64,000 nucleotides of DNA from an uncultured Chloroflexia bacterium. GTDB lineage: Bacteria > Chloroflexota > Limnocylindria > Limnocylindrales > CSP1-4. The stretch's first letter is position 1. Every line of letters starts with the position of its first letter. The stretch spans positions 374,075-438,074 of the forward strand of contig CAWHXD010000019.1 of assembly GCA_963833225.1 (NCBI GenBank). The letters run 5' to 3'. Positions 1-64,000 of this stretch are shown piece by piece. The translations under genes were made by a program, and so were the position numbers. Under the pieces are notes generated by a model, which was not told the DNA's origin, did no database searches, and saw only the letters and a list, made by a program, of their open reading frames with translations.

Positions 1-1
1 C

Positions 2-217
2 CTGACGGGGGAGAAGACGCCGCTCGACTGCACCGCGTACGGGACCCTGTGCAGCCCCCAGAAGCCGCTGGGCGCGCCGATGGTCAGCTCCGAGGGCACC
101 TGCGCGGCGTTCTTCGGCGCCGGCCGCGGTCTCGGGCCCGGCGGGACGTTCTCGCCCTCGCTGCCGCTCATCTCCGTCGCCCCCGGGGGCGGCATCGCGC
201 CGGAGGGCGCCCGATGA
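2..217 (+). CDS. hypD: Hydrogenase maturation factor HypD, C-terminal fragment; the gene starts upstream of the window
   Basis: Frame-2 translation reads ...TAYGTLCSPQKPLGAPMVSSEGTCAAFF..., matching the conserved HypD C-terminus (PLGAxMVSSEGxCAA). The TGA at 215-217 overlaps the hypE ATG at 214 (ATGA). Confidence 0.6.
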   Translation: MTGEKTPLDCTAYGTLCSPQKPLGAPMVSSEGTCAAFFGAGRGLGPGGTFSPSLPLISVAPGGGIAPEGAR

Positions 218-1293
218 CGACCGAGCCCCAGCCCATCACCACGATCGATGCCGACGGGGTTGCCTGCCCCGCTCCCATCCCGGAGGACCAGCGCGTCATC
301 CTGGGCCACGGCTCCGGCGGCCAGCTGTCGGCCGCCCTGATGCGCGAGGTCCTGGGCCCGGCGCTCGAGGCCGCCTCGCCGGGCGGGGTCCTCAACGACG
401 CCGCCGTGGTCGATGTCGCGGGCACGCGCGTCGCCTTCACCACGGACTCGTTCGTGGTCTCGCCGATCCGGTTTCCCGGCGGGGACATCGGCGAGCTCGC
501 GGTCAACGGCACCATCAACGACCTCGCGATGATGGGCGCGGCGCCCCTGGCCATCAGCCTCGCGTACGTGATCGAGGAAGGACTGCCGCTCGAGGACCTG
601 CGCCTGATCACCGCCTCCGCCGCCGCCGCAGCGGTGAAGGCGGGTGCGCACATCGTCACCGGCGACACCAAGGTCGTCGGCCGCGGCGCGGCGGACCAGC
701 TGTTCGTCAACACCGCGGGCATCGGGCTCGTCCCGGACGGGGTCGCCCCGTCGGCGGACCGGGCGACCCCCGGTGACGCGGTCATCCTGTCGGGCCCCAT
801 CGGGCTCCACGGCGTGGCGATCATGAGCGTCCGCGAGGGCCTCGAGTTCGAGGTCGAGATCGAGTCCGACACCCAGGCCCTCAACGGCCTCGTGGCGGCG
901 ATCACGGCGGTCGAGCCGGGCGTCCATGTCCTGCGCGATCCGACCCGCGGCGGCCTGTCCTCGGCGCTCAACGAGATCGCGACGGCGTCACGGGTCGGGA
1001 TGGTCCTCAACGAGCCGGCCCTGCCGATCCCCGGGCCCGTCCGTGCCGCGTGCGAGTTCCTGGGCCTGGACCCGCTGCACGTGGCCAACGAGGGCAAGCT
1101 GGTGGCCATCGTGCCGGCCGCCTCCGCCGACGCGGTCATCGCGGCGATGCGGGCGATGCCCGAGGGGGCGGAGGCCGCGGTCATCGGCAGCGTGGTGGCG
1201 GATCACCCGGGGATGGTCACCATCCGGACGATCGTGGGCTCGGAGCGGATCGTGGACATGCTGGTGGGGGAGCAACTGCCGCGGATCTGCTGA
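214..1293 (+). CDS. hypE: Hydrogenase maturation factor HypE (AIR-synthase-related)
   Basis: ORF 49..1293. The ATG at 214 is overlapped by the upstream stop. HypE motifs are present (ILGHGSGG, FTTDSFVVSPIRFPGGDIGELAVNGTINDLAMMGA, about 360 aa). Confidence 0.85.
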   Translation: MTTEPQPITTIDADGVACPAPIPEDQRVILGHGSGGQLSAALMREVLGPALEAASPGGVLNDAAVVDVAGTRVAFTTDSFVVSPIRFPGGDIGELAVNGTINDLAMMGAAPLAISLAYVIEEGLPLEDLRLITASAAAAAVKAGAHIVTGDTKVVGRGAADQLFVNTAGIGLVPDGVAPSADRATPGDAVILSGPIGLHGVAIMSVREGLEFEVEIESDTQALNGLVAAITAVEPGVHVLRDPTRGGLSSALNEIATASRVGMVLNEPALPIPGPVRAACEFLGLDPLHVANEGKLVAIVPAASADAVIAAMRAMPEGAEAAVIGSVVADHPGMVTIRTIVGSERIVDMLVGEQLPRIC

Positions 1294-1350
1294 CCCGACG
1301 CCATCCGCCGCCGGTCAGCCCCGTCGGGCGTGTCGGGGTCCTGCCCGGGG

Positions 1351-1746
1351 TCAGCCCTGTCGTGCGCGTCGACGCCGCTCCGCGATGCGGTTCGCGAGCC
1401 GGCTGAGCCCGTACCCGATGGCGATCGGGGCCCCGAACCACAACGTGGCCACGATCCCGGAGAACAGGTCGATGGGCACGGGCCGTCCGGACACGTAGGA
1501 CAGCGCGACGATCAGCACCTGGCCGGCGATCTGCCCCACGCCGACCACGAACAGGCCCGTCCAACCGCGCGTGATGACGCCCGCGAGCACGCCCGAGATC
1601 AGCAGCACCATCGGGGACAGGAACACGATCTGGGGCGCGCATCCCTGGGTCACCCCCTGGCCCACGCAGGATACGTTCGTGCCGCCGAACACCGACATCG
1701 GCACCGCGACGAGGATGATGAGCAACGCGACCCAGTCGCGAACAAC
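1351..1746 (-). CDS. Hypothetical small integral membrane protein; start uncertain
   Basis: The C-terminal 130 aa of ORF 1351..1917 are strongly hydrophobic (LLIILVAVPMSVFGG..., GIVATLWFGAPIAIGYGL). The N-terminal 57 aa are low-complexity and probably untranslated. The gene is convergent with hypE. Confidence 0.35.
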   Translation of the reverse strand, partial: VVRDWVALLIILVAVPMSVFGGTNVSCVGQGVTQGCAPQIVFLSPMVLLISGVLAGVITRGWTGLFVVGVGQIAGQVLIVALSYVSGRPVPIDLFSGIVATLWFGAPIAIGYGLSRLANRIAERRRRARQG

Positions 1747-1915
1747 GCTTTGCGGTTGTTCCTGCAACGCTGTCCTCCGCTGTTCGGTCGATGATGACGG
1801 GTGAGGGCCGGTCCCGCCAGTCCGATCGGCACGCGATCCACGGCCGGTATGCTTGGCTGGTGAACCTGACCTGCCGGCCACCGACGGCGCCCGCTGATCC
1901 GGCCCGAGCCAGGTC

Positions 1916-3187
1916 ATGACGATGGATGCCTGGATCGCCGCGGCGGTGTTCGTCGTTGCCTACGTCCTGATCGCCCTCGAGCGCTGGGACCGGACCCTGG
2001 TCGCGGTCATCGCCGGGCTGCTCGTGGTGATGCTGGGAATCATCGACCAGCACACGGCGTTCGCGGCCATCGACCTCAACGTCATCTTCCTGCTCGCGGG
2101 GATGATGGTGATCGCGTCCGTCCTGGCCCGGACGGGCTTCTTCGACTGGCTCGCGATCCGCTCGGTGCGCCTGTCCGATGGCCGCCCGATCCGCCTGCTG
2201 CTGATCCTCGCCGTCGTGACGGCCGTGCTGTCGGCATTCCTGGACAACGTGACCACGGTCGTGCTGATGACGCCGGTCACGCTCTCGGTCGCGCATCGCC
2301 TGGGCGTCTCGCCCGTGCCCTACCTGATCTCCGGGATCCTGGCCTCGAACATCGGCGGGACCGCGACCCTGATCGGGGATCCGCCCAACATCCTGATCGG
2401 GTCGGCCGCGGGCCTCGGGTTCGACCAGTTCCTGGTCAACCTGGCGCCCGTGACCATCGTCGTCTTCCTGGTCTATGTCGTGATCGCCTGGGGGCTGTTC
2501 CGCGGCCACCTCCAGGTCCCCGACGAGCGGCGGGAGGCGGCCCTCGAGCGGACCGAGGAGAGCACCATCAAGGATCGCGGGCTGCTGGTCCGGGCCCTGA
2601 TCGTGGCCGGGGCAACGATCCTCGGGTTCCTCGTCCACTCCGCGATCGGGGTGGAGCCGGCCACGATCGCGCTGCTCGGGGCCATGGTGCTGATGCTGAT
2701 CGGCGGGCTGGATCCGCACAAGACGCTGCGCGAGGTCGAGTGGTCCACGCTGTTCTTCTTCGTGGGCCTGTTCATCCTCGTCGAGGCCGTGGTCGAGGTG
2801 GGCATCGTGGGCGGGATCGCCGACGCCCTGTCCCAGGCGACCGAGGGACAGCCGCTGGTGGCGACGATCGGGCTGCTGTGGTTCTCCGCGATCGGCTCGG
2901 CGATCATCGACAACATCCCCTACACGGCGACCGCGATCCCCATCGTGGAGCGCCTGGCGCAGGGCGGGATCCCCGCGGAACCCCTGTGGTGGGCGCTGGC
3001 GTTGGGGGCATGCCTCGGGGGCAACCTCACGATCGTCGGGGCCTCGGCCAACGTCGTGGTGGCGAACGTGGCCCAGCGGGCGGGCCACCCGATCGGCTTC
3101 TTCCAGTTCCTGCGCTACGGCTCCGTCGTGGTCCTGGCGTCGCTGGTGGTCTCGACCGGGTATCTCTGGATCCGGTACCTCGCCTGA
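1916..3187 (+). CDS. ArsB/NhaD-superfamily permease (YbiR / P-protein-like anion transporter)
   Basis: 423-aa polytopic membrane protein with the family motifs SAFLDNVTTVVLMTPV and GGTATLIGDPPNILIGSAAGL. Confidence 0.8.
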   Translation: MTMDAWIAAAVFVVAYVLIALERWDRTLVAVIAGLLVVMLGIIDQHTAFAAIDLNVIFLLAGMMVIASVLARTGFFDWLAIRSVRLSDGRPIRLLLILAVVTAVLSAFLDNVTTVVLMTPVTLSVAHRLGVSPVPYLISGILASNIGGTATLIGDPPNILIGSAAGLGFDQFLVNLAPVTIVVFLVYVVIAWGLFRGHLQVPDERREAALERTEESTIKDRGLLVRALIVAGATILGFLVHSAIGVEPATIALLGAMVLMLIGGLDPHKTLREVEWSTLFFFVGLFILVEAVVEVGIVGGIADALSQATEGQPLVATIGLLWFSAIGSAIIDNIPYTATAIPIVERLAQGGIPAEPLWWALALGACLGGNLTIVGASANVVVANVAQRAGHPIGFFQFLRYGSVVVLASLVVSTGYLWIRYLA

Positions 3188-3202
3188 CCCGGCTGGCCCG
3201 GC

Positions 3203-4486
3203 TCAGCCCAGGTAGCGCACCCAGAGGTAGACCGTCGAGATCGCCATCGAGGCGCCGACGACGAGCACCCCGTACTTGAGGAACTCCACGAAGTGGATCG
3301 GGTGCTCCTCGCGGGCGGCGAGATTGGCGACCACGATGTTCGCCGACGCCCCGATGATCGTGAGGTTGCCGCCCAGGCAGGCACCAAGGGCGAGGCTCCA
3401 CCACATGGCCCCGGCGGGCAGGCCGTCCACGATGAGGCGCTGGACGATCGGGATCGCGGTGGCCGTGTAGGGGATGTTGTCGACGATTGCCGAGGCACCC
3501 GCCGAGAACCACAGGATCGCGAGCGACGCGACGGCAGGTCGACCATTCGCCGCCTGGGCGATCTCCTGCGCGATGGCGCCCACGATGCCGACCTTGACGA
3601 TGCCCTGGACCAGGATGAACAGGCCAAAGAAGAAGAACAGGGTTGGCCATTCGATCTCGCGCAGCGTGTCGCGGACCTCGAGCCGTCCGACGAGCATCAG
3701 CGCCGTCGCGCCCGCGAGGGCGATCGTCGCCACCTCGAGGCCGATCAGGCCGTGGACCAGGAAGCCGGCGAGCGTGATCGCGAGAACGACCAGCGAGCGG
3801 GCGAGCAGCGGGCGGTCGTGGATGGCGTCGACCGGGTCCTCGGGCATGAGCTCGAAGAAGCGCTCGGCCGGTGGCCTGAGCTGGCGTCCGAAGAACACCC
3901 ACAGGAGCCCGATGAGCGCCACCAGGATCACGAGGATGACCGGTCCCAGGTTCACCAGGAACGCGCTGAAGCTCAGGCCGGCTGCCGACCCGATCAGGAT
4001 GTTGGGCGGGTCCCCGATGAGCGTGGCGGTGCCGCCGATGTTCGACGCGAACACCTGCGCGACGAGGAATGGCACGGGGTTGGCGCCCAGGGTGCGGGCG
4101 ACCGAGATGGCGACCGGCGCCAGCAGGACCACCGTGGTCACGTTGTCCAGGAACGCCGACAGGACGGCCGTGATCAGGGCGAGGACCACCAGCAGCCAGA
4201 ACGGCTGATGACCGCCATGGCGCACCGCGAACAGCGCGATCGCCTCGAACAGGCCGGTCCGCGCCACCGTCTGGGCGAGCACCATCATCCCCGCGAGCAG
4301 GAAGATGACGTTGAAGTCGATGGCCGCGAACGCCTCGGCCTGGTCGAGGATGCCCAGGATCACCATCAACAGGCCGCCCGCGAGGGCGACCAGGGTGCGA
4401 TCGACCTTCTCGATCGCGATCAGGGCATAGGCGACCACGAAGATGCCGCCCGCGACCAGGACGTCGGCGCTCAGGCCGTTGCTCAA
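3203..4486 (-). CDS. ArsB/NhaD-superfamily permease, paralog of 1916..3187
   Basis: 427 aa, collinear at high identity with the plus-strand neighbour (same DNVTTVVL and GGTATLIGDPPNILIGSAAGL blocks). The two genes lie tail to tail with 15 bp between their stops. Confidence 0.8.
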   Translation of the reverse strand: MSNGLSADVLVAGGIFVVAYALIAIEKVDRTLVALAGGLLMVILGILDQAEAFAAIDFNVIFLLAGMMVLAQTVARTGLFEAIALFAVRHGGHQPFWLLVVLALITAVLSAFLDNVTTVVLLAPVAISVARTLGANPVPFLVAQVFASNIGGTATLIGDPPNILIGSAAGLSFSAFLVNLGPVILVILVALIGLLWVFFGRQLRPPAERFFELMPEDPVDAIHDRPLLARSLVVLAITLAGFLVHGLIGLEVATIALAGATALMLVGRLEVRDTLREIEWPTLFFFFGLFILVQGIVKVGIVGAIAQEIAQAANGRPAVASLAILWFSAGASAIVDNIPYTATAIPIVQRLIVDGLPAGAMWWSLALGACLGGNLTIIGASANIVVANLAAREEHPIHFVEFLKYGVLVVGASMAISTVYLWVRYLG

Positions 4487-4540
4487 GTGGGGTCCTCCAT
4501 GCCAGCCGATATCCGCGGCGGGGGCATCGCCTGAAGCGGC

Positions 4541-4569
4541 GGAGCCCCTTCGGTCATCGAAGGGGCTCC
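4541..4569 (-). terminator. Perfect 12-bp stem / 5-nt loop hairpin downstream of the NCS1 transporter gene; candidate intrinsic terminator
   Basis: GGAGCCCCTTCG-gtcat-CGAAGGGGCTCC. A second hairpin, GGGCCGGC-gtg-GCCGGCCC, lies at 4593..4611. Both fall between the NCS1 stop (4623) and the next gene's start (4486). Confidence 0.45.
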
Positions 4570-4622
4570 GAGCTGCCGCGCAAAGGGATCGTGGGCCGGC
4601 GTGGCCGGCCCACGGTTACAGC

Positions 4623-6173
4623 CTAATCCTCGCTGGTGGCCTCCTTGCTGCCGACAACCATCGTGAGCACTCCGTAGAGCACGAAGGCGACGACCAGGCC
4701 GGTGAGCCAGCTGAAGTCATAGAAGCTCTTGAGGAACGGGATGATCCCGTTCTCGGGGAACGGTGCGCCACCGGCGGAGTACGCCCCGCCGACCGCCATC
4801 ACGACGCCCACGAGGAGCGACACGACGGCAATCCAGTTCCAGCCGCTGGCGTAGCGGTACTTGCCGGTGCTGCGGTACAGGTCGGCAAGCTTGAGCTGGC
4901 GGCGGCGGACCCACCAGTAGTCGGCGATGAGCACGCCGGCAATGGGTCCGGTCGCGCCGCCGTAGGTGCCCAGCCAGGTGAAGATGTAGCTCTGGGAGTC
5001 AGCGAGCAGGTTCCAGGGCATGATCAGGACACCGATGATGCCCGTGATGATGCCGCCGGTCCGGAAGCTGATTCTCCTCGGCCAGAGGTTCGAGAAGTCG
5101 TAGGACGGGCTCACGACATTGGCGGCCACGTTGGTGGTCAGCGTGGCGAGCGCGAGCGCGAGGAGCATGACCACCAGCATGATCGGGTTGTCCATCTTGG
5201 CGGTGAGGGCAACCGGGTCCCAGATGGTCTCGCCGTAGACGAGGAACGTCGCGGACGTCGTGAGGACGCCGACGAGCGGGAACAGGGTCATAGTGACCGG
5301 CAGGCCGACCGCCTGTCCGATCATCTGCTCGCGCTGGCTCCGACCGAACCGGGTGAAGTCCGGCATGTTGAGCGAAAGCGTGGACCAGAACGCGATGTTG
5401 CCCATCAGGGCGAGCGGGACGATGGCCCAGAAGTCAGAGCCCCAGCCCAGGGTCCCCGGGTTGTCCATGACCGGGCCGAGGCCGCCGGCCTGGACGACCA
5501 TGACCACTGCCAGGCCCAGGAACACCACGATCAGGAACGGGGCGGCATAGCTCTCGAAGCGCTTGATCGCCTCCATGCCCCACAGGATGATGATGATGTT
5601 GAGCACCCAGAAGATCGCGAAGCTCAGCCACAGCGTCCACGGATGGGCTGCGCCGATGAGGATCGAGAAGCCGCCGGCGGTGGTCCACCAGGAGTCCTGT
5701 CCCAGCAGCGCGCCGACCACGGCGAACACCGCGGTCCCGCCGATCCACGTCTGGATGCCAAACCAGCCGCAGGCGACGAAGGCGCGCATCAGGGCCGGCA
5801 GGTTGGCTCCGAACACGCCGAACGCCGCCCGTGCGAACACGGGATACGGGATGCCGTACTTCGTGCCCGCGTGGCTGATGAGCAGCATCGGGACCAGGAC
5901 GATGATGTTGGCGGCCATGATGATCAGGATCGCCTGATACCACGCCATGCCCTGGTCGATCAGGCTCGAGGCCAGGAGCCACGTTGGGACGTTGATCGAC
6001 ATCCCGACCCACAGGGCCAGGTAGTTGTACGTCGACCATGTCCGCTTGCCGATCGGGACCGGGGCCAGGTCGTCGTTGTGGAGCCCGGACGTTCCGAGGC
6101 TCGCGTCGACGGCCGGGTCGAGCTCGACGCGACCGTCGGGCTGGACCACCTGCTCCATGGATGTGAGTGCCAT
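4623..6173 (-). CDS. NCS1-family nucleobase:cation symporter (cytosine/purine/uracil/allantoin/thiamine permease family)
   Basis: 516 aa and 12 TM segments. The N-terminal signature WSTYNYLALWVGMSINVPTWLLASSLI...GTKYGIPYPVFARAAFG is present. The ATG at 6173 follows GGAGGA at spacing 6. Confidence 0.85.
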   Translation of the reverse strand: MALTSMEQVVQPDGRVELDPAVDASLGTSGLHNDDLAPVPIGKRTWSTYNYLALWVGMSINVPTWLLASSLIDQGMAWYQAILIIMAANIIVLVPMLLISHAGTKYGIPYPVFARAAFGVFGANLPALMRAFVACGWFGIQTWIGGTAVFAVVGALLGQDSWWTTAGGFSILIGAAHPWTLWLSFAIFWVLNIIIILWGMEAIKRFESYAAPFLIVVFLGLAVVMVVQAGGLGPVMDNPGTLGWGSDFWAIVPLALMGNIAFWSTLSLNMPDFTRFGRSQREQMIGQAVGLPVTMTLFPLVGVLTTSATFLVYGETIWDPVALTAKMDNPIMLVVMLLALALATLTTNVAANVVSPSYDFSNLWPRRISFRTGGIITGIIGVLIMPWNLLADSQSYIFTWLGTYGGATGPIAGVLIADYWWVRRRQLKLADLYRSTGKYRYASGWNWIAVVSLLVGVVMAVGGAYSAGGAPFPENGIIPFLKSFYDFSWLTGLVVAFVLYGVLTMVVGSKEATSED

Positions 6174-6644
6174 AGAGATCCTCCACTCCCGGGGCCCGAC
6201 GCGGGCCCCTCCTCCTGCTTACGCGGCGCCCTCCGCTCCGTCACCCCGGGCGCATCCCTCCAGAACGCCGCGATGGGTCGCCCACTCCGGGGCCGGTTCC
6301 ACGAAATGGGGTCGTTGGGTCACGGGGACGGGACCCCGGTCAGCGCGAGTGTCCGTGCATTGCTGCCGGTGCGGGTGCACCATCCGGGCTCAGGCCTCCT
6401 GGAGCGACATGCGTCGCATGGTTGGCCAATTGGAGCATCGGAGACTGCAGGCCCCGAGGGCCCTAGGTCCCAAAATCCTGCCCCGTTCGGTCCTCGCCTC
6501 GGCTGGTTGCCACGGGCCTGGCCTCGCCCCCGGCGCCATCCTCGGCATATCCGCCATGGTAATCACCTGCGGAAGCCCTCGGGCGACGCACTCGCGCTAG
6601 GCTGGTAGCCCATCCAGGCGTCCCCCCTCGGAGGCCGAATTGAC

Positions 6645-7628
6645 ATGGAGTACCGCAGGCTCGGCAAGACAGGACGAGACGTCAGCGTGATCGGGTTTGG
6701 CGCCTGGGCGATCGGCGCCGACTGGGGCGCGGTGGACGACGCCGACAGCCTGCGTGCGCTCCACGCGGCCGCCGACGCCGGGGTGACGCTGATCGACACC
6801 GCCGACGTCTACGGCGACGGTCACAGCGAGCAGGTCATCCGCCGGTTCCTTGCAGAACGGCCGGGCGAGACGTTCTTCATCGCGACCAAGATGGGCCGGC
6901 GCGTGCCGCTGGAGCTCGCCAGCTACACGCCGGAGGCGTTCCGAGCATGGACGGACCGGAGTCGCGAGAACCTCGGCATGGAGACGCTGGACCTGGTCCA
7001 GCTCCACTGCCTGCACCCGTCCATCTACTACAGCCCCGAGCACTTCGCGGCGCTCGATGAGCTGGTGGCCGCGGGTGCGATCCGCAACTACGGCGTGAGC
7101 GTCGAGAAGGTCGAGGAGGCCCTCAAGGCGATCGAGTTCCCGGGCGTGGCGACGGTCCAGATCATCTTCAACATGTTCCGCCAGCGGCCGGCGGAGCGGT
7201 TCCTTGCCGAGGCCGCGCGCCGCGACGTCGGGGTGCTCGCCCGGGTTCCGCTGGCGTCGGGGATGCTGACCGGCAAGCTGACCGCCGCGACCACGTTCGA
7301 GCCGACCGACCACCGGCAGTTCAACCGGCACGGCGAGTCGTTCGACGTGGGCGAGACGTTCGCCGGCGTCGACTACGAGACCGGCCTCGAGGTGGTCGAG
7401 GCGCTCAAGTCGCTGGTGCCCGAGGGGGCGACGCTGGCGCAGCTGGCGCTGCGCTGGATCCTGATGCACGACGGGATCACGGCCACGATCCCGGGCGCCA
7501 AGACCCCCGGGCAGGCGGCTGCCAACGCCGCCGCCGCGGACCTGCCGCCGCTGCCCCCCGCCGTGATGGCGCGGGTCGCGGAGCTCTACGAGGCGCGGAT
7601 CAAGCCCCTCGTCCACCAGCGCTGGTAG
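6645..7628 (+). CDS. Aldo/keto reductase family oxidoreductase
   Basis: 327 aa with MEYRRLGKTG...VIGFGAWAIG...LIDTADVYGDGHSEQ, the canonical AKR N-terminus, and an IPGAKT C-terminal motif. Confidence 0.85.
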   Translation: MEYRRLGKTGRDVSVIGFGAWAIGADWGAVDDADSLRALHAAADAGVTLIDTADVYGDGHSEQVIRRFLAERPGETFFIATKMGRRVPLELASYTPEAFRAWTDRSRENLGMETLDLVQLHCLHPSIYYSPEHFAALDELVAAGAIRNYGVSVEKVEEALKAIEFPGVATVQIIFNMFRQRPAERFLAEAARRDVGVLARVPLASGMLTGKLTAATTFEPTDHRQFNRHGESFDVGETFAGVDYETGLEVVEALKSLVPEGATLAQLALRWILMHDGITATIPGAKTPGQAAANAAAADLPPLPPAVMARVAELYEARIKPLVHQRW

Positions 7629-7640
7629 CCGGAGATCGAC

Positions 7641-8876
7641 ATGGCCGTGACCGCCACCTTCCGGGTCCCGGGTGCGATCCTCACGGAGCGCGAGCACCGG
7701 GTTCCCCTGGACCACACTCGTCCCGACGGACGGTCCATCACCGTCTTCACCCGCGAGGTCGCCGACCCGGACGGGACCGACCGCCCGTACCTGGTGTTCC
7801 TCCAGGGCGGACCGGGCTTTGAGGCGGCGCGTCCCACCAGCCCGCCGTCAGGCTGGCTCAAGCGGGCCCTGGCGGAGTACCGCGTGCTCCTCCTCGACCA
7901 GCGCGGGACCGGGCGATCGACGCCGGTCGGCGAGCGCATCCCGGGCGAGACGGCGGAGGACCAGGCCGCCTACCTGGCCCTGTTCCGGGCCGATGCCATC
8001 GTGCGGGACTGCGAGTGGATCCGGCGCGAGCTCGACGTCGAACGCTGGACGACCCTTGGCCAGAGCTTCGGCGGGTTCACCTCGCTGACGTACCTCTCGT
8101 TCGCGCCCGAGGGACTCGCCGCGGCCCTGATCACCGGTGGCCTGTCGCCGATCGGGCGCCCGATCGATGATGTCTATGGGGCGACCTGGGCGCGTGTCCT
8201 GGAGGCCAACCGCCGGTACTTCGAGCGGTACCCCGATGACCGGGATCGGTTGAAGGACGTCAACGCGCGCCTCGACGGCGACGACGTGCGCCTGCCCTCT
8301 GGCGACCGGCTGACCGGCCGGCGTTTCCGCCAGATGGGCATGTGGCTCGGCGCCTCCGACGGGTTCGAGCGCCTGCACCATGTCCTCGAGCTGCCGTTCG
8401 GCTCACCGGCGTTCCTGCACGATGTCGACAACGCCGTTGGCTGGGTGCGCAACCCGATGTACGCGACGCTCCACGAATCCTCGTACGCGGACGGGGTGCC
8501 CACCCGCTGGTCCGCGCATCGCCTGGCGCCCGACGAGGCGCTTGCCGGCGAGGTGTTCACGGCCGAGCAGGTGTTCCCGTGGATGTGGGAGGAGTACGGC
8601 GGCCTGCGGCTCCACGCCGCCGCCGCCCAGCTCCTCGCGGAGCACCCGTGGCCTCGTCTGTACGACGCGGCAGCGCTGGCGAGCAACGAGGTCCCCGTCG
8701 CGGCGACGATCTACGTGGACGACATCTACGTGGAGCGCGCGTTCGCCGAGGAGACGGCGGCGCGGGTCCGCGGCCTGCGGCCGTGGATCACCAACGAGTA
8801 CGCCCACAACGGCCTGCGTGCGGACGGTGAGCGGGTCGTGGGTCGCCTGATCGACATGGTGAAGGGCCGCGCCTGA
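7641..8876 (+). CDS. Alpha/beta-hydrolase, proline iminopeptidase (S33) family
   Basis: 411 aa with LVFLQGGPGFE...LLLDQRGTGRSTP and a GQSFGG nucleophile elbow. GGAG sits 6 nt upstream of the ATG. Confidence 0.8.
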   Translation: MAVTATFRVPGAILTEREHRVPLDHTRPDGRSITVFTREVADPDGTDRPYLVFLQGGPGFEAARPTSPPSGWLKRALAEYRVLLLDQRGTGRSTPVGERIPGETAEDQAAYLALFRADAIVRDCEWIRRELDVERWTTLGQSFGGFTSLTYLSFAPEGLAAALITGGLSPIGRPIDDVYGATWARVLEANRRYFERYPDDRDRLKDVNARLDGDDVRLPSGDRLTGRRFRQMGMWLGASDGFERLHHVLELPFGSPAFLHDVDNAVGWVRNPMYATLHESSYADGVPTRWSAHRLAPDEALAGEVFTAEQVFPWMWEEYGGLRLHAAAAQLLAEHPWPRLYDAAALASNEVPVAATIYVDDIYVERAFAEETAARVRGLRPWITNEYAHNGLRADGERVVGRLIDMVKGRA

Positions 8877-8903
8877 CGGAAGGCCCGCGCCGCGGGGGCC
8901 GGA

Positions 8904-9518
8904 TCAGCCGCCGACCGGCGGGGCGCTCTGCTGCCGCTCGAAGAGGTAGACGAACTCCGGTCCGTTGTGGCAGATCCAGCAGTTGTCGCCGCGGTTGGCC
9001 ATCGACGCCGGCAGCGGCGCATGGTCGTCGACGCCATGACACGCCGAGCACGGTTGGGTGCCGCCCATGTGCTCCGGCCGCAGCTCGGGGACCGCGCTGG
9101 CCCCGGCCTCCAGCCGTGTCTGGTGGCAGATCAGACAGTCCTCCTTGTGGAGGCTGCTGTGGCCCTCGGCGGTCTTGACCAGGCTGGCCTCGGAGTGGCA
9201 CGCGGTGCAGTCGCGCCAGCCGGCCAGCGGATGACCCATCACCGGGATCGGCTTGGTCCCGACGCCGCCGCTGGCGGTGAGATGGCAGCCGTTGCAGTTG
9301 GCGTCCGGCGGCATCTCGATCCCCACCGGCGACAGGGCCATGGCAGACTTCGGGGTGGGGGTGGGCGCCGGCGTGGCCCGCGGTGTCGGCGCCTCGGCGA
9401 TCTCGCCCGCGACATCCGGCACGGCGACCAGGACGAGGAACGCGCCAACCACCAGGATCCCGAGCGTCAGCAGCAGGACCACGATGCGGAAGCCGTACAT
9501 CGAGACCGCGCGGATCAC
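8904..9518 (-). CDS. Membrane-anchored pentahaem c-type cytochrome (NrfB/ActA-like)
   Basis: 204 aa. It has an N-terminal TM helix followed by five CxxCH motifs (CNGCH, CTACH, CLICH, CSACH, CWICH). The GTG start at 9518 overlaps the stop of the upstream NrfD-like gene (GTGA). Confidence 0.8.
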   Translation of the reverse strand: MIRAVSMYGFRIVVLLLTLGILVVGAFLVLVAVPDVAGEIAEAPTPRATPAPTPTPKSAMALSPVGIEMPPDANCNGCHLTASGGVGTKPIPVMGHPLAGWRDCTACHSEASLVKTAEGHSSLHKEDCLICHQTRLEAGASAVPELRPEHMGGTQPCSACHGVDDHAPLPASMANRGDNCWICHNGPEFVYLFERQQSAPPVGG

Positions 9519-10883
9519 GACCCGGCTCCCTGGGCTGTCCGCTGCGCGGCGGCGACGGGTGTCGCGGCTCCCGGCTCAACCGCGGCTGCGTCACCGCTCT
9601 CGACGTGCTCCTCGTGGTCATGCTTGCGGAGCCACGGCCAGCTGAAGAACAGGTGCGTGTCGCCTTCGCCCATGTTGAGGTAGCGCTCCGCGAGGGTGTA
9701 GAAGAACGCCATGAACGCGCCCCGCACCCACCAGGATCGCGATCTCCACCATCGTCGGCGTGTAGGTCGCGTACGGGTAGACCACGGTGCCGGCGAGCGC
9801 GGTGACCGGGGCGATCTGCCCGGCGGCGACGAACAGGTACCGGTCGAGCAGGATCCCCGCGAGGATCAGCACGCTCGCGGCAACCATTGCCTCGGGGCGC
9901 CGGGCGATCGGCAGCGAGATGATCACGGCCGGGACCACCAGCCCGAGGATGACCCGCGCCCAGAACTGCGCGGCCAGCGGCCCCGTCAGGAGGGCGGTGG
10001 TCGCCTCGCGAAGGCCCCGCTCCTCGCCGTTCAGCCCGGCTGCGATCATGCGCACGGTCAGCGCGCCGACGAGCGCGATCCCGATGGCGAGCAGGAGCCG
10101 TGCCGACGGCAGCGCGACCGGTGCCGCCCGCTCGAAATCGGCGAGCCGCAGCCGGTGGACGAAGTAGAAGACGATGCCCAGCAGCGCGGTGCCGGCAAGG
10201 AACGCCGAGGCGACCATCGTGATCGGCGTGAAGATCCCGTTCCAGAACACCTTCGCACCCAGGACGCCGAACACCGCGCCCAGCGTCGCCGGCGCCAGGA
10301 TCGCGATGATCGAGGCGCAGGTGCAGGCGTACTGGTGGATCTTCGGATGGTCCGTGAACAGGCTCCAGACCTCGACGACCAGGACCACGAGATAGGCACC
10401 GTAGAACACGCCCATCCACCACATGGGCGACGAGGGGGAGGGGACCAGCACCGCCCCGAAGATCATCCGGACCGGGTAGTGCAGGTCGAGGGCGATGATC
10501 AGGAACGCCGTGGTGAGCGAGAGGAGCGCGAGGATCGCGTGGCGCTTCTCGAACGGCTGGAAACGCTCGATGCCGAACACCGTCCCCAGCGACGACGCGA
10601 GGCACAGCCCGCTGGTCATGATCGCGAAGAACGCGTAGCCGATGATCATCAGCCCCCACTCGAACGAGGGCGTGGTCCCGAACACCTCCCAGCCGGGTGG
10701 CAGGGCCACGATCGCCGCGACGGCCATGACGGCCATCAGGGCGAGCAACAGCCCCAGCCATGCCTGGAGCACGACGGGCATGCTCCTGACCTCGGTCACG
10801 AGCGAGCGGGCGAGCGGTCGCGGGGCCAGCGGGATCCGGTAGTCCAGCAGGTGGAGCTCGAGCGGCGTGACGGTCGCGCGCAC
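9515..10883 (-). CDS. NrfD/PsrC-family polytopic quinol-interacting membrane subunit, with an apparent -1 frameshift near 9715
   Basis: ORF 9618..10883 is an about-8-TM NrfD-like protein. Its GTG start at 10883 is preceded by AAGGAGGG. The last about 70 aa continue in ORF 9515..9727, which is a different frame, and that frame's stop forms GTGA with the downstream cytochrome start. The in-frame tail (RVHGVLLHPRGALPQHGRRR) looks like junk. Confidence 0.65.
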
Positions 10884-10886
10884 CCC

Positions 10887-11903
10887 CTATCCCTCCTTGT
10901 TCACCGGGCCGAGGTAGAGCACCCGGGGTTGGGTGCCGTACTCGGGCCACAGGGACTTCGGGTACTGCGTGCGCAGGACCGTGCTGATCTCGCTCTCCGG
11001 GTCCGCGGCGTCGCCAAACTTCCGGGCACCGACGGGACACACCTCCACGCACGCCGGCTGGAGGTTGCGGCTGATGCGGTGGTAGCACCAGGTGCACTTG
11101 TCGGCGACCCCGGGCGTGTCGTTGGGCGCCTGGTCGCCGGCAGGGACGATGTACCGCGCGCCGTAGGGGCAGGAGACGACGCAGTACCCGCAGCCGATGC
11201 AACGGCTGGCGTCGACGAGGACCACCCCGTCCACGGTCTTGTAGGTGGCGCCCACGGGGCACACCGAGGTGCACGGGGAGTTCGCGCACTGCATGCACAG
11301 CCGCGGCATGAAGTAGGCCTCGTCCACCATCTTGCCGGCGGCCGTGGGATCGGTCGAGTCGAACGGGAAGCCGTTGATGCCGCCGTCCGGGGAGTCGATG
11401 TGGATCTCGCCGTCCGTGGTGACCACGTGGCGCTCGATCCAGGTCCGCGTGTACTGGGGCTCCTCCGGGACGTGGTTCTCCTCCTTGCAGGCCGAGACGC
11501 ACAGGCCGCAACCGATGCACGCCGCCGTGTCCACCACGTACGTCCAGCGTCGCGCCTCGGGGTCGTAGGTCGGGATGATCGGCGCGACGTCGGAAGGCTC
11601 CTCCGCAAAGACCGGGGTGAACCTCGCCAGCGCCGCCGCTCCCACCAGGCCGCCGGCGAGCGCGAGACCGAACCCCAGGAAGGCGCGGCGGCTGGTGGAC
11701 GCAGCCGTGATCGCGGGCGCGAGCTCCTCGAGCGGGACGAGCGTCGCATCGGCTGGGGCGGCCTCGACCGGCCGCGGCTCCGCGGGGGCTTCACCAGCCT
11801 CGGCCGGCCGCGCCGCCGCGGGGACGCCGGCGGGCACGGGCGCATCACCGGGCGTGTCCGCGCCGGCGACCGGGGCCGTGGTGGGGGTGGAGTCGTCGGT
11901 CAC
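10887..11903 (-). CDS. Tat-exported 4Fe-4S ferredoxin-type subunit (NrfC/PsrB/DmsB-like)
   Basis: Twin-arginine motif SRRAFLGFGLALAGG. There are four Cys clusters (CIGCGLCVSAC, CMQCANSPC, CIGCGYCVVSC, CTWC...CVEVCP). The GTG at 11903 overlaps the stop of the hexahaem cytochrome (GTGA). A long low-complexity N-terminal leader precedes the Tat motif. Confidence 0.8.
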   Translation of the reverse strand: MTDDSTPTTAPVAGADTPGDAPVPAGVPAAARPAEAGEAPAEPRPVEAAPADATLVPLEELAPAITAASTSRRAFLGFGLALAGGLVGAAALARFTPVFAEEPSDVAPIIPTYDPEARRWTYVVDTAACIGCGLCVSACKEENHVPEEPQYTRTWIERHVVTTDGEIHIDSPDGGINGFPFDSTDPTAAGKMVDEAYFMPRLCMQCANSPCTSVCPVGATYKTVDGVVLVDASRCIGCGYCVVSCPYGARYIVPAGDQAPNDTPGVADKCTWCYHRISRNLQPACVEVCPVGARKFGDAADPESEISTVLRTQYPKSLWPEYGTQPRVLYLGPVNKEG

Positions 11904-12628
11904 GGTGACACCTGGGGGTTGGGGGAGGCGTCGCCCGCGAGGGCCGCGGCGCCGGCGTCCTCGGCGGGACCCCGTCCGGCGGCGTGGCACTCGAGGCAGC
12001 GGGCGTCATCGCTGGTGCCTGCGGGGTGGCGCTGGTTGCGGGCCTTGAAGCCGTCGGGTCCATGGCAGGTGAGGCAGGGCGGCAGGTCATTGAGCGGATG
12101 GAGGACGACCGGCGGCCGATTGGCCGTTCCAACGTGCGGATCGTGACATTCGAGGCACTGGGACACGTAGTGCTGGCCGGGCAGGACCTGGCGGAAGCCC
12201 ATCGGGCGGCCGGTCGCCGCGGTGTGACAGCGCAGGCAGACCTCGTCGGTGGGGACACGGACGGGGACCTGCTCCGAGGTGGCCCGGTCACCTGCCTCGG
12301 CATGCTCGAGCAGGGCGCCATGGCAGCTCTGGCAGCCGATGTCCTTGTGGGCGGCAAGGACCAGCGCCGTGTGCTCTCGCTCGTGGCAGGCCCCGCAGGT
12401 GCTCGACGCGGTGTACGAGAGCTGCAGACCCGCCCACTGCTTCGCGTTGACCGTGCTGTCGAGCGAGTACCGGAGGTACGGGCTCCATGCCATCGCCACG
12501 CCGACCACGAGCACGATCGAGAGGGCCGCGGCGCCGCCCAGGATGGCGGCAGCCGCAAGGAACCCGCCCCGGCGCGTGCGCGGCCGCACCGAGTCCCAGA
12601 AGCGGCGCAGCCGCTGCGACGGCTTCAC
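11900..12628 (-). CDS. Membrane-anchored hexahaem c-type cytochrome
   Basis: 242 aa. It has an N-terminal TM helix and six CxxCH motifs (CGACH, CQSCH, CLRCH, CLECH, CLTCH, CLECH). The GTG start at 12628 overlaps the response-regulator stop (GTGA). Confidence 0.8.
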   Translation of the reverse strand: MKPSQRLRRFWDSVRPRTRRGGFLAAAAILGGAAALSIVLVVGVAMAWSPYLRYSLDSTVNAKQWAGLQLSYTASSTCGACHEREHTALVLAAHKDIGCQSCHGALLEHAEAGDRATSEQVPVRVPTDEVCLRCHTAATGRPMGFRQVLPGQHYVSQCLECHDPHVGTANRPPVVLHPLNDLPPCLTCHGPDGFKARNQRHPAGTSDDARCLECHAAGRGPAEDAGAAALAGDASPNPQVSP

Positions 12629-13341
12629 AGGACGGAGGGGTTCAGGAGACCGCGGCGGACCGTGTAGCGCAGCAGCTCGACCCGGTCGTGCAGGCCCAGC
12701 TTCTCCATCACGTTGGCGCGGTTGTAGTGGACGGTCTGCTGCGAGAGGCGCAGCGACTTCGCGATCTCGCGGTTGGTGTGGCCCATGGCCGCCAGGAGCA
12801 GGATCTGACGCTCCCGTTCGGTCAGCGACTCGTACGGGTCATCGAGCGTGGCATCAGGGGTCCGGCGCACGTAGGTGTCGACCATCCGGGTGACGATGGC
12901 CGGGCTGACGTAGGTGTGGCCGGCGGCCACGCTGCGGACCGCGCCCGTGATGTCGCTGTCCTGTGCCTCCCGGGTCAGGAAGCCATTCGCTCCCGCCTTG
13001 AGGGCCACCGAGAACTGCTCCGTGGCGCAGCGGCAGTCGAGCGCGATGATCTTGGCGTCCGGGCAGGCTTCGCGGATCGCCTCGATCGAGTCGTAGGTGC
13101 CGCATCCGAACCCGCCGACGCTCTCGCACTCGAGGACGATCACCGCCGGTTGGACGACGCGGGCCTGGTCAACGACCGAGTCCCGGCCGTCGACCTCGCC
13201 AACGACGTGCATGTCCGGGGTGGCGTCGATGACCGACCGCAGGGCCGTCGAGAGCATCGGGAAGTCGACGATCGCGAGCAGCACGCCAAGCCGGTCCACG
13301 GCGGGCACGGCCCCGCCCCGGGCATCGGAAACGGAGGTCAT
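12625..13341 (-). CDS. NarL/LuxR-family two-component response regulator (REC + LuxR HTH); no cognate kinase in the window
   Basis: The real start is the internal ATG at 13341 in ORF 12625..13746; the upstream 135 aa are Arg/Pro junk. The REC domain (LLAIVDFPM...VVGEVDGRDS) and C-terminal LTERERQILLLAAMGHTNREIAKSLRLSQQTVHYNRANVMEKLG are present. Confidence 0.8.
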   Translation of the reverse strand: MTSVSDARGGAVPAVDRLGVLLAIVDFPMLSTALRSVIDATPDMHVVGEVDGRDSVVDQARVVQPAVIVLECESVGGFGCGTYDSIEAIREACPDAKIIALDCRCATEQFSVALKAGANGFLTREAQDSDITGAVRSVAAGHTYVSPAIVTRMVDTYVRRTPDATLDDPYESLTERERQILLLAAMGHTNREIAKSLRLSQQTVHYNRANVMEKLGLHDRVELLRYTVRRGLLNPSVL

Positions 13342-13352
13342 GACGGGCGTGA

Positions 13353-13691
13353 TCAGCGTGCCTGCGGCGTTCCCGTGTCGTCCCCGTGGCGGTTCCTGAC
13401 GACGTATGCCCAGAAGAAGGGCATCGCAACCATGAGCACGGTGACGAGCGCGGCGGCGAGCATGGTCGCCTGGGCGCCGAGGTTGAAGTAGACGAGCATC
13501 AGGGCCACGTAGGCCAGCGCGGAGCCGCACCACAGGGTGAGGGTCACGAGGCCCAGCCAGGCGGCGATCCGGGCGCCCCGCCCGCCCCGAGACCCGTACG
13601 CGAACCACGCGACGAGGGCCACGATGCCCTCGACCAGGAACAGCATCGGGACGACCAGCGCGACGGTTTCGGACAGTTCCGTGATCTGCAT
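13353..13691 (-). CDS. Hypothetical 112-aa membrane protein with three predicted TM segments
   Basis: A hydrophobic ORF that ends 11 nt upstream of the response-regulator start on the same strand. It is probably co-transcribed. Confidence 0.5.
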   Translation of the reverse strand: MQITELSETVALVVPMLFLVEGIVALVAWFAYGSRGGRGARIAAWLGLVTLTLWCGSALAYVALMLVYFNLGAQATMLAAALVTVLMVAMPFFWAYVVRNRHGDDTGTPQAR

Positions 13692-13813
13692 CCCCGAGGT
13701 CCCCAGTGCGTATCGCGGCCGCGACAGTGGTCGATAGGGGAATCATCGGTCACGGCCGTCGGTTGGAGCAGGGGCCAAGGGGGAAAAAGTGGCCCGTACC
13801 GGTCGATACATCC

Positions 13814-13848
13814 GGACGGCCGTTCGGACCCGGATCGAACGGCCGTCC
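13814..13848 (-). terminator. Perfect 13-bp stem / 9-nt loop hairpin downstream of mtnA; candidate terminator
   Basis: GGACGGCCGTTCG-gacccggat-CGAACGGCCGTCC. A second hairpin at 13772..13795 is followed on the minus strand by CTTTTTCCCCC. Confidence 0.5.
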
Positions 13849-13948
13849 GCATTCGGGCGATGTGCGTGGCCCCGGAGCCGACGCTCGTCGCCGGCCTGCC
13901 GCCAGGACCGCTCCGCCGGCGTGATCGGCGTCCCGCTCCTCGTGCCCC

Positions 13949-14956
13949 TCAGGCCCCGCCCGGCGTCTCCCCGCGGTCGGTCCGGATGACCCGCCGGTCG
14001 GTGACGATGGCGGTGATGAGCGACGCCGGCGTGACGTCGAACGCGGGGTTGAGCGCCCGGGTCCCGAGCGGAGCGGACGGGATATCGCGGAAGGACGTGA
14101 CCTCGCGGGCGTCCCGTTCCTCGATCACGATTCCGTCGCCGGTGGGCGTGCCGGCATCGATCGTGGACTCCGGGGCGACGACCAGGAACGGGATCCCCGC
14201 GTGGCGCGCGGCGAGGGCAAGCGCCAGGCTGCCGACCTTGTTCGCCGTGTCCCCGTTCGCGGTGATCCGGTCCGCTCCGATCAGCGCGATGTCGGCCAGC
14301 CCGCGGGCCAGCACCGACGCTGCCGCCCCGTCGACGAGCAGACGATGCGGGGCCCCCATCCTGGAGAGCTCCCACGCCGTCAGCCGCGCGCCCTGCAGCA
14401 GGGGCCGCGTCTCGAGCGGAAGCGCCTCCTCCAGCAGGCCGCGGGCATGAAGCTCGCCCACGACCCCGAGCGCCGTTCCCCGCTCCACGGCGGCCAGCGC
14501 GCCCGTGTTGCAGATGGTCATCGCCCGGACCCGGGGCCGAGCCACGAGCGTCCGGACCAGGTCCGCGCCACGGGTGGCCATCGCGGCACAGGCGGCAATG
14601 TCCTCGTCGCGGACGGCGAGCGCCTCGGCGAGGACCGAAGCCAGGCCGCCGGGCAGCTTCGCCAGGGCACGATCCGTTCCCCAGGCGAGGTTCACCGCCG
14701 TTGGGCGTGCGGCGCGGAGCCGTGTCGCGCCGGCCCGGACCGCTCGTGCATCACCGGGATGGAGGCGTGCCAGCAGCGCGACGCCCATGGCACCCGCGAC
14801 GCCCAGCGCCGGCGCACCCCGCACGGCGAGCCGCGAGATGGCATCCACGAGGGCATCAGGCGACGCCACTCGGAGGATGACGAGCTCGTCCGGGAGCCGC
14901 GTCTGGTCGATGAGGTGGATCTCGCCGTCAACCCAGTCGATCGTGCGTTCCGTCAT
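13949..14956 (-). CDS. mtnA: S-methyl-5-thioribose-1-phosphate isomerase (eIF-2B alpha/beta/delta family)
   Basis: 335 aa. The MtnA/eIF2B-like signature is present (AVRGAPALGVAGAMGVAL, GADRITANGDTANKVGSLALALAA, NPAFDVTP). Confidence 0.8.
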   Translation of the reverse strand: MTERTIDWVDGEIHLIDQTRLPDELVILRVASPDALVDAISRLAVRGAPALGVAGAMGVALLARLHPGDARAVRAGATRLRAARPTAVNLAWGTDRALAKLPGGLASVLAEALAVRDEDIAACAAMATRGADLVRTLVARPRVRAMTICNTGALAAVERGTALGVVGELHARGLLEEALPLETRPLLQGARLTAWELSRMGAPHRLLVDGAAASVLARGLADIALIGADRITANGDTANKVGSLALALAARHAGIPFLVVAPESTIDAGTPTGDGIVIEERDAREVTSFRDIPSAPLGTRALNPAFDVTPASLITAIVTDRRVIRTDRGETPGGA

Positions 14957-15090
14957 GGCGTGGCCACGCTAGCATGCGCCCATGTCGGATCTCATCGCCC
15001 TCGCGGCCTCCGTCCCCGCCACCACCGTTGATCGCCCGGCGGCCCTTGACCGAATCGACGCGGTCGCAGACCACGACGTGGAGGGCTGAC

Positions 15091-16974
15091 TTGGCCGTGC
15101 CTCGCGGCCCCGGGATCGGGGAGCGCCTCTCGTATCGCTTCGACCGGTTCATGGAGCGGGGCACCATCGCGCTGATCGCGGGCCTGGCCGTCGTCTCGGT
15201 GCTGATCATCGTGGTCATCGTGGCGCTGCTCGTGCTGTTCCGTGGCGACGACGGGCACGACATCCCGTCCTTGCTCTGGATGTCGATGATGCGCACGCTC
15301 GACCCGGGCACCGTGGGCGGGGACGAGGGCAGCGGCCGGTTCCTGGTCGGGATGTTCGCCGTCACCCTCGCGGGCATCTTCGTCATCAGCACCCTCATCG
15401 GGATCCTGAGCAACGGCCTCCAGGACAAGCTGGCGGCGCTGCGCAAGGGGCGATCCCGGGTGCTGGAGCGCGATCACGTCGTGATCCTCGGCTGGAGCCA
15501 GCAGATCTTCGACGTCGTGTCCCAGCTGCTCCAGGGCGGCGCCGGACGGCCGGGCAACGCGATCGTGATCCTGGCCGATCGCGACCGCGTCGAGATGGAG
15601 ACGGAGCTCCGAGATCGGGTGAAGATCCCTCGCCGAGCCAGCGTCGTCTGCCGGACGGGTCGCGGTTCCGACCTCTCCGACCTGCCCATCGCCAACCCGG
15701 ACGAGTCCCGGGCGATCATCGTCCTCCAGGGCAGCGGCGGCGACCCGGACGTCGAGGTCCTCAAGACCATCCTCGCGGTCACCGGTCGGCATGAGCGGCG
15801 CACGGAGCCGTACCGGATCATCGCCGAGGTTCGGGACAGCGCCAGCGAGGGCATCGCCCGTCTCGTCGCCGGCGACGAGGTCCACCTGCTGCTCGCGGAC
15901 GAGCTGGTCGCGCGGATCATCGCCCAGACCAGCCGCCAGTCCGGGCTGTCCACGGTCTATCTCGAGCTGCTCGACTTCGCCGGCCACGAGTTCCACGTGG
16001 CTGCGATGCCGGCGCTCGATGGCCGAACCTTCGGCGACGCGGTCGCCGCGGTCTCGGGCGGTGTCGCCGTGGGCATCGTGGGGGCCGGCGGCGCCCGACT
16101 GGCACCGTCGCCCGCCGACGTCCTGGGCGCCGGCGACCGGATCGTGATCCTGGCCGAAGACCAGGACTCGGCGCGGTTCGGCGCTCCCCTCGAGGTCGAC
16201 ATGGGGGCCATCCATGGCGCCGAGGCCCGCGAGCCCGAGCCCGAGCGGACGCTCATCCTCGGCTGGAACCGCCGGGGTCCGGCCATCATCCGCGAGCTGG
16301 ACCAGTACGTCGCGCCGGGCTCCGAGGTAGTGGCCGTATCGGCCCTGGACTCGGTGGTCGATGCCGGCGCGATCGAGGGGCTCGCGAACCTTCGCGCCTC
16401 CGGCCGGGTGCTGAGCTCCACCGCGCGGCCGGTGCTCGATTCGCTCGACGTTCCCTCCTACCCGCACGTGATCGTGCTGTGCGAGTCGGACGACAGCGAC
16501 GCGGACCTGGCCGATGCCCGGACGCTGCTGACCCTGCTCCACCTGCGCGACATCGCCTCGAGGAGCGAGCGACCGTTCACGATCGTGTCGGAGATGCTCG
16601 ACGAGGGTGACCGGGAGCTGGCCGAGATCTCGCAGGCCGACGACTTCATCGTCAGCTCGCGGCTGCTGTCCCTGCTCCTGGCCCAGATCGCGGAGACGCC
16701 GGAGCTCGCGGACGTCTTCCGGGAGCTGTTCCACGCGGAGGGCGCCGAGGTCTACCTGCGGGAGGTGCGCGACTACATCGTGCTCGGCAGGCCCGTGTCG
16801 TTCGCCACGCTCCAGGCGGCTGCCCAGGCCCGCGGGGAGGTGGCCCTCGGCTACCGGATCGCCGCCCGCGCAAAGGAGCCGGGTGCCCGATATGGGGTCG
16901 TGCTCAACCCGGACAAGGGCGCGGCGGTGACCTTCGTCGATGGTGACCGCGTGGTGGTGCTGGCCGAGCGCTAG
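15091..16974 (+). CDS. CASTOR/POLLUX-type ion channel with tandem RCK (TrkA-N) domains
   Basis: The TTG at 15091 follows GGAGGG at spacing 6. The N-terminal YRFDRFMERG box and TM region are followed by two RCK_N-like domains (HVVILGWSQQ..., RTLILGWNRRG...). Confidence 0.75.
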   Translation: MAVPRGPGIGERLSYRFDRFMERGTIALIAGLAVVSVLIIVVIVALLVLFRGDDGHDIPSLLWMSMMRTLDPGTVGGDEGSGRFLVGMFAVTLAGIFVISTLIGILSNGLQDKLAALRKGRSRVLERDHVVILGWSQQIFDVVSQLLQGGAGRPGNAIVILADRDRVEMETELRDRVKIPRRASVVCRTGRGSDLSDLPIANPDESRAIIVLQGSGGDPDVEVLKTILAVTGRHERRTEPYRIIAEVRDSASEGIARLVAGDEVHLLLADELVARIIAQTSRQSGLSTVYLELLDFAGHEFHVAAMPALDGRTFGDAVAAVSGGVAVGIVGAGGARLAPSPADVLGAGDRIVILAEDQDSARFGAPLEVDMGAIHGAEAREPEPERTLILGWNRRGPAIIRELDQYVAPGSEVVAVSALDSVVDAGAIEGLANLRASGRVLSSTARPVLDSLDVPSYPHVIVLCESDDSDADLADARTLLTLLHLRDIASRSERPFTIVSEMLDEGDRELAEISQADDFIVSSRLLSLLLAQIAETPELADVFRELFHAEGAEVYLREVRDYIVLGRPVSFATLQAAAQARGEVALGYRIAARAKEPGARYGVVLNPDKGAAVTFVDGDRVVVLAER

Positions 16975-17033
16975 CCCGGCTCGGGCGTCGCCCGGTCGGT
17001 CGCTATCGCCGGCGCAGGCGCTCGCGGGCGTTG

Positions 17034-18864
17034 TCAAGCAGGATGAACAGCCCAAGGCCCGCAAGGACCAGCAGCACGAGCTCGCGCAGATACGTCCACG
17101 CGAGCAGCAGCGCGGACACGGACGCCAGGATCACCGTCACTCGGAGCAGGAGCGTCTCGACGCGTCGCTGGCGCGAACGACTCGATCGCGAGGTATCCGA
17201 TCACGAGCAGCATGACGGTGGCGCCCACGGGCAGGATCTGGAACCACAGGATCACGGCGAGCGCGATGACCAGGACCCCGACGCTCAACGCCGCCCACGT
17301 CTCGGCAAACACGCGCCGCCGGGTGTGGTCGGGCGGCTCCGGGGTGGCGGTAGACGTGAGGTGTTCCCGAGGATCGCCGCGGTAGCCCGCGTCATAGCGG
17401 GCGAGATACGCCTCGGCCGCGGCCGCCGCGGCCCGCAGCTCCGCCGCGGCCGCCCGCTGCGACGCGAGGCGGGCCTCGCCGTCGGCCAGCTCGGTCGCCC
17501 GGCGAGCCCGGTACTCGCCAAGCCCGGAGGCCTCGGCCAGGGCACGGACCTCAACACCCAGCCCGGGAAGGGTCGAGGCAAGCTCGGATGCCTCGGCTTC
17601 GATCGCGCGCCGTTCCGCATCGAGGGTCGCAACGCGGCCCTCGAGCGTCGCACGCGTCTCGGCCGGCGTCGGGATCCCGGCCAGCCCGACGAAGCTCAGC
17701 GGGTCGTTCCAGGACTGGCGGACGGTCCCGGCGCGTGTGTACTTCGGCCCCGCGGGCGCTCGCTCGCCCGCCATCCGGTCCCCGGTGTCCAGGCCCCACA
17801 GGCCCCGGTACGCGTCCACCCACCCGTCGGCATCCGAGACCAGGACGGGGCTCCACGCGATCTCCTGGCCCGGGCCGACGGTGACGCCGTCGCCACGCGC
17901 ATAGTCCACGAACGGGATGCTCACGAGGCGCGCGATCATCTCGGCAAGGTCGCCGGGGTCGGGCTGGTTGAGCGTGTCGCGCCACGTCCGTCGGACCCAG
18001 TCGAGAATGCCGCGCTGCAGCGCGGACCCGGGCAGGGCAAGCCGCATGATGTACTCGCCAGGCTCGACGTACGTCGCATGCGGACCCGGCGCCGGGGTAG
18101 ACGACGACGTGCTCGCCCTCCTTGCGGAGCGTGGGGTCGTCCCAGCGGCGGCGCAGGTCCGCGCCACGCTCGTCGTGCGCCGCGGCCGCGAACCAGATCG
18201 GGATGACGTCCCCGTCGGGCAGCTGCTCGAGGATCACGAAGGCCTGCTCCCAGTCGGCCTCGTGGTCATTGGCGCCCTCGAACGTCGAGCGCCAGTCATT
18301 CATCGGGTAGAAGAACAGGTAGTGCAGGACGACCCAGCCATCCTGGCGGACGACGCGTCCGTGATAGCTGACCCGCGGGTCCCTCGAACGCAGGCGCTGG
18401 TACTTGATTGCGGCCGCGGCGGCCGTGCCGCCCGGGACCTTGCCGCGCACGAGGAGCGAGGCCACGACCCCGGCGTCCAGCATGCGGGCGAGGATGCCCA
18501 CGCGAGCCAGGCGCCCGGGCGCGCGGAACCGTGGCCGGTCTGGCCGGTTCATGAACCTCGCGAGCTCGAGCGGGTTGAGCGGCTCCTGCACGAAGCGCAG
18601 GAAATGGGCTTCCCCGGGCGGCGCGTCGCCAATCGCCGCCAGGCGCTCGGCGTCGAGCTCGCCGACCGGGACCACCACCCGTGCGGCTGACGGCGTGGGG
18701 CCAGAGAGCAGGTCGCATGCGGCCAGGTAGCTCGTCGCCGGGGTGGGGAAGAACTGCTCCCCGTGCGTGAACCGCAGGATCGGCTCGAAGCGGCGAAGCA
18801 GGGCCTCGTCCCCATCGCCCGGGCTCGCCGGGGCCGCGGGCGCCACGCCCACCGGGACGGTCAT
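17034..18864 (-). CDS. Large hypothetical protein (N-terminal domain with FFYPMNDW motif, coiled-coil Ala/Glu-rich middle, C-terminal TM helix), with an apparent frameshift near 18075
   Basis: ORF 17551..18864 (...VVVYPGAGS) continues seamlessly in ORF 17034..18167 (HATYVEPGEYIMRLALPG...). Deleting one nucleotide in the run tccgcatgcg would restore a single frame. Confidence 0.5.
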
Positions 18865-18898
18865 TCGCGTTGCCCGGCCGAGATGCGTGCGCGGTCGA

Positions 18899-19336
18899 GG
18901 AGGTCACACCCAGGACCTCGCGGACCTCGCGCTGGTTGAGGTAGAACACGGTGATGATGTTGAGCCCCATCCACAGGTGGTTGGCGCCGCCGTTCGCGAA
19001 GCCGTAGAGATCGAGCGCGATGGCCAGCCCGGTGACGACCATCGCCAGCAGCCAGCCCACCCGCCTGCGGCCCAGCATCCCCAGGGCCGAGACCACCAGC
19101 ACGACGCCGTAGATCGCGAGGATCGAGCCCGCCCACGGCACCTGTCGGACCAGCGCGATGAAGTCGGGCGTGGTCGAGAGCGCGACCGCGGGCTGGAGTG
19201 CGACGAAGCTGGTCCCGCCGACCAGGATGAACACCAGGATCGCCCTGAACAGCATCACGCCGGAGAGGATGTAGAGCGTCAGCGGCAGCCGCCGCCGGGG
19301 CGATCCCGAGGCGGGCAGGGGAGCAGGTTCCGACAT
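18899..19336 (-). CDS. Hypothetical membrane protein with about four TM segments; 3' end uncertain
   Basis: The hydrophobic core MSEPAPL...LYILSGVMLFRAILVFILVGG...IAIYGVVLVVSALG...GLNIITVFYL lies inside the junk ORF 18296..19993. The ATG is at 19336. There is no in-frame stop before the ATG of the next gene at 18864. Confidence 0.4.
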
Positions 19337-19370
19337 CGAGCCTATGGTGCCACGCACCCTCTCCCGGGTC

Positions 19371-20312
19371 TCACGGGTGCAGCAGCAGCAGGCCGCCCGG
19401 GTAGAGGCGTGCGTCGAGCGACGAGGGGGCGACGACGTCCCCGTCCACCTGCGTGGGGCCCGGCGGTGACACGGTGACCCTGACGTGGGTGCCGAGGAGC
19501 CGGATTCCGGCTCCCGAGTGGGATTCGCCGGCCGCGTCGGCGAGCATGAGCTCCAGCGCGCCACGGATCCCGCCGAGGAGCCCCCCTCGGGGCAGGACGA
19601 ACACGTGCAGCAGCCCGTCATCGGGGCGGATCGGCAGCCTTGGTCCCAGCCGTCCGGGGATCGGCTCGCCGCAGTTGGCCACGAGGACGACGACCGACTC
19701 CAGCTCCTTGCGGACGCCGTCGACCTCCACGATCGTCGGCCGCGGGGCGAGATCACCCAGCAGCCGGCTTGCCGCCAGGAAGTACGCGGCCACCCCGTAC
19801 CGGCGCTTGGCGTCATGGGACGTGGCCGCGATGAGCCGGGCGTCGAGGCCCGTGCCACAGGCCACGATGAACGGGGAGTCGACCGCGTCCGCCCCGTCGC
19901 GGGGGCCACCCGACGGCCGCATCCGGACAGACCCCACGTCGAACGGCACGGGCGAGCCTGCGCGGATGACGTCGATCGCCGCGCCCAGGTCACGGGGCAG
20001 TCCGACCGCCGTCGCGTACAGGTTGCCGGTGCCGCAGGGGACGATGGCGACAGGGGTCCCGCTGCGGGTGAGCGGCCCCGAGGCGTCCCGGACGGTCCCG
20101 TCTCCGCCGGCCACCACGACGAGCCCGGCGCCGGCGTCCACGGCGGAGGTCGCTGCCGCCCGAACCATCGCGGACTCGCCGGCCTCGATCACCTCGATCC
20201 GCGTGGCCCCGCGGGCGCGCGCCGCGGCGGTCACGGCCCGAATGACGCGGCGGCGCTCCCGGTCGTCGCGGATGCGCGACGCGAGCGGGCTGACGATGAG
20301 CGTGGCGAGCAT
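19371..20312 (-). CDS. Diacylglycerol-kinase catalytic-domain (DAGK_cat / YegS-like) lipid kinase
   Basis: 313 aa with LVVVAGGDGTVRDA...VAIVPCGTGNLYA, the conserved DAGK_cat motifs. It starts 10 nt after the E2 stop. Confidence 0.75.
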   Translation of the reverse strand: MLATLIVSPLASRIRDDRERRRVIRAVTAAARARGATRIEVIEAGESAMVRAAATSAVDAGAGLVVVAGGDGTVRDASGPLTRSGTPVAIVPCGTGNLYATAVGLPRDLGAAIDVIRAGSPVPFDVGSVRMRPSGGPRDGADAVDSPFIVACGTGLDARLIAATSHDAKRRYGVAAYFLAASRLLGDLAPRPTIVEVDGVRKELESVVVLVANCGEPIPGRLGPRLPIRPDDGLLHVFVLPRGGLLGGIRGALELMLADAAGESHSGAGIRLLGTHVRVTVSPPGPTQVDGDVVAPSSLDARLYPGGLLLLHP

Positions 20313-20322
20313 CAGCCCGGGC

Positions 20323-21664
20323 TCAAGCGTTCGCGATCTCGTCCCGGAACGCGCGGATGTCCTCCAGGCGGCGCCGGAGCGCGTTGAGGAAGCGGGCGCC
20401 TGTCTCGCCGTCCACGATCCGGTGGTCTGCCGAGAGCGTCAGCTTCATCACCTGCCGGATCCCGATGCCGCCGTCGACGGCCATCGGGGTGGCGATCGCC
20501 GAGGACACGGCCAGAATCGCGGCCTCGCCGGGGTTGATGATCGCGCTGAACTCCTCGACGCCGAACATCCCGAGGTTGCTCACGGTGAACGTGGAGCCGG
20601 CCAGGTCGTCGACCGGGATGGAGCCGTCCCTCGCCGCCGCCGCCAGCGCCGCGACACGATCGTGGAGCGCCGCGATGGTGAGACGGTCCGCGTCACGGAC
20701 GACGGGCACCACGAGCCCCGACGGGACCGAGACCGCCACCCCGAGGTGGACGCGCCGACGGGGATAGACGACCTCGCCGTCGGTGCGCGAGTTGACGTCC
20801 GGGAACTCGGCCAGCGTCTGGGCGGTGGCCGCGAGCACGAAGTCGGTCACGGTGAGGGTGTGGCCCTCTGCCTTGAGCTCCGCGCGGAGCGCGAGCACGC
20901 GGGTGACGTCCACCGCCACCGTCACGGTGAAGTGCGGCGTCGTCTGCCAGCTGTTCGTGAGCCGGGCGGCGATGGTCCGGCGCATCCGGCTCATCGGACG
21001 CGGTGCGTCCTCGCCCTCGACCGGGGGGATGACCGGCTGGGCGACGGGCACCGTCGCGGGGGCTGGCGCTGTGGCTGCGGGTGCCGCCGCGGGCGTGGGT
21101 GCCCCGGCCACGGGGACCGGTCGCGCGGTGGCCGCGGCCCGGACGTCGCGCTCGACGATCCGGCCCTCGGGGCCCGAGCCGGTGACCGAGAGCGGGTCAA
21201 CGCCCAGCTGCGCGGCAAGACGGCTCGCGCGCGGGCTGATCTTCACGCGGCCGGGGGCCGCGGGCGCGGGCGAAGGTGCGGCCTCCGGTGCCGCGGCGGC
21301 CGCTTCCACCGGGGCCTCTTGTGCCTGCGGCGAGGCGGGCGTCGCGACCGCGCGCAGCACCGCGTCCGCGACGGGCGCGGTCACGCGGCGTGACCGGCTC
21401 GGCCGGCGTCTCGGGGACGGCCTCGCCTGGCTGGCCGATCCAGCCGCAGACCGCGTTGACCGGTGCCGTCTCACCATCGGCGACGACCCGGGCGAGGAGC
21501 ACGCCCTCCTCGAATGTCTCGACCTCCATCGAGCTCTTGTCGGTCTCGATCTCGAACAGGACGTCGCCCTTGTGGACGGGGTCGCCCACCTCCTTGCGCC
21601 AGAGGGTGAGCACGCACTCCTCGGTCATCTGGCCGGGCTTGGGCATCAGGATCGGGGTGGCCAT
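20323..21664 (-). CDS. Dihydrolipoamide acyltransferase E2 (lipoyl domain + catalytic domain), with an apparent frameshift in the linker near 21400
   Basis: The lipoyl domain MATPILMPKPGQMTEECVLTL...EIETDKSSMEVE is the C-terminal part of ORF 21197..22372, with its ATG at 21664 preceded by AAGGAG. The catalytic domain with SADHRIVDGETGARFLNALRRRLEDIRAF is in ORF 20323..21477, a different frame. The switch lies next to the palindrome GTCACGCGGCGTGAC (21380..21394). Confidence 0.7.
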
Positions 21665-21696
21665 CGGTGGCTCCTTGCTCGCTCGGCGTCCGGCCG

Positions 21697-24000
21697 TCAG
21701 ACCAGCGCCACGACGGCGGTGACGATGTCGCCCGAGTTGGGCAGGAACGCCTTCTCGAGGCGTTCCGCCTGGGGGCTGATCCCCGGTGCGGCGCCGATCC
21801 GGCCCACCGGGGCGTCGAGATCGTCGAACGCCTCGGCCTGGATGCGGGCCACGATCTCGTTCACGAACGAGCCGGTGAGCACCGCCTGTGCGGCGACCAC
21901 GCAGCGTCCGGTCTTGCGCACGGACGCGAGGATCGTGTCCATGTCCAGCGGGACGAGGCTGCGGACGTCGATCACCTCGGCCTGGATCCCGCGCGATACC
22001 GCGAGCACGTCGGCAGCGGCCAGGGCGTCCGGGACCGCCGGCCCCCAGGCCACGATCGTGGCATCGCCGCCCTGCCGGACGACGTTCGCCTTGCCGATCG
22101 GCGTGGTGTAGTCGCCCTCGGGCACCACGCCCTTGGTGGAATACAGGCCCTGGCTCTCCACGAACACCACCGGGTTGTTGGTCTGGATCGCGCTCCGCAG
22201 CAGGCCCTTGGCGTCCGCGGCCGTGGCCGGGTAGACGACCCACAAGCCGGGGATGTGGGTGAACAGCGACTCCAGGCTCTGGCTGTGCTGGCCGCCGTAG
22301 CCCTTGCCGGCCCCCACCGAGCACCGGATCACGATCGGCACCTCGACCTGGCCGCCGGACATGTAGTGCCACTTCGCGGCCTGGTTGGCGATCTGGTCGG
22401 ACGACATCAGCGCGAAGTCCATGTACATCAGCTCGACCACCGGTCGCAGGCCCACGATGCCCGCCCCGACCGCGGTGCCGCAGATCGTCGCCTCGGAGAT
22501 CGGCGTGTTGAACACGCGGTCGCGCCCGAAGGTCTCGATCAGGCCCTTGGTCATCTTGAACGCTCCGCCATAGTCGGCCACGTCCTCGCCGTAGAAGATG
22601 ACCCGCCGGTCGCGGCGCATCTCCTCGACCAGCGCGTCGCGGATGGCATCGCGGTACAGGATCCGGCCCTCCGCATCGACCTTGCTCACCGGGGCGTCCG
22701 CGAGCAGCGCGGGCTTCGCATCTGCGGCCGGAACCTCCTCGGACGTGCCGTCGGTGTAGAGCAGGTCAAGCAGGCTGGACGGATCGGGGTCCGTGGCCGC
22801 CGCGGCGCGCTTCGCTGCCCGGGCGTTGCGCTCGGCCGCTCCCGCAAGCACAGCGGCCACCTCGTCGTCGGTGGCAAGCCCGGTTTCGACGAGTTGGCCC
22901 TTGAGCTGCTCGATCGGGTCGACGGCCTTCCACGCGGCCTCCTCGTCGCGCGTCCGGTACTCGTTGCGCGGGTCGGACAGCGAATGGCCGTAGTAGCGGT
23001 AGGTGGAGGCCTCGATGAGGACGGGCCCGTCTCCGGCGCGGCACAGCGCCGCGGCCCGCGTGACGGCGTCGCGGACGGCCAGCACGTCCATGCCGTTGAC
23101 CACCTCGGCGTGCATGTTGTCCGTCGCGAACCCGGCCGCGCGGCGCGCCAGGTGCTTGATGCCCATGACCTCGTCGTCGGTCCGGTGGGTCATGCCGTAG
23201 TGGTTGTTCTGGATGAAGAAGATGATCGGCAGCCCGTACGGCCGATCGCCCGCCAGGTGGTTCGTCCACTGGTGCTGGGCCGCCCAGTTGAGCAATTCCA
23301 GGACCACGCCGTTCGCGTACGCGCCGTCGCCGGCGAAGCAGCACACGACCCCGTCGGTCTGCTCGTAGCGGTGGGCCATCGCCGCGCCTGTCGCGATCGG
23401 CACCGAGCCACCGACGATCGCGTTGGCGCCCAGGTTGCCCGTGGAGAAGTCGCCGATGTGCATGCCGCCCCCGCGGCCGCGGGAGTAGCCCTCGTCCTTG
23501 CCGAACAGCTCGGCGATCACCTTGTAGACGTGCTCCTCGAGGGCCGCGTCCAGGAGCTCGTCGCGGGTGCCGTCCTCGCGGCCCATCCGCGCGCGCAGCT
23601 GCTCGAGCGTCATCTGGCGCAGCGCCGAGAAGCCCTTGGCGATCGCGTCGCCGTGCCCGCGGTGTGACGAGGTGACGTTGTCCGTGATCCGGAGCACGGA
23701 CGAGGCGCCCACCGCCGACGCCTCCTGCCCGATGGAGACGTGCGTGGGACCCCGGTAGTCGTAGCCGGGCAGGGGTTCGTAGCCGCCGCCGGAGCGGAGA
23801 CGGACGATCATCTCCTCCATCTCGCGGATCGCGAGCATGTCGTCCAGGATGCCCAGCGCCTTCGCCTTGTCCAGCGACCCAGCCTTCACCTCGGAGGCGA
23901 GATCGCCCGCGTACTGGAAGCCCGTGATGGACCCCAGCTCCTCCTCGAACGGCGCGAAGTCGGGGCGGGTGTCGCTGTGGTAGACGGTCTCGGTGCTCAT
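21697..24000 (-). CDS. Fused E1 alpha-beta thiamine-diphosphate-dependent 2-oxo-acid / acetoin dehydrogenase component
   Basis: The ATG at 24000 follows AGGAG at spacing 5. The N-terminal half carries a TPP-binding alpha subunit (GHGDAIAKG, GDGAYANG). The C-terminal half carries a transketolase-like beta subunit (NTPISEATICGTAVGAGIVGLRPVVELMYMDF). Confidence 0.85.
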   Translation of the reverse strand: MSTETVYHSDTRPDFAPFEEELGSITGFQYAGDLASEVKAGSLDKAKALGILDDMLAIREMEEMIVRLRSGGGYEPLPGYDYRGPTHVSIGQEASAVGASSVLRITDNVTSSHRGHGDAIAKGFSALRQMTLEQLRARMGREDGTRDELLDAALEEHVYKVIAELFGKDEGYSRGRGGGMHIGDFSTGNLGANAIVGGSVPIATGAAMAHRYEQTDGVVCCFAGDGAYANGVVLELLNWAAQHQWTNHLAGDRPYGLPIIFFIQNNHYGMTHRTDDEVMGIKHLARRAAGFATDNMHAEVVNGMDVLAVRDAVTRAAALCRAGDGPVLIEASTYRYYGHSLSDPRNEYRTRDEEAAWKAVDPIEQLKGQLVETGLATDDEVAAVLAGAAERNARAAKRAAAATDPDPSSLLDLLYTDGTSEEVPAADAKPALLADAPVSKVDAEGRILYRDAIRDALVEEMRRDRRVIFYGEDVADYGGAFKMTKGLIETFGRDRVFNTPISEATICGTAVGAGIVGLRPVVELMYMDFALMSSDQIANQAAKWHYMSGGQVEVPIVIRCSVGAGKGYGGQHSQSLESLFTHIPGLWVVYPATAADAKGLLRSAIQTNNPVVFVESQGLYSTKGVVPEGDYTTPIGKANVVRQGGDATIVAWGPAVPDALAAADVLAVSRGIQAEVIDVRSLVPLDMDTILASVRKTGRCVVAAQAVLTGSFVNEIVARIQAEAFDDLDAPVGRIGAAPGISPQAERLEKAFLPNSGDIVTAVVALV

Positions 24001-24028
24001 CGGGTCTCCTGGGTTTCGGCGGATCGGG

Positions 24029-25021
24029 TCAGGGTTGCGGGGTGGCGACCAGGAGGCGGGCCGCCTCCTCGTCGGTGACCAGGCGGTGGACGAGGCCGCT
24101 GCGGAGGGCGGCCCGGATGGCAGGCACCTTGTCGGCCCCGCCGGCGATGGCGATGACATCCGGCACCCGCCGGAACTGGTCCTCGCGGACGGCGATGCAC
24201 CGCTCCGGCAGGCCGGCGGCGCGGACCTCGCGGCCCTCCGCGTCGAGGACGATCGAAGCGATGTCGGCAACGCCACCCGCCTCGTCAACGGCACGCGCGT
24301 CGGTCTCGGTGAGCGCCGCGCGGATCGTGGATGCACCCGGGCCCCATGCGCCGATGCCGACGACCGCACGCGTCAGTCGATCGAACTGGCTCAGCGTCGC
24401 CGAGGCCATCGGGTCGCTCGCGAGGGCGTCCGCCATCTCGGCGCTGCCCACCAGGAGCGGCACGTGGAGCGGGAAGACCGGGCCTGTCGCGCGTTCGGCC
24501 AGACGGCGCACGAGCTCGAGCGAGTTCAGCTCAAGCTGCAGCGTGGGGACGCTGCCCACGAGCTGCACGACGGTGCAGGCGGGGAGCCGGGGGAGCTGCT
24601 CGACCAGGGCGTGCAGCGTCCTGCCCCACGAGATGCCGAGCACGTCGGCGGCCTCGAGGACATCGCCCAGGACGGCGGCGGCCGCCCGCCCGAGCCCCGC
24701 GAGGCGCATCGCCTCCGTCCCGGTCGAGGAGCGGACCACCACGGCCCCGCGGATCCGGTAGCGGTCCCGGAGCGCGTCGGCGAGCTCCAGATCCAGCTCC
24801 GGAAGCGGCGCGATGTCAATCCGGACGATGCCGTCCCGACGGGCCCGGTCCAGCATCCGGGCAACCCTGAAGCGCGACACGCCCAGCTCGGCGGCGATCT
24901 CGCTCTTGCTGGCGCCGTCGAGGTAGTAGCGGCGGCAGGCCAGCACCGTGCTCAGGAGGTGCAGCCGGGATGCGGACGCGTCGCGATCGAGGACCACGCG
25001 AGTAGCGTATGACCTGATCAT
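24029..25021 (-). CDS. SorC/DeoR-family transcriptional regulator (HTH + sugar-phosphate-binding CggR-like domain)
   Basis: 330 aa with an N-terminal HTH (KSEIAAELGVSRFRVARML) and a SorC C-terminal domain. It ends 29 nt before the E1 start. Confidence 0.8.
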   Translation of the reverse strand: MIRSYATRVVLDRDASASRLHLLSTVLACRRYYLDGASKSEIAAELGVSRFRVARMLDRARRDGIVRIDIAPLPELDLELADALRDRYRIRGAVVVRSSTGTEAMRLAGLGRAAAAVLGDVLEAADVLGISWGRTLHALVEQLPRLPACTVVQLVGSVPTLQLELNSLELVRRLAERATGPVFPLHVPLLVGSAEMADALASDPMASATLSQFDRLTRAVVGIGAWGPGASTIRAALTETDARAVDEAGGVADIASIVLDAEGREVRAAGLPERCIAVREDQFRRVPDVIAIAGGADKVPAIRAALRSGLVHRLVTDEEAARLLVATPQP

Positions 25022-25052
25022 TCGAGCGTCAACCGCTCAAATGATCAGGTCA
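25010..25052. promoter_or_regulatory. 43-bp near-perfect inverted repeat (19-bp arms, 5-nt loop) covering the SorC regulator start codon
   Basis: TGACCTGATCATTCGAGCG-tcaac-CGCTCAAATGATCAGGTCA, with an 18/19 match between the arms. The start codon of the regulator (ATGATCAGGTCA) is the left arm on the minus strand. Confidence 0.5.
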
Positions 25053-25443
25053 GGCAAGGAGCTGGCCGCCGATCAGCCGGCGGCAAGCGACTGGCCGCCC
25101 CCCCAAGCCTGCGGGCGGTTGAACGGTGCGGTCCCGGCACCGGTCGGCCGTCCGGCGCCCGGATCAGGCCCTGGCCCGTCGCCGCACCGCACAGATGGAC
25201 CGCCCGGCGGCAGGAGGCGAACGTGGCTGCACCGTAGGACCGCTGAGCTGCAGATGCGCGACGGTCATCCGATCCTGTCAGCACCGGATGGCATGGGGAC
25301 ACCCAGCGGCGCAGTCGTCGCAGGGTGCGACCGTCGGGTCACGGAGCGGCCGGGCACATCGTCGGCCACTCCCATCCGCGCGGCCGGACTCCAATCGCCG
25401 TGCCGTCGTTGGCCCCGCCACCTCGAGGCGGCAGGGCATCGGG

Positions 25444-26268
25444 TCAGACCAGGTCGGTTTCGATCCCGAAGGCGTCCTTGACCGAGCGGAGCTCATCGTC
25501 GGTCAGGCGCTGGCCGCGACCGCCGGCGACGAGGTCCAGGTACTCGTAGCGGGCCCCGGCCTCCGCGTACTCGATCCGGTCGACCGCGCGGGTGACGCTG
25601 ATGTCGCTGCGGGCCATGACCCCGTGCTTGGACCAGACGTCGATGCGGTGCGTCCTCAGGCTTCCCACGTTGGCGGCCATCATTGCGTCCGACCCGGGGA
25701 GCATGAACGGCAGGATGCCGATGCCCCGCGGGAGCTGGACGATGGTCTCCGGCTCCCAGCGCATGACCCTGGCGTTGAAGTAGGCCTCGTCGCTGTATTC
25801 GGGGATGTGCGACAGGTAGGTCAGGTGCGGCGGCTGGGCGTGGACGACCGCATGGAAGTTCGTGCCGGTGCGTGCGACGGTGTCGTCGTGGACGGCGAGG
25901 TGCGAGTTCCACTCCGAGGTGAGCTTCTCGAACAGCCGCCCCGGGGAAGTCCACAGCGTCGCTGTCACGCCGTCGGCTTCGATGACGACCGCTCCCACGC
26001 TGTTGACCGGCGTGACCGCCAGGTCCCGGAGGCGCCGGCCGGATCCCGTGACGATGACGGTGTGGCCGGCCAGGCGCGCGGCCGGGAGCGGCAGTGCGAT
26101 GGACTCGCGGTTCGGGAAGCGCCGCCGGACCTCGATCGGCCAGCCGATGCAGATCGAGATGTTGCCGGCGGCCCCTTCGCCCGCGTCGATCGCGGCCACG
26201 CGGCGGCCGCCCTCGCCCATCGAGGCCAGGAGCTCGTCGAGCTCGGGGAACGGCTCGTTCAGCGCCAT
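25444..26268 (-). CDS. rhaD: Rhamnulose-1-phosphate aldolase (class II aldolase/adducin family)
   Basis: The internal ATG at 26268 follows GGGAGGA. The 274-aa product has VTGSGRRLRDL and GIGILPFMLPGSD...WSKHGV, paralleling E. coli RhaD's VTGSGKFFRNV and GVGILPWMVPGTD...WPFHGV. Confidence 0.8.
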   Translation of the reverse strand: MALNEPFPELDELLASMGEGGRRVAAIDAGEGAAGNISICIGWPIEVRRRFPNRESIALPLPAARLAGHTVIVTGSGRRLRDLAVTPVNSVGAVVIEADGVTATLWTSPGRLFEKLTSEWNSHLAVHDDTVARTGTNFHAVVHAQPPHLTYLSHIPEYSDEAYFNARVMRWEPETIVQLPRGIGILPFMLPGSDAMMAANVGSLRTHRIDVWSKHGVMARSDISVTRAVDRIEYAEAGARYEYLDLVAGGRGQRLTDDELRSVKDAFGIETDLV

Positions 26269-26278
26269 CGAGTCCTCC

Positions 26279-27496
26279 CTACCAACTCGCGGCCGTGCCG
26301 CCCACCCGCGCCGCGTACTTCGCCTCCTCCTCACCCGACGCGAGGTAGGCGCGGTAGGGGTCGGGCGCGAGCCCGCGCGCGACCCGCAGCTCGGCGAGGA
26401 GCGGCCGGACGTCGGTGTTGAACGCATCCCACAGGCAGCCGTTCGCCTCCAGCACGTCGCCCGCCGCCTGCGCCGCCACCAGCCGCTCGCGGTCCACCAG
26501 CAGCACCTTGGCGATCGTCTCCTGGAGGTTCATGACGCTCCGGATCATGGCCGGCACCTTGGGCTCGATGTTGTGGCACTGGTCGAGCATGTAGGTGGTC
26601 TGGTTGGCGGTCTCCTGAGCGATCGGATCGGCGTCGTCGCGCATCGCGTTGACCAGCTCGTGGGCGATCCGGAAGAGCTGGTATGGGTCGATGGAGCCGA
26701 CCATGAGATCGTCGTCGCCGTACTTCTTGTCGTTGAGGTCGAAGGCGGCCAGCTTCCCCTCGGCGAGGAGCAGGGCCACGATCTGCTCGATGTTGACGCC
26801 CATCGCGTGGTGTCCGGTGTCGACGCACACGCCGGCGCGATCGCCCAGCTGGCGCACGACGTTGAGGCTCTGTCCCCAGTCCTGGACGTCGGTGCTGTAC
26901 AGCGCGGGCTCGTAGAGCTTGTACTCGAGGTACAGGCGGGCGTTCGCGGGCAGCGCGGCGTAGACCTCCCGCAGCCCGGCGACCAGCCGTCGGTGCCGTC
27001 CGCGCAGGTCGTCCTGGCCCGGGTAGTTGGTGCCGTCGCCCAGCCAGACCTTGACCGCCTGGGCATCGGTCGCGGCGGCGATCTCGCAGCAGCCCACGAT
27101 GGCCGCGACGGCCTTGGCGCGGACACGGGCGTCGGGATGACAGATCGACCCGAGCTTGTAGTCCTCGTCTTGGAAGGTGTTGCTGTTGATGCCGCCGAGG
27201 ACGAGCCCGCGCCCCTTCGTGTAGGCCGCGAGCCCCGCCCAGTCATCGACCATGTCCCAGGGGATGTGGAGGCTCACGCTGCCCGCGATCCCCGTGTAGC
27301 GGTTGACGGTCGCCGCGTCGTCGATCTTCTCGAACACCGTGCGCGGCACCCCCTGCTGGGGGAACACGCGGAACCGGGTCCCGGTATTGACGAAGCCCCA
27401 CGACGGAATCTCGATGTTGACGCCGTTCATGGCCCAGTCGATGCGCTCGATGGCCGGGGCGGACGCGGGCTTGGCGATGGCGGCGATGGTGGCCAT
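26279..27496 (-). CDS. rhaI: L-rhamnose isomerase (xylose-isomerase-like TIM-barrel, actinobacterial/Pseudomonas-stutzeri type)
   Basis: 405 aa. It sits in a rha operon between the kinase and aldolase genes, and the sugar-phosphate-isomerase TIM-barrel motifs are present. Confidence 0.8.
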   Translation of the reverse strand: MATIAAIAKPASAPAIERIDWAMNGVNIEIPSWGFVNTGTRFRVFPQQGVPRTVFEKIDDAATVNRYTGIAGSVSLHIPWDMVDDWAGLAAYTKGRGLVLGGINSNTFQDEDYKLGSICHPDARVRAKAVAAIVGCCEIAAATDAQAVKVWLGDGTNYPGQDDLRGRHRRLVAGLREVYAALPANARLYLEYKLYEPALYSTDVQDWGQSLNVVRQLGDRAGVCVDTGHHAMGVNIEQIVALLLAEGKLAAFDLNDKKYGDDDLMVGSIDPYQLFRIAHELVNAMRDDADPIAQETANQTTYMLDQCHNIEPKVPAMIRSVMNLQETIAKVLLVDRERLVAAQAAGDVLEANGCLWDAFNTDVRPLLAELRVARGLAPDPYRAYLASGEEEAKYAARVGGTAASW

Positions 27497-27513
27497 GGCG
27501 GTCTCCTTGGGGC

Positions 27514-29007
27514 TCAGGCGGAGGTGGCGGGCCGGCGGGCGCAGATCGCGGCGAACCGCGCGCGCGCCTCGGTCCAGTCACCGGACGGTTCATAGGTGGT
27601 GATCGGGAAGGAGCGGGCCGCCAGCTCGCGTGCCTCGGCGACCGAGGCGAGCTCGCCCGACGCGATGGCCTGGACGGCGAGGTTGCCAATGGCCGTTGCC
27701 TCGACGGGGCCGGCTCGCACCGGGAGCCCGGTGGCGCCGGCGGTCAGGCGGTTGAGGAGGCGGTTCCTGCAGCCACCGCCCACGATGTGCACGGCATCGA
27801 TCGGCTGGTCTGACGCGGCGGCAAGCTGGTCGATCGCCGCGGCATAGCGCAGCGCCAGGCTCTCCAGCAGGACGCGCATCAGCGTGCCGGTGTCGCGCGG
27901 CACGGGCTGATCGGTCTCGGCGCAGAACTCGCGGACGCGAGCCGGGAGGTCGCCCGGGCGCAGGAAGCGCTCGTCGTCGGGATCGATGAACGCGGTGAAC
28001 GCCGGCGCGGCCTCGGCGAGGCCGGCCAGCTTCTCGTAGGTCGGTGCCTCGCGATCCGGCCACAGGGCGCGCCGGCTCTCCTGGACCAGCCACAGGCCAA
28101 CCACGTTGCGCAGCAGCCGGATCGTGCCGACCACGCCACCCTCGTTGGTCAGGTTCGCGGCGAGGGACACGTCGGAGATCACCGGCTCCGGCATCTCCAA
28201 CCCGATCAGCGACCAGGTGCCCGAGGAGAGGAAGGCGGTGGATCGGGATCCGATCGGGGTGCCGACAACGGCCGAGGCCGTGTCGTGCGAACCGGGGAGC
28301 ACCACCCGCGTGAGGGCGAGCCCGGACGCGCTCGCGAGCCCGTCCATCAGGCCGCCCACGTCCGTGCCGGGCGGAACGATCTCCGGCAACAGCCGGGTCG
28401 GGATGCCAAGGCGCTCCAGCATGGGTCGAGCCCAGTCGCGGGCCCGGGCGTCGAGCGCCTGGCTGGTGGATGCGAGCGTGTACTCGGACACGCTGGCGCC
28501 CGACAGGAAGTGGGCGAACAGGTCGGCCATCATCAGCAGCCGGTCCGCGTGCCGCAGGAGCGGGTCGTCCGCGCTCGCCATGGACAGCAGCTGGTACACG
28601 GTGTTGATGGCCATGAACTGGATGCCCGTGACGGCGTAGATCTCGTCCCGCGGGACCAGCCCGAACGCCCGCTCAAGCATGCCGTCGGTCCGTGCGTCAC
28701 GGTAGTGGACGGGGTTCGCGAGCAGTCGCCCCCGCTCGTCGAGGAGCGCGAAGTCCACGCCCCAGGTGTCGACGGCGACGGAGGCCACATCGCCTGCCGC
28801 GCCGGCCTTGCGCAGGCCGGTCCCGATGTCGCCGAACAGGCGCAGGGCGTCCCAGTGGAGCGTCCCCGCCACGGCCACGGGCACGTTCGGGAACCGGTGG
28901 ATGTCCTCGATCGCAAGCCGCTCGCCGTCGAAGGTGCCGACGAGGACTCGACCGCTTTCGGCACCCAGGTCGACGGCCGCGAGCCGGACGTTGGCGCGCT
29001 CAGTCAA
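27514..29007 (-). CDS. rhaB: Rhamnulokinase (FGGY carbohydrate kinase family)
   Basis: 497 aa with the FGGY N-terminus (AVDLGAESGRV...DTWGVDFALLD) and the C-terminal GGG...N motif. Confidence 0.85.
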   Translation of the reverse strand: MTERANVRLAAVDLGAESGRVLVGTFDGERLAIEDIHRFPNVPVAVAGTLHWDALRLFGDIGTGLRKAGAAGDVASVAVDTWGVDFALLDERGRLLANPVHYRDARTDGMLERAFGLVPRDEIYAVTGIQFMAINTVYQLLSMASADDPLLRHADRLLMMADLFAHFLSGASVSEYTLASTSQALDARARDWARPMLERLGIPTRLLPEIVPPGTDVGGLMDGLASASGLALTRVVLPGSHDTASAVVGTPIGSRSTAFLSSGTWSLIGLEMPEPVISDVSLAANLTNEGGVVGTIRLLRNVVGLWLVQESRRALWPDREAPTYEKLAGLAEAAPAFTAFIDPDDERFLRPGDLPARVREFCAETDQPVPRDTGTLMRVLLESLALRYAAAIDQLAAASDQPIDAVHIVGGGCRNRLLNRLTAGATGLPVRAGPVEATAIGNLAVQAIASGELASVAEARELAARSFPITTYEPSGDWTEARARFAAICARRPATSA

Positions 29008-29314
29008 GGCGGAACACCTCCTCCAGGCGCCGGTGGAACCCCGTGGCCGGGTCGGTGCACGGGTCGATGAGGCGGGCCATGTCCGCCTGCCAGAGGTCGT
29101 TGACCGGCTGCTCGGCCATGAACGCCCGGAACCGGTCGAAGTCCTCGACGTCGAACACGCCGATCAGTGTCCCGTCGAGCAGGTAGATGGAGTAGTTGCT
29201 GACCCCGCCGTCCCGGAGGGCCCCGAGCATCTCGGGCCAGACGTCGGCGTGGCGCCGGCGGTACTCGTCCTCGGCGCCGGGCAGCAGGCGCATGGTGAAG
29301 GCGATGCGTTCCAT
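29000..29314 (-). CDS. rhaM: L-rhamnose mutarotase
   Basis: 104 aa, MERIAFTMRLLPGAEDEYRRRH...VSNYSIYLLDGTLIGVFDVED, matching the RhaM family. It overlaps the rhaB start by 8 nt. Confidence 0.85.
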   Translation of the reverse strand: MERIAFTMRLLPGAEDEYRRRHADVWPEMLGALRDGGVSNYSIYLLDGTLIGVFDVEDFDRFRAFMAEQPVNDLWQADMARLIDPCTDPATGFHRRLEEVFRLD

Positions 29315-29380
29315 CGATGGTGGCTCCCGGGATGGGAAACGGGCCCCGGCGGAGGATCCGCCGGGGCCCGGCTGGAGGAG

Positions 29381-30531
29381 CTAGAAGTCGAACTGGTCGA
29401 CGTTCGTCGCGTCGAACCGGAAAGCCGGCCCGAGGATGACGACGCTGTCCGCACCGATCGTGTACGGCTGGCCGTTGTTGAGACTCGGCACGGTGAAGGT
29501 CTCGCCCTCAGCGCCCGTGATCTCGCCCTTGACCAGCTTGTCGGCGATGACGTAGGAGAGGTAGCCGAGGTCCGGGAACACTCCACAGGCCGAAGACCGG
29601 GGAGGTGCCGTCCTTGACGAACGGCCTTCATGTCGTTGGGGAAGCCGAGGCCGGTGACCTTGACGGAGTCCGACTTGCCGGCCTGCGAGACGACCTGTGC
29701 CGCCGCGAGGATGCCGACCGTGGTCGGGGCGACGATGACCTTGAGGTTCGGGTACTTGGTCAGCAGAGTCTGCGCCTGCTGGGTGCTCTTGGTCGCGTCG
29801 TCATCGCCGTAGACGGTGTCGACGAGCTTGAGCCCCGCGTACTTGGTCGTCCTTGAGGGTCGTCTTCATGAGGTCGATCCAGGCGTTCTGGTTGGTGGCC
29901 GTGGCGGCCGCCGACAGGATCGCGATCTCGCCGGTGCAATTCGGCGCGAGCTCGCACGCCCAGTCGGCGAGGTTGACGCCGACGCCGCTGAAGTCAACCT
30001 GGTTGACGAACACGTTGTAGGCGCCGACCGCGGGGCTGGAGTCAAAGCCGACAACCTTGATGCCCGCTGCCATGGCCTCCTTGAGCGCCGGGGCGACCTC
30101 GTCCTTGCCGTCAGCGGAGATGATGATCGCGCTGACGTTCTGGGTGGTGAGGTCCGTGATGAACGGGATCTGGAGGTCGGCCTTCGCCTCGTTGGGCCCG
30201 ACCTGGATGACGGTCCCGCCGAGCTCGCCGGCAGCCTTGTCGACGCCCGTCTTCGCGGCGGCGAAGTACTGGTTGACGATGTCCTTGGGCAGGTAGCCGA
30301 CGGTCATGGACCGGGCGCCATGGACGCGGGCGCCATGGACCGGGCGCCATGGACTCGGGCGCCATGGACTCGGGCGCCTGGGCTGGCGGGGGCGGCGGAC
30401 GGGCTGGCGGCGCCGTTGCCGCAGGCCGACAGCACGATGACGGCCGTGCCTGCGATGGCGAGCCACCGTCCGGCTGAATGGAGCTTCAAGGGAGTTCCTC
30501 CTCTATGTCGATTACTGGCGCGCGTTCTCAC
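29381..30531 (-). pseudogene. rhaS: Rhamnose ABC transporter substrate-binding lipoprotein, disrupted by at least three frameshifts and a tandem repeat
   Basis: The N-terminus carries a lipobox (VIVLSACGNG) in one frame. The periplasmic-binding-protein core (IQVGPNEAKADLQIPFITDL...) is in a second frame. Segment KYAGLKLVDTVYGDDDATKSTQQAQTLL...GLGF is in a third frame. The C-terminus (FGLWSVPDLGYLSYVIADKLVKGE...QFDF) is in the second frame again. Single-nucleotide indels near 29845 and 29610 (aaggccg where aagccg is expected) and the 14/15-nt repeat at 30305..30377 account for the shifts. Confidence 0.7.
30305..30377. repeat. Five-copy tandem repeat CATGGAC(N)CGGGCGC with 14/15-nt units inside the binding-protein linker
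   Basis: Unit lengths are 14, 15, 14, 15 and 15 nt, for 73 nt total, which is not a multiple of 3. On the coding strand it encodes (ARVHG)n / (RPSPW)n depending on frame. Confidence 0.8.
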
Positions 30532-31463
30532 CCGGGAATCGCGTCGGCCGGCTGGTGCCGGCGCCTCTGGACGCGTTCATGGCCGTTCTGGCCTTGGTGA
30601 GCGAAGGTTGGGATGAGGACGGACAGGATCAGCAGCAACCCCAGGGCGATGCTCTGGACCTCGACCGACACGCTGGCGAGCCGGAGGGCGTTCTGCATCA
30701 CGGCGATCGTGAGCACGGCCAGGACCGTGCCCGGGATCGTGCCCGAACCTCCGAAGATATTGGCGCCGCCCGAGCAGCACGACCGTCGACGGCCGTGATC
30801 GTCATCCCCTCGCCGGCATCGGCGCGGGCGCTCGAGAGACGGGATGTCAGCACGACGCCCGCGAAGGCGGCGATGGTGCCCGTGAGGACGAACAGGCTGG
30901 TGCGGAGACGGGTCACCCGGACGCCCGAGTAGCGAGCCGTCCCCGCGTTCCGGCCAATGGCGTAGATCTGGCGCCCGATCCACGTCCGGTGGAGCACGAT
31001 GCCGAGCGCCAGCGCGAGGCCGAGGAAGATGACGAACGACCATGGGATCACCGTGCCGGGAACGTCGCCGAACCCGAGCTGGGTGAAGGCCTCCGGGAAG
31101 TTGCTGACACCGCGCGGCCCAAGGACGATGAGCGCCATCCCGCGGAACAGGGCCAGCGTGCCGAGCGTGACCACGAGCGACGGCAGGCCGCCGCGGCCGA
31201 CGAGGACGCCGTTGAGGAAGCCGCCGGCGGCGCCGATGAGCGAGCACGAGCGGGATGGCGATCTCGAGGGGCACGCCGGCCGCCCACAGGAAGCCAAGGG
31301 TTGCGCTGGCGAGCCCGGCCATCGACTCCACCGACAGGTCGATCTCGCCGAGGATGATGACCAGGGTCAGCGGCAGGGCCATGATCGCCACCTCCATGAG
31401 GGCGGCGACCAGGTTCGAGAAGTTCTTGGCGGTCAGGAAGTACGGGGAGAGGGCGTTGCCCAT
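30528..31463 (-). pseudogene. Rhamnose/ribose-type ABC transporter permease with two compensating frameshifts (near 31250 and 30790)
   Basis: The N-terminus is MGNALSPYFLTAKNFSNLVAALMEVAIMALPLTLVIILGEIDLSV... (ATG 31463). The central 150 aa are only readable in ORF 30698..31297 (GVLVGRGGLPSLVVTLGTLALFRGMALIV...). The C-terminus returns to the first frame (GGANIFGGSGTIPGTVLAVLTIAV...). Confidence 0.65.
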
Positions 31464-31560
31464 CACACCAGCCCCAGCAGGGCGACCAGGAGCAGCGTCT
31501 CCCATCGGGCCAGCCCCCGAAGCACGGAGCCGATCACCGGCCGGGACCGCGCCGGCGCCG

Positions 31561-32580
31561 TCATCGGGCGCCACTCCGGGTGTTCGCGCGCTGGACGCCA
31601 CGACGGATGAGCTGGTCGCTGCTGATCGCCAGCAGGATGACAACGCCGTAGATCGCCTGGAGCCAGAACTGCGACAGGCCGACGAGGATCAGCGCATTCG
31701 CGATGAACCCGAGGAACAGGGCGCCGATCGCCGCGCCGGCGAGCGTGCCCGAGCCGCCGAGGATGTTCACCCCGCCGACCACGACCGCGGCGATGACCGC
31801 GAGGACCACGCCCGTTGCCGCTGTGCCGTTGATGGTGCCGAACTCGATCACCCACATCACGCCCGCCAGGCCCGCGAGGATGCCGCACACGGCATAGGCG
31901 ACGAAGATGACCCGGCGGGACGGGATGCCCAGGATCGCGGCCGCATCAGGGTTGCTGCCGACGGCGTAGACCTGGCGGCCGAAGCGGGTCGAGCGCAGGA
32001 GCACGGAGCCCACGACGACCACCCCGATCGTGACGCAGGACGAACACGGGGATGCCGAGGAAGTCGGTGCGGGCGATGTGGGCGAACCCCTCGGGAAGGC
32101 AGGCGAGCGGGACCTGGTCGGGACCGGCGATCACGTAGTCGATCCCGCGGAAGATGCTGAGCGTTCCCAGGGTGGCCACGATCGCGCGGCACCTTGAGCA
32201 TCGCGATGATGAACCCGTTGACCATCCCGAGCACAAGGCCGATGGCGAGCCCCAGCACGAGCGCACCGAGCCGGGTCGACGGTCTCCAGCTCGAGCGAGC
32301 GGGCGACGGCGTAGGCAACCAGCCCGATGATCGCCTCGACCGACAGGTCGATGCCCCGGGTGATGATGACGAGCGCCTCGCCGACAGCGGCGATCGCCGT
32401 GATCGACGCGAGGACCGCGACCTGGCTGAAGTTGTCGACGGACAGGAACTGCGGGGCCATGGTCGTGACCAGGCCGCCGAGCACGAACATGAGCGCGACC
32501 AGGGTCAGCTCGCGCTGGCGTCCGATCACCAGCAGCCAGTGGCCGCGGCCCCGCCGCACCGGGAGCGTCGCTTCAGCCAT
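31561..32580 (-). pseudogene. Second ABC transporter permease of the rha operon with at least three frameshifts
   Basis: The readable segments are in three different frames. ORF 32131..32580 holds the N-terminus (VLASITAIAAVGEALVIITRGIDLSVEA). ORF 31857..32318 holds LGALVLGLAIGLVLGMVNGFIIAMLKVP. ORF 31946..32266 holds IVATLGTLSIFRGIDYVIAGPDQ. ORF 31561..32022 holds the C-terminus (VNILGGSGTLAGAAIGALFLGFIANALIL). Confidence 0.65.
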
Positions 32581-34070
32581 GGGATCGCCTGGGTGCCGGT
32601 GGCCGCGAACATCACGCGCTCCTGGGTGGCCTCATCCCTCGAGATCTCGGCCGTGACCCGGCCCTCGTGGAGGACGATGATCCGGTCGGACATCGCCAGC
32701 ACCTCGGGCAGATCGCTCGAGATCAGGATGATCGCCAGGCCCTTCGCGGCCAGCTCGGCGATCAACCGGTGCACCTCGACCTTGGCTCCGATGTCGATGC
32801 CCCGCGTCGGCTCGTCGAGGATCAGGACCCGCGGGCCGGACGCCAGCCACTTGGCCAGCACGACCTTCTGCTGGTTGCCGCCCGACAGGGCGCCCACCTG
32901 TTGGTCGACGCCGGTCATCCGTACGTCGAACTGCTCGGTGTGCTCGGCTGCCACGGCTCGCTCCTTCGCCTCGTGCACCAGGAGCCTGGGGAACAGGCGG
33001 GGCAGGATGGGCAGCGTGACGTTGTGGGCAATGGAGAAGTCGAGGATCAGGCCCTGCTGGTGGCGGTCCTCGGGCAGATAGGCGATGCCCGCGCTCATCG
33101 CCCCGGACGGCGCGCCGAAGTCCACGGGTGTTCCGTCCAGCCGCACGTCTCCGCTGTCCCGCCGGTCGATCCCGAACAGCACCCGAGCGATCTCGGACCG
33201 GCCGGCCCCGACGAGGCCCGCGAGCCCGACGATCTCCCCGGCCCGCACCGAGAACGAGACATCGCGGAACACACCGACCCGCGTCAGGTTGGAGACCTCG
33301 AGCAGCACATCGCCGATCGGGTTCTCGACCTTTGGAAACAGGGACACGGTCCGGCCGACCATGTGGCGGATGAGGTCGGCGGTCGTGAGCTCCGATGTCG
33401 GCGCGGTGACGACATGACGGCCATCACGGAAGACCGTCGCCCGGTCACTCAGGTCGAACACCTCGTCCAGGCGGTGGCTCACGAACAGGATGGCCACGCC
33501 CCGGTCCCGCAGCCGGCGGACGATGGTGAACAGCCGCTCGACTTCGTGGGCCGAGAGCGAGGCCGTGGGTTCATCAAGGATGAGCACGTTGGCCTCGACC
33601 GACAGGGCCTTGGCGATCTCGATCAGCTGCTGGTCGGCCATCGACAGGCCACGAACCGGTGCGCCGACGTTGACCTGCACGTCCAGCTCTTCAAACAGCG
33701 TCTCCGCCGACCGCCGCATGCCGCGCCAGTCGATCAACCCGAGGTGGCCAGACGGCGCGTGACCGATGAACACGTTCTCGGCGACCGTGAGGTCCGGGAA
33801 CAGGCGTGGCTCCTGGTGGACGACCGCGATCCCCAGCGCGCGCGACCGGGATGGCCCGGCGATCTGGGTTGGCACGCCGTCCAGCAGGATCGTGCCGCTG
33901 TCCGGCTGGTGGACCCCGGCCAGGATCTTGACAAGGGTGCTCTTGCCGGCACCGTTCTCGCCGACGAGCGCGTGCACCTCGCCCGCCAGGATGTCGAGCG
34001 AGACATCGCTCAGCGCCGCGGTCGCCCCAAAGCGCTTGGAGATCCCGGACAGGGCGACGCGCGGCGTCAT
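32526..34070 (-). CDS. Sugar ABC transporter ATP-binding protein (tandem ABC domains, RbsA/RhaT type)
   Basis: The internal ATG at 34070 overlaps the regulator stop (ATGA). There are two Walker A motifs (GENGAGKST, GLVGAGRSE) and two LSGGNQQK signatures. The last about 17 aa may be spurious: a TGA in the +1 frame lies 2 nt after the permease ATG. Confidence 0.85.
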   Translation of the reverse strand: MTPRVALSGISKRFGATAALSDVSLDILAGEVHALVGENGAGKSTLVKILAGVHQPDSGTILLDGVPTQIAGPSRSRALGIAVVHQEPRLFPDLTVAENVFIGHAPSGHLGLIDWRGMRRSAETLFEELDVQVNVGAPVRGLSMADQQLIEIAKALSVEANVLILDEPTASLSAHEVERLFTIVRRLRDRGVAILFVSHRLDEVFDLSDRATVFRDGRHVVTAPTSELTTADLIRHMVGRTVSLFPKVENPIGDVLLEVSNLTRVGVFRDVSFSVRAGEIVGLAGLVGAGRSEIARVLFGIDRRDSGDVRLDGTPVDFGAPSGAMSAGIAYLPEDRHQQGLILDFSIAHNVTLPILPRLFPRLLVHEAKERAVAAEHTEQFDVRMTGVDQQVGALSGGNQQKVVLAKWLASGPRVLILDEPTRGIDIGAKVEVHRLIAELAAKGLAIILISSDLPEVLAMSDRIIVLHEGRVTAEISRDEATQERVMFAATGTQAIPWLKRRSRCGGAAATGCW

Positions 34071-34891
34071 CCGGCGGCCCCGGCGTCGACGCGCATGACG
34101 GTCACGCCAAGCCTCTCGAGGGCGGTGACCATGTCGGCGGGCGCCTGCTGGTCCGTGATGATGCCGGTCAGCCGGTCCGCGCGGCAGAACGTCGCCGACG
34201 CCGTGCGCCCGAACTTGGTGTGGTCCACGACCGCATAGACCTCGCGCGCCGCCGCGACCATCGAGCGCTTGATCTGGGCCTCCTCCTCCATCGCGTCGGT
34301 GAGGCCGGCCTCCATCGTGAGGCCCACGGCCCCCACGAATGCCTTCTGGACGTTGACCCGGCGGAAGACGCCATCGCCCAGCGGCCCAACGACCGAGAGC
34401 GCCTCGGAGCGGACGCGGCCGCCCAGCATCAGGACCGTGATCCCGGGGTGGCCCGCGAGCTCCAGCGCGATCCGGATGCTGTTGGTCACCACCGTGAGCT
34501 GATGCCAGGTCGTGCGCTCCTTGAGGTGGCGGGCGACGTAGAGCGCCGTGGTGCTCGCGTCGAACACGATGCTCTCGCCGTCCGCGATGAGGGCGGCGGC
34601 GGCCGAGCCGATCTGCCACTTCTCGTCGCGCTGGCGTCGTTCGCGGACCTCGAACGCGGGCTCCGGACGGTCGGAGGCACGGGGGGCGATCGCGCCACCG
34701 TGGGTCCGCATGACGCGCGCCTCGCCCTCGAGCACGAGGAGGTCCTTGCGGATCGTGACCGGCGACACGCCGAACTGGACGGCCAGCTCCGCGACCCGCA
34801 CACGGCCGGCGTTGGCGACCATCTCCGCGATCTGCTCCTGGCGCTCCGGGGCGAACACGGCCTCGGGCGTGGTACCGGGCTTCACAGCCAC
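34067..34891 (-). CDS. DeoR-family transcriptional regulator of the rha operon
   Basis: The GTG is at 34891. It has an N-terminal HTH (RQEQIAEMVANAGRVRVAELAVQFGVSPVTIRKDL) and a DeoR C-terminal sugar-phosphate-binding domain. It is first in the minus-strand operon. Confidence 0.8.
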   Translation of the reverse strand: MAVKPGTTPEAVFAPERQEQIAEMVANAGRVRVAELAVQFGVSPVTIRKDLLVLEGEARVMRTHGGAIAPRASDRPEPAFEVRERRQRDEKWQIGSAAAALIADGESIVFDASTTALYVARHLKERTTWHQLTVVTNSIRIALELAGHPGITVLMLGGRVRSEALSVVGPLGDGVFRRVNVQKAFVGAVGLTMEAGLTDAMEEEAQIKRSMVAAAREVYAVVDHTKFGRTASATFCRADRLTGIITDQQAPADMVTALERLGVTVMRVDAGAAG

Positions 34892-35104
34892 AAGGTTCGA
34901 CTCCAAGCGAAACGGGGAAGGTCGATTTCGAAACTTCGGTTGGTTGCGAATAGGAGCACTTTGCGACGGCGAGCGGGCTCTGTCAAGCGCAATCGCGCCA
35001 GAGATGCCTGGCCTGGGTTGAGTTGGCGCCGTCGGTCGCGTACGATGCGGTATCACAACCAATCGGAATGAGTCGTAACTACTCGGAGAGCAGGCGAACC
35101 GCAG

Positions 35105-36331
35105 ATGCAGACGGCTCGCAGCATGGAGGACCCGGTGCACGCGGGACTGCCCATCGTCAACACCCACGTGCACCTGGCGCCCAACTTCTCGGCGTTCGAG
35201 ACGCCCGAGGACGCTGTCGCGGCGGCGCAGGCAGAGGGCGTCCGGGTATTCGGCGCGTCGAACTTCCACGACCACCGGGTCTATGCGCGCTTCGCGCAGG
35301 CGGCCGAGGGAGCCGGAATCCTGCCGCTGTTCGGGGTCGAGTTCATCACGGTGGTCGAGGACCTGCGCGCCGCGGACATCCGGGTGAACGACCCCGCGAA
35401 CCCAGGGCGCATGTACCTCTGCGGCAAGGGCGTCGACCCGTTCCGGGACCCCGGGCCGGAGGCCGGCCGGATCGCGGACGCGGCTCGCGTCGCGAACGAG
35501 TCGCGCGCGCGAGCGATGGCACGCCTCCTGCGCGATCACTTCGCGGCGGCCGGGCTGGCCACGTCGCTCGACGATCGGGCGATCGTCGCGGACATCGCGG
35601 AACGGGCCCGCGTCCCCGAGGCCTGGGTGGTGCTCCAGGAGCGCCATCTCGCCATGGCGTTCCAGGAGGCCCTGTTCCTGCAGGTCCCTCCGGCCCGTCG
35701 GGCCGACCTGCTGGCCCGCGCGTACGGCCGGGTGCCCGCTGCCCCCGTCGAGGACAATGTCGCGGTGCAGGGTGAGATCCGGTCCCGGTTGCTGAAGGCT
35801 GGCTGCCCGGCATTCGTGCCCGAGACGGCGCTCGGATTCGATGACGCCGTGCGACTGGTCCTGGCCCTCGACGGCATCCCCGCCTACCCGACGCTCGCCG
35901 ACGGCGCGCAACCGGTCTGCCCGTTCGAGGCGTCACCGGACGAGCTGGCGACCGAGCTGAAGGCGCGCGGCCTGCACCTGGCCGAGCTCATCCCCGGGCG
36001 CAACGAGCCAGGGACCGTCGACGCCTACGTGACGGCCTTTCGCGCCGCCGGGATCGCGGTCACCGCGGGAACCGAGCACAACACCCCGGAGCGAATCCCG
36101 TTCGCGCCGGCCGGCAAGGGCGGGCGGCCCCTGTCGCCGGTGGCCCGATCCGCGTTCTTCGAGGGCGCGTGCGTGGTCGTGGCCCATCAGCAGCGGCGCC
36201 AAACGGGGCTCGGCGGGTTCGTCGGCGCCGACGGCATCCCGGCGCCCGGTTTCGCGGACGACGACGCGCGCATCCGCTGGTTCGCGGCACTCGGTGCCCA
36301 GGTGATCGCGGGCGAAGGGGGCGTCGCATGA
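35105..36331 (+). CDS. Hypothetical PHP-like metal-dependent hydrolase; function unknown
   Basis: 408 aa with an N-terminal IVNTHVHLAP...FGASNFHD histidine cluster. Its TGA overlaps the RhaEW ATG (ATGA). Confidence 0.5.
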   Translation: MQTARSMEDPVHAGLPIVNTHVHLAPNFSAFETPEDAVAAAQAEGVRVFGASNFHDHRVYARFAQAAEGAGILPLFGVEFITVVEDLRAADIRVNDPANPGRMYLCGKGVDPFRDPGPEAGRIADAARVANESRARAMARLLRDHFAAAGLATSLDDRAIVADIAERARVPEAWVVLQERHLAMAFQEALFLQVPPARRADLLARAYGRVPAAPVEDNVAVQGEIRSRLLKAGCPAFVPETALGFDDAVRLVLALDGIPAYPTLADGAQPVCPFEASPDELATELKARGLHLAELIPGRNEPGTVDAYVTAFRAAGIAVTAGTEHNTPERIPFAPAGKGGRPLSPVARSAFFEGACVVVAHQQRRQTGLGGFVGADGIPAPGFADDDARIRWFAALGAQVIAGEGGVA

Positions 36332-38364
36332 CCACCACGATCGACCCGCCGGCGGCCGACGACCCCGTCATCGGGGAGTTGATCGCGCTCGCCCACCGGT
36401 TCGGGCTGGACCCGGAGTTCTCGCGCGGCGGTGGCGGGAACGCCTCGGCAAAGGCGGATGGCGTGCTGTGGATCAAGCCAAGCGGGGTTCCGCTCGCCAC
36501 GCTCGAGACGGCCGATCTCGTGCCGCTCGATCGTGCGAGCCTGCTCGCGACGCTGGACGCCCCGGTGGCGCCGCGGGCCGACGTCGGCGATCCGGTGATG
36601 CGCGCGGCCGAGCAGGCCCGACTGGGCCCCGCCGGCGGGCGCCGGCCCTCGGTGGAGCTCCTGTTCCACGCGCTGATGCCCGAGCGGTTCGTCCTGCATA
36701 CCCACCCGATCGTGATCAACGCGGTCACCTGCAACGAGGATGGCGAGGCGATCGCCCGCCGCCTGTTCGGCGACGACGTCCTGTGGGTGCCGTACAGGGA
36801 TCCGGGGCTGCCGCTGGCGCACGCCATCCGGGACGCCCGGGACGCCCACGTCCTGCGGACCGGCGGGCCTGTCCCCCGGATCACGCTGATGCAGAATCAC
36901 GGGCTGATCGTCGCGGCCGACTCAGTTGCGGACATCGACGCGGCATCGCGGCGGCTGGTCGAGGTCATCGCGGGTGCCGTCGATCACGCCATCGAGAGGA
37001 CGGCCGCCCCCGCCTTCACGCCGCCACTGCCGGCACCCGCCGACGCGCTGGTCCAGGCGCTTGCGCCAACGCTGCGGGCCCTGCTGTCGCCGGCCTCGCG
37101 GCGGGTCGTGATCTTCGACGGGATCCCGTCCGCCGCGGCGTTCACCGCGACGGCGGCCGGGCGTGCGTTCGTGCAGGGTGGCCCGCTCACGCCCGACCAG
37201 ATCGTGTACGCCGGGGCCCAGCCGCTGTTGCTCGACCTCGACGACGTGCCGCCGGACTCGGCGGCGGACATCGGGGCCGGCGCCCTTGCGCGCCATGCGG
37301 CGGACGGGCTCGACGCCCCGCTCGTCGTGGTGGTGCCCGGCGTCGGGCTGTTCGCGGTCGGTGACACCTGGGCCGCCGCGGACACCGCGCGCCACATCTA
37401 CCTCGATGCCCTGCGGGTGGGCGAGGCCGCCAACCGGATCGGGCGAGTGCGCCACCTGGCACCGGCGGAACGCCAGTTCATCGAGGACTGGGAGGCCGAG
37501 GCATACCGCAAGCAGGTCGCCGCCGGCGACGCGGGCCCAGGTCGCGCGGCCGGCCGGATCGCCCTCGTCACCGGGGCCGCGCAGGGCTTTGGCCTCGCGA
37601 TCGCCGAGGATCTCGTCGCCAACGGCGCCCACGTCGTCCTCGCCGATCTCAACGTCCCGCTCGCGGAGGCCAACGCGGCGGCCCTCGTGGACCGCTTCGG
37701 CCCCGGGCGGGCGATGGCGATCGCGATGGACGTCACCGACGAGGCGAGCGTCGCCGCCGGCATCGCGGCCACGGTGCGAGCGTATGGCGGCCTTGACCTC
37801 CTCGTGTCCAACGCGGGCGTGCTGCGGGCCAGCGGGGTCACGGCCCAGCCGCTGGCCGACTTTGACCTCGTGACCCGGGTCAACTACCGCGGCTACTTCC
37901 TCGCGGTCAAGCACGCCGCCCCGGTCATGGCCGCGCAGCACCGCGCCAACCCCGACTGGTGGGGCGACATCATCGAGATCAACTCCAAGTCCGGCCTCGT
38001 GGGCTCGTCGCGCAACAGCGCCTACGCGGGCTCCAAGTTCGGCGGCATCGGTCTCACCCAGTCGTTCGCCCTCGAGCTGGTCAGCGACGGGATCAAGGTC
38101 AACGCCATCTGCCCTGGCAACTTCCTCGATGGACCGCTGTGGTCGGACCCGGACAACGGCCTGTTCGTGCAGTACCTGCGCGAGGGCAAGGTGCCGGGCG
38201 CGACGACGATCGACGACGTGCGCCGCGCCTACGAGGCCAAGGTCCCGATGGGCCGCGGCTGTACCCCGGCCGACGTGATGGAGGCCCTCTACTATCTCGT
38301 GGCCCAGGAATACGAGACGGGCCAGGCGCTGCCGGTGACCGGTGGCCAGGTGATGCTGAGCTGA
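36328..38364 (+). CDS. rhaEW: Bifunctional rhamnulose-1-phosphate aldolase / short-chain dehydrogenase (RhaEW / YuxG type)
   Basis: The ATG at 36328 follows GAAGGGGG. The N-terminal class II aldolase domain (LLFHALMPERFVLHTHP) is followed by a C-terminal SDR domain (VTGAAQGFG...NAG...YAGSK). The product is 678 aa. Confidence 0.8.
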   Translation: MTTTIDPPAADDPVIGELIALAHRFGLDPEFSRGGGGNASAKADGVLWIKPSGVPLATLETADLVPLDRASLLATLDAPVAPRADVGDPVMRAAEQARLGPAGGRRPSVELLFHALMPERFVLHTHPIVINAVTCNEDGEAIARRLFGDDVLWVPYRDPGLPLAHAIRDARDAHVLRTGGPVPRITLMQNHGLIVAADSVADIDAASRRLVEVIAGAVDHAIERTAAPAFTPPLPAPADALVQALAPTLRALLSPASRRVVIFDGIPSAAAFTATAAGRAFVQGGPLTPDQIVYAGAQPLLLDLDDVPPDSAADIGAGALARHAADGLDAPLVVVVPGVGLFAVGDTWAAADTARHIYLDALRVGEAANRIGRVRHLAPAERQFIEDWEAEAYRKQVAAGDAGPGRAAGRIALVTGAAQGFGLAIAEDLVANGAHVVLADLNVPLAEANAAALVDRFGPGRAMAIAMDVTDEASVAAGIAATVRAYGGLDLLVSNAGVLRASGVTAQPLADFDLVTRVNYRGYFLAVKHAAPVMAAQHRANPDWWGDIIEINSKSGLVGSSRNSAYAGSKFGGIGLTQSFALELVSDGIKVNAICPGNFLDGPLWSDPDNGLFVQYLREGKVPGATTIDDVRRAYEAKVPMGRGCTPADVMEALYYLVAQEYETGQALPVTGGQVMLS

Positions 38365-38387
38365 CCGTGACCCACAGGAGCGCCCAC

Positions 38388-40082
38388 GTGACCGATCTCC
38401 CTCTCACCGAGCACGCCATCCAGTTCACCGGCCCGGGCGAGGTGGTGCACAACGTGGCCAAGCCCGTGCACCGTCCAGGTCCCCACCAGCTCGTGGTGCA
38501 GGTGGAGGCGGTCGGCATCTGCTTCTCCGACACGAAGCTGCTCAAGGCGTTCACCGCGCACCCGCGCAAGAGCGAGGTCCTGAACGGCCTGGCGCCAGAG
38601 ATCCTGGCCCAGATCCCGAGCTACACGCCCGGCGACCTCCCGCTTGTTCCAGGCCACGAGTGTGCCGGGCGGATCGTCGCGATCGGGGATGCGGTGACGT
38701 ACCACCGGGTGGGGGAGCGGGTCCTGGTCCAGACCGACTACCGGCACCTGCCCACGGCCGGCGCGAACGCCGCGTTTGGCTACAACTTCGAGGGCGGGCT
38801 CCAGGAGTACGCGCTCCTCGACGAGCGGATGATCCTCGACCCGGACACTGGCGAGCGGTTCCTCATCCCGGTCGGAGATGATCCCTCCGGATCGGCCGTC
38901 GCCCTGCTCGAGCCCTGGGCCTGCGTGGAGCGGTCCTACGCCTCGGAGGAGCGCGGCACCCTCACCCCGGGCGGTCGCCTGCTGGTCGTGGCCGAGCCGG
39001 GCCGGGTGATCCGGGGCCTGGACACCCTCGTGGCGGCTTCGCGACCGGGCACGGTGTCCGCCATCCTCGCGGATACCGGACAGGCGGGCGCGCTGGAGGC
39101 CGCGCTTGGTGGCGAGCTCCGCGTCCGCCGGGTCGTCGATCTCGCCGCGCTCGCCGGCGAGCGCTTCGACGACATCATCTGCTTCGGTGCCGATGCCGGC
39201 CGGATCGAGACCCTGCAGGACCTGATGGCACCCCGGGCCACCATCGACGTCGTCCTGGATGGCGCGGTGCCGGACCGGCCGGTCGCGGTCGACGTTGGGC
39301 GCATCCACTACGACCTGCTGCGCTGGGTGGGCACGACCGGCGACAGCGCCGCCGATGGGTATGCGTGGGTCCCGGCCACGGGCGAGCTGCGAGCGGGCGA
39401 TCGGGTTGCGATCATCGGCGCGGCGGGGCCGATGGGCTTCATGCACGTGATCCGCGCCCTGACGATCGGGCAGCCCGACGTGTCGGTCGATGCCATCGAC
39501 ATCGATGACGCCAGGCTCGCCCATCTCGCCGAGGTCGCCGCGCCGCTGGCCGCGGCCAGCGGGTTGAAGGCCGCGTTCCTCAACAGCCGCACCAGCCCGC
39601 CGGCCGCGGGCGGGTACGACTACGTGGGCGTGATGGTCCCCGCGCCCGCGCTCGTCCTCGAGGCCCTCGCGGCGGCGGCGCCCGGGGCGATCGTCAACCT
39701 GTTCGCGGGATTTGCCGTGGGGACGCTGGCGAGCGTCGATCTCGGGGATCTCCTCGGCCGGAAGATCTTCGTGTTCGGCACCAGCGGGTCCGTGATCCGC
39801 GACATGGAGGCGGTTCTTGCCCGCCTCGAAGCCGGCCGCCTGGACACCAACGTGTCGGTTGACGCCGTGTCCGGGATGGAGGGTGTCCGCGACGCGCTCG
39901 CTGCCGTCGAGGCGAGGTCGTCGGGCGGCAAGATCGTGGTCTACCCCCAGCTCCATGACCTGGGCATGGTCCGGCTGGGCCAGCTTTCGGACCGGCTGCC
40001 CCAGGTCGCCGCGAAGCTCCGGGACGGCCGCTGGACACGCGAGGCCGAGGAGGCGCTGCTCGCCTCGGCGCCCCGGTCATGA
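38388..40082 (+). CDS. Zinc-type medium-chain alcohol dehydrogenase with an extra C-terminal Rossmann-like domain (564 aa)
   Basis: The GTG at 38388 follows AGGAG. GHECAG is the zinc-ligand motif and a GAAGPMG nucleotide-binding motif is present. It overlaps the next gene by ATGA. Confidence 0.7.
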   Translation: MTDLPLTEHAIQFTGPGEVVHNVAKPVHRPGPHQLVVQVEAVGICFSDTKLLKAFTAHPRKSEVLNGLAPEILAQIPSYTPGDLPLVPGHECAGRIVAIGDAVTYHRVGERVLVQTDYRHLPTAGANAAFGYNFEGGLQEYALLDERMILDPDTGERFLIPVGDDPSGSAVALLEPWACVERSYASEERGTLTPGGRLLVVAEPGRVIRGLDTLVAASRPGTVSAILADTGQAGALEAALGGELRVRRVVDLAALAGERFDDIICFGADAGRIETLQDLMAPRATIDVVLDGAVPDRPVAVDVGRIHYDLLRWVGTTGDSAADGYAWVPATGELRAGDRVAIIGAAGPMGFMHVIRALTIGQPDVSVDAIDIDDARLAHLAEVAAPLAAASGLKAAFLNSRTSPPAAGGYDYVGVMVPAPALVLEALAAAAPGAIVNLFAGFAVGTLASVDLGDLLGRKIFVFGTSGSVIRDMEAVLARLEAGRLDTNVSVDAVSGMEGVRDALAAVEARSSGGKIVVYPQLHDLGMVRLGQLSDRLPQVAAKLRDGRWTREAEEALLASAPRS

Positions 40083-41089
40083 AGGTTGCGAGGCTGCACG
40101 GGCCGGGTGACATCCGTCTCGCGTCCGAGCCGGAGCCGCAGCCCGGGCCCGGCGAGGCCCTCGTCCGGGTGACGGCCGTCGGAATCTGCGGCTCGGACCT
40201 GCACTGGTATACCGAGAGCAGCATCGGCGGAGCCGAGCTCACTCGCCCCCTGGTCCTGGGTCACGAGGCGGCCGGCGTCATCGCGTCCGGGCCGAGGGCC
40301 GGCACCCGCGTCGCGATCGATCCCAGCCTGCCGTGCGGGGCGTGCGAAACCTGTGCCCGGGGGCTGGGCCACCTCTGCCCCCACGTCCGGTTCCTGGGCC
40401 ACAGCGACACCGACGGCGCGCTGCGCGAGCAGATCGCCTGGCCCGAGGCGCACCTGGTCCCCATCCCCGACGCGATCGACGACGTTGCCGCGGCCGTCCT
40501 CGAGCCGCTCGGGGTCGCCATCCACGCCATGCGGCTCGCCGGCCTGCGCCCGGGAGGCACCATCGCCATCACCGGTGCCGGACCCATCGGCCAGCTCCTG
40601 ATCCAGCTGGCGTTCGCCGCGGGCGCGTCCGCGGTCGCGGCTACCGACATCCTTGCCCATCGTGTCGAGGCGGCCCGCGCCGCCGGGGCGGTGGCAGAGG
40701 TCGTGGACGGCGGTGCCGAGCGGGAGCGCCTCCTGGCAGCCCTTGGTGGCCGGCCCGTGGACACGGCGATCGAGATCGCGGGCGTGGATGACGCGATCGC
40801 CACTGCTGCTGCCCTCGTGCGCCCCGGCGGCACGGTGGTCATTGCCGGCATCCCCACGGGCAACGAGAGCGTCGTCCCGGCCTCGGTGCTGCGTCGCAAG
40901 GGCATCGACCTCCGGTTCTCTCGCCGGATGAACCGGGTCTACCCGGAAGCGATCGCGCTGGTGACCTCAGGACGCGTTCGCCCCGGCGACGTGGTCACCG
41001 CGACCTACTCGCTCGACGATGCCGACGCCGCGTTCCGGACCGCCGCGCGCCGCGAGGGCGGCAAGGTCGTGGTGCTGCCCAACGCGTAG
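40079..41089 (+). CDS. Zinc-dependent alcohol / polyol dehydrogenase (sorbitol-dehydrogenase / threonine-dehydrogenase-like MDR)
   Basis: 336 aa with GICGSDLHWY, GHEAAG, the structural-zinc cysteines C..C..C..C, and GAGPIGQ. Confidence 0.8.
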   Translation: MKVARLHGPGDIRLASEPEPQPGPGEALVRVTAVGICGSDLHWYTESSIGGAELTRPLVLGHEAAGVIASGPRAGTRVAIDPSLPCGACETCARGLGHLCPHVRFLGHSDTDGALREQIAWPEAHLVPIPDAIDDVAAAVLEPLGVAIHAMRLAGLRPGGTIAITGAGPIGQLLIQLAFAAGASAVAATDILAHRVEAARAAGAVAEVVDGGAERERLLAALGGRPVDTAIEIAGVDDAIATAAALVRPGGTVVIAGIPTGNESVVPASVLRRKGIDLRFSRRMNRVYPEAIALVTSGRVRPGDVVTATYSLDDADAAFRTAARREGGKVVVLPNA

Positions 41090-41629
41090 CGCGGGCGGTC
41101 AACGCGGGTGCCGCGAGAGGGCGCACGCGGGGTCGCGAGACGGGCGCCCGCCGGCGGGGTGGCCACGACCACCGCGATCCCGGCGCCCACCGCCCAGGTG
41201 GCCAACACCGCCGCGGCATCCGGTCGACGCGGATCACCACCAGCGCCCTGACCGCTCCGCGCCTCCTCCGCCGACCAGTCGCGGTCGTGGCGGGTCCGCG
41301 GTCGTGGCGGTCGTCAAGGCAGTGCTCGCGTTGCACCTTGATCAGCAGCCCTGATCAGCGGCGGGTTTCTCCGGACACTGTTGGCCGGACAGGCCGGGAT
41401 CCCTGCCCGGAGATCAGGGTTCCTGATTCTCTTGGCGACTTCCGCGTGTGCTCGGACATCGGCGCCCCGCCGGAACGTCGGGAAGCCGCCGTTGATCATG
41501 GGTCGTGATCAAGCGGCGCGGAGCAGTGCCGTAGGCAACCCCACCGCGAGGCGAGGGACGGCCCAGGGGCAGGCCTGCCTCCTCGGGCACGAGGGGGCTG
41601 AGCAGGACGTCGTGGTGCCGGCCGCACCA

Positions 41630-41703
41630 CGGACACCGTCCCCTCCTGGGACTCGGACCCCCGTCCCCTCCAGGGACTCGGACGCCCGTCCCTCCCGTGT
41701 CCG
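41630..41703. repeat. Three tandem 24-25-bp repeats CGGAC-NCC-GTCCCCTCC-NGGGACT in a long non-coding region
   Basis: CGGACACCGTCCCCTCCTGGGACT / CGGACCCCCGTCCCCTCCAGGGACT / CGGACGCCCGTCCCTCCCGTGTCCG. The first and last copies together form CGGACAC...GTGTCCG. Confidence 0.6.
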
Positions 41704-41770
41704 GGCCGGCTGCGTGACGGGCGCAGAATCGTCGTGCACAGACCTTGAGGGGTGCGGTACCGTTCGGTGG

Positions 41771-41784
41771 TGTTACCGGTAACC
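41771..41784. promoter_or_regulatory. 14-bp palindrome TGTTACC/GGTAACC, candidate LacI-family operator about 75 nt upstream of the LacI regulator gene
   Basis: 13 of 14 positions are self-complementary, with a central CG like many LacI/GalR operators. Confidence 0.4.
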
Positions 41785-41858
41785 GACGCCGCTGGCCCGC
41801 TTCCCCTGCCCTCGATCTCCCTGCGGCCCTCCCGATCCGAACCCAGACCTCAGATCCC

Positions 41859-42905
41859 ATGAGCACCATCAGCGACGTTGCCAGGCGAGCCGGCGTGTCC
41901 GCGATGACCGTCTCGCGGGTCGTCAACGGCACCGGCTACACCAGCACGGAGACGCGCGCCCGCGTGGAGGCGGCCATCAAGGAGCTGGGCTACGTGCCCA
42001 ACGCCCTTGCCCGCCAACTGCGGTCGAAGCGCACCAAGACCCTCGCTCTCGTGGTCTCGGACATCTCCAACCCGTTCTTCACCACGATCGCTCGCGGCGT
42101 CGAGGACGTCGCGATGGCCCACGGCTTCTCGGTCATGTACGGCAACACCGACGAGTCCGAGGCCGAGGAGGAGCAGTACCTCCTGATGCTGGTCGAACGC
42201 CAGATCGACGGCATCCTCCTGGTGCCCACCCGGAGCTCCGGCGAGTCGTTCCGGCTCCTGCGCACCCACCACGTGCCGGTCGTCGTCCTGGACCGCCGGA
42301 TCGACGCCGGCGCCGTCGATACCGTGCGCTGCGATTCCGAGGCCGGTGCCCACGCGCTCACGAGGCACCTGCTCGAGCTCGGCCACCGCGACATCGCCGT
42401 GCTGACCGGCCGCGAGACCATCTCGACCTCCGTCGACCGCGTGGCGGGCTGCCGGCGAGCCATGGAGGAGGCCGGGCTCGACCTGCCCGGCGAGCGCGTG
42501 CAGTATGGCGGCTACATGTTCGGGAAGAGCCACCAGGCCGATGGCCACCGGATGGCGCAACGGGTCCTCGACGGCCTGGGCCTGCTGCCCACGGCCATGT
42601 TCTGTGCCAACAACTTCATCGCCTTCGGGGCGATCCGGGCGCTGCGCGAGCGAGGCCTGCGGGTGCCCGACGACATGAGCATCGTCGCCTTCGACGATCT
42701 GCCGGCGGAATGGGTCAGCGAGCCCTTCCTCACCTGTGCGGCCCAGCCCGCCTACGACATCGGGCACTGCGCCGCCGCGCGCCTCCTCGGCCACATCTCC
42801 GGCGAGCAGGTGCCCAGGGGCGAGTCCGTCGTGCTCCCGTACGAGCTGATCATCCGGCGGTCCAGCGGACCGCCGCGAACCATCGACCTGGTCGCCACGG
42901 GCTGA
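41859..42905 (+). CDS. LacI-family transcriptional regulator
   Basis: The ATG is at 41859. The N-terminal HTH is MSTISDVARRAGVSAMTVSRVVNG and a periplasmic-binding-protein-like effector domain follows. Confidence 0.85.
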   Translation: MSTISDVARRAGVSAMTVSRVVNGTGYTSTETRARVEAAIKELGYVPNALARQLRSKRTKTLALVVSDISNPFFTTIARGVEDVAMAHGFSVMYGNTDESEAEEEQYLLMLVERQIDGILLVPTRSSGESFRLLRTHHVPVVVLDRRIDAGAVDTVRCDSEAGAHALTRHLLELGHRDIAVLTGRETISTSVDRVAGCRRAMEEAGLDLPGERVQYGGYMFGKSHQADGHRMAQRVLDGLGLLPTAMFCANNFIAFGAIRALRERGLRVPDDMSIVAFDDLPAEWVSEPFLTCAAQPAYDIGHCAAARLLGHISGEQVPRGESVVLPYELIIRRSSGPPRTIDLVATG

Positions 42906-42938
42906 CCGTGCTCGAACCCATGACGTAAAGGAGGCCCG

Positions 42939-43358
42939 ATGCTCAAGACCCGCCTGCTTCACCCGGAGATCCTCGCCGCGCTCGGCGAGGCCGGCCACGG
43001 CGCCCAGGTGCTGATCGCGGACGGCAACTACCCGCTGGCCACGCGCTCCAACCCCGACGCCTACCGGGTGTTCCTCAATCTCGCGCCCGGCCAGCTCACC
43101 GTCACCGACGTCCTCGACGTCATCGCCGACGCGATCCCCATCGAGGCCGCCTGCGTGATGGGCCCCGACGATGACACGGAGCCGTCGATCTACGCGGACT
43201 TCCGACGGATCCTGCCGGACACGGAGCTCCAGCGGCTGGGCCGCTTCGAGTTCTACGACATGGCCAGGGGCCCGGACACGGCGCTCGCGATCGCCACCGG
43301 CGAGCAGCGCATCTACGCCAACATCCTGCTCACCATCGGGGTGGTGATGCCCGAGTAG
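42939..43358 (+). CDS. fucU: RbsD/FucU-family sugar mutarotase (L-fucose mutarotase / D-ribose pyranase)
   Basis: 139 aa, [32 protein letters not shown]..., matching the family. It lies directly upstream of fucI. Confidence 0.8.
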
Positions 43359-43410
43359 GGCAGGGCAGGTTTCGTTCACACCGCGTCCCAGGAACAAGAG
43401 GACCACGACC

Positions 43411-45216
43411 ATGACCACCGTCAACACGTCCGGCCGCTTCGTCGGGGACTGGCCCAGGATCGGTATCCGCCCCGCGGTCGACGGCCGCCAGCACGGCGTC
43501 CGTGAGTCGCTCGAGGAGCAGACCCGGAACATGGCGCTCCGGACGGCGGAGCTCATCCGCGCCAACCTGCGCTACCCGGACGGCACGCCCGTGGAGGTCG
43601 TGGTCCCCGACCACAACATCGGCGGCGTGTACGAGGCGGCCAAGGTTGCCGAGCTGTTCCGCAAGGAGGGCGTTGGCGTCTCGCTGACGATCACGCCCTG
43701 CTGGTGCTACGGCTCCGAGACGATGGACATGGATCCCCTGACCCCCAAGGCCGTATGGGGCTTCAACGGCACCGAGCGCCCGGGCGCTGTGTACCTCGCG
43801 GCGGTCCTCGCCGCCCACACCCAGAAGGGGCTGCCGGCGTTCGGCATCTACGGCCGAGACGTCCAGGACGCCGGCGACGGCACGATCCCTGACGACGTGC
43901 AGGCGAAGATCCTGCGCTTTGCGCGGGCCGGCATGGCCGCCGCGATCCTGCGCGGCAAGTCGTACCTGAGCCTCGGTGGCGTGTCCATGGGCATCGCCGG
44001 CTCGATCGTGGACCAGCCGTTCTTCGAGAAGTACCTGGGCATGCGTGTCGAGGCCGTCGACATGTCCGAGATCTACCGCCGGCTCGAGGAGGGGATCTAC
44101 GACCCGGTCGAGTTCGAGAAGGGTCTCGCCTGGGCCAGGGCCAACTGCCGCGAGGGTGTGGATCGCAACCCGGCCGACAAGGCCAAGACCCGCGAGGAGC
44201 TCGACCGCGACTGGGAGGTCGTGGTCAAGATGACCCTCATCGCGCGCGATCTCCTGGTGGGCAACCCGAGACTCGCCGAGCTCGGCTTCGGCGAGGAGGC
44301 GCTGGGCCGCAACGCGATCCTGGGCGGGTTCCAGGGTCAGCGGGCATGGACCGACCACAGCCCCAACGGCGACTTCATGGAGGCGATCCTCAACTCCAGC
44401 TTCGACTGGAACGGGATCCGCGCCCCGCACATGTTCGCGACCGAGAACGACTCGCTCAACGGCGCGACGATGCTGCTCTCCTACCTGCTGACCAACCGGG
44501 CCCAGATCTTCGCGGACGTCCGCACATACTGGAGCGCGGAGGCCGTGGAGCGGGTGACCGGGCACAGGCTCGAGGGTCTCGCCGCGGGCGGCTTCATCCA
44601 CCTCATCAACTCCGGCGCGGCGACGCTCGACGCCACCGGCGCGATGACGGACGCCGACGGCAAGCCGGCCATGAAGCCGTTCTGGGACATCACCGACGGC
44701 GACGTGAAGGCCGCGCTCGCGGCCACGACCTGGTACCCGGCCAACCGCGGCTACTTCCGCGGCGGCGGCTTCTCCAGCCAGTTCGTGTCCAAGGGCGGGA
44801 TGCCCGTCACCATGGCCCGCCTCAACCTCGTGAGCGGGACCGGACCCGTGCTCCAGATCGCCGAGGGCTGGACCGTGGACCTGCCCACGGATGTCCACGA
44901 CATCCTGGACCAGCGGACGGATCCCACCTGGCCCACCCACTGGTTCGTGCCGCGGACCACGGGCGAGGGCGTCTTCCGCGATGTCTACACCGTGATGGCC
45001 AACTGGGCCGCGAACCACGGTGCGATCAGCTACGGCCACATCGGTGCCGACCTGATCAGCCTGGCCTCGGTGCTCCGGATCCCGGTCCACATGCACAACG
45101 TGGCCGAGGAGGATCTCTTCCGACCCAGCGCGTGGGCCAACCTGGGCACGGCCGATCCGGAGGGCGCCGACTTCCGGGCCTGCGCCAGCTTCGGCCCGCT
45201 CTACGGTCGCAAGTAG
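43411..45216 (+). CDS. fucI: L-fucose isomerase
   Basis: 601 aa, collinear with the FucI family (MTTVN...RIGIRP...[19 protein letters not shown]...). Confidence 0.9.
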
Positions 45217-45306
45217 CCGCCCGCTCGCGTCAGCCTTGCCGGCCGTCCCGCTCTCGGGCGGGGCGGCCGATGCCTGTCCGGGACGGTGCCCGCCGGCCTC
45301 GGTGCC

Positions 45307-45630
45307 TCAGTCCTGGTGGAACAGCTCGTCCATCGACGCCCACCATTCGCCCTCGGCGCGGTCGGCGAGCGGCTCCTGGAGCGGCTTGTTGACCGCCCAC
45401 CACTCCTGGGTCGTGGGATCCTCGCCCATCCGGGCCATGTCTGCCTCGTAGTCCTCGCCGACGTACTCGAAGTAGCTGAACAGCCAGCCGCCGCGGTGGT
45501 AGATCGAGTAGTTGCGGATGTTGCACTCGGTGATCTTGGCGAGCACCGCCGGCCACACCGCGGCGTGGAGCTCGCCGTACCGGGCAAGGTTCTCGGGGGG
45601 CATGCGCAGCACGCTGGCGTACCTGGTCAT
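45307..45630 (-). CDS. rhaM: L-rhamnose mutarotase, second copy
   Basis: The ATG at 45630 follows GGAGG. MTRYASVLRMPPENLARYGELHAAVWP...NYSIYHRGGWLFSYFEYVGED is the RhaM fold. It lies 60 nt downstream of the methyltransferase gene on the same strand. Confidence 0.8.
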   Translation of the reverse strand: MTRYASVLRMPPENLARYGELHAAVWPAVLAKITECNIRNYSIYHRGGWLFSYFEYVGEDYEADMARMGEDPTTQEWWAVNKPLQEPLADRAEGEWWASMDELFHQD

Positions 45631-45711
45631 CCTGGTGCCTCCACGATGCATGGGTGGGGGATTGGCGCCCGGCGGGGAGGAGGTCCGCCGGGCGCCGTGA
45701 TCGACGGAGAG

Positions 45712-46902
45712 CTATTCCGCCGGCAGATGAAGCGGGTACGTCCCGTACTCGCGGACGAGCTTGACGATCTGGTCGTAGGTGTGACCCGACACGTCGCTCG
45801 CGACCGAGTGGTCGCTCATGAATACGTAGCCGCCGCCCTCGGCGGCGCGCAGCCGGTGGAGCACCTCGCGACGTACCTCGTCCGGATCGCCGCGCTCCCA
45901 GACGCGGATGTCGCTGTTGCCGCAGAACGTGAGCCGATGGCCCAGCCGCTCGCGGAGCGTGACGACGTCGAGGTCCGCCTTGGCCTCGAGCGGGTTGTAG
46001 CCGTCGAGCCCGATCTCGATCATGTCCTCGAAGATCGCGTTGGCGTTGCCGCACCCGTGGTACATGACCAGCAGGCCGTGCTGGTGGGCCAGCTCGATGA
46101 TCCGGGCGACCGTCGGCTTGTAGTACTTGCGCCAGTAGGTGGGGCCCATGAACAGGCTCTTGCCGTAGGCGACGTCGCCCCAGATGACGAGCCCGTCCAG
46201 GAGGCCGTCCGCCGCCTCGATCTGGGCCTTGGCGATCTCGTAGCTGAACTCGCCGATGCGAAGCAGCTGCTCGCCGAACCGCTCCGGGAACTCGCCGGTC
46301 CACATCAGGGTGTTGAGCTGGCCCAGGAGGCGCGTGCAGATCTCGGACGCCTCCGTGACGCTGCCGAACACCGGGAAGTCCGGGTACAGCCCCTTGACGG
46401 TCTCCACCCACGGCGGGCTGTTGCGCTCGAAGCCATCGCCCACGCCGGCGATCTGGTTGTCGCCGGCCTCGAAGTAGCGGCGCCGGTCGGTCGGGTCGTC
46501 GAACTCGAACGCCTCCAGCTTCTCGATCGTGTCCGTCTCCCAGCTCACCTGCTCGGGCATCGGCAGGTCGAAGCGCTTGCGGATCGTGGTCTCGAAGCCG
46601 GTCTTGACCACCACCTCCTCGTCGTCCTCGCGGATCGTCTCGAAGGCCCGGATGTGGGGATCCATGTTGGGGACGGTGGTGATGAAGTCGAGGTCGTAGT
46701 GGTAGTACGGATCGGCGTCGGCCGGCAGCCCCAGCTCCGTGCGCCACCGGTCACGGAACTGGCCCCAGAAGAAGTCCGTGATCGGGACGCGGTCCGCCTC
46801 CTGGTGCCCGAAGGTCTTCCGGATCCGGTCCAGCTTGGCCAGCGTCGAGGGCTTGCGGTCCGTGCCTCCGCCCCGTCCGTAGGTCTCGAACATGCCGGGC
46901 AT
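45712..46902 (-). CDS. Uroporphyrinogen-decarboxylase-family (MtaA/CmuA-like) corrinoid methyltransferase
   Basis: The ATG at 46902 follows GGGAG. The 396-aa product has the URO-D N-terminal RVPITDFFW motif and a TIM-barrel C-terminal part with LVMYHGCGNANAIFEDMIEIGLDGYNPLE. Confidence 0.75.
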   Translation of the reverse strand: MPGMFETYGRGGGTDRKPSTLAKLDRIRKTFGHQEADRVPITDFFWGQFRDRWRTELGLPADADPYYHYDLDFITTVPNMDPHIRAFETIREDDEEVVVKTGFETTIRKRFDLPMPEQVSWETDTIEKLEAFEFDDPTDRRRYFEAGDNQIAGVGDGFERNSPPWVETVKGLYPDFPVFGSVTEASEICTRLLGQLNTLMWTGEFPERFGEQLLRIGEFSYEIAKAQIEAADGLLDGLVIWGDVAYGKSLFMGPTYWRKYYKPTVARIIELAHQHGLLVMYHGCGNANAIFEDMIEIGLDGYNPLEAKADLDVVTLRERLGHRLTFCGNSDIRVWERGDPDEVRREVLHRLRAAEGGGYVFMSDHSVASDVSGHTYDQIVKLVREYGTYPLHLPAE

Positions 46903-46906
46903 CGGA

Positions 46907-47536
46907 TCAGCTCCCCGCCAACAGCTGCTTGGCCAGGTCCACCGCCGCACCCGCATCGGGAGCGAAGCCGTCGGCGCCGATCTGCTCGGCGAACTCGGGC
47001 GTGGTGGGCGCGCCACCGATCATCACCTTGGCACCGACGTCGGCGGCCTTGATGGCCTCCACCACGGCCCGCATGTTGGGCATCGTGGTGGTCAGCAGGG
47101 CGCTGAGGCCGATCAGGCGGGCGTCGTGCTCGCGGGCGGCCTCGACGAACTTGGCGGCGGACACGTTCACCCCGAGGTCGATGACCTCGATCGCCGCTCC
47201 CTTGAGCATCATGCCGACCAGGTTCTTGCCGATGTCGTGGAGGTCGCCCTCGACGGTCCCGATCACCGCCGTGTGCTCGGGCCGGATCCCGGCCTCCACC
47301 AGGCTCGGCTCGAGGATGGCCGTGGCTTCCTTCATCGCCCTCGCGGCGATGAGCATCTCGGGGACGAAGATCTCGCCCTCCTGGAACTTGCGGCCGATGA
47401 CCCCCATCGCCTCGGTCATCGCATCCAGGATCTCCTGGGCCGATACGCCCGCCGCCAGGGCCTCGGTTGTCAGCCGGGCCGCCGATGCCCGGTCGCCTGC
47501 CTCGATCGCCCTGCCCAGCTCGCCCAGGTCAGCCAT
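46907..47536 (-). CDS. Cobalamin-binding corrinoid protein (MtaC/MtbC-like: B12-binding-2 helical domain + B12-binding Rossmann domain)
   Basis: The ATG at 47536 follows GAGGAG at spacing 7. The 209-aa product has the His-on B12 motif GDLHDIGKN and the GGAP glycine-rich motif. Confidence 0.8.
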   Translation of the reverse strand: MADLGELGRAIEAGDRASAARLTTEALAAGVSAQEILDAMTEAMGVIGRKFQEGEIFVPEMLIAARAMKEATAILEPSLVEAGIRPEHTAVIGTVEGDLHDIGKNLVGMMLKGAAIEVIDLGVNVSAAKFVEAAREHDARLIGLSALLTTTMPNMRAVVEAIKAADVGAKVMIGGAPTTPEFAEQIGADGFAPDAGAAVDLAKQLLAGS

Positions 47537-47598
47537 GTCTGTGACTCCTCTCGATACCAGGGTCGCGGTGGCCGCTCGTGGCCCCGCTCGCCCCGGGG

Positions 47599-48921
47599 TT
47601 ATGCCTTGGCCAGCCGCATGGCGACGTCGACCCACTCCCAGAGCCGTCGTGCGTCGTAGCGGATCGTGCTGACGTCCTTGAGGATCAGCTCCACCGGTGT
47701 CCCGGTGCGCCGGCACGCGTCGATCGTTGCCTGGAGCTCCTTCTCGACTGCCTCGGGCTCCCAGCTGTCCATCGCGAGGAGCGCCGGGTTGGGCTTGCGC
47801 GAGAACACGAAGTCGGGACCCATGCTCTCCGCGCCACGGTCCACGTTGACCCACGGGCACATCGAGATCTTCCGGACGTTGGGGATCTCCCGGATGATGT
47901 CGATCCGCCGGTCGAGCACGTCGCAGCAGCCGTAGTAGCCGAGCCCGAACCGCTCGTACCAGCGGACGGTGTACGGGATCTCGTACTCCTTGAACATCGC
48001 CGGCGAGGCGGAGGTGAAGACCTGCGCCATGCCCATCGTCCACAGGTCCTCGGCCCGCGGTCGCTCCGGGTCGAAGCCCTCGTGCGGCAGATCGTCGGTC
48101 CAGGCCGGCGTGCAGTGGACCGTGGACATCGAGTGCCCGAGCAGGCCCTGCGCCTCCATCTGGTCGAGCATGCCGAGATACGCGGTCACCAGGCGGTCGA
48201 TGATCCGGCGCGTATGGTCCGGGCGATCCGCCATGTCGATCAGGATGGCCTCCGCGCCTCGCCAGAACTCGATGGTGTCCCAGAAGTTCGCCCCGCCCGC
48301 CAGCAGCTCCGTCGGCCAGTCGTGCACCAGGGCCCGCGTCTCGGGCTGGGACTCGAGGCCGGGCCACTGGTTGGTGCTCGGCACCCAGCCCTGGAGACGG
48401 ACGGGCAGCACGCCGTCGAAGATGTCGTGCGCCTGGGCCTCGATCCGGGCGGTCTCCTCGGCATCGAGCCAGACCTTCGGGGTCCGGATCTTGTCGGCGT
48501 CCGACTCGTTCGCGAGCTGGTCGATGAAGTGGTGGGAGACGATGTCGTTGCGGGCGTCGACGGCCTCGGTCTCCTCGACCATCTCGATCCCGAAGCCATC
48601 CAGGCGGAGGACCTTCGGGATGAGCAGCACCGGCTCGACCACCATGTCCGCGCGTATGTGCTCCCAGCGATACAGGGTGCGGCGAAGATCGATCTCGAGC
48701 CCGCGATTGAATGGGTCCGTGCACTGGTTGACCAGCATCGGATCATCGGCCAGCTCGTGCCAGGGCAGCTGGTCCAGCGCCACCATCGGGCGCTGCGGAT
48801 GCAGGTCGTTGACCGCCTTCCAGAGCGAGATGGTCTCCTGCTGGACGGGCAGCGCCGCGATCTCGGCGACGCGGCTTCCGAGCTCCCGCAGGATCTCGCG
48901 GTCCCGGGCTACCCCGGCCAT
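47599..48921 (-). CDS. URO-D-family methyltransferase, substrate:corrinoid (MT-I) type candidate (440 aa)
   Basis: The ATG at 48921 follows GGAGGAG. The C-terminal YGCCDVLDRRIDIIREIPNVRKISMCPW is an MtaA/URO-D-like block. It is first in the operon. Confidence 0.7.
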   Translation of the reverse strand: MAGVARDREILRELGSRVAEIAALPVQQETISLWKAVNDLHPQRPMVALDQLPWHELADDPMLVNQCTDPFNRGLEIDLRRTLYRWEHIRADMVVEPVLLIPKVLRLDGFGIEMVEETEAVDARNDIVSHHFIDQLANESDADKIRTPKVWLDAEETARIEAQAHDIFDGVLPVRLQGWVPSTNQWPGLESQPETRALVHDWPTELLAGGANFWDTIEFWRGAEAILIDMADRPDHTRRIIDRLVTAYLGMLDQMEAQGLLGHSMSTVHCTPAWTDDLPHEGFDPERPRAEDLWTMGMAQVFTSASPAMFKEYEIPYTVRWYERFGLGYYGCCDVLDRRIDIIREIPNVRKISMCPWVNVDRGAESMGPDFVFSRKPNPALLAMDSWEPEAVEKELQATIDACRRTGTPVELILKDVSTIRYDARRLWEWVDVAMRLAKA

Positions 48922-49218
48922 ATGCCACTCCTCCAGGACGCCTGTATCGTCAACCCTGGGCCGCCGCGGGCCCGTCCGCGACACCTCAAGGGTGCAAGAC
49001 TACCATAATCGGCCGTTGGTATATCGATTTTTCGCGCCATTCGTGGCACCATTCAGGCACCGCGACGTGCGTGACCCGGGCGATCTCCGCACGAATGGGG
49101 AGGACATGAGCCAGACGCTGACAAGGCACCCGGATACGGTGAATGGAGGACCGATGGTTCGTCATGGGCCAGAAGTCACGCGTGATAGCGATCCCAGCCA
49201 CTGCTCGCTGGCCGATCC

Positions 49219-50508
49219 ATGCCCGGCCACGAGGCCCGGGCTGTGACCCCGGCCACGGTCCGCCTCGCCTTTGGTCGAGATGGCCTCGAGATCGACGTGC
49301 CGGCCGGCGTGGACGTGCTCCTGCCACGGGCCCGGGTACCGCTCGCCGACCCTGGGGCGGCGCTCCGGGCGGCGCTGGCCGCGCCGGCGACGGCCCATCC
49401 GCTGCCGGAGCTGGCGCCGATCGGCAGCACCGTGGCGGTGAGCGTCTGTGACGTCACGCGTCCGTTTCCATCGCGGGTGGTCCTCCCGGTGCTCCTCGAT
49501 CAGCTCCCGGGCCGGCACGTGCGGCTGGTGATCGCCACCGGAAGTCATCGCGCGTGCACGGACCGGGAGCTCGAGGCGATGCTCGGACCCCGGGTTCTCG
49601 CCAGGTGCGAGGTGGTCCAGCATGATGCGGATGACCCTGCCGCCCATGTCACGCTGGGAACGGTGCCCGGCTCGGATGTGCCGGCCCGCGTCGATCGCCG
49701 GTTCATCGAGGCGGATGTCCGGGTCACGCTGGGATTCGTGGAGCCCCACTTCTTCGCGGGGTTCTCCGGCGGACCCAAGATGGTGGTTCCCGGCCTGGCC
49801 GGCATCGACACCATCCGCGAGCTGCATTCGGTGGCCCGGATCGCCAGCCCCCACGCGACGTGGGGCGTGCTCGACGGCAACCCGGTCCATGATCCGATCC
49901 GGGCGATTGCCGCCCGCGCCGGCGTGGACTTCGCGCTCGACGTCGCGCTCGACGAGGGGAACCGGATCTCCGCCGTCTTCTCGGGGTCGCTGGAGGCCGA
50001 GCACCGCGAGGCATGCGCCGACGTCCGCCAGACGGCAATGGTCGGCGTCGCGGAGCCGTACGACGTCGTCGTCACGACCAACAGCGGGTATCCGCTGGAC
50101 CAGAACCTCTACCAGTGCGTGAAGGGCCTCAAGGCCGCGGCGGGGATCGTGCGCGACGGTGGCACGATCATCCTGGCTGCGGCCTGCGAGGACGGGCTGC
50201 CAGCCCACGGCCGCTACGCGCACCTGCTGGCGAGCGCGCCCGGACCGGCCGAGTTCCTCGCGGCCCTCTCCCGAGGGGAGATCTCGGAGCGGGACCAGTG
50301 GCAGGTGCAGGTGCAGGCGGGGATCCAGGCGCGCGCTCGCGTCCTCGCCCACACGCCCGGCCTGGGCGCCGAGGATCTGCGGAGGGCGTGGCTTCAGGCG
50401 GCGGATGACGTGGCGGTCGCCCTGCGGGACGCCCTCGCGGTGGCCGGTCCGGGGGCGCGTGCGGCGATCCTGCCAGTCGGTCCCCAGACGATCGCGTATG
50501 TGACCTGA
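49219..50508 (+). CDS. LarA-family protein (nickel-pincer-nucleotide-dependent lactate racemase / 2-hydroxy-acid epimerase family, DUF2088)
   Basis: 429 aa. The family N-terminus (VRLAFGRDGLEIDVP...VAVSVCDVTRP...LVIATGSHRACT) is present. The start may be an internal GTG about 25 nt downstream. Confidence 0.75.
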   Translation: MPGHEARAVTPATVRLAFGRDGLEIDVPAGVDVLLPRARVPLADPGAALRAALAAPATAHPLPELAPIGSTVAVSVCDVTRPFPSRVVLPVLLDQLPGRHVRLVIATGSHRACTDRELEAMLGPRVLARCEVVQHDADDPAAHVTLGTVPGSDVPARVDRRFIEADVRVTLGFVEPHFFAGFSGGPKMVVPGLAGIDTIRELHSVARIASPHATWGVLDGNPVHDPIRAIAARAGVDFALDVALDEGNRISAVFSGSLEAEHREACADVRQTAMVGVAEPYDVVVTTNSGYPLDQNLYQCVKGLKAAAGIVRDGGTIILAAACEDGLPAHGRYAHLLASAPGPAEFLAALSRGEISERDQWQVQVQAGIQARARVLAHTPGLGAEDLRRAWLQAADDVAVALRDALAVAGPGARAAILPVGPQTIAYVT

Positions 50509-50576
50509 GCCCGTTCGTTTGACATGCCAACGTCCGCTGTCTACCGTGGACAAACGTTGTTTCAGAGGAGCCGACC

Positions 50577-51446
50577 TTGACCGTCATCGACGCCCACCAG
50601 CACTTCTGGAACCCGAGCCGCGTCGCCTATGACTGGCTGGGACCGGATCTGGGCCCGATCAACCGGGCCATCGAGTTTGCGGACCTGGAGCCGCTGCTTG
50701 CGGCCACGGGCGTGGAACGCACGGTCCTCGTCCAGTCGGCGGACAACGCAGCCGACACCGACTTCATGTTCGAGATCGCGGCCGCGCACCCCGAGATCGC
50801 GGCCGTGGTCGGCTGGGTCCCACTCGATGATCCGGTTGCCACGGCGGAGCGCCTCCCGGTGTTGCTCGCGAACCCGGTGTTCGCCGGGATCCGCAACCTG
50901 ATCCATACGCAGCCCGATCCCGACTGGCTGCTGAGGCCCGACGTGGATGAGTCCCTGGGCCTCCTCGCTGCCCGGGACGTGCCGTTCGACGTCGTATCGG
51001 TCCTGCCCCGGCACCTGGAGCACGTCCCGACCCTGTCCGAGCGACACCCCGAGCTCCGGATGGTCATCGACCATCTCTCCAAGCCGCCCATCAAGGCCGC
51101 GAGCGACGAGCCCTGGCGGTCCCTCATCGCTCGCGCGGCCGAGAACCCGCTCGTGTTCGCCAAGGTCTCGGGTCTGTACCCGTCCGTCGGCGACATGGCC
51201 GCCTGGACAGCGGACGACGTGCGGCCCTATCTGCACACGGCCCTCGAGCTGTTCGGCGCCAAGCGCCTCATGTTCGGTGGCGACTGGCCGATCTCGGTGC
51301 TGGCCGGTGGGTACGTGCGGGTGTGGGAGAACCTGAGCAGCCTGTTCGACGAGCTGTCGGCCGAAGACCGGGAAGCCATCCTGGGTGGGACCGCGGCGCA
51401 GTTCTATGGAATCCCGGCGGGCCGGCTCCCGGGAGGCGGCGCGTGA
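50577..51446 (+). CDS. Amidohydrolase-2-family sugar lactonase (L-fucono / L-rhamnono-lactonase-like)
   Basis: 289 aa. MTVIDAHQHFW...DWL is the Amidohydro_2 metal-site N-terminus and a conserved ...HL..P motif follows. Its TGA overlaps the next gene (GTGA). Confidence 0.75.
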   Translation: MTVIDAHQHFWNPSRVAYDWLGPDLGPINRAIEFADLEPLLAATGVERTVLVQSADNAADTDFMFEIAAAHPEIAAVVGWVPLDDPVATAERLPVLLANPVFAGIRNLIHTQPDPDWLLRPDVDESLGLLAARDVPFDVVSVLPRHLEHVPTLSERHPELRMVIDHLSKPPIKAASDEPWRSLIARAAENPLVFAKVSGLYPSVGDMAAWTADDVRPYLHTALELFGAKRLMFGGDWPISVLAGGYVRVWENLSSLFDELSAEDREAILGGTAAQFYGIPAGRLPGGGA

Positions 51447-52525
51447 TCACGCGGTTTGATCCCGTCGCCGAGGCCTGCCGGATCGAGGTCCCCGACGCCC
51501 ATCGACGGCCGATCGCCATCGTCGGCGCCGGCGCCATCGTGGACTTCGCGCACCTGCCGGCCTATCGCGCCGCCGGCCTCGAGGTTGCCGGGATCCACAA
51601 CCACCATCCCGCGCGGGCCGTCGACGTGGCCGGCCGTCACGGTGTGCCGCGGGTCTACGAGACGCTCGAGGACCTGCTTGGCGACGACCGGGTCGAGGTG
51701 GTGGACGTCGCCGTGTCCGCGGCCGCCCAGCCCGAGATCGTGCGCCGGGCGCTCGAATCGGGGCGCCACGTGCTAGCCCAGAAGCCGTTCGCACCGGATC
51801 CGGCCACCGGCCAGGCGCTGGTGGACCTCGCCGAGTCGCGCGGGCTGGTCCTGGTCGTGAACCAGCAGCTCCGCTTCGACGAGGGGATGGCCGCGGCCCA
51901 CCGGATGGTCGAGCTGGGCTGGATCGGCGACGTCACCGCGATGTCGATCACGGTCAACATCTGGACGGACTGGCATTCCTGGCCATGGATGCTCGAGACA
52001 CCCCGGCTGGAGGTGATGGTCCATTCGATCCACTATCACGACGTGATCCGCTGGTTCCTGGGCGAGCCGTCGCTCGTGTTCAGCGTCGGAGGCCGCACGC
52101 CGGGCCAGGCGCCCGTCGGGGAGACGCGGACCGTGACCACGTCCACCTATCCGTCCGGCGCGATCTCCGTGGTCCACGCCAACCACGAGAACGGCACCGG
52201 TGACAACCTCGCGACGTTCCGCATCGATGGCTCGCGGGGTGCGATCCGGGGCACCCTGGGCCTGCTCTACGACTACCCCAGCGGGCGGCCGGACACCCTG
52301 GAGATCAGCAGCGAGGTGCTGCCGACTGACGGCTGGGTCCCCTATCCGGTGGGCTCACGCTGGCTGCCCGACGCGTTCCTGGGGCCTATGGCGTCGCTGC
52401 TGCGGGCGGTCGCCACCGGGTCCACGCCCCGTTCCAGCGGCCGCGACAACGTGGGCACGCTGCGGCAGATCCAGCGGATCTACGAATCGATGGAGCGGGG
52501 AGCGGCGGTCCGGGTCGAGGGCTGA
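51443..52525 (+). CDS. Gfo/Idh/MocA-family NAD(P)-dependent oxidoreductase
   Basis: The GTG at 51443 follows GGGAGG. The 360-aa product has an N-terminal Rossmann domain (IAIVGAGAI...HVLAQKP). Confidence 0.8.
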   Translation: MITRFDPVAEACRIEVPDAHRRPIAIVGAGAIVDFAHLPAYRAAGLEVAGIHNHHPARAVDVAGRHGVPRVYETLEDLLGDDRVEVVDVAVSAAAQPEIVRRALESGRHVLAQKPFAPDPATGQALVDLAESRGLVLVVNQQLRFDEGMAAAHRMVELGWIGDVTAMSITVNIWTDWHSWPWMLETPRLEVMVHSIHYHDVIRWFLGEPSLVFSVGGRTPGQAPVGETRTVTTSTYPSGAISVVHANHENGTGDNLATFRIDGSRGAIRGTLGLLYDYPSGRPDTLEISSEVLPTDGWVPYPVGSRWLPDAFLGPMASLLRAVATGSTPRSSGRDNVGTLRQIQRIYESMERGAAVRVEG

Positions 52526-52536
52526 GCCGGCGCCGA

Positions 52537-52998
52537 TCAGGCGGGTGCCGACCCGCGCTTCTCGACGACGTACAGGTGGACGAGGACGAGCACCACCTCG
52601 CCGGCCTGGTTGGTCACGGTCACCGTCTCCTCGACCATGCCCAGCGCCTCGGGTCGCCGGCGGTGGTCGGCCAGGCCCGTGATCTCGGCTCGCACCGTGA
52701 TCGTGTCACCGATGAACACGGGCCGCACGAACCGGACCCGATCGTAGCCGTAGCTCATCGCCCGGGGGTTGATGTCGCCCGCCGTCATGCCCACGGCCAT
52801 CGACATCACGAGCGTGCCATGTGCCATCCGGCGCTCGAAGGCCTGCGTGGCGCACCACTCGGCGTCCATGTGGTGGGGGAAGAAGTCGCCGGTCTGCCCG
52901 GCGTGCAGGACGATGTCGGCCTCGGTCACGGTCCGGCCCGTGGTCGTCCGGCTGGTGCCGGTGACGTAGTCCTCGAAGAACGCCTCAACCGTGTTCAT
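52537..52998 (-). CDS. MaoC-like (hotdog-fold) dehydratase
   Basis: 153 aa with an N-terminal hotdog block ([28 protein letters not shown]). Confidence 0.75.
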
Positions 52999-54143
52999 GT
53001 CGCGGTCTCCTCCTCCCGTGCCCGGGCGACCACCCGGTCGGCCGCCTCCAGGCAGGCCGCGTCGGTCAGCTCACCGCGCAGGGCCCGGTTGACCAGCCCG
53101 CCCACCTCGTCCTGGACCTGCAGCCAGCCATCGAACCGGGGCCGCACCCAGGCGCCGTCCAGCGTCCGCCGCGTGCCGCGGAAGAACCCCAGGCTGTCGG
53201 CGTCGACCGCCTCGTCGTCCCAGGCGTCGATGTTGGCCGGCTGGCCGCCGCTGGCGTAGTAGACGCCGCGCTGGACCTCGCCGCTCGCGAGCCAGAAGGC
53301 ATGGTCGACGGCAATCTCCGGCTGCGGCGAGAAGGCCGACACCGCGATCCCGGCGCCACCCAGGCAGGAGCCGGCGACGCCCCGGGGACCGGCGGGCATG
53401 TCCACGTAGGCGAGGCGGTGGGCACGGAACCCGGCACGGCTGTAGTTCGTATAGCCGAAGGCGAGCGGCGCGTAGCACCAGCGATCATCAGTGGCGAGGC
53501 GTTCCGCAGCCTGGATCGGGTTCTCGTCGAGGCATGCCGGATCGACCAGCTCCGCGAGGTGGTGCAGGTCCTCGAGGATGCCCTCGCCGTCCCCGCGGGC
53601 GATGAACCCGTCCCCGGCGATCGCGGCGCCGCGGTTTGCCGCGAGCGTCAGGAAGCTCGAGATGGCGTCCACCGGCTTGGCCGGCCAGACGACCCTGCCC
53701 GTGCGTGCGAGCTCGAGCACCTCGTCCCACGTCTTCGGCGGCACGGGCAGCAGATCGGGGCGATGGATGGCCACCTGGGCCGCGGCATCGATCGCGAGGC
53801 CGTACTGGTGACCGGCGTGCGCATAGGTCGCGTGTGACGGGCCGACGGCCTGCGTCGCGAGGGCCGCAAGCTCCACGTCACGACCGCACGTGTCGAGCGC
53901 GGCGAGGAGCCCGGCTGTCGCCGCGTGCGGGATGTGCGGATGGTCGATCACCATCAGGTCGTACGTCCGGGCGAGGGTCTCGAGCGGCTGGTCGGCGAAC
54001 CCCTGGAGCGATCGGGCCTCCCACTCCACCCGCACGCCGGGGTGGAGCGAGCTGTAGGCCTCCGCCGCCCCCCGCACGCTGTCCAGGCCGCGCGGATGGT
54101 CCCACGTCATGCCTCGGAGAACCGCCGGCAGCGGATCGCTCAT
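52995..54143 (-). CDS. Solute-binding-protein-like protein without a signal peptide (cytoplasmic SBP_bac_8-like); function unknown
   Basis: The internal ATG at 54143 overlaps the CoA-transferase stop. There is no hydrophobic N-terminus. Confidence 0.5.
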
Positions 54144-55360
54144 GCGCCCGCCGCGTCGTCGATGGGACGGAGGTCCAGCTCCGCGTCGATGGACGCCGTG
54201 TGCTCGCCCAGCCGCGGGGCGCCCCGGTCGCCGCCCAGCGTGCCGTGGTCGATCCGCAGCGGGCTCCGGGTCGTGTGCAGGGTCACCTCGCCGTCGCCCG
54301 TAGCCGAGGGCCGTCGCACCACCCGGTCCATCGCCAGGGCATGGAACCCCTCGTGGCCGACGAGATCGGGCAGCGTGAGCACGGGAGCGCACCACACGTC
54401 CGCCGGCTCCAGGATGTCGAGCCAGTCGCGGGTCGGGCGCGTGGACAGGTGGGCCGCCAGCAGGTCCTCGATCCGCTCCCGCTCCGTCCACCACGTCTCG
54501 GGGTCGCCGAATGCCGACAGGGCATCGAGCCCGATGAGCTCGCCGAGCCGCGGCACCGAGTTCATCGCGAGCGCGAGGTACCCGTCCGCGGTGGGGTAGA
54601 CGCCGTACGGGGCGGCGAGGAAGGCGTTGGCCCCGTGCGGTCCACCGCGGTCAACGAGCACCGACGGATCGTTCAGGTGGGCGCTGAGGAGCTCGAACTG
54701 GAGGTCGAGCATTCCCTCCATCAGGCTGGTCTCCACCAGGCCACCCTTGCCGGTGCGCTCACGGCGCAGGAGCAGCGCCGTGATGCCCTGCGCCAGGTGG
54801 ACCGAGGCGAGCAGGTCCGCGATCGACAGCCCGACCGGCACCGGCCCGTGGTCCCGGCTCCCGCTGAGCCACGGCAGGCCCGACATCGACTGCGCGAGCA
54901 GGTCCTGGCCGGGCAGGTCGCGCCACGGCCCATCGGGCCCGTAGCCGCTCACGCTCCCGTAGACCAGGCGCGGGTTGAGCGCCCGCGCGGATTCGAAGTC
55001 CAGCCCGATGCGCTCCATGACCCCCGGCCGGAAGTTCTGGATGAGCACGTCGGCGCGGGCCACGAGCCGGCGGATGGCCGCCAGGTCGGACGCGTTCTTG
55101 AGGTCGGCGGCGTAGCTCTCCTTGCCGCGGTTCATGATCTGGAACGAGAGGGTGTCGCCGTCGAGGAACTTGCCGGCGAAGGCGAGCGTGCGCCCGATGT
55201 CGCCGACCCCGGGACGCTCGATCTTGATCACCCGGGCCCCGAGATCGGACAGCCGCATCGCGGCGACGGGCCCGGCGAGGAACTGGCTGAAGTCGAGGAC
55301 CAGGATGCCGTCCAACGGCGGGATCGGCACCTTCCGGGCTCCCTCGCGTGCGGCACCCAT
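54140..55360 (-). CDS. Family III CoA-transferase (CaiB/BaiF family)
   Basis: The ATG at 55360 follows GGGAGGAG at spacing 5. LDGILVLDFSQFLAGPVAAMRLSDLGARVIKIE is the family signature. Confidence 0.8.
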   Translation of the reverse strand: MGAAREGARKVPIPPLDGILVLDFSQFLAGPVAAMRLSDLGARVIKIERPGVGDIGRTLAFAGKFLDGDTLSFQIMNRGKESYAADLKNASDLAAIRRLVARADVLIQNFRPGVMERIGLDFESARALNPRLVYGSVSGYGPDGPWRDLPGQDLLAQSMSGLPWLSGSRDHGPVPVGLSIADLLASVHLAQGITALLLRRERTGKGGLVETSLMEGMLDLQFELLSAHLNDPSVLVDRGGPHGANAFLAAPYGVYPTADGYLALAMNSVPRLGELIGLDALSAFGDPETWWTERERIEDLLAAHLSTRPTRDWLDILEPADVWCAPVLTLPDLVGHEGFHALAMDRVVRRPSATGDGEVTLHTTRSPLRIDHGTLGGDRGAPRLGEHTASIDAELDLRPIDDAAGA

Positions 55361-55400
55361 CCGTGCTCCTCCCTCGTCGGCTCGGTTCATCACGTCCTCG

Positions 55401-56615
55401 TCAGCTCGCCGATGCCCGCTCGGCGACCGTGACCAGCGGCTGGCAGGCCGGCCCGATGGGCTCGAAGCTCTTGTAGCCGAGGACGAACTCCTGGTGGCCC
55501 ATCTGCTCGCTCGCGGTCTGGCGGCCATCGGCCACGTCACGGACCAGCTGCACGATCTCGGCACCGACCTCCGCCAGGGTTCCCCGGCCCTCGATCACGC
55601 GCCCGGCGTTGACGTCCATGTCGTCGGCCATCCGGGCGTACGTCTCGGGGTTGGCGCAGACCTTGACGATCGGCGAGATCGCGGACCCCACGACCGAGCC
55701 GCGGCCGGTCGTGAACAGGATCATGTGGGCGCCACAGGCCATGAGCTCGGCCGCCTCGGCGTTGTCGTTGATGTTGGGGAAGCCCCACCGCACCTCGCCG
55801 TCCGGGATCACGTCGAGCAGGTAGAGGCCTGGGTGGGCCGGGATGTCGCCGGGCTTGATGATCCCGCTGATGGCTGCCCGGCCGCTCTTGGCATAGGCGC
55901 CCAGGGACTTCTCCTCGATGGTCGTGAGCCCGCCCTCGGCGTTGCCGGCGGCGAAGCTCCCGTGCCCGAGCACGTTGTAGTAGGCCTCCGCCTTGTGCAC
56001 GGCGCCCACGAGGGCCTGGCCCAGGTCCGGGGTGATCGCGCGCTCCGCCATCCGGTACTCGCAGCCGATGAGCTCGCCGGTCTCCTCGAAGATCGCGACC
56101 GCGCCGGCCGCCACCAGCTGGTCGAACGCGAGGCCGACCGCCGGGTTGGCCGTGATGCCGCTGGTGCTGTCGGAGCCCCCGCAGATGGTGCCGATGACCA
56201 GGTCGGAGAGGTCCATCGGCACCCGCGGGACGCTGGCGATCTCGTTGATGGCCTGCCGGACCCAGGCCCGTCCGGCCTCGATCGTGGCTCGCGTGCCACC
56301 CGCGTGCTGGACGACCAGCGTGTGCACCGGGCGGCCGCTCGCCGCGACGGTCCGCGCGAGCTCGGCCCGGTCGAACCCCTCGCAGCCCAGCGAGACGATC
56401 AGCACCGCACCGACGTTGGGATGGGTCGCGAGCCGGTGGAGCATCAGCGCCCCGTAGTCGTTGGGATAGCAGCCGCCGAACCCGATCACGTGGACGTCGT
56501 CCTCGAGCCCGCTCGCGATGCGGGTGGCGACGTGGTGGGAGCACTCGACCGTGTAGATCACCGCGACGACGTTGCGGATGCCCTTGCGGCCGTCGGACCG
56601 GAGGAACCCCTGCAT
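55401..56615 (-). CDS. UxaA-family sugar-acid dehydratase, large catalytic subunit (altronate/galactarate dehydratase-like)
   Basis: 404 aa, collinear with the UxaA C-terminal domain. Confidence 0.8.
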   Translation of the reverse strand: MQGFLRSDGRKGIRNVVAVIYTVECSHHVATRIASGLEDDVHVIGFGGCYPNDYGALMLHRLATHPNVGAVLIVSLGCEGFDRAELARTVAASGRPVHTLVVQHAGGTRATIEAGRAWVRQAINEIASVPRVPMDLSDLVIGTICGGSDSTSGITANPAVGLAFDQLVAAGAVAIFEETGELIGCEYRMAERAITPDLGQALVGAVHKAEAYYNVLGHGSFAAGNAEGGLTTIEEKSLGAYAKSGRAAISGIIKPGDIPAHPGLYLLDVIPDGEVRWGFPNINDNAEAAELMACGAHMILFTTGRGSVVGSAISPIVKVCANPETYARMADDMDVNAGRVIEGRGTLAEVGAEIVQLVRDVADGRQTASEQMGHQEFVLGYKSFEPIGPACQPLVTVAERASAS

Positions 56616-56619
56616 GCGG

Positions 56620-56937
56620 TCAGGCCTCCCCTCGCGCGTGCGTGCGCATGTAGATGCTGGTGAGGTTGTGGGTGTGGATCAGCTCGCCGCGGGTGACCGG
56701 CTGCGTCGTCCGTCCGATGGGCATCCCGTACCGGATCGCGTCGGTTCCCTGGGCGAGGTCCAGGGCAGCGACCTTGAACCCCAGTGGCAGCGGGACCTGC
56801 GTCTCGACGCTGACCCCGTCGACCATCATCCGCTCGCCGGCGGCGATGGCGGCGATCACGATCAGCACGTTGTCCCCGTCCGCGAGCCGGAGCAGCCGGG
56901 GATCGGATCCGCCCGCGTCGCTCACAGGACGTGCCAC
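56620..56937 (-). CDS. SAF-domain small subunit of the UxaA-type dehydratase
   Basis: 105 aa. It lies 4 nt upstream of the large subunit. The split UxaA organisation is a known one. Confidence 0.7.
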   Translation of the reverse strand: MARPVSDAGGSDPRLLRLADGDNVLIVIAAIAAGERMMVDGVSVETQVPLPLGFKVAALDLAQGTDAIRYGMPIGRTTQPVTRGELIHTHNLTSIYMRTHARGEA

Positions 56938-57611
56938 CGTTCCCAGACCTCGCGCAGGCTCGCACCCCCGAGGAGCTCCCCGAGGACCGACCGCTCGGCG
57001 GTTGCCCGGGCGGTGGCTCGCGCCAGGACCTCGGCCTCGACGGCGGCCGGCACCACGACCACGCCGTCATCGTCGGCAAGCACGAGGTCGCCGGGCGCGA
57101 CGAGCACACCGCCGCAGCGGACGGGTTCGCCGGTCGAGACCACGCGCATCCGCCCCCGGAAGTCGACCGGCCGTGAGCCGGGCGCGAAGACGTCAAACCC
57201 GACGGACCGGATCTTGGCCACGTCGCGGACCGGGCCGTCGCAGACCGCGCCAGCAGCCCCGTGGCCCTTGGCGGCCGCCGAGAACAGCTCGCCCCAGTAG
57301 GCCGTCCGCAGATCACCCCCGGTGGCGATCACGGCGAGCGAGCCGTTGTCGAGCCCGTCGATGAAGTCCATCACGGCATCGTACGGGTTGTCGGGGTTCG
57401 TCTCAGTCGGGGCGAACTGGACCGTCCGGGCGCGCCCAACGGCTCGAGCGCCCGTCACCAGGGGCGCGATGGCCGGGATCATGACCTGCGCCCGGACCCC
57501 GAGCGTGTCGAGCGAATCGGACACGATCGCCGACGTGAGCGCGGCCGCAAGCTGGGTGGGCAGATCCTCGAAGCGAGCCGCACGACCCTGGACATTCGTT
57601 TGCTCAGCCAT
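56922..57611 (-). CDS. RraA/DlpA-family protein (class II 4-hydroxy-2-oxo-acid aldolase-like)
   Basis: The ATG is at 57611. It is first in the minus-strand operon. Confidence 0.75.
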   Translation of the reverse strand: MAEQTNVQGRAARFEDLPTQLAAALTSAIVSDSLDTLGVRAQVMIPAIAPLVTGARAVGRARTVQFAPTETNPDNPYDAVMDFIDGLDNGSLAVIATGGDLRTAYWGELFSAAAKGHGAAGAVCDGPVRDVAKIRSVGFDVFAPGSRPVDFRGRMRVVSTGEPVRCGGVLVAPGDLVLADDDGVVVVPAAVEAEVLARATARATAERSVLGELLGGASLREVWERWHVL

Positions 57612-57821
57612 GCGGGGCAGTATAGCCACCCCGCTTCCGAGCGTACAGGGGGCAACTTCCGGCTGAAATGTATCGTTCGATATAGGAGCGTCGAGGGTGC
57701 TGTTTATCGTTACCAGATTGACATTTGCGGCCGCGAATGGTTACCCTGCCTTCGTTCCGGCGCTGTCCGTTCAGGTCGGTCGCCGGCGGTGGCAGGGACC
57801 ACACCTTTGGAGGAGCTATCT

Positions 57822-59216
57822 ATGCGCTCACTGTCCAGGCATTCCGGCCTGGCCCGTCTGGTCGCCGGCGGCACCGTCGCGGTGCTCCTGGTGTCCGCAT
57901 GCTCGGGCTCGTCGAGCACACCGGCGCCCGCATCGCAGGCGCCCGGCGCGTCCACGGCTCCCGCGACCCAGGCGCCCGCCGATGACAACGCCACTGACTC
58001 GGGCGGCCCCATCATGGTCTGGGTGGACGCCCCGCGCGTCCCCGCCGCCGAGGCGTTCCAGAAGGCCTACCCGGACATCCAGATCGAGATCAACGCGATC
58101 CCGGGCAACGTCGGCAGCACCGACCTGCAGCAGAAGTTCGCCCTGTTCAACCAGGCCGGCAGCGGCTGGCCGGACGCGATCTTCTTCCCGTCCAACGACG
58201 ACATCGCCTGGGCGACCAGCGCCAAGATCAACTACGCCCGCGACCTGAGCGGCCTGCTCGGGGACTACCTCACGGGCTACACCGAAGCCAACAACGCCCC
58301 GTGCAACATCGACGGCCAGGTCCGCTGCGCCCGCAACGACTCGGCACCCGACGTGTTCTGGTACAACAAGACGCTGTTCGACGAGTGGGGCTACACCCCG
58401 CCGACGACGTGGGAGGCGTACCAGGACCTCGGCATCAAGATCGCCACCGAGCATCCGGGCTACATCAGCGGCTTCCTCGGTGACGCCTACGCGCCGGACC
58501 GCTACCTGTGGGCCAGCGGCTGCCCGACCAACGACCGCCTGTCCGAGACCAAGGTCCACATCAACACCAGCGATCCGATGTGCACGCGGGTCGTGGACCT
58601 CGTCGACAAGATGGTCGCGGCCGGGGCCCTCAGCGCCGTCGGCATCTTCGACCCCAACGCCGCCGAGATCGGCCCCAAGCTCGCCATGAGCCCGGGCGCC
58701 GTGTGGTGGGGCAACTACCTGTTCCGCGACACCTGGAAGATCCCGGCCGGCCAGATGACCGCCACCAACCCGATCAACTGGACCGGCGAGACCCCCGGCT
58801 TCACCGGTGACGAGGGGGGCGGCCTGTGGGGCGTCTCCAGCCACATCAAGGGCAAGCAGCTCGATAACACGCTGACCTTCATCAAGTTCGTCACCAGCGA
58901 CCCGCGCTGGCAGGTCGATCTCTCGACCGGCCTTCCCGCCTACACGGCTCCCCAGCAGGCGTGGCTCGACAAGGGCGCGAAGGACGGCTACTTCGCCGAC
59001 TACCCGACGACTGCGGCGGCCATGGTCGAAGCCGGCAACCGCGTTCGCGGCAACCACTACTACATGCTCTACAACACCGGCGGCATCTGGAGCAAGACCG
59101 TGACGCCGGTCCTCACCGCGGGCCAGGACCTCAGCGCGGCCTGGGATGCCTTCGGCACCCAGCTCGTCAACGAGGCCAAGACCTTCGGGTACGAGGTCGT
59201 CGACACCGGGAACTGA
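57822..59216 (+). CDS. Carbohydrate ABC transporter substrate-binding lipoprotein (family 1)
   Basis: The ATG at 57822 follows GGAGGAG at spacing 6. The signal peptide and lipobox (VLLVSACSGS) are followed by a Thr/Pro/Ala linker and a binding-protein fold. Confidence 0.85.
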   Translation: MRSLSRHSGLARLVAGGTVAVLLVSACSGSSSTPAPASQAPGASTAPATQAPADDNATDSGGPIMVWVDAPRVPAAEAFQKAYPDIQIEINAIPGNVGSTDLQQKFALFNQAGSGWPDAIFFPSNDDIAWATSAKINYARDLSGLLGDYLTGYTEANNAPCNIDGQVRCARNDSAPDVFWYNKTLFDEWGYTPPTTWEAYQDLGIKIATEHPGYISGFLGDAYAPDRYLWASGCPTNDRLSETKVHINTSDPMCTRVVDLVDKMVAAGALSAVGIFDPNAAEIGPKLAMSPGAVWWGNYLFRDTWKIPAGQMTATNPINWTGETPGFTGDEGGGLWGVSSHIKGKQLDNTLTFIKFVTSDPRWQVDLSTGLPAYTAPQQAWLDKGAKDGYFADYPTTAAAMVEAGNRVRGNHYYMLYNTGGIWSKTVTPVLTAGQDLSAAWDAFGTQLVNEAKTFGYEVVDTGN

Positions 59217-59352
59217 TCCCTGCGCAGGCAGCCTCCCGGCCCCCGGGAGGCTGACTAGACTGATGGGGAAGGGCCTGTGTCCTTCCCCATCACGAGTTCC
59301 AGCGCCAATCGCCCCATCCTCGTCACAGCCCGTGAGGTGACCGCAGGCCCGC

Positions 59353-60285
59353 ATGAGCAGTTCGTCCCCGGTCGGAGTGGCGGCCGCCCGTCGTCGATCC
59401 GGAATGCCTCGCCTGTCCCTGCCCGGCGCCGAGTCGCGTGGCGCCGCCATCCTGGTGCTCCCGTTCGTGGTGCTGCTGACGGTCGCGGGCATCGTCCCGA
59501 CCGTCTACGCGCTGCTCAAGAGCCTCGGCGACAGCAACGGCGAAGGCATTGGGTTCAGCAGCTTCGCGAAGATCATCGGGGACTTCCGGTTCGTCGACAC
59601 CTTCCTCAACATCGGGATCACGCTGATCGTCTGGCTGCCCCTGATGATGGTCGGTGTCGTGGCCCTCGCCCTGCTCGTGCACGCCAGCCCGGGCCGCTTC
59701 GGCTCCGTGATGCGGTTCGTGTACTACGTGCCGGGCGCGCTTGCCGGGATCGCGAACTTCATGCTCTGGCTGTTCATCCTGAATCCGGGCCAGAGCCCCG
59801 TCGACTTCCTGTGGAACGGGTTCGGGTACACGACCCTCAACCAGGTCGCCCAGCCCACCTACCTGCCAGTCATCCTGGCGGCGATGCTGTTCTTCCAGGG
59901 CGCCGGCACGTGGCTGGTGATCGTCAACGGCGGCCTCAACGGGATCCCCGACGAGGTCATCGAGGCGGCCGTCGTGGACGGGGCCGGATCGTGGGCGATG
60001 ACATGGCACATCATGCTGCCGATCATCCGGCCGTGGATCGGCTACATGCTCCTGCTCAACGTCGCGTACGGGTTCCAGCTGTTCATCGAGCCGCAGGTGC
60101 TGAGCCAGGTCACGCATGGGCAGATCTCGCCCCAATGGAGCCCGAACCAGCTCAGCTACACCTACGCGTACCAGATCCTCGACACGGGCGCGGCTGCCGC
60201 GATGTCGGTGATCCTGCTCGCCATCTCCCTCGGACTCGGCCTGGTGATCGTCTTCCGCACCGGCCTGTTCTCCGATGATCACTGA
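59353..60285 (+). CDS. Carbohydrate ABC transporter permease (MalF-like)
   Basis: 6 TM segments and the EAA-type loop (EAAVVDGAGSWAMTWHIMLP). Confidence 0.8.
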   Translation: MSSSSPVGVAAARRRSGMPRLSLPGAESRGAAILVLPFVVLLTVAGIVPTVYALLKSLGDSNGEGIGFSSFAKIIGDFRFVDTFLNIGITLIVWLPLMMVGVVALALLVHASPGRFGSVMRFVYYVPGALAGIANFMLWLFILNPGQSPVDFLWNGFGYTTLNQVAQPTYLPVILAAMLFFQGAGTWLVIVNGGLNGIPDEVIEAAVVDGAGSWAMTWHIMLPIIRPWIGYMLLLNVAYGFQLFIEPQVLSQVTHGQISPQWSPNQLSYTYAYQILDTGAAAAMSVILLAISLGLGLVIVFRTGLFSDDH

Positions 60286-60296
60286 GGAGGCGGAGC

Positions 60297-61223
60297 GTGA
60301 GCAGTAGAACGTCCGACACCCATCGCCGCCACGCTGGCGCCCACTGGACCCTCAGCCGGGCCGGCCGCGTCGGCGCGCTGGCGGTCGCGGCCCTGATCTT
60401 CGGCATCCCGATCCTGACCTTCGTGCTGATGGGCTTCCGCCAGCAGGACCCCGTCGGCCAGGTGCCCGGCGGCATCTTCTCGCTGGGCGGGCTGTCCCTC
60501 GAGAACGCCGCCAACAGCCTGCGCGTCGTGATGGACTTCAACCACGGCATCTTCGCCAAGTGGATGGCGAACTCGCTGATCGTGGGCATCGGCGGCACCG
60601 CCCTGGCCGTGCTCACCGCCATGCCGGCCGGCTATGCCCTGGCCATGCTCCGGTTCCGAGGCCGGCGCCAGCTGCGCTTCATCACCCTGCTGACCATGGT
60701 GATGCCCAACACCGTGCTCGTGATCCCGTTGTTCCTCGAGGTCAGCGCCGTCGGCGCCATCGGCCAGCTGTGGCCCGTCATCGTGATCATGGGCTTCTAC
60801 CCGTTCGGCGTGTACCTCGCCTACATCCACTACCTCACGACGCTGCCACGCGAGCTGGTGGAGGCCGCCCGGCTCGATGGCCTCAACGAGGTCATGGTTT
60901 TCCTGCGGATCGCGGTGCCCATCTCGAAGCAGGCCGTCGCCCTGGTGATCTTCTTCAGCTTCGTGGCCAACTGGACCAACTACTTCCTGCCCCTGGTGCT
61001 GCTGCCGCTGTCGGAGCAGGGGACGGTCTCGCTCGGCCTGCAGCAGCTGGTCGGGTCGAGTCCGCTGTTCGACCCGACGATGTCCGCGGGCCTGAGCGTC
61101 AAGCTCTACATGCCGCAGCTGGCTCTCGCCACGACCATTACCATCGTGCCCGTCCTGGCCGTGTTCATCATGGCCCAGCGGTTCCTGTCGCGGGGAGCCG
61201 TCGTCGGGGCCGTCAAGGGCTGA
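60297..61223 (+). CDS. Carbohydrate ABC transporter permease (MalG-like)
   Basis: The GTG at 60297 follows GAGGAGG. The EAA loop (EAARLDGLNEVMVFLRIAVP) is present. Confidence 0.8.
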   Translation: MSSRTSDTHRRHAGAHWTLSRAGRVGALAVAALIFGIPILTFVLMGFRQQDPVGQVPGGIFSLGGLSLENAANSLRVVMDFNHGIFAKWMANSLIVGIGGTALAVLTAMPAGYALAMLRFRGRRQLRFITLLTMVMPNTVLVIPLFLEVSAVGAIGQLWPVIVIMGFYPFGVYLAYIHYLTTLPRELVEAARLDGLNEVMVFLRIAVPISKQAVALVIFFSFVANWTNYFLPLVLLPLSEQGTVSLGLQQLVGSSPLFDPTMSAGLSVKLYMPQLALATTITIVPVLAVFIMAQRFLSRGAVVGAVKG

Positions 61224-61287
61224 GCGCGTCGCACCGGGGAGCCACCGTCGCCAGATGACAACGACGCCGCGCCGACCTGCCTCGAGG

Positions 61288-62355
61288 ATGAGGCCACGGA
61301 TCACGCTGGCCGACGTGGCCCGCAGGGCCGGCGTGTCCGTCTCGGTCGTCTCGCGGGAGCTCAACGGGGATCCGGCGCTGCGGGCCCGCAGCGAGACGCG
61401 ACGGCGGATCCACGGGGCCGCCAAGGCGCTGGGCTACACCCCCAGCCATGCGGCGCGCGCCCTCCGCCTGTCAAAGGCGTTCGCGATCGCGCTCGTCGTT
61501 CCGGACCTCACGAACCCCGTCTACAGCCAGCTGATCCGGGGGATCGAGGATGCCGCGGACGAGCTTGGCTACCAGGTGCTCATGGGCCGCACCGAGCGGA
61601 TCGAGCCCGGCACGGACTTCATCCGGCGGCTGGTAGGTGAGGGCCGCGTCGACGGCTTCCTCGTCCAGCGCCGCGACGAGACCGACCCCCAGGAGTTCGC
61701 GCACCTGATCGACGGCACGGCGCCCGTGGTGCTGATCAACTCCCGCGGCTCGCGGCGCGGCTCGGTGGTGCTCGACGATGCCGCCGGGGCGCGAAGGGCG
61801 ACCCAGCACCTGCTGGACCTTGGTCACCGGGATATCGCCCTGATCGGTGGGGACATCCACAGCCACACCGGGCGAGCACGCGAGCGGGGCTACGTCCAGG
61901 CGATCAACGCTGCGCGCATGCGCCGCCGGTCGGCCTGGGTGCTGCACTCCGGCTATACGCCCGAAGCCGGCCGCCTCGCCATCCGTGAGCTGTGCGTGAC
62001 CAATGGCCGGCGGCCGACCGGCGTCGTGGTGTCCAACGTGAACGCCGCCATGGGTGTCCTGCTCGGGGCGCGGGAGGTCGGGCTCAAGGTCCCGGAGCAG
62101 CTGTCGGTCGTGGCGATCCACGATTCCTGGTTCACCGAGTACGCGTCGCCGTCGCTGACCACCGTCCGGATGCCGATGTACGAGATGGGGCGCGAGGCGG
62201 TCACGCTGCTCCACCTTCGCCTCGAGGGCGAACGACCGGTCGACGTGATGATCGAGGCCCCGGCGCCCGAGCTCGTCCACCGCCAGTCCACGGCACCGCC
62301 CCCGAAGCGGCTGGCCCGGGCGCGCGAGCCCATCCCCGGACCCGAGCGTGGCTGA
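61288..62355 (+). CDS. LacI-family transcriptional regulator
   Basis: The probable ATG is at 61288 (MRPRITLADVARRAGVSVSVVSREL). A periplasmic-binding-protein-like effector domain follows. Confidence 0.8.
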   Translation: MRPRITLADVARRAGVSVSVVSRELNGDPALRARSETRRRIHGAAKALGYTPSHAARALRLSKAFAIALVVPDLTNPVYSQLIRGIEDAADELGYQVLMGRTERIEPGTDFIRRLVGEGRVDGFLVQRRDETDPQEFAHLIDGTAPVVLINSRGSRRGSVVLDDAAGARRATQHLLDLGHRDIALIGGDIHSHTGRARERGYVQAINAARMRRRSAWVLHSGYTPEAGRLAIRELCVTNGRRPTGVVVSNVNAAMGVLLGAREVGLKVPEQLSVVAIHDSWFTEYASPSLTTVRMPMYEMGREAVTLLHLRLEGERPVDVMIEAPAPELVHRQSTAPPPKRLARAREPIPGPERG

Positions 62356-62361
62356 CCGCGC

Positions 62362-63387
62362 CTAGGCCTCGAGGCCCTGCTCCTCCGGCACCAGCCGGCC
62401 CTCGTCCCGCATCCGCGTGAACAGCTCGATCGTCTCCGCGATCCCGTCGCCGATGGGCGTGACGGGGACGGGGCCGATCGCGGCCAGCGCATCGTCGGCG
62501 ATCTCCTCAGGGAACGGGAGTGGCGCCCCCTCGACGGTGATCCTGGCGCCGGCTCCGGGGATCCGGGCGTCGATCTCGCTGACGAAGTCCCGCAGGTCCA
62601 CCAGGCTGCCGCCCAGGTTGAACGCGTGCGCTCCGCGCAGCGGGCTCCGGCTCGCGATGATCAGCGTCCGCGCGACGTCGTGCGCGTACTGGAACAGGGT
62701 CCGCCCGGAGAAGCCGATGGTGGCTGGCCTCCCCAGCACGGCGGCGACGATCGCCTTGGTCGGCGAGCTGGTCAGCCCCTGGTCGCGGCCGGGGCCGTAG
62801 ACCGTCATCGGCCGAAGCCCGATGCTCGAGACCCCGTTTTCCAGCCAGTACACGCGCGCGGTGCCCTCGTTGGCCTGCTTGTACACGCCGTAGTGGTTGA
62901 CGGGGTGGGCGGTCGCGTCGTTCTCGAGGCGCATCGTCCCGGGATCCGCATCGGCCGCATCGAACATGCCGACCGAGCCCGTGTAGACGACCTGTCCGAT
63001 CCGGTCCGCGCGTCGGCTGGCCGCGTCGAAGATGTTCACCGTCCCCAGCACGTTGACCCGGGCACCGAGCGGCGGATCCGCCCGGCAGAACGGGACCTGC
63101 AGGGCGGCGAGGTGGATGATGTTGGTGATGCCGTGGTCGTCGAGCCCCTGCTCGACGGACGCGAGATCGGTGATGTCGCCCCGCACCATGGTCAGCCGGG
63201 CGAGCTCCTCCTCGGTGCAGATCTGGCGGATCCGGCGCGGGTTCGCGGCGAGGTCGAAGGCGACGACCTCGGTCCCCTCGCGGAGGAGGTTCCGGACGGT
63301 CCACGCGCCGATGCAGCCCATGGCGCCGGTGACCAGGAACCGCTCCGCCGGGCGCCGTGGCGTGGTGGGGCGAGGGTCGTCGTGCAT
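62362..63387 (-). CDS. NAD-dependent epimerase/dehydratase (extended SDR)
   Basis: FLVTGAMGCIGAWTVRNL is a Rossmann motif. YGVYK is the catalytic Y-x3-K. Confidence 0.75.
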   Translation of the reverse strand: MHDDPRPTTPRRPAERFLVTGAMGCIGAWTVRNLLREGTEVVAFDLAANPRRIRQICTEEELARLTMVRGDITDLASVEQGLDDHGITNIIHLAALQVPFCRADPPLGARVNVLGTVNIFDAASRRADRIGQVVYTGSVGMFDAADADPGTMRLENDATAHPVNHYGVYKQANEGTARVYWLENGVSSIGLRPMTVYGPGRDQGLTSSPTKAIVAAVLGRPATIGFSGRTLFQYAHDVARTLIIASRSPLRGAHAFNLGGSLVDLRDFVSEIDARIPGAGARITVEGAPLPFPEEIADDALAAIGPVPVTPIGDGIAETIELFTRMRDEGRLVPEEQGLEA

Positions 63388-63391
63388 CGCG

Positions 63392-64000
63392 TCAGGCCTC
63401 CCTGGCCGGACCGGTCCGGCACGTGTTGGTGAGCGTTCCGATCCCCTCGACGACGACCTCGACGACATCGCCGTCGCCCAGCAGCCGGGGCGGCCGCCGG
63501 AAGATGCCGACGCCCCCGGGGGTACCGGTGGCGATCACGTCGCCGGACTCAAGGGTGAAGGCGCGCGAGCAGTGGCTGATGAGCTCCCGCACCCCGAAGA
63601 ACATGGACGACGTGCGGTCGTGCTGGAGTCGCTCGCCGTTGACCAGGCAGGCGATCTCCAGGTCCCCGGGATCGGGAAGCTCGTCCGCGGTGACCAGCAC
63701 GGGGCCCATCGGGCAGAACGTGTCGAGCGACTTGCCGCGCACCCACTGCCCGTCACCAAACTGGATGTCCCGGGCCGAGACGTCGTTGAGGCAGGTGTAG
63801 CCGAGGACGTGGTCGAGCGCATCGTCCGGGCTGACGGACCGGGCCCGGCGGCCGATCACGACCGCCAGCTCCGCCTCGTAGTCAACCTGGCTGGTCAGCT
63901 CCGGATCCCAGCGGATCTCGTCACCGGGACCGATCACCGAGCTCGGGAACTTGGCGAACACCAGCGGGGACGGCGGGGGAACGGCCCCATCCTCCGCCGC
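63392..64000 (-). CDS. Fumarylacetoacetate-hydrolase (FAH)-family protein, C-terminal part; the gene continues beyond the window end
   Basis: ORF 63392..63961 has DYEAELAVVIG, GYTCLNDVSARD and GTPGGVG, which are FAH-fold motifs. Confidence 0.7.
   Translation of the reverse strand, partial: AAEDGAVPPPSPLVFAKFPSSVIGPGDEIRWDPELTSQVDYEAELAVVIGRRARSVSPDDALDHVLGYTCLNDVSARDIQFGDGQWVRGKSLDTFCPMGPVLVTADELPDPGDLEIACLVNGERLQHDRTSSMFFGVRELISHCSRAFTLESGDVIATGTPGGVGIFRRPPRLLGDGDVVEVVVEGIGTLTNTCRTGPAREA

Follow-up and report, generated by a model that had tools for sequence, protein, structure and literature searches.

Why should genes for a corrinoid protein and an MtaA-like protein run together with a mutarotase-type gene, right beside genes for fucose use? 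The question is raised by four genes on the minus strand at 45307-48921 of a 64-kb stretch of Chloroflexota DNA (the window, to which coordinates refer unless a comparison contig with homologous genes, labelled L plus a number, is named). The initial annotation had proposed a corrinoid system that demethylates a methyl-6-deoxyhexose for the neighbouring fucose genes. The present analysis retains the core of that idea, namely the links to a corrinoid protein, to tetrahydrofolate (THF) genes and to sugar genes, and departs from the roles it assigned to the individual proteins. Specifically, homology and gene neighbourhood, on which all mechanistic steps given here are based, make it on balance likely that the operon specifies an O-demethylase that depends on a corrinoid and acts on a methyl-etherified 6-deoxyhexose, with 2-O-methyl-L-fucose (MeFuc) as the most probable substrate. 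No published description of such a B12-dependent methyl-sugar demethylase was found in the literature.

The four genes called are the same as before. The first, geneA (47599..48921, minus strand), starts with ATG and encodes 440 aa; it is followed by CP (46907..47536, minus strand, 209 aa), a cobalamin-binding corrinoid carrier of the type that partners methyltransferases, by geneC (45712..46902, minus strand, 396 aa), an MtaA-like member of the URO-D superfamily and the proposed methyl-sugar:corrinoid methyltransferase (MT-I), and finally by a gene for a mutarotase-type protein that represents a distinct 'operon' subtype of the RhaM family (45307..45630, minus strand, 107 aa). The motifs reported earlier, GDLHDIGKN and GGAP in CP and RVPITDFFW in geneC, are all in place. 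Other details shift: GGAGG-type ribosome-binding sites precede all four starts rather than three, and the spacers, previously given as 5-60 nt, measure 62 nt (geneA-CP), 4 nt (CP-geneC) and 81 nt (geneC-rhaM), the last shrinking to 60 nt only with an upstream ATG at 45651. The GC3 values of geneA, geneC and the RhaM gene (0.92-0.94 in a genome of 70% GC) mark them as real genes; the CP gene failed this filter, and its status is based on Pfam domains and conserved orthologs. Five other Limnocylindria-type contigs (L001/L015, L014, L018, L022 and L094) show the same order geneA-CP-geneC, and the arrangement is more than chance.

The domain assignments expected from the initial annotation were borne out, with PF01208 in geneC and PF02310 plus PF02607 in CP. 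The PF01208 match (68 bits) covers residues 169-386, the C-terminal half only, and the URO-D profile cannot be aligned with the N-terminal half. Matches to the MtaA and CmuA models are weak, at 30.8 bits against a cut-off of 235 bits for the MtaA/CmuA family and 37 bits against 400 for the MtaA equivalog. The best solved relative, both by sequence and by fold, is the methylcobalamin:CoM methyltransferase MtaA (4ay7). Invariant motifs are YHGCGN (H282, C284) and SDHS (D364, H365), and for its third putative metal ligand geneC has His, like UroD, where MtaA has Cys. The orthogroup is tight: its representatives are 66% and 53% identical, and no further full-length relative exceeds 39%. Relatives of geneC are spread over several hundred species of bacteria that degrade polysaccharides. 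On the favoured reading, geneC is a methyl-sugar:corrinoid methyltransferase, probably for MeFuc.

Which sugar the system would serve is suggested by the genes around geneC. Downstream of the operon, and convergent with it, lie fucU (42939-43358, plus strand, a PF05025 match) and fucI (43411-45216, plus strand), whose product scores 1039 bits against the NCBIfam equivalog (cut-off 775); FucI homologs also flank geneC in L014, L015, L017 and L018, and FucU homologs are present in the window and in L015, L017 and L018. On the other side of the operon are a LarA-like gene, an Amidohydro_2 (fuconolactonase-like) gene, a Gfo gene and a UxaA-type dehydratase gene. These neighbours were correctly named in the initial annotation, as was the LacI-family gene next to fucU. 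The FAH genes that it also listed were not found, the region holding MaoC, CoA-transferase III, SAF and RraA-like genes.

Further sugar links come from an ortholog survey of 80 species genomes (geneC orthologs 61-95% identical), which comprised 13 Limnocylindria-type and 67 non-Chloroflexi loci, the latter from Verrucomicrobiota, Planctomycetota, Bacteroidota, Lentisphaerota, Acidobacteriota and others. The operon RhaM matches PF05336 with 102.7 bits, reaches only 30.5 bits against the YiiL equivalog (cut-off 99.6) and is 46-66% identical to the RhaM proteins adjacent to geneC in other phyla; this subtype occurs in 38 of the 67 non-Chloroflexi loci (p 2e-12 vs controls), in 32 of them within 2.5 kb. 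RhaT-type transporters are found in 21/67 (p 2.5e-6 vs controls), GH139 homologs in 16/67 (p 7.5e-5 vs controls) and GH29 fucosidases in 12/67, and at least one of these four features is present in 51 of the 67 loci, spread over at least five phyla. Among co-directional genes downstream of geneC, Pfam counts were RhaT 25, rhaM 25, DUF5703_N 9, GH95 7, GH29 3 and GH141 2. The DUF5703 neighbour at L062:5340-7616 matches both GH139 crystal structures, 9hmb (E 7e-187) and 9hyq (E 1e-115), identified in the literature as 2-O-methyl-alpha-L-fucosidases of the only family known to release MeFuc (PMC12282258). In several loci GH139 and geneC lie on the same strand only 19-41 nt apart. The sugar side of the original idea is thereby supported in other phyla, and the conserved neighbours of geneC are sugar genes rather than methylamine or betaine genes. 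GH139 was found neither in the window nor in the 13 Limnocylindria-type loci scanned, so MeFuc as the sugar of this organism is an extrapolation from other phyla and from the adjacency of FucU and FucI.

An alternative is that a corrinoid demethylase acts here on another methylated sugar (2-O-, 3-O- or 4-O-methyl-L-rhamnose, another O-methyl-fucose, 2-O-methyl-D-xylose or 4-O-methyl-glucuronate), the GH139 link reflecting co-occurrence in the same glycans instead of a direct substrate. The transporter and the small protein that accompany geneC do belong to families named after rhamnose, a complete rhamnose cluster, including a second RhaM (29000-29380), is also present in the window, GH139 is confined to a minority of the non-Chloroflexi loci, and SDT91673.1, one of the two crystallised GH139 proteins, was inactive on all substrates tested (PMC12282258). 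However, the operon RhaM shares only 34% identity with its counterpart in that rhamnose cluster, the RhaT-like neighbours of geneC score under every RhaT equivalog cut-off, the glycosidases beside geneC are of the fucosidase families GH29, GH95, GH139 and GH141, the 25 Pfam families encoded most often downstream of geneC include no rhamnosidase family, and the flanking catabolic genes in Limnocylindria are FucI and FucU. A different methylated sugar is unlikely, and MeFuc is preferred.

The involvement of a corrinoid rests in the first place on CP, which scores 99.7 bits for PF02310 and 69.3 bits for PF02607 and carries the complete signature DxHxxG(98)-41-SxL(145)-26-GG(174). A CP homolog lies directly upstream of geneC in 12/13 Limnocylindria-type loci vs 2/48 control loci (Fisher p 6.5e-10). 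The same clade also suggests a route for the methyl group. L024 has the order Gfo-CP-geneC-UROD418-MTHFR-Pterin_bind-FolD-FTHFS, in which the Pterin_bind protein best matches a methyl-THF:corrinoid methyltransferase (NF005719, 172 bits); FolD and FTHFS lie downstream of geneC in L019, L020, L021, L023 and L024, and about 4-7 kb downstream of it in the Pirellulales locus L061. The C1 side of the original idea is supported, geneC being linked within its clade both to CP and to genes of THF-based C1 oxidation. The proposed MT-I/CP/MT-II triad is unsupported, since the sole MT-II of a sister locus is pterin-binding and MeTr-like, not UroD. In the window itself, a scan of the gene calls and of most stretches between them found no MT-II, MTHFR, FolD, Fhs or RACE-type activase gene, in agreement with the earlier remark that the methyl acceptor and reductive activase are missing, and no cobalamin riboswitch or cobalamin supply genes.

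Outside Limnocylindria, CP occurs within about 10 kb of geneC in only 3/67 loci, not above controls (2/48), and either the carrier is encoded elsewhere or most members work without one. The latter leads to a second alternative, again with little probability, in which geneC and geneA would be corrinoid-free UroD-fold enzymes acting on fucose- or rhamnose-type sugars, by direct, MetE-like methyl transfer to THF or a thiol or in a reaction other than methyl transfer, and CP would be a lineage-specific addition or part of another process. Besides the 64 of 67 loci that have no CP within 10 kb, side-by-side pairs of UroD-fold genes without CP (L040, L074, L097, L116, L150) recall the double barrel of cobalamin-independent methionine synthase, and the models of geneC and geneA both match MetE as well. 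Against this stand the nearly invariant CP-geneC adjacency in Limnocylindria with its 4-nt spacer, the complete corrinoid-to-THF module of L024 with its MeTr-like MT-II, and four independent Verrucomicrobiota loci in which CP or MtaB lies directly beside geneC: L042 (geneC-CP), L049 (geneC-RhaT-RhaM-URO-D-CP-URO-D), L081 (geneC-RhaT-RhaM-MtaB) and L087 (geneC-CP-MtaB-URO-D, MtaB E 1e-165). To our knowledge, all characterised non-HemE, MtaA-like members of the superfamily use a corrinoid.

Less probable still, the triad could serve ordinary C1 methylotrophy, with methanol, methylamines, glycine betaine or methylated thiols as substrates, and lie among sugar genes by accident, with rhaM as an unrelated neighbour. 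The best NCBIfam models of CP (MtgC, pyl_corrinoid, MtbC and MtaC) do include glycine-betaine, dimethylamine and methanol corrinoid proteins, and two geneC loci contain MtaB, yet every CP match falls far under its equivalog cut-off, the 64-kb window yielded neither a gene of the MttB superfamily nor one for MtaB, and the geneC orthogroup is tied to RhaM, RhaT, GH139 and GH29 across phyla. Related MtaA-like clusters of anaerobes, the Type 1 mlp clusters (MtaA-like, CP and RACE), likewise group several MtaA-like URO-D-superfamily proteins around one CP and contain no THF methyltransferase, and a role with methyl-sulfur or methyl-selenium compounds has been proposed for them; unlike the present operon, they are confined to obligate anaerobes, always come with a Ram/RACE activase and have no sugar genes (PMC10418091). 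The reverse, biosynthetic direction, in which a methyl-corrinoid methylates a deoxyhexose, is hardly credible: corrinoid methyl transfers are reversible in principle and MtaA-type enzymes normally move the methyl from corrinoid to acceptor, but the context is catabolic everywhere (importers, exo-glycosidases, isomerase, AraC or LacI regulators), has no adjacent glycosyltransferase or NDP-sugar genes, and shows the THF genes FolD, Fhs and MTHFR ordered as in C1-oxidation clusters.

The favoured demethylase would work as follows. The methylated sugar would be imported, and the RhaM-type protein would interconvert its anomers; GH139, being inverting, releases the beta anomer. The MtaA-like barrel of geneC, with its conserved His-x-Cys...His site, would bind the methylated sugar, and the Co(I) form of CP would attack the O-methyl group, yielding a methyl-Co(III) protein and free L-fucose. 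In sister genomes, the methyl group may pass to THF via the MeTr-like MT-II and then be oxidised by MTHFR, FolD and formate-THF ligase, while in two Verrucomicrobiota loci the adjacent MtaB suggests that it leaves as methanol. The L-fucose would enter the adjacent FucU and FucI, and demethylation would come first because an aldose-ketose isomerase needs a free 2-OH. If true, methylated fucose-type sugars become usable as ordinary fucose. We know of no described precedent for Co(I) attack on an unactivated alkyl methyl ether except methanol activation by MtaB, the only case known to us of such chemistry on unactivated alkyl-O-CH3 or HO-CH3.

Known demethylases place this proposal in context. 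The aryl methyl ether O-demethylases of anaerobes (Acetobacterium dehalogenans Odm/Vdm, Desulfitobacterium hafniense, Moorella Mtv) consist of MT-I, a corrinoid protein, MT-II and an activating enzyme. As in these, a URO-D-superfamily methyltransferase is encoded beside a small DxHxxG corrinoid protein, the pterin-binding MT-II of the sister locus would pass the methyl to THF, and arrays of paralogous UroD-like genes (L141, L150, L165, L177) resemble the MT-I repertoires of these anaerobes. In contrast, the methyl ether inferred as substrate is that of an aliphatic carbohydrate and not a phenyl methyl ether, the hosts are neither acetogens nor organohalide respirers but polysaccharide degraders among the Limnocylindria, Verrucomicrobiota, Planctomycetota and Bacteroidota, the window shows no RACE-type activase, and all O-demethylase/MtaA family models stay below cut-off. 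With Methanosarcina MtaABC the operon shares the HxCGN motif of MtaA, an MtaC-like CP and, in L081 and L087, a full-length MtaB adjoining geneC; it differs in having no coenzyme M context, sugar genes as the partners of geneC, and the His ligand already described. Chloromethane utilisation in Methylobacterium, by CmuA/CmuB with MetF, FolD and PurU (PMC3621897), is a corrinoid methyltransferase pathway of an aerobe and resembles L024 in that its genes cluster with THF C1-oxidation genes, without RACE activase; it acts on a methyl halide, has methyltransferase and corrinoid protein fused in CmuA, and shows no sugar context. The cytochrome P450 6-O-methyl-D-galactose demethylase of marine Bacteroidota, used for porphyran and agar, also strips a catabolism-blocking methyl ether and is encoded within carbohydrate-utilisation loci (PMC6292453); unlike the system proposed here, it is oxidative, needs O2 and redox partners, releases formaldehyde and belongs to an unrelated protein family.

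The part played by geneA is less clear-cut. It belongs to an unannotated family with the predicted fold of a UroD/MtaA/MetE-type barrel, and its likeness to UroD is one of predicted fold only. It is a candidate second methyltransferase, and may be the methyl-acceptor partner or a second substrate-specific methyltransferase on the same carrier. The earlier inclusion of this 440-aa protein in the triad did not hold for its wider family, which in the neighbourhood survey showed no association with CP, RhaM or fucose genes. P450 and ferredoxin genes lie near geneA homologs in L010 and L096.

Co-transcription of geneC and rhaM is only inferred, across an 81-nt spacer with a conserved hairpin (45664..45696, minus strand). 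A repeat search gave a perfect 12-bp GC stem with loop ACCUCCUCC and no U-tract, the RNA folds at -44.4 kcal/mol (z -3.2), and a terminator scan scored no canonical terminator at this site; L001 has the hairpin too, and there a C-G pair of the stem is replaced by U-A, a compensatory change. The divergent region between geneA and the LarA-like gene (48922..49218) is the presumed promoter region of the operon, and its scan returned neither a sigma-70 consensus nor an operator-like palindrome upstream of geneA. The LacI-family protein encoded upstream of fucU-fucI (41745..42905, plus strand, PF00356 and Peripla_BP domains) is a possible regulator of the region.

Finally, geneC shares its fold with HemE, and the two have in common a conserved His in the C-terminal motif (G/D)H(G/S). 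Other features nevertheless set it apart from HemE: the NCBIfam equivalog search gave no hemE match for geneC or geneA, no tetrapyrrole genes lie nearby, and the operon partner is a corrinoid protein. The search thus gave no HemE signal of the kind that would have undercut the initial annotation. In public databases, geneC is usually annotated as uroporphyrinogen decarboxylase HemE.

The gene calls, based on GC3 and a reading of the minus strand in a window of ~70% GC, bear out the four co-directional genes at 45307-48921 described in the initial annotation, with minor corrections. Specifically, geneA (47599-48921, 440 aa) is followed on the minus strand by the corrinoid protein CP (46907-47536, 209 aa), by geneC (45712-46902, 396 aa), an MtaA-like URO-D protein, and by a RhaM-family gene (45307-45630, 107 aa), with spacers of 62, 4 and 81 nt and a GGAG-type site 5' of all four starts. 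The neighbours LacI, FucU and FucI (1039 bits to its equivalog) are likewise present on one side, as are a LarA-like protein, a fuconolactonase-like Amidohydro_2 protein, a Gfo oxidoreductase and a UxaA-type dehydratase on the other; the FAH genes also listed there are absent, and the region holds MaoC, CoA-transferase III, SAF and RraA-like genes instead. Scans of 45100-49300 for promoter and terminator consensus sequences found nothing, and neither an operator or palindrome for LacI 5' of geneA nor one common to the fucU-fucI upstream region was found.

By sequence and by fold, geneC falls into the URO-D superfamily: it matches PF01208 at 68.1 bits (gathering cut-off 23.9), over residues 169-386 only, its C-terminal half, and has the UroD-type (beta/alpha)8 barrel. 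Its closest solved relative on both counts is the methylcobalamin:CoM methyltransferase MtaA. The nearest NCBIfam models are those of MtaA/CmuA, with scores far below the cut-offs (30.8 against 235.4 bits for TIGR01463, 37.2 against 400 for MtaA and 47.7 against 244 for PRK06252); on sequence grounds, geneC is related to the MtaA/CmuA family (TIGR01463, NF040654) and is not a member of it as curated. MtaA-type zinc sites consist of His-x-Cys and a distal Cys. H282-G-C284 of geneC is invariant and aligns with HICGN of MtaA, and the distal position (H365 in SDHS), a candidate metal ligand, aligns with a conserved UroD His, not with a Cys. The orthogroup is tight: in a library clustered at 50% identity, its representatives share 66% and 53% identity, and no other full-length relative exceeds 39%. 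Public records label geneC 'uroporphyrinogen decarboxylase' or hypothetical.

CP, publicly labelled '5-methyltetrahydrofolate--homocysteine methyltransferase', has the features of the corrinoid proteins that serve methyltransferases (MtaC, MtbC, MtgC and the MetH B12 domain): a cap and a Rossmann domain, matched by PF02607 (B12-binding_2) and PF02310 (B12-binding), and the motif DxHxxG-41-SxL-26-GG with the canonical cobalamin-signature spacings of 41 and 26 residues. Its nearest NCBIfam models are MtgC-, MtbC- and MtaC-type carriers, and since all of them score below cut-off (e.g. 183.6 against 370), the substrate class cannot be read from CP. The last gene of the operon matches PF05336 over its full length (102.7 bits) and scores 30.5 bits against the YiiL equivalog TIGR02625, below the cut-off of 99.6; by sequence it is a member of the RhaM/YiiL family, which does not specify the sugar. 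A second RhaM (29000-29380), 34% identical to it, lies inside a canonical rhamnose-type catabolic cluster at 24029-38364, so that this genome has a pair of RhaM paralogs, each with partners of its own. That cluster further comprises a SorC regulator, a class II aldolase, a rhamnose-isomerase-like TIM barrel, an FGGY kinase, ABC transporter parts, a DeoR regulator and a fused, RhaEW-like aldolase-SDR.

The 81-nt spacer between geneC and rhaM contains a perfect 12-bp GC hairpin (45664-45696, minus strand) with the 9-nt loop ACCUCCUCC, which is complementary to the GGAGG ribosome-binding site of rhaM ~25 nt downstream. The same hairpin, with a compensatory stem change, recurs in the homologous locus L001 (13229-13261). 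It has no U-tract and no terminator was scored there; judging from its sequence, the element could act in processing or stability, or in translational control of rhaM.

The initial annotation had no methyl acceptor pathway or activase in the window, and none emerged here. Specifically, the Pfam-scanned window genes include no THF or cobalamin genes and no RACE/Ram ATP-dependent reductive activase, no Pterin_bind, MtrH or MeTr-like gene that would serve as MT-II (the corrinoid:acceptor methyltransferase) from CP to THF was found in the window, and an Rfam scan of the whole window, in which a cobalamin riboswitch was sought, gave no match. Of the components of a complete corrinoid O-demethylase, an identified MT-II and an activase are missing from the window, as is a THF module. 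When one genome for each GTDB species was scanned with a geneC profile, at least 584 loci were recovered; the best matches among them (83-95% identity) come from MAGs labelled Candidatus Limnocylindrales or uncultured Chloroflexia, which belong to class Limnocylindria of the phylum Chloroflexota. An actinomycete host, considered in view of the 70% GC, was rejected on the basis of these matches. Of these at least 584 loci, 80 were retained and searched by tblastn with a panel of queries: 13 Limnocylindria-type and 67 non-Chloroflexi loci.

Among the 13 Limnocylindria-type loci, 12 have a CP gene as the immediate upstream neighbour of geneC and the thirteenth gives a partial match, whereas a CP is present in 2 of 48 control loci around geneA orthologs (Fisher p 6.5e-10). 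Two layouts occur in this clade. The first is geneA-CP-geneC with or without rhaM (the window, L001/L015, L014, L018, L022 and L094), and the second is Gfo(-RhaM-SDR)-CP-geneC-UROD418, in which UROD418 is a geneC paralog (hhalign probability 99%). The second runs on into FolD and formate-THF ligase at five loci (L019, L020, L021, L023 and L024), and L024 carries the full order CP-geneC-UROD418-MTHFR-Pterin_bind-FolD-FTHFS. Its Pterin_bind protein best matches methyl-THF:corrinoid/iron-sulfur protein methyltransferase and the MetH pterin module, and the layout is the standard one for corrinoid demethylation, in which the methyl group passes to THF and is then oxidized to formate.

Further corrinoid and C1 genes accompany geneC in other phyla. 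A Verrucomicrobiae locus (L087) reads geneC-CP-MtaB-URO-D, with a full-length MtaB (E 1e-165), and an Opitutaceae locus (L081) reads geneC-RhaT-RhaM-MtaB. MtaB, a methanol:corrinoid methyltransferase, is unexpected in glycan degraders that are neither methanogenic nor acetogenic; its place beside geneC (L087 11260-14397, where CP and an MtaA-like gene accompany it, and L081 12836-14212) suggests either release of methanol from methyl-CP or use of methanol via the same carrier. Other loci read geneC-RhaT-RhaM-URO-D-CP-URO-D (L049) or geneC-CP (L042), and at a Pirellulales locus (L061), where GH29 adjoins, FTHFS and FolD follow ~4-7 kb downstream. Outside Limnocylindria, CP lies within ~10 kb of geneC at 3 of 67 loci, no more than in the controls (2/48). 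Either the carrier gene lies elsewhere in such genomes, or a carrier is dispensable for many members of the family. Complete genomes with geneC and no adjacent CP include CP070782.1 and OY970194.1.

The second line of evidence links geneC to sugars. The 67 non-Chloroflexi loci belong to Verrucomicrobiota, Planctomycetota, Lentisphaerota, Bacteroidota, Acidobacteriota, Hydrogenedentota and Omnitrophota, and 38 of them contain a RhaM of the operon's subtype (46-66% identical to the operon RhaM, 31-40% to the window's other RhaM), in 32 cases no more than 2.5 kb from geneC. This adjacency, conserved in sequence comparisons across phyla, argues for functional coupling. RhaT-type transporters occur in 21 of the 67 and GH29 homologs in 12. 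Among 132 co-directional genes downstream of geneC, Pfam assigns RhaT (25), rhaM (25), DUF5703_N (9), GH95 (7), URO-D (5), GH29 (3), B12-binding (3), GH141 (2) and MtaB (1). A DUF5703 neighbour at L062:5340-7616 matches 9hmb_A (E 7e-187, residues 35-749) and 9hyq_A (E 1e-115), and this full-length similarity to crystallised proteins identifies it by sequence as a probable GH139 enzyme. According to the available text of PMC12282258, these two entries are the first GH139 structures, and GH139 is an exo-acting, inverting 2-O-methyl-alpha-L-fucosidase, 'the only family known' to release 2-O-methyl-L-fucose (MeFuc), ~1% of whose sequences are without the catalytic acid. Of the 67 loci, 16 carry a GH139 homolog, in several cases immediately next to geneC and co-directional with it, 19-41 nt away. 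RhaM, RhaT and GH139 are each found in 0 of 48 controls, metagenome loci of at least 6 kb from apparently comparable environments and of no given taxonomy (Fisher p 2e-12, 2.5e-6 and 7.5e-5, respectively). GH139 is absent from the window, where, as in its closest relatives, FucI and FucU are the flanking catabolic genes. The initial annotation held that conserved methylamine, betaine or methanol neighbours would speak against a sugar substrate; the conserved neighbours of geneC are RhaM, RhaT, GH29 and GH139.

Two independent sets of conserved neighbours converge on geneC: a corrinoid carrier with THF-linked C1 oxidation or MtaB, and functions for fucose-type sugar uptake, anomer handling and exo-release, specifically by a methyl-fucosidase. 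The two are most simply reconciled if geneC acts as a methyltransferase on a methyl-etherified 6-deoxyhexose. We consider it rather probable that the operon encodes a corrinoid O-demethylase for such a sugar, with 2-O-methyl-L-fucose as the most probable substrate. In this model, geneC would pass the O-methyl group of the methylated 6-deoxyhexose, most likely 2-O-methyl-L-fucose, to the Co(I) of the carrier, and L-fucose would be freed. Aldose-ketose isomerisation requires a free 2-OH. From this chemistry, a 2-O-methyl group would be expected to block FucI, which would explain why geneC lies beside it. In turn, the dedicated mutarotase-type partner may be needed because GH139, as an inverting enzyme, yields the beta anomer (PMC12282258, available text). 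All mechanistic steps of methyl-fucose demethylation we infer from sequence. Pairs of adjacent UroD-fold genes without CP recur, for example at L040, L074, L097, L116 and L150, and leave room for a MetE-like, corrinoid-independent double-barrel mechanism. For the corrinoid-dependent demethylase speak the carrier and C1 genes beside geneC. As such, comparative genomics supports the sugar demethylase that had been proposed and refines it to a geneC-centred methyl-fucose demethylase; the accompanying assignment of the three proteins as MT-I (the substrate:corrinoid methyltransferase), CP and MT-II is not established.

The second barrel protein, geneA, is publicly labelled hypothetical. It has no Pfam match at E 0.01 or better, hence none to PF01208, and searches of NCBIfam, and of the PDB with phmmer and with a 32-sequence profile, found nothing, nor did profile-profile comparison reveal a relationship to geneC or UROD418; geneA is placed in the UroD fold by structure prediction alone. 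Its corrinoid link was examined in 80 fetched metagenome loci of short-form orthologs, and the 48-locus set was reused as the control for the geneC neighbourhood statistics. CP is present in 2 of these 48 loci and URO-D paralogs in 5, RhaM, RhaT, GH139 and THF genes are found in none, and the neighbours vary widely from locus to locus, Gfo oxidoreductases being the most frequent. A dedicated MT-II was accordingly dropped, the orthologs having no general corrinoid link (CP 2/48, THF genes 0/48), and the MT-II-like gene at L024 is Pterin_bind; geneA could still act as MT-II from CP to THF or another acceptor. Other geneA homologs sit among GH127, GH36, GH31, GH2, GH78/GH116-type, GH123, GH28 and GH106 genes, or near P450 with ferredoxin and other URO-D genes. 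At L165, a 62% ortholog is followed by CP as in the window, and a second CP is flanked by URO-D paralogs. Given these heterogeneous neighbourhoods and the L165 layout, geneA is plausibly one of a repertoire of substrate-specific methyltransferases.

A wider reading remains tentative, and we think it rather doubtful that all of its parts hold together. Spread over at least five phyla of glycan degraders, including gut Bacteroides-type genomes, geneC-type enzymes would close a gap in the catabolism of 2-O-methyl-L-fucose and similar methylated deoxyhexoses, applying Co(I)-corrinoid chemistry to an unactivated aliphatic methyl ether. In the same reading, geneA would found a second unannotated family of UroD-fold methyltransferases that share the carrier but act on a different methylated sugar, such as 2-O-methyl-D-xylose from rhamnogalacturonan II (RG-II). 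The methyl group would leave as methyl-THF; at loci with an adjacent MtaB, that enzyme would run in reverse and release methanol, amounting to net ether hydrolysis.

Methyl-etherified sugars are dead ends for the standard sugar pathways. They include the 2-O-methyl-fucose and 2-O-methyl-xylose of pectic RG-II as well as methyl-rhamnoses and methyl-fucoses of algal, cyanobacterial and bacterial glycans. To our knowledge, the P450 for 6-O-methyl-galactose is the only sugar demethylase known. This P450 demethylase is O2-dependent (PMC6292453). A search of full-text literature, with most subscription journals outside its coverage, turned up no account of a sugar demethylase that depends on a corrinoid, nor any report of a UroD-like protein taking part in the use of fucose, rhamnose or RG-II; in the available text of PMC12282258 the term 'demethyl' does not occur, and the fate of the released MeFuc is apparently not addressed. 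Besides the P450 demethylase and the GH139 study, the nearest published items are the aerobic chloromethane pathway (PMC3621897) and the mlp clusters of anaerobes described by Kountz and Balskus (PMC10418091). The mlp clusters were rejected as the same system: their hosts are obligate anaerobes, RACE is always among their genes, and no sugar genes accompany them. HemE identity, finally, which the initial annotation had named as fatal to its proposal, finds no support for geneC or geneA: neither matches the hemE equivalog (TIGR01464) at E 0.01 or better, the same NCBIfam library did return hemE for an unrelated URO-D protein from L049, and no tetrapyrrole-biosynthesis genes, whether for haem or for corrin, were found in the window.

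If the assignment is true, it would explain how anaerobic and microaerobic glycan degraders use methyl-etherified sugars, and would add carbohydrate ethers to aryl ethers and methanol as substrates of methyl transfer to Co(I). The turnover of pectin and algal glycans in soil, water and gut would thereby gain both a dependency on vitamin B12 and a C1 output in the form of methyl-THF, formate or methanol, and the public labels 'uroporphyrinogen decarboxylase', 'methionine synthase' and 'hypothetical protein' would be corrected. Corrinoid methyl transfer itself is known; new here would be its substrate class, along with one unannotated protein family.

Several further observations concern the surroundings of these genes. 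Cytochrome P450 genes lie beside geneA homologs in sugar-catabolic clusters (L010 2541-3758 and L096 11548-13080), one with an adjacent ferredoxin; by analogy, they recall the P450 sugar demethylases and hint at loci that treat methylated sugars by two chemistries. At four metagenome loci (L141, L150, L165 and L177), three to five paralogous URO-D-like genes form islands with geneA homologs, to which L165 adds two corrinoid proteins. These islands resemble the MT-I arrays of O-demethylating anaerobes, but their hosts are uncultured environmental bacteria. In one bacterium (L004-L007, 8001-16924; NCBI protein-cluster label Armatimonadetes), the genes that come after a geneA homolog encode a sulfite-oxidase-like molybdoenzyme, a protein of 1,383 aa that combines rhamnosidase-type (Bac_rhamnosid6H) and GH116 catalytic domains, a nucleoside-hydrolase-like protein and two URO-D proteins, with a HicA/HicB-type toxin-antitoxin pair immediately upstream.

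In the window itself, the block adjoining the operon (49219-57629) is syntenic with L001 1117-9636 and L094 505-7571 and encodes the LarA-like protein, the fuconolactonase-like Amidohydro_2 protein, the Gfo oxidoreductase, a MaoC hydratase, a solute-binding protein, a CoA-transferase III, the UxaA-type dehydratase, a SAF protein and an RraA-like aldolase. The LarA-like protein scores 431.5 bits, below the lactate racemase cut-off of 460, and the combination of a nickel-pincer racemase homolog with CoA-transferase and MaoC in a deoxy-sugar-acid setting has the look of a pathway not yet described. A short imperfect direct repeat, with units like GTCCCCTCC(T/A)GGGACTCGGAC, lies at 41633-41700, 5' of the LacI-family regulator gene. 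Three minus-strand genes at 8904-12005, encoding a multihaem cytochrome c7-like protein, an NrfD-type membrane subunit and a 4Fe-4S dicluster protein, form a quinol-oxidoreductase-type module that is unrelated to the operon.

Follow-up and report, generated by a model that had tools for sequence, protein, structure and literature searches.

Most of the island described here belongs to an already known pathway, ending in pyruvate and lactate, and what remains new is a CoA-dependent gene module set on this known backbone. We lean towards reading the region as a single regulon whose products take up an L-fucose/L-rhamnose-type sugar and oxidise it by a non-phosphorylative route, with LacI control probable. 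Gene content, operon structure, conservation, co-occurrence and family assignments in the window (the whole stretch of 64,000 nucleotides analysed) were established directly; all substrates and all reactions of the proposed pathway we infer.

Given that the G+C content of the window DNA is about 70%, genes were chosen by third-position GC (GC3), and their products were compared with the Pfam and NCBIfam models. All of the domains named in the original prediction were recovered in this way, in the order and on the strands stated there. None of the island proteins reached an NCBIfam equivalog cut-off; hence each specific activity given below is that of a candidate. The comparative genomics set consisted of 164 related loci. 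As predicted, the minus strand carries an operon, made up of six genes (52537-57611) in the transcription order RraA-like, SAF, UxaA large part, CoA_transf_3, SBP_bac_8-like and MaoC. Neighbouring genes in this run overlap or are separated by gaps of about 40 bases at most, and the run contains no site resembling a terminator or promoter, so the six were assigned to one operon.

On the plus strand, a CUT1 ABC importer is encoded by a lipoprotein SBP gene (57822..59216; Pfam SBP_bac_1, with the lipobox LLVSAC read from the sequence) and two permease genes (59353..60285 and 60297..61223; Pfam BPD_transp_1 in both), while no ABC ATPase gene was found in the island. The lipoprotein SBP gene is syntenic in L001-L005, L012 and L085, as is, in relatives, the adjoining plus-strand gene for a LacI-family repressor (61255..62355; Pfam LacI and Peripla_BP_3). 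This repressor is a candidate binder of an operator-like motif, which is found as TGGTATATCGATTTTT at 49016..49031, in the divergent promoter region of a methyltransferase operon and the LarA gene, and as TGTTTATCGTTACCA, together with the near-palindrome TATCGTTCGATA, at 57671..57716, in the divergent promoter region between the RraA-like and SBP genes. The pattern G[GA]TA(ACGAT|TATCG) has only two matches in the 64 kb window, both in the island's divergent promoter regions. Furthermore, the motif is present at orthologous sites in eight related loci: L001, L085, L086 and L089 have it at the position orthologous to that of TGGTATATCGATTTTT; L001, L002, L003, L004, L085 and L086 have it in the stretch separating the SBP gene from RraA; and L012 has it upstream of RraA. 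This common motif links the island with the corrinoid operon upstream of it. The original prediction had the island begin at 49219, a boundary that we no longer keep, since the divergent operon at 45307-48921 has the promoter region and the conserved operator-like motif in common with it.

The original proposal, that the island oxidises a sugar of the L-6-deoxyhexose type by a non-phosphorylative route, is supported by its lactonase, its FAH-family hydrolase and the orthologous clusters. The Amidohydro_2 (cog3618-type) sugar lactonase (50577..51446, plus strand; Pfam E 2e-50) is nearest to L-fucono-1,5-lactonase in both NCBIfam (190 bits against a cut-off of 400) and the PDB (4DLF, E 1e-34). 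The FAH-family hydrolase (63392..64000, minus strand; Pfam FAA_hydrolase E 3e-70), whose 5′ end lies past the window edge, is in its truncated form nearest to an L-rhamnose-route enzyme, 2,4-didehydro-3-deoxy-L-rhamnonate hydrolase (179 bits against a cut-off of 500). The orthologous clusters hold RhaM mutarotases, aldo-keto reductases (AKR), SDRs, FAH, FucP-like permeases and L-lactate-oxidising genes, and one includes a GH78 rhamnosidase; in relatives, LutABC, an FMN-dependent dehydrogenase (L-lactate dehydrogenase family) and PPDK adjoin the cluster, and L007 carries the complete co-directional operon LacI-FAH-SDR-AKR-lactonase-RraA-SAF-UxaA-RhaM. The sugar class would be L-fucose/L-rhamnose-type; L-fucose, L-rhamnose, L-galactose and D-arabinose are indistinguishable by sequence. 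FucU/FucI and a rhamnose cluster lie just upstream of the island in the same window.

Next to the FAH gene, an extended SDR oxidoreductase of the NAD epimerase/dehydratase family (62362..63387, minus strand; Pfam Epimerase E 2e-33) is a candidate 2-keto-3-deoxy-acid 4-dehydrogenase. The FAH-SDR pair is kept in L002, L005 and L085; counting against this reading, however, characterised L-KDF dehydrogenases are classical SDRs. The primary sugar dehydrogenase is probably an aldo-keto reductase just past the window edge, judging from relatives.

The dehydratase, formerly thought atypical, is of a type that has been published. It is split into a large subunit of the UxaA/GarD family (55401..56615, minus strand; Pfam GD_AH_second and GD_AH_C) and a SAF-domain small subunit (56620..56937, minus strand; Pfam SAF), the latter aligning with the N-terminus of the NCBIfam galactarate dehydratase model. 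The large subunit matches GarD (PDB 6U7L, E 3e-42) and has 80 orthologues in many phyla (56-88% identity) with invariant Cys25, 49, 78, 145 and 320; SAF lies directly upstream of it in 69 of the 80 loci. UxaA/GarD-type dehydratases in L-fucose/L-rhamnose-type routes were described in 2019 by Watanabe's group, whose paper named a heteromeric L-fuconate dehydratase on the basis of gene context and unpublished data, and the fucose locus of Campylobacter jejuni also encodes a UxaA-type dehydratase. The island's SAF-UxaA pair corresponds to this heteromeric type.

The minus-strand operon opens with the gene for an RraA-like protein (56922..57611; Pfam RraA-like E 6e-34), which has an invariant R135-D136 and PDB matches to the uncharacterised 3K4I and the HMG/CHA aldolase 3NOJ. 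Of 80 loci, 29-31 have it beside SAF-UxaA, and of 84 loci, 43 have it beside the CoA module; it is a candidate metal-dependent 4-hydroxy-2-oxoacid aldolase. We know of no demonstration that an RraA-like protein cleaves a 2-keto-3-deoxy sugar acid, and a literature search found no paper combining RraA, fuconate and aldolase.

In the proposed pathway, the sugar would enter through the CUT1 importer, its anomers would be interconverted by a RhaM-type mutarotase, and an aldose 1-dehydrogenase, either the Gfo/Idh/MocA enzyme or the aldo-keto reductase beyond the window edge, would oxidise it. The lactone would be opened by the Amidohydro_2 lactonase and the acid converted by the heteromeric SAF-UxaA dehydratase into a 2-keto-3-deoxy acid, from which the extended SDR, as 4-dehydrogenase, and the FAH hydrolase would yield pyruvate and L-lactate; alternatively, the RraA-like metal aldolase would yield pyruvate and L-lactaldehyde. 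L- and D-lactate would then be interconverted by a LarA-type racemase.

LarA (49219..50508, plus strand; Pfam Lar_N and LarA_C) belongs to the lactate-racemase group of nickel-pincer 2-hydroxyacid racemases. It scores 431.5 bits with NCBIfam Ni_dep_LarA (cut-off 460), and in the PDB it is closest to the broad-spectrum LarA 9EID, a lactate/short-chain 2-hydroxyacid racemase (257 bits). Its sequence contains GSHR, EPH, GGPK, NPVH and YQCVKG segments, presumed to hold the catalytic residues. The window showed no larBCE genes. Given that enzymes of the lactate-racemase group racemise lactate and glycerate, the L-lactate released at the end of the route explains the presence of LarA, previously placed outside any described route.

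The original prediction overlooked that the CoA-transferase, an SBP-fold protein, MaoC and Gfo, often with the RraA-like protein, appear to form one recurrent conserved module. The family III (CaiB/BaiF) CoA-transferase (54140..55360, minus strand; Pfam CoA_transf_3 E 4e-96) falls far under the cut-off of all NCBIfam equivalogs, the best being succinate-glutarate, oxalate and mesaconate transferases; its best PDB matches are uncharacterised entries, YfdE and SUGCT. For the "SBP-like" gene (52995..54143, minus strand; Pfam SBP_bac_8/SBP_bac_1), the domain call was correct, but the protein has no signal peptide and is hence cytoplasmic. It adopts a CUT1 sugar-binding-protein fold (AlphaFold pLDDT 95.9; TM about 0.8 to MalE and SmoF at 15-20% identity), and its roughly 45 invariant residues, including H17, R19, D68-H69-P70-H71, R129, K157, R237, R241 and R335, form an enzyme-like conservation pattern; we infer that it is a partner of the CoA-transferase. 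The MaoC-like (R)-specific hydratase/dehydratase (52537..52998, minus strand; Pfam MaoC_dehydratas E 3e-22) matches PDB 4FFU (164 bits), shares 55% identity with the "dehydratase" of a Sinorhizobium meliloti cluster, and contains GDFFPHH, which fits an intact hydratase-2 Asp...His motif. The Gfo/Idh/MocA oxidoreductase (51443..52525, plus strand; Pfam), a candidate aldose 1-dehydrogenase that also belongs to the module, shares 35% identity with the Gfo gene of the S. meliloti fucose-type cluster. Its identity to the Gfo half of an SBP-Gfo fusion, in which a different SBP-like domain is joined to an orthologue of the window's Gfo, is 46%.

Among 84 loci found via the SBP-fold protein, MaoC is present in 62, the CoA-transferase in 55 (and in all 20 loci that have long flanks), RraA in 43, the lactonase in 42, RhaM in 36 and UxaA in only 5; Gfo co-occurs with the CoA-transferase, SBP-fold and MaoC genes in 39. 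Fucose-type clusters of Actinomycetota, Chloroflexota and Alphaproteobacteria contain the module, some together with the UxaA dehydratase and some without it. Carriers include Kribbella, Nocardioides, Subtercola, Streptomyces, Nitratireductor and S. meliloti, whose pSymB cluster also has an annotated L-fuconate dehydratase. In the literature, we found no described role in sugar breakdown for this CoA-dependent gene set or for the B12 methyltransferase set.

The CoA-dependent branch suggested earlier is thus real and conserved across loci, but nothing points to lactyl-CoA. MaoC enzymes act on 3-hydroxyacyl, not 2-hydroxyacyl, thioesters. Our best guess, of low confidence and modelled on the CaiB/CaiD logic of carnitine metabolism, is that a hydroxy-acid derived from the sugar is activated and then loses water at the beta position. 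The CoA-transferase would load CoA onto a 3-hydroxy acid that comes from the sugar, either the aldonate itself or something derived from it, and that the SBP-fold partner recognises or presents; MaoC would strip the beta-hydroxyl from the thioester, and the CoA would then pass to the next substrate molecule. If true, this would provide a second way to a 2-keto-3-deoxy or unsaturated acid for sugars that the metal dehydratase rejects. However, a 2,3-dihydroxyacyl-CoA dehydrated in this way would become a 2-oxoacyl-CoA, which is unusual and reactive. The module may also be two units with separate roles, since its parts occur apart: MaoC stands beside UxaA or Gfo with no adjacent CoA-transferase in L003, L004 and S. 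meliloti, and the CoA-transferase/SBP-fold pair is found with crotonase and TRAP transporters outside sugar clusters.

The upstream operon (45307-48921, minus strand), divergent from LarA and overlooked before, encodes two proteins of the URO-D/MtaA fold, a corrinoid protein and a mutarotase, and is possibly an O-methyl-sugar demethylase. Its last gene encodes RhaM, an L-rhamnose-mutarotase-family protein (45307..45651; Pfam rhaM E 2e-29) with homologues inside the orthologous clusters. The URO-D/MtaA-family protein (45712..46902; Pfam URO-D 68 bits, weak NCBIfam MtaA/CmuA matches), with 87-95% identity in L001, L085, L086 and L089, is a candidate methylcorrinoid methyltransferase. The corrinoid (B12-binding) protein (46907..47536; Pfam B12-binding E 1.4e-28 and B12-binding_2 E 3.7e-19; GC3 of the frame 0.9-0.98) carries the motif GDLHDIG (DxHxxG), read from the sequence, and is conserved in L001, L003, L004, L085, L086 and L089. 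The remaining protein (47599..48921) has no Pfam or NCBIfam match; its AlphaFold model (pLDDT 92.3) is a URO-D/MtaA-like TIM barrel that Foldseek matches to uroporphyrinogen decarboxylases and the Methanosarcina mazei methyltransferase 4AY7, making it a candidate substrate:corrinoid methyltransferase. In L003, its homologue lies in one operon with an ABC transporter, the lactonase and Gfo.

Since the G+C content of the window, about 70%, fills a plain list of open reading frames with shadow frames, genes were chosen by third-position GC and then scanned against Pfam and NCBIfam. These scans recovered every domain named in the original prediction, in the order that it gave. On the plus strand, a LarA-like gene (49219-50508) opens an operon that continues with an Amidohydro_2 gene (50577-51446) and a Gfo/Idh/MocA oxidoreductase gene (51443-52525), the latter two overlapping by 4 bases. 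The minus-strand operon encodes an RraA-like protein (56922-57611), SAF (56620-56937), the large part of UxaA (55401-56615), a family III CoA-transferase (54140-55360), an SBP_bac_8-like protein with the fold of a solute-binding protein (52995-54143; hereafter the SBP-fold protein) and MaoC (52537-52998), and its genes overlap or lie no more than about 40 bases apart. A lipoprotein solute-binding protein (SBP), two permeases and a LacI regulator are encoded on the plus strand (57822-62355), and an extended SDR and an FAH-family hydrolase on the minus strand (62362-64000), with the FAH gene cut by the end of the window. Promoter and terminator scans, themselves at chance level, gave no terminator-like site inside the minus-strand operon, and no riboswitch or other Rfam family was found in 41-64 kb. 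Because no protein of the island reaches an NCBIfam equivalog threshold, we infer all substrate assignments from gene context and family membership.

With the large subunit of UxaA as the anchor, 80 genomic loci were retrieved (identity 56-88%), of which those from Chloroflexia metagenome-assembled genomes are the closest. The SAF gene lies upstream of the large subunit in 69 of the 80, and the neighbours include a classical SDR (31 loci), RraA-like (29-31), Amidohydro_2 (26-27), FAH (15-16), an aldo-keto reductase (AKR; 15) and a FucP-like permease (9). A Nostocoides locus (L007) holds a full operon on one strand, in the order LacI-FAH-SDR-AKR-lactonase-RraA-SAF-UxaA-RhaM. The dehydratase of the island is a split SAF+UxaA/GarD enzyme with invariant cysteines, a type already named for L-fuconate (PMC6336799). 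A UxaA/GarD-type D-arabinonate dehydratase that is also active on L-fuconate was characterised by Watanabe et al. 2019 (PMC6336799), and the heteromeric L-fuconate dehydratase of Paraburkholderia mimosarum was named from gene context and unpublished data (PMC6336799). A dehydratase of this type is also encoded in the fucose locus of C. jejuni, where a mutarotase, an amidohydrolase and an SDR accompany it (PMC6946681). The view in the original prediction that a UxaA enzyme, rather than an enolase- or IlvD-type one, is an atypical component therefore falls away, since such dehydratases have been published for these routes (PMC6336799, PMC6946681) and the one found here is not new.

The other heteromeric member of the family is SuyAB (PMC6336799), and the split pair shares its two-gene architecture; that the pair is itself a sulfolactate sulfo-lyase is nevertheless scarcely credible. 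Sixty orthologues of the large subunit all retain Cys25, 49, 78, 145 and 320, which argues against SuyAB, from which the family's conserved cysteines are reported to be absent (PMC6336799); moreover, sulfite exporter and sulfonate genes are missing from a context that is one of sugar catabolism. This candidate was rejected on both grounds. We give very little credence to the canonical role of UxaA, which would make this a hexuronate/altronate or aldarate island, a scenario that the original prediction had itself raised. UxaA/GarD is the archetype of the dehydratase family, and one actinobacterial group pairs SAF+UxaA with a mannitol-dehydrogenase-like enzyme, KDG kinase and Eda, but the window is without UxaB/UxaC, KdgK and Eda, and its neighbours are a lactonase, FAH, RhaM, Gfo/Idh/MocA and a sugar ABC importer with LacI, as in the closest syntenic relatives. 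The canonical role was hence rejected for the window on context, although it may hold for a different orthologue group among actinobacteria. In that group (L017, L018, L041, L042, L047 and L050-L055, from Actinomycetota), the SAF+UxaA orthologues, at 62-67% identity, have a Zn-dependent alcohol dehydrogenase, the mannitol-dehydrogenase-like enzyme, KDG kinase and Eda aldolase as neighbours, along with a GntR regulator and an ABC importer of the ribose type. These neighbours suggest that members of this dehydratase family also serve a sugar-acid route of the phosphorylative kind, so that the family is not limited to one substrate.

The remaining backbone enzymes were assigned with differing precision. 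The Amidohydro_2 lactonase gives a full-length Pfam match, and its best PDB match is 4DLF, an L-fucono-1,5-lactonase; the best NCBIfam model has the same name, and the score of 190 against a cut-off of 400 places the protein in the family only. Within the window, the candidate aldose 1-dehydrogenase is the Gfo/Idh/MocA protein, which is without an equivalog match and has an orthologue in a fucose-type cluster of Sinorhizobium meliloti. An AKR gene precedes FAH-SDR in one related locus (L005) and SDR in another (L001), and a dehydrogenase of this classical fucose type is probably encoded just past position 64000. FAH carries an FAA_hydrolase domain and comes closest to the model of the rhamnose-route hydrolase, scoring 179 bits (cut-off 500) for a protein that is cut by the window end. 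The neighbour of FAH is an extended SDR of the epimerase family only, whereas the characterised 4-dehydrogenases are classical SDRs; the SDR-FAH pair is conserved.

The RraA-like protein has the family fold with its catalytic Arg-Asp pair (Pfam E 6e-34), and R135-D136 is invariant in 22 orthologues. It shares this fold and invariant pair with the HMG/CHA aldolase (LigK/ProA), an RraA-like class II pyruvate aldolase, and would by analogy cleave a 4-hydroxy-2-oxo acid to pyruvate. However, it is not a LigK/ProA orthologue (89 bits against 304 for the ligK_PcmE model), and its best PDB structure, 3K4I, is of an uncharacterised protein. A literature search on RraA with fuconate returned nothing relevant. 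In NCBIfam NF009399 (PRK12764), of 501 residues, FAH and RraA-like domains are joined in one protein, and the FAH and the RraA-like protein of the window each match this model, a hint that the two activities work together.

Two published routes are close to this backbone. The UxaA/GarD-type L-fucose/D-arabinose route (Herbaspirillum huttiense C785_RS13685; P. mimosarum A19U_RS0100650/655; C. jejuni Cj0483) shares a UxaA-family acid-sugar dehydratase, in two subunits in P. mimosarum, and likewise has an Amidohydro_2 lactonase, FAH hydrolase, SDR and mutarotase adjoining, with pyruvate and lactate or glycolate as products. In comparison, the window adds the RraA-like protein, CoA-transferase, SBP-fold protein, MaoC and LarA, and its 4-dehydrogenase candidate is an extended SDR. 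The L-rhamnose route of Sphingomonas through LRA5 and LRA6 (the 4-dehydrogenase of L-KDR, the 2-keto-3-deoxy acid of that route, and the L-2,4-diketo-3-deoxyrhamnonate hydrolase) leads to the same end products, and its hydrolase is the best NCBIfam match of the window FAH. That match is far below the cut-off, however, and, going by the reference lists consulted, the dehydratase of that route is enolase-type and the dehydrogenase a classical SDR. The pathway class put forward in the original prediction, a non-phosphorylative route of L-fucose/L-rhamnose type, is thus retained on the lactonase and FAH matches and on gene context, while two of the parts that it had set apart as atypical have ordinary explanations.

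The second of these parts is LarA. On the equivalog model of that name it reaches 431.5 bits, short of the cut-off of 460 but far more than on the malate- and hexonate-specific models. Since its scores on all other LarA-homologue models are far lower, it belongs to the lactate-racemase (LAR) group. The segments GSHR, EPH, GGPK, NPVH and YQCVKG align with LarA structures, and we take them to comprise the catalytic His pair, the cofactor-tethering Lys, the Ni-binding His and the Tyr-Gln-x-x-Lys substrate motif. The closest structure is that of a broad-spectrum racemase of lactate and short-chain 2-hydroxyacids. Lactate, glycerate and 2-hydroxybutyrate are all racemised by enzymes of the lactate-racemase group (PMC11770544). 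As the hydrolase branch would release L-lactate, the presence here of a candidate lactate racemase is readily understood; this end product and the group assignment together account for a component that had seemed out of place. The window protein matches LarA and its LAR-group homologues over its full length, but it differs in its setting, a sugar-oxidation operon, which PMC11770544 does not mention, and in that no larB, larC or larE gene for cofactor synthesis was seen in the 64 kb window. Among the compared loci, LarA accompanies the island only in the window and in four relatives (L001, L085, L086 and L089), and is hence a lineage-specific addition.

What is new in the island lies in a recurrent module of CoA-transferase, SBP-fold protein, MaoC and Gfo/Idh/MocA, with or without RraA, and, in this lineage, in a corrinoid system. 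The CoA-transferase is nearest to dicarboxylate and oxalate transferases in NCBIfam and PDB, with no model reaching its cut-off. MaoC carries the segment GDFFPHH, which presumably represents the Asp...His motif of hydratase-2. The SBP-fold protein does not qualify as a periplasmic CUT1 substrate-binding protein: it has no signal sequence, nor do its homologues of about 380 residues, so that it is cytoplasmic, and it is linked to the CoA-transferase and not to ABC permeases. Its structural model (pLDDT 95.9) has the CUT1 sugar-binding fold, with TM scores of about 0.8 to MalE and SmoF at only 15-20% identity. About 45 residues are invariant in the family, many of them His, Asp and Arg, as in the segments W-x-H-x-R and D-H-P-H; judging from the alignment, this invariance probably exceeds what a transporter binding protein would keep. 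The family is large, its members of about 380 residues being annotated as transporter parts: one search gave 3,273 matches and a second 3,836 proteins, two sets that probably overlap.

Retrieval by the SBP-fold protein yielded 84 loci, many of them short, in which MaoC (62), CoA-transferase (55), RraA-like (43), Amidohydro_2 (42), Gfo/Idh/MocA (39), RhaM (36), an enolase-type dehydratase (31) and FAH (14) are found alongside, and UxaA in only 5. When at least 5 kb is available on both sides, the CoA-transferase is there in 20 of 20 loci. One typical order is SBP-perm-perm-enolase-FAH-AKR-enolase-RhaM-RraA-SBPfold-MaoC-lactonase-CoAT-MaoC2-Gfo-LacI (perm, permease; CoAT, CoA-transferase), and a second is SBP-perm-perm-AKR-esterase-SBPfold-MaoC-RraA-lactonase-RhaM-CoAT-MaoC2-Gfo-SDR; flanking such loci are FAH, an FMN-dependent dehydrogenase of the L-lactate dehydrogenase/glycolate oxidase family and pyruvate phosphate dikinase. 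Most carriers belong to Microbacteriaceae, Nakamurella, Kribbella and Nocardioides. In Kribbella the order is CoAT-LacI-SBP-perm-perm-Gfo-CoAT-SBPfold-MaoC-Amidohydro_2, and in Nocardioides the same gene set is interleaved with FAH, SDR, AKR, an enolase-type dehydratase and LutABC. In Subtercola the module stands beside AKR, enolase, lactonase, KDG kinase and Eda; in Streptomyces, GH42-LacI-CoAT-SBPfold-MaoC is followed by an SBP-like-Gfo fusion, and 80 metagenomic loci give the same picture as these four genera. A GH78 rhamnosidase is present in one module locus, and in some loci MaoC stands beside UxaA or Gfo/Idh/MocA without the CoA-transferase. In the fusion of Streptomyces sp. B6B3 (L083, 10760-13231), which is 823 residues long, the Gfo part is orthologous to the window Gfo/Idh/MocA at 46% identity, and the SBP-like part is not BLAST-similar to the CoA-linked SBP-fold family.

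A search of plasmids found the SBP-fold family on 148 replicons, 90 of them from Sinorhizobium. The order in Nitratireductor is GntR-CoAT-SBPfold / amidohydrolase-IclR / SBP-perm-perm-UgpC-MR/MLE-RhaM-Gfo-MaoC-SDR, and its CoA-transferase is 54% identical to that of the window. On S. meliloti pSymB, a cluster of this type, running amidohydrolase-IclR / SBP-perm-perm-UgpC-MR/MLE-RhaM-Gfo-MaoC-SDR, continues with FAH and a gene annotated as L-fuconate dehydratase, while the CoAT-SBPfold pair lies about 10 kb upstream. Because the cluster adjoins the NasS/NasT homologues SMb21114/21115, we identify it as SMb21101-21113, which we take to be the L-fucose cluster of the RB-TnSeq/GapMind work. It shares with the window the CUT1 importer, RhaM (54% identity), MaoC (55%), FAH (47%) and Gfo/Idh/MocA (35%); it differs in having enolase-type dehydratases instead of SAF+UxaA and IclR instead of LacI, and is without RraA-like, LarA and corrinoid genes. 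In strain 1021 (L169, 10869-12004), the CoA-transferase upstream of the SBP-fold gene aligns as two pieces in different frames; it lies near conjugal-transfer genes and is possibly a frameshift or a pseudogene. Literature searches found no paper that says what the MaoC, Gfo-partner or CoAT/SBP-fold genes do, and nothing relevant on CoA-transferase and MaoC with fucose or on the S. meliloti locus tags.

The enzymes themselves could also recall an itaconate-, mesaconate- or glutarate-type organic-acid cassette that merely happens to stand beside sugar genes, given that the nearest relatives of the transferase act on dicarboxylates, that MaoC resembles itaconyl- and mesaconyl-CoA hydratases and that a variant with crotonase and TRAP transporters exists. 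This is unlikely, because the cassette is interleaved with sugar genes, namely RhaM, lactonase and Gfo/Idh/MocA, in dozens of loci from three phyla; in the window its genes are set among those of the sugar pathway, with stop codons overlapping start codons, the third of its proteins adopts a sugar-binding fold, and CitE- or HpcH-type lyases are absent beside it. The variant itself, in four metagenome contigs (L137, L143, L149 and L151), comprises IclR, CoA-transferase, crotonase, two tandem SBP-fold genes and TRAP transporter genes, with a second CoA-transferase beside a ThDP enzyme of the oxalyl-CoA decarboxylase/2-hydroxyacyl-CoA lyase type; a Microbulbifer plasmid (L172) has one SBP-fold gene with CoA-transferase, crotonase, TRAP transporters and a LacI regulator.

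A family III CoA-transferase is encoded together with a thioester (de)hydratase, which is MaoC or, in the one variant, crotonase. The logic may be likened to that of CaiB/CaiD and of Ict/Ich/Ccl in itaconate metabolism, where, as is generally known, a family III transferase acts with a (de)hydratase and CoA is recycled between substrate and product. The window hydratase is nevertheless MaoC-type and not a crotonase like CaiD, no lyase is present, and the partner with a sugar-binding fold has no counterpart in those systems. The smallest clusters hold an importer, Gfo/Idh/MocA, lactonase, transferase, SBP-fold protein and MaoC, and are without a metal dehydratase. In their simplest reading, the sugar would be oxidised to the aldonate, a CoA thioester would be made from the aldonate, the beta-hydroxyl would be removed by MaoC, as in the carnitine system, and the resulting 4-hydroxy-2-oxo acid would be cleaved by the RraA-like protein. 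The weak point of such an aldonate-CoA route is that a 2-oxoacyl-CoA would be formed.

The original prediction gave lactyl-CoA or a 2-hydroxy acid as examples for its CoA-dependent side branch. In such a version, the transferase and MaoC would convert the lactate, or another 2-hydroxy acid, of the pathway through lactyl-CoA, and LarA would supply the right enantiomer. L-lactate is indeed the expected end product, LarA is present, 2-hydroxyacid transferases are generally known within family III, and lactate-oxidising genes adjoin the module in other loci. We consider this version decidedly improbable all the same. MaoC-type hydratases are generally known to act on 3-hydroxyacyl or 2-enoyl thioesters, and the known dehydration of lactyl-CoA to need radical [4Fe-4S] enzymes; LarA occurs with the module only in the window and its four close relatives; lactate is already handled by LutABC or by the FMN-dependent enzyme of the L-lactate dehydrogenase family beside the module; and the smallest clusters, with their Gfo/Idh/MocA, lactonase and ABC sugar importer, have no lactate-producing enzymes. 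The branch stands as a real module that recurs across loci, whereas the lactyl-CoA chemistry fits MaoC less well than the aldonate-CoA route and leaves the smallest clusters unexplained.

We turn, tentatively and with somewhat less than even confidence, to a broader reading: the CoA-transferase, its SBP-fold partner, MaoC and Gfo/Idh/MocA, with the RraA-like protein in many lineages, may constitute an undescribed CoA-dependent branch of deoxy-sugar or sugar-acid catabolism, in which a transporter-type binding protein has been recruited to the cytoplasm, either to form part of an enzyme or to present the substrate, and which is in this lineage coupled to the corrinoid-dependent demethylation of O-methyl sugars.

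The corrinoid part of this reading comes from an operon on the minus strand, divergent from LarA, by which the island extends beyond the bounds given in the original prediction. It encodes a protein of no assigned family with a URO-D/MtaA-like fold (47599-48921), a corrinoid protein (46907-47536) with B12-binding and B12-binding_2 domains and a DxHxxG motif (GDLHDIG), a URO-D/MtaA-family protein (45712-46902) and a RhaM mutarotase (45307-45651); the corrinoid gene is hidden within a longer spurious reading frame. The evidence for methyltransferases consists of one weak URO-D/MtaA sequence match and of one match by fold only, with TM scores of about 0.5-0.6. The arrangement, a DxHxxG corrinoid protein flanked by two URO-D/MtaA-fold proteins, resembles that of the three-component systems MtaABC and the aryl-methyl-ether O-demethylases, with the differences that the genome is probably one of Chloroflexota, that the operon belongs there to a sugar regulon and that it has no activase. 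The set is conserved in L001, L085, L086 and L089, and in a further relative (L003) it is merged into the ABC-lactonase-Gfo operon; distant members of the 47599-48921 family sit among glycoside hydrolases. From these gene contents, corrinoid-dependent O-methyl-sugar demethylation is a reasonable candidate role for the operon. The mlp methyltransferase clusters were considered as a parallel and rejected, as they concern methyl-sulfur/selenium metabolism and their context does not match.

An operator-like motif (TGGTAACGATAA / TGGTATATCG) is found at 49016-49031 and 57671-57716, only in the two divergent promoter regions of the window, and the second of these also holds the near-palindrome TATCGTTCGATA (57671-57682). 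The pattern G[GA]TA(ACGAT|TATCG) has two matches in the 64 kb, at 49018 and 57714, one in each region, and recurs at orthologous sites in eight related loci (L001, L002, L003, L004, L012, L085, L086 and L089) against a background of 55 matches in 2.25 Mb of loci. The short form TATCGWT by itself is not in excess over chance in the window (3 matches, 2.7 expected), so that its weight lies in position and in conservation among relatives.

Overlapping with the main reading of a fucose/rhamnose-type island, and compatible with it, is the proposal that in this lineage the true substrate carries an O-methyl group. The sugar would be a methylated deoxyhexose (2-O-methyl-fucose or 3-O-methyl-rhamnose, for example), which the upstream corrinoid system would demethylate, and the 'extra' enzymes would serve this modified sugar. 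The operon with the two URO-D/MtaA-fold proteins, the corrinoid protein and RhaM shares its promoter region and operator motif with LarA, the arrangement is kept in the four relatives and joined to the ABC/lactonase/Gfo operon in L003, and the URO-D-fold family is found among glycoside hydrolases in other genomes. Against this, our literature search found no precedent for corrinoid-dependent demethylation of sugars, no gene for a reductive activase or methyl acceptor was seen, genomes that have no corrinoid system commonly carry the CoA module all the same, and distant homologues have no corrinoid protein nearby. We regard the proposal as doubtful, though with an appreciable chance of being right.

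Deoxy-sugars rank among the main building blocks of polysaccharides from plants, algae and microbes, and, to our knowledge, the oxidative routes for fucose and rhamnose have been held to be fully mapped. Nevertheless, a five-gene module without an assigned step lies inside fucose/rhamnose clusters of soil Actinomycetota, Chloroflexota and rhizobia, including the genetically tractable S. meliloti. Its function could add a CoA-dependent step to sugar-acid metabolism, give a role to a large family of 'solute-binding proteins' mis-annotated as transporter parts, and improve pathway prediction for deoxy-sugars. If the corrinoid system demethylates sugars, it would be a new way of using methylated sugars.

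Several other features of the window were noted. The oxidative island is abutted by a group at 41745-45216 that encodes LacI, a FucU-like mutarotase and a genuine L-fucose isomerase, which scores 1039 bits where the cut-off is 775; no obvious fuculokinase or fuculose-phosphate aldolase gene stands beside them. The enzymes encoded in a phosphorylative L-rhamnose-type cluster at 24029-38364 are a class II aldolase-like protein, a xylose-isomerase-like TIM barrel, an FGGY kinase, a second RhaM and a fusion of class II aldolase with SDR (RhaEW-like), alongside which are a SorC-type regulator and pieces of a ribose-type ABC importer; several reading frames between 29.8 and 35 kb appear short or broken. 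Adjoining the sugar regulator is a 2-oxoacid dehydrogenase (20323-24369) with a fused E1 alpha/beta of 890 aa and an E2 that has E3-binding and catalytic domains and no match to a lipoyl domain. Genes for two multihaem cytochrome c proteins, for an NrfD-type membrane protein and for a 4Fe-4S protein follow one another at 8904-12628, an arrangement that recalls modules of the alternative complex III type. Finally, two paralogous transporters of the CitMHS family lie end to end on opposite strands at 1916-4486.
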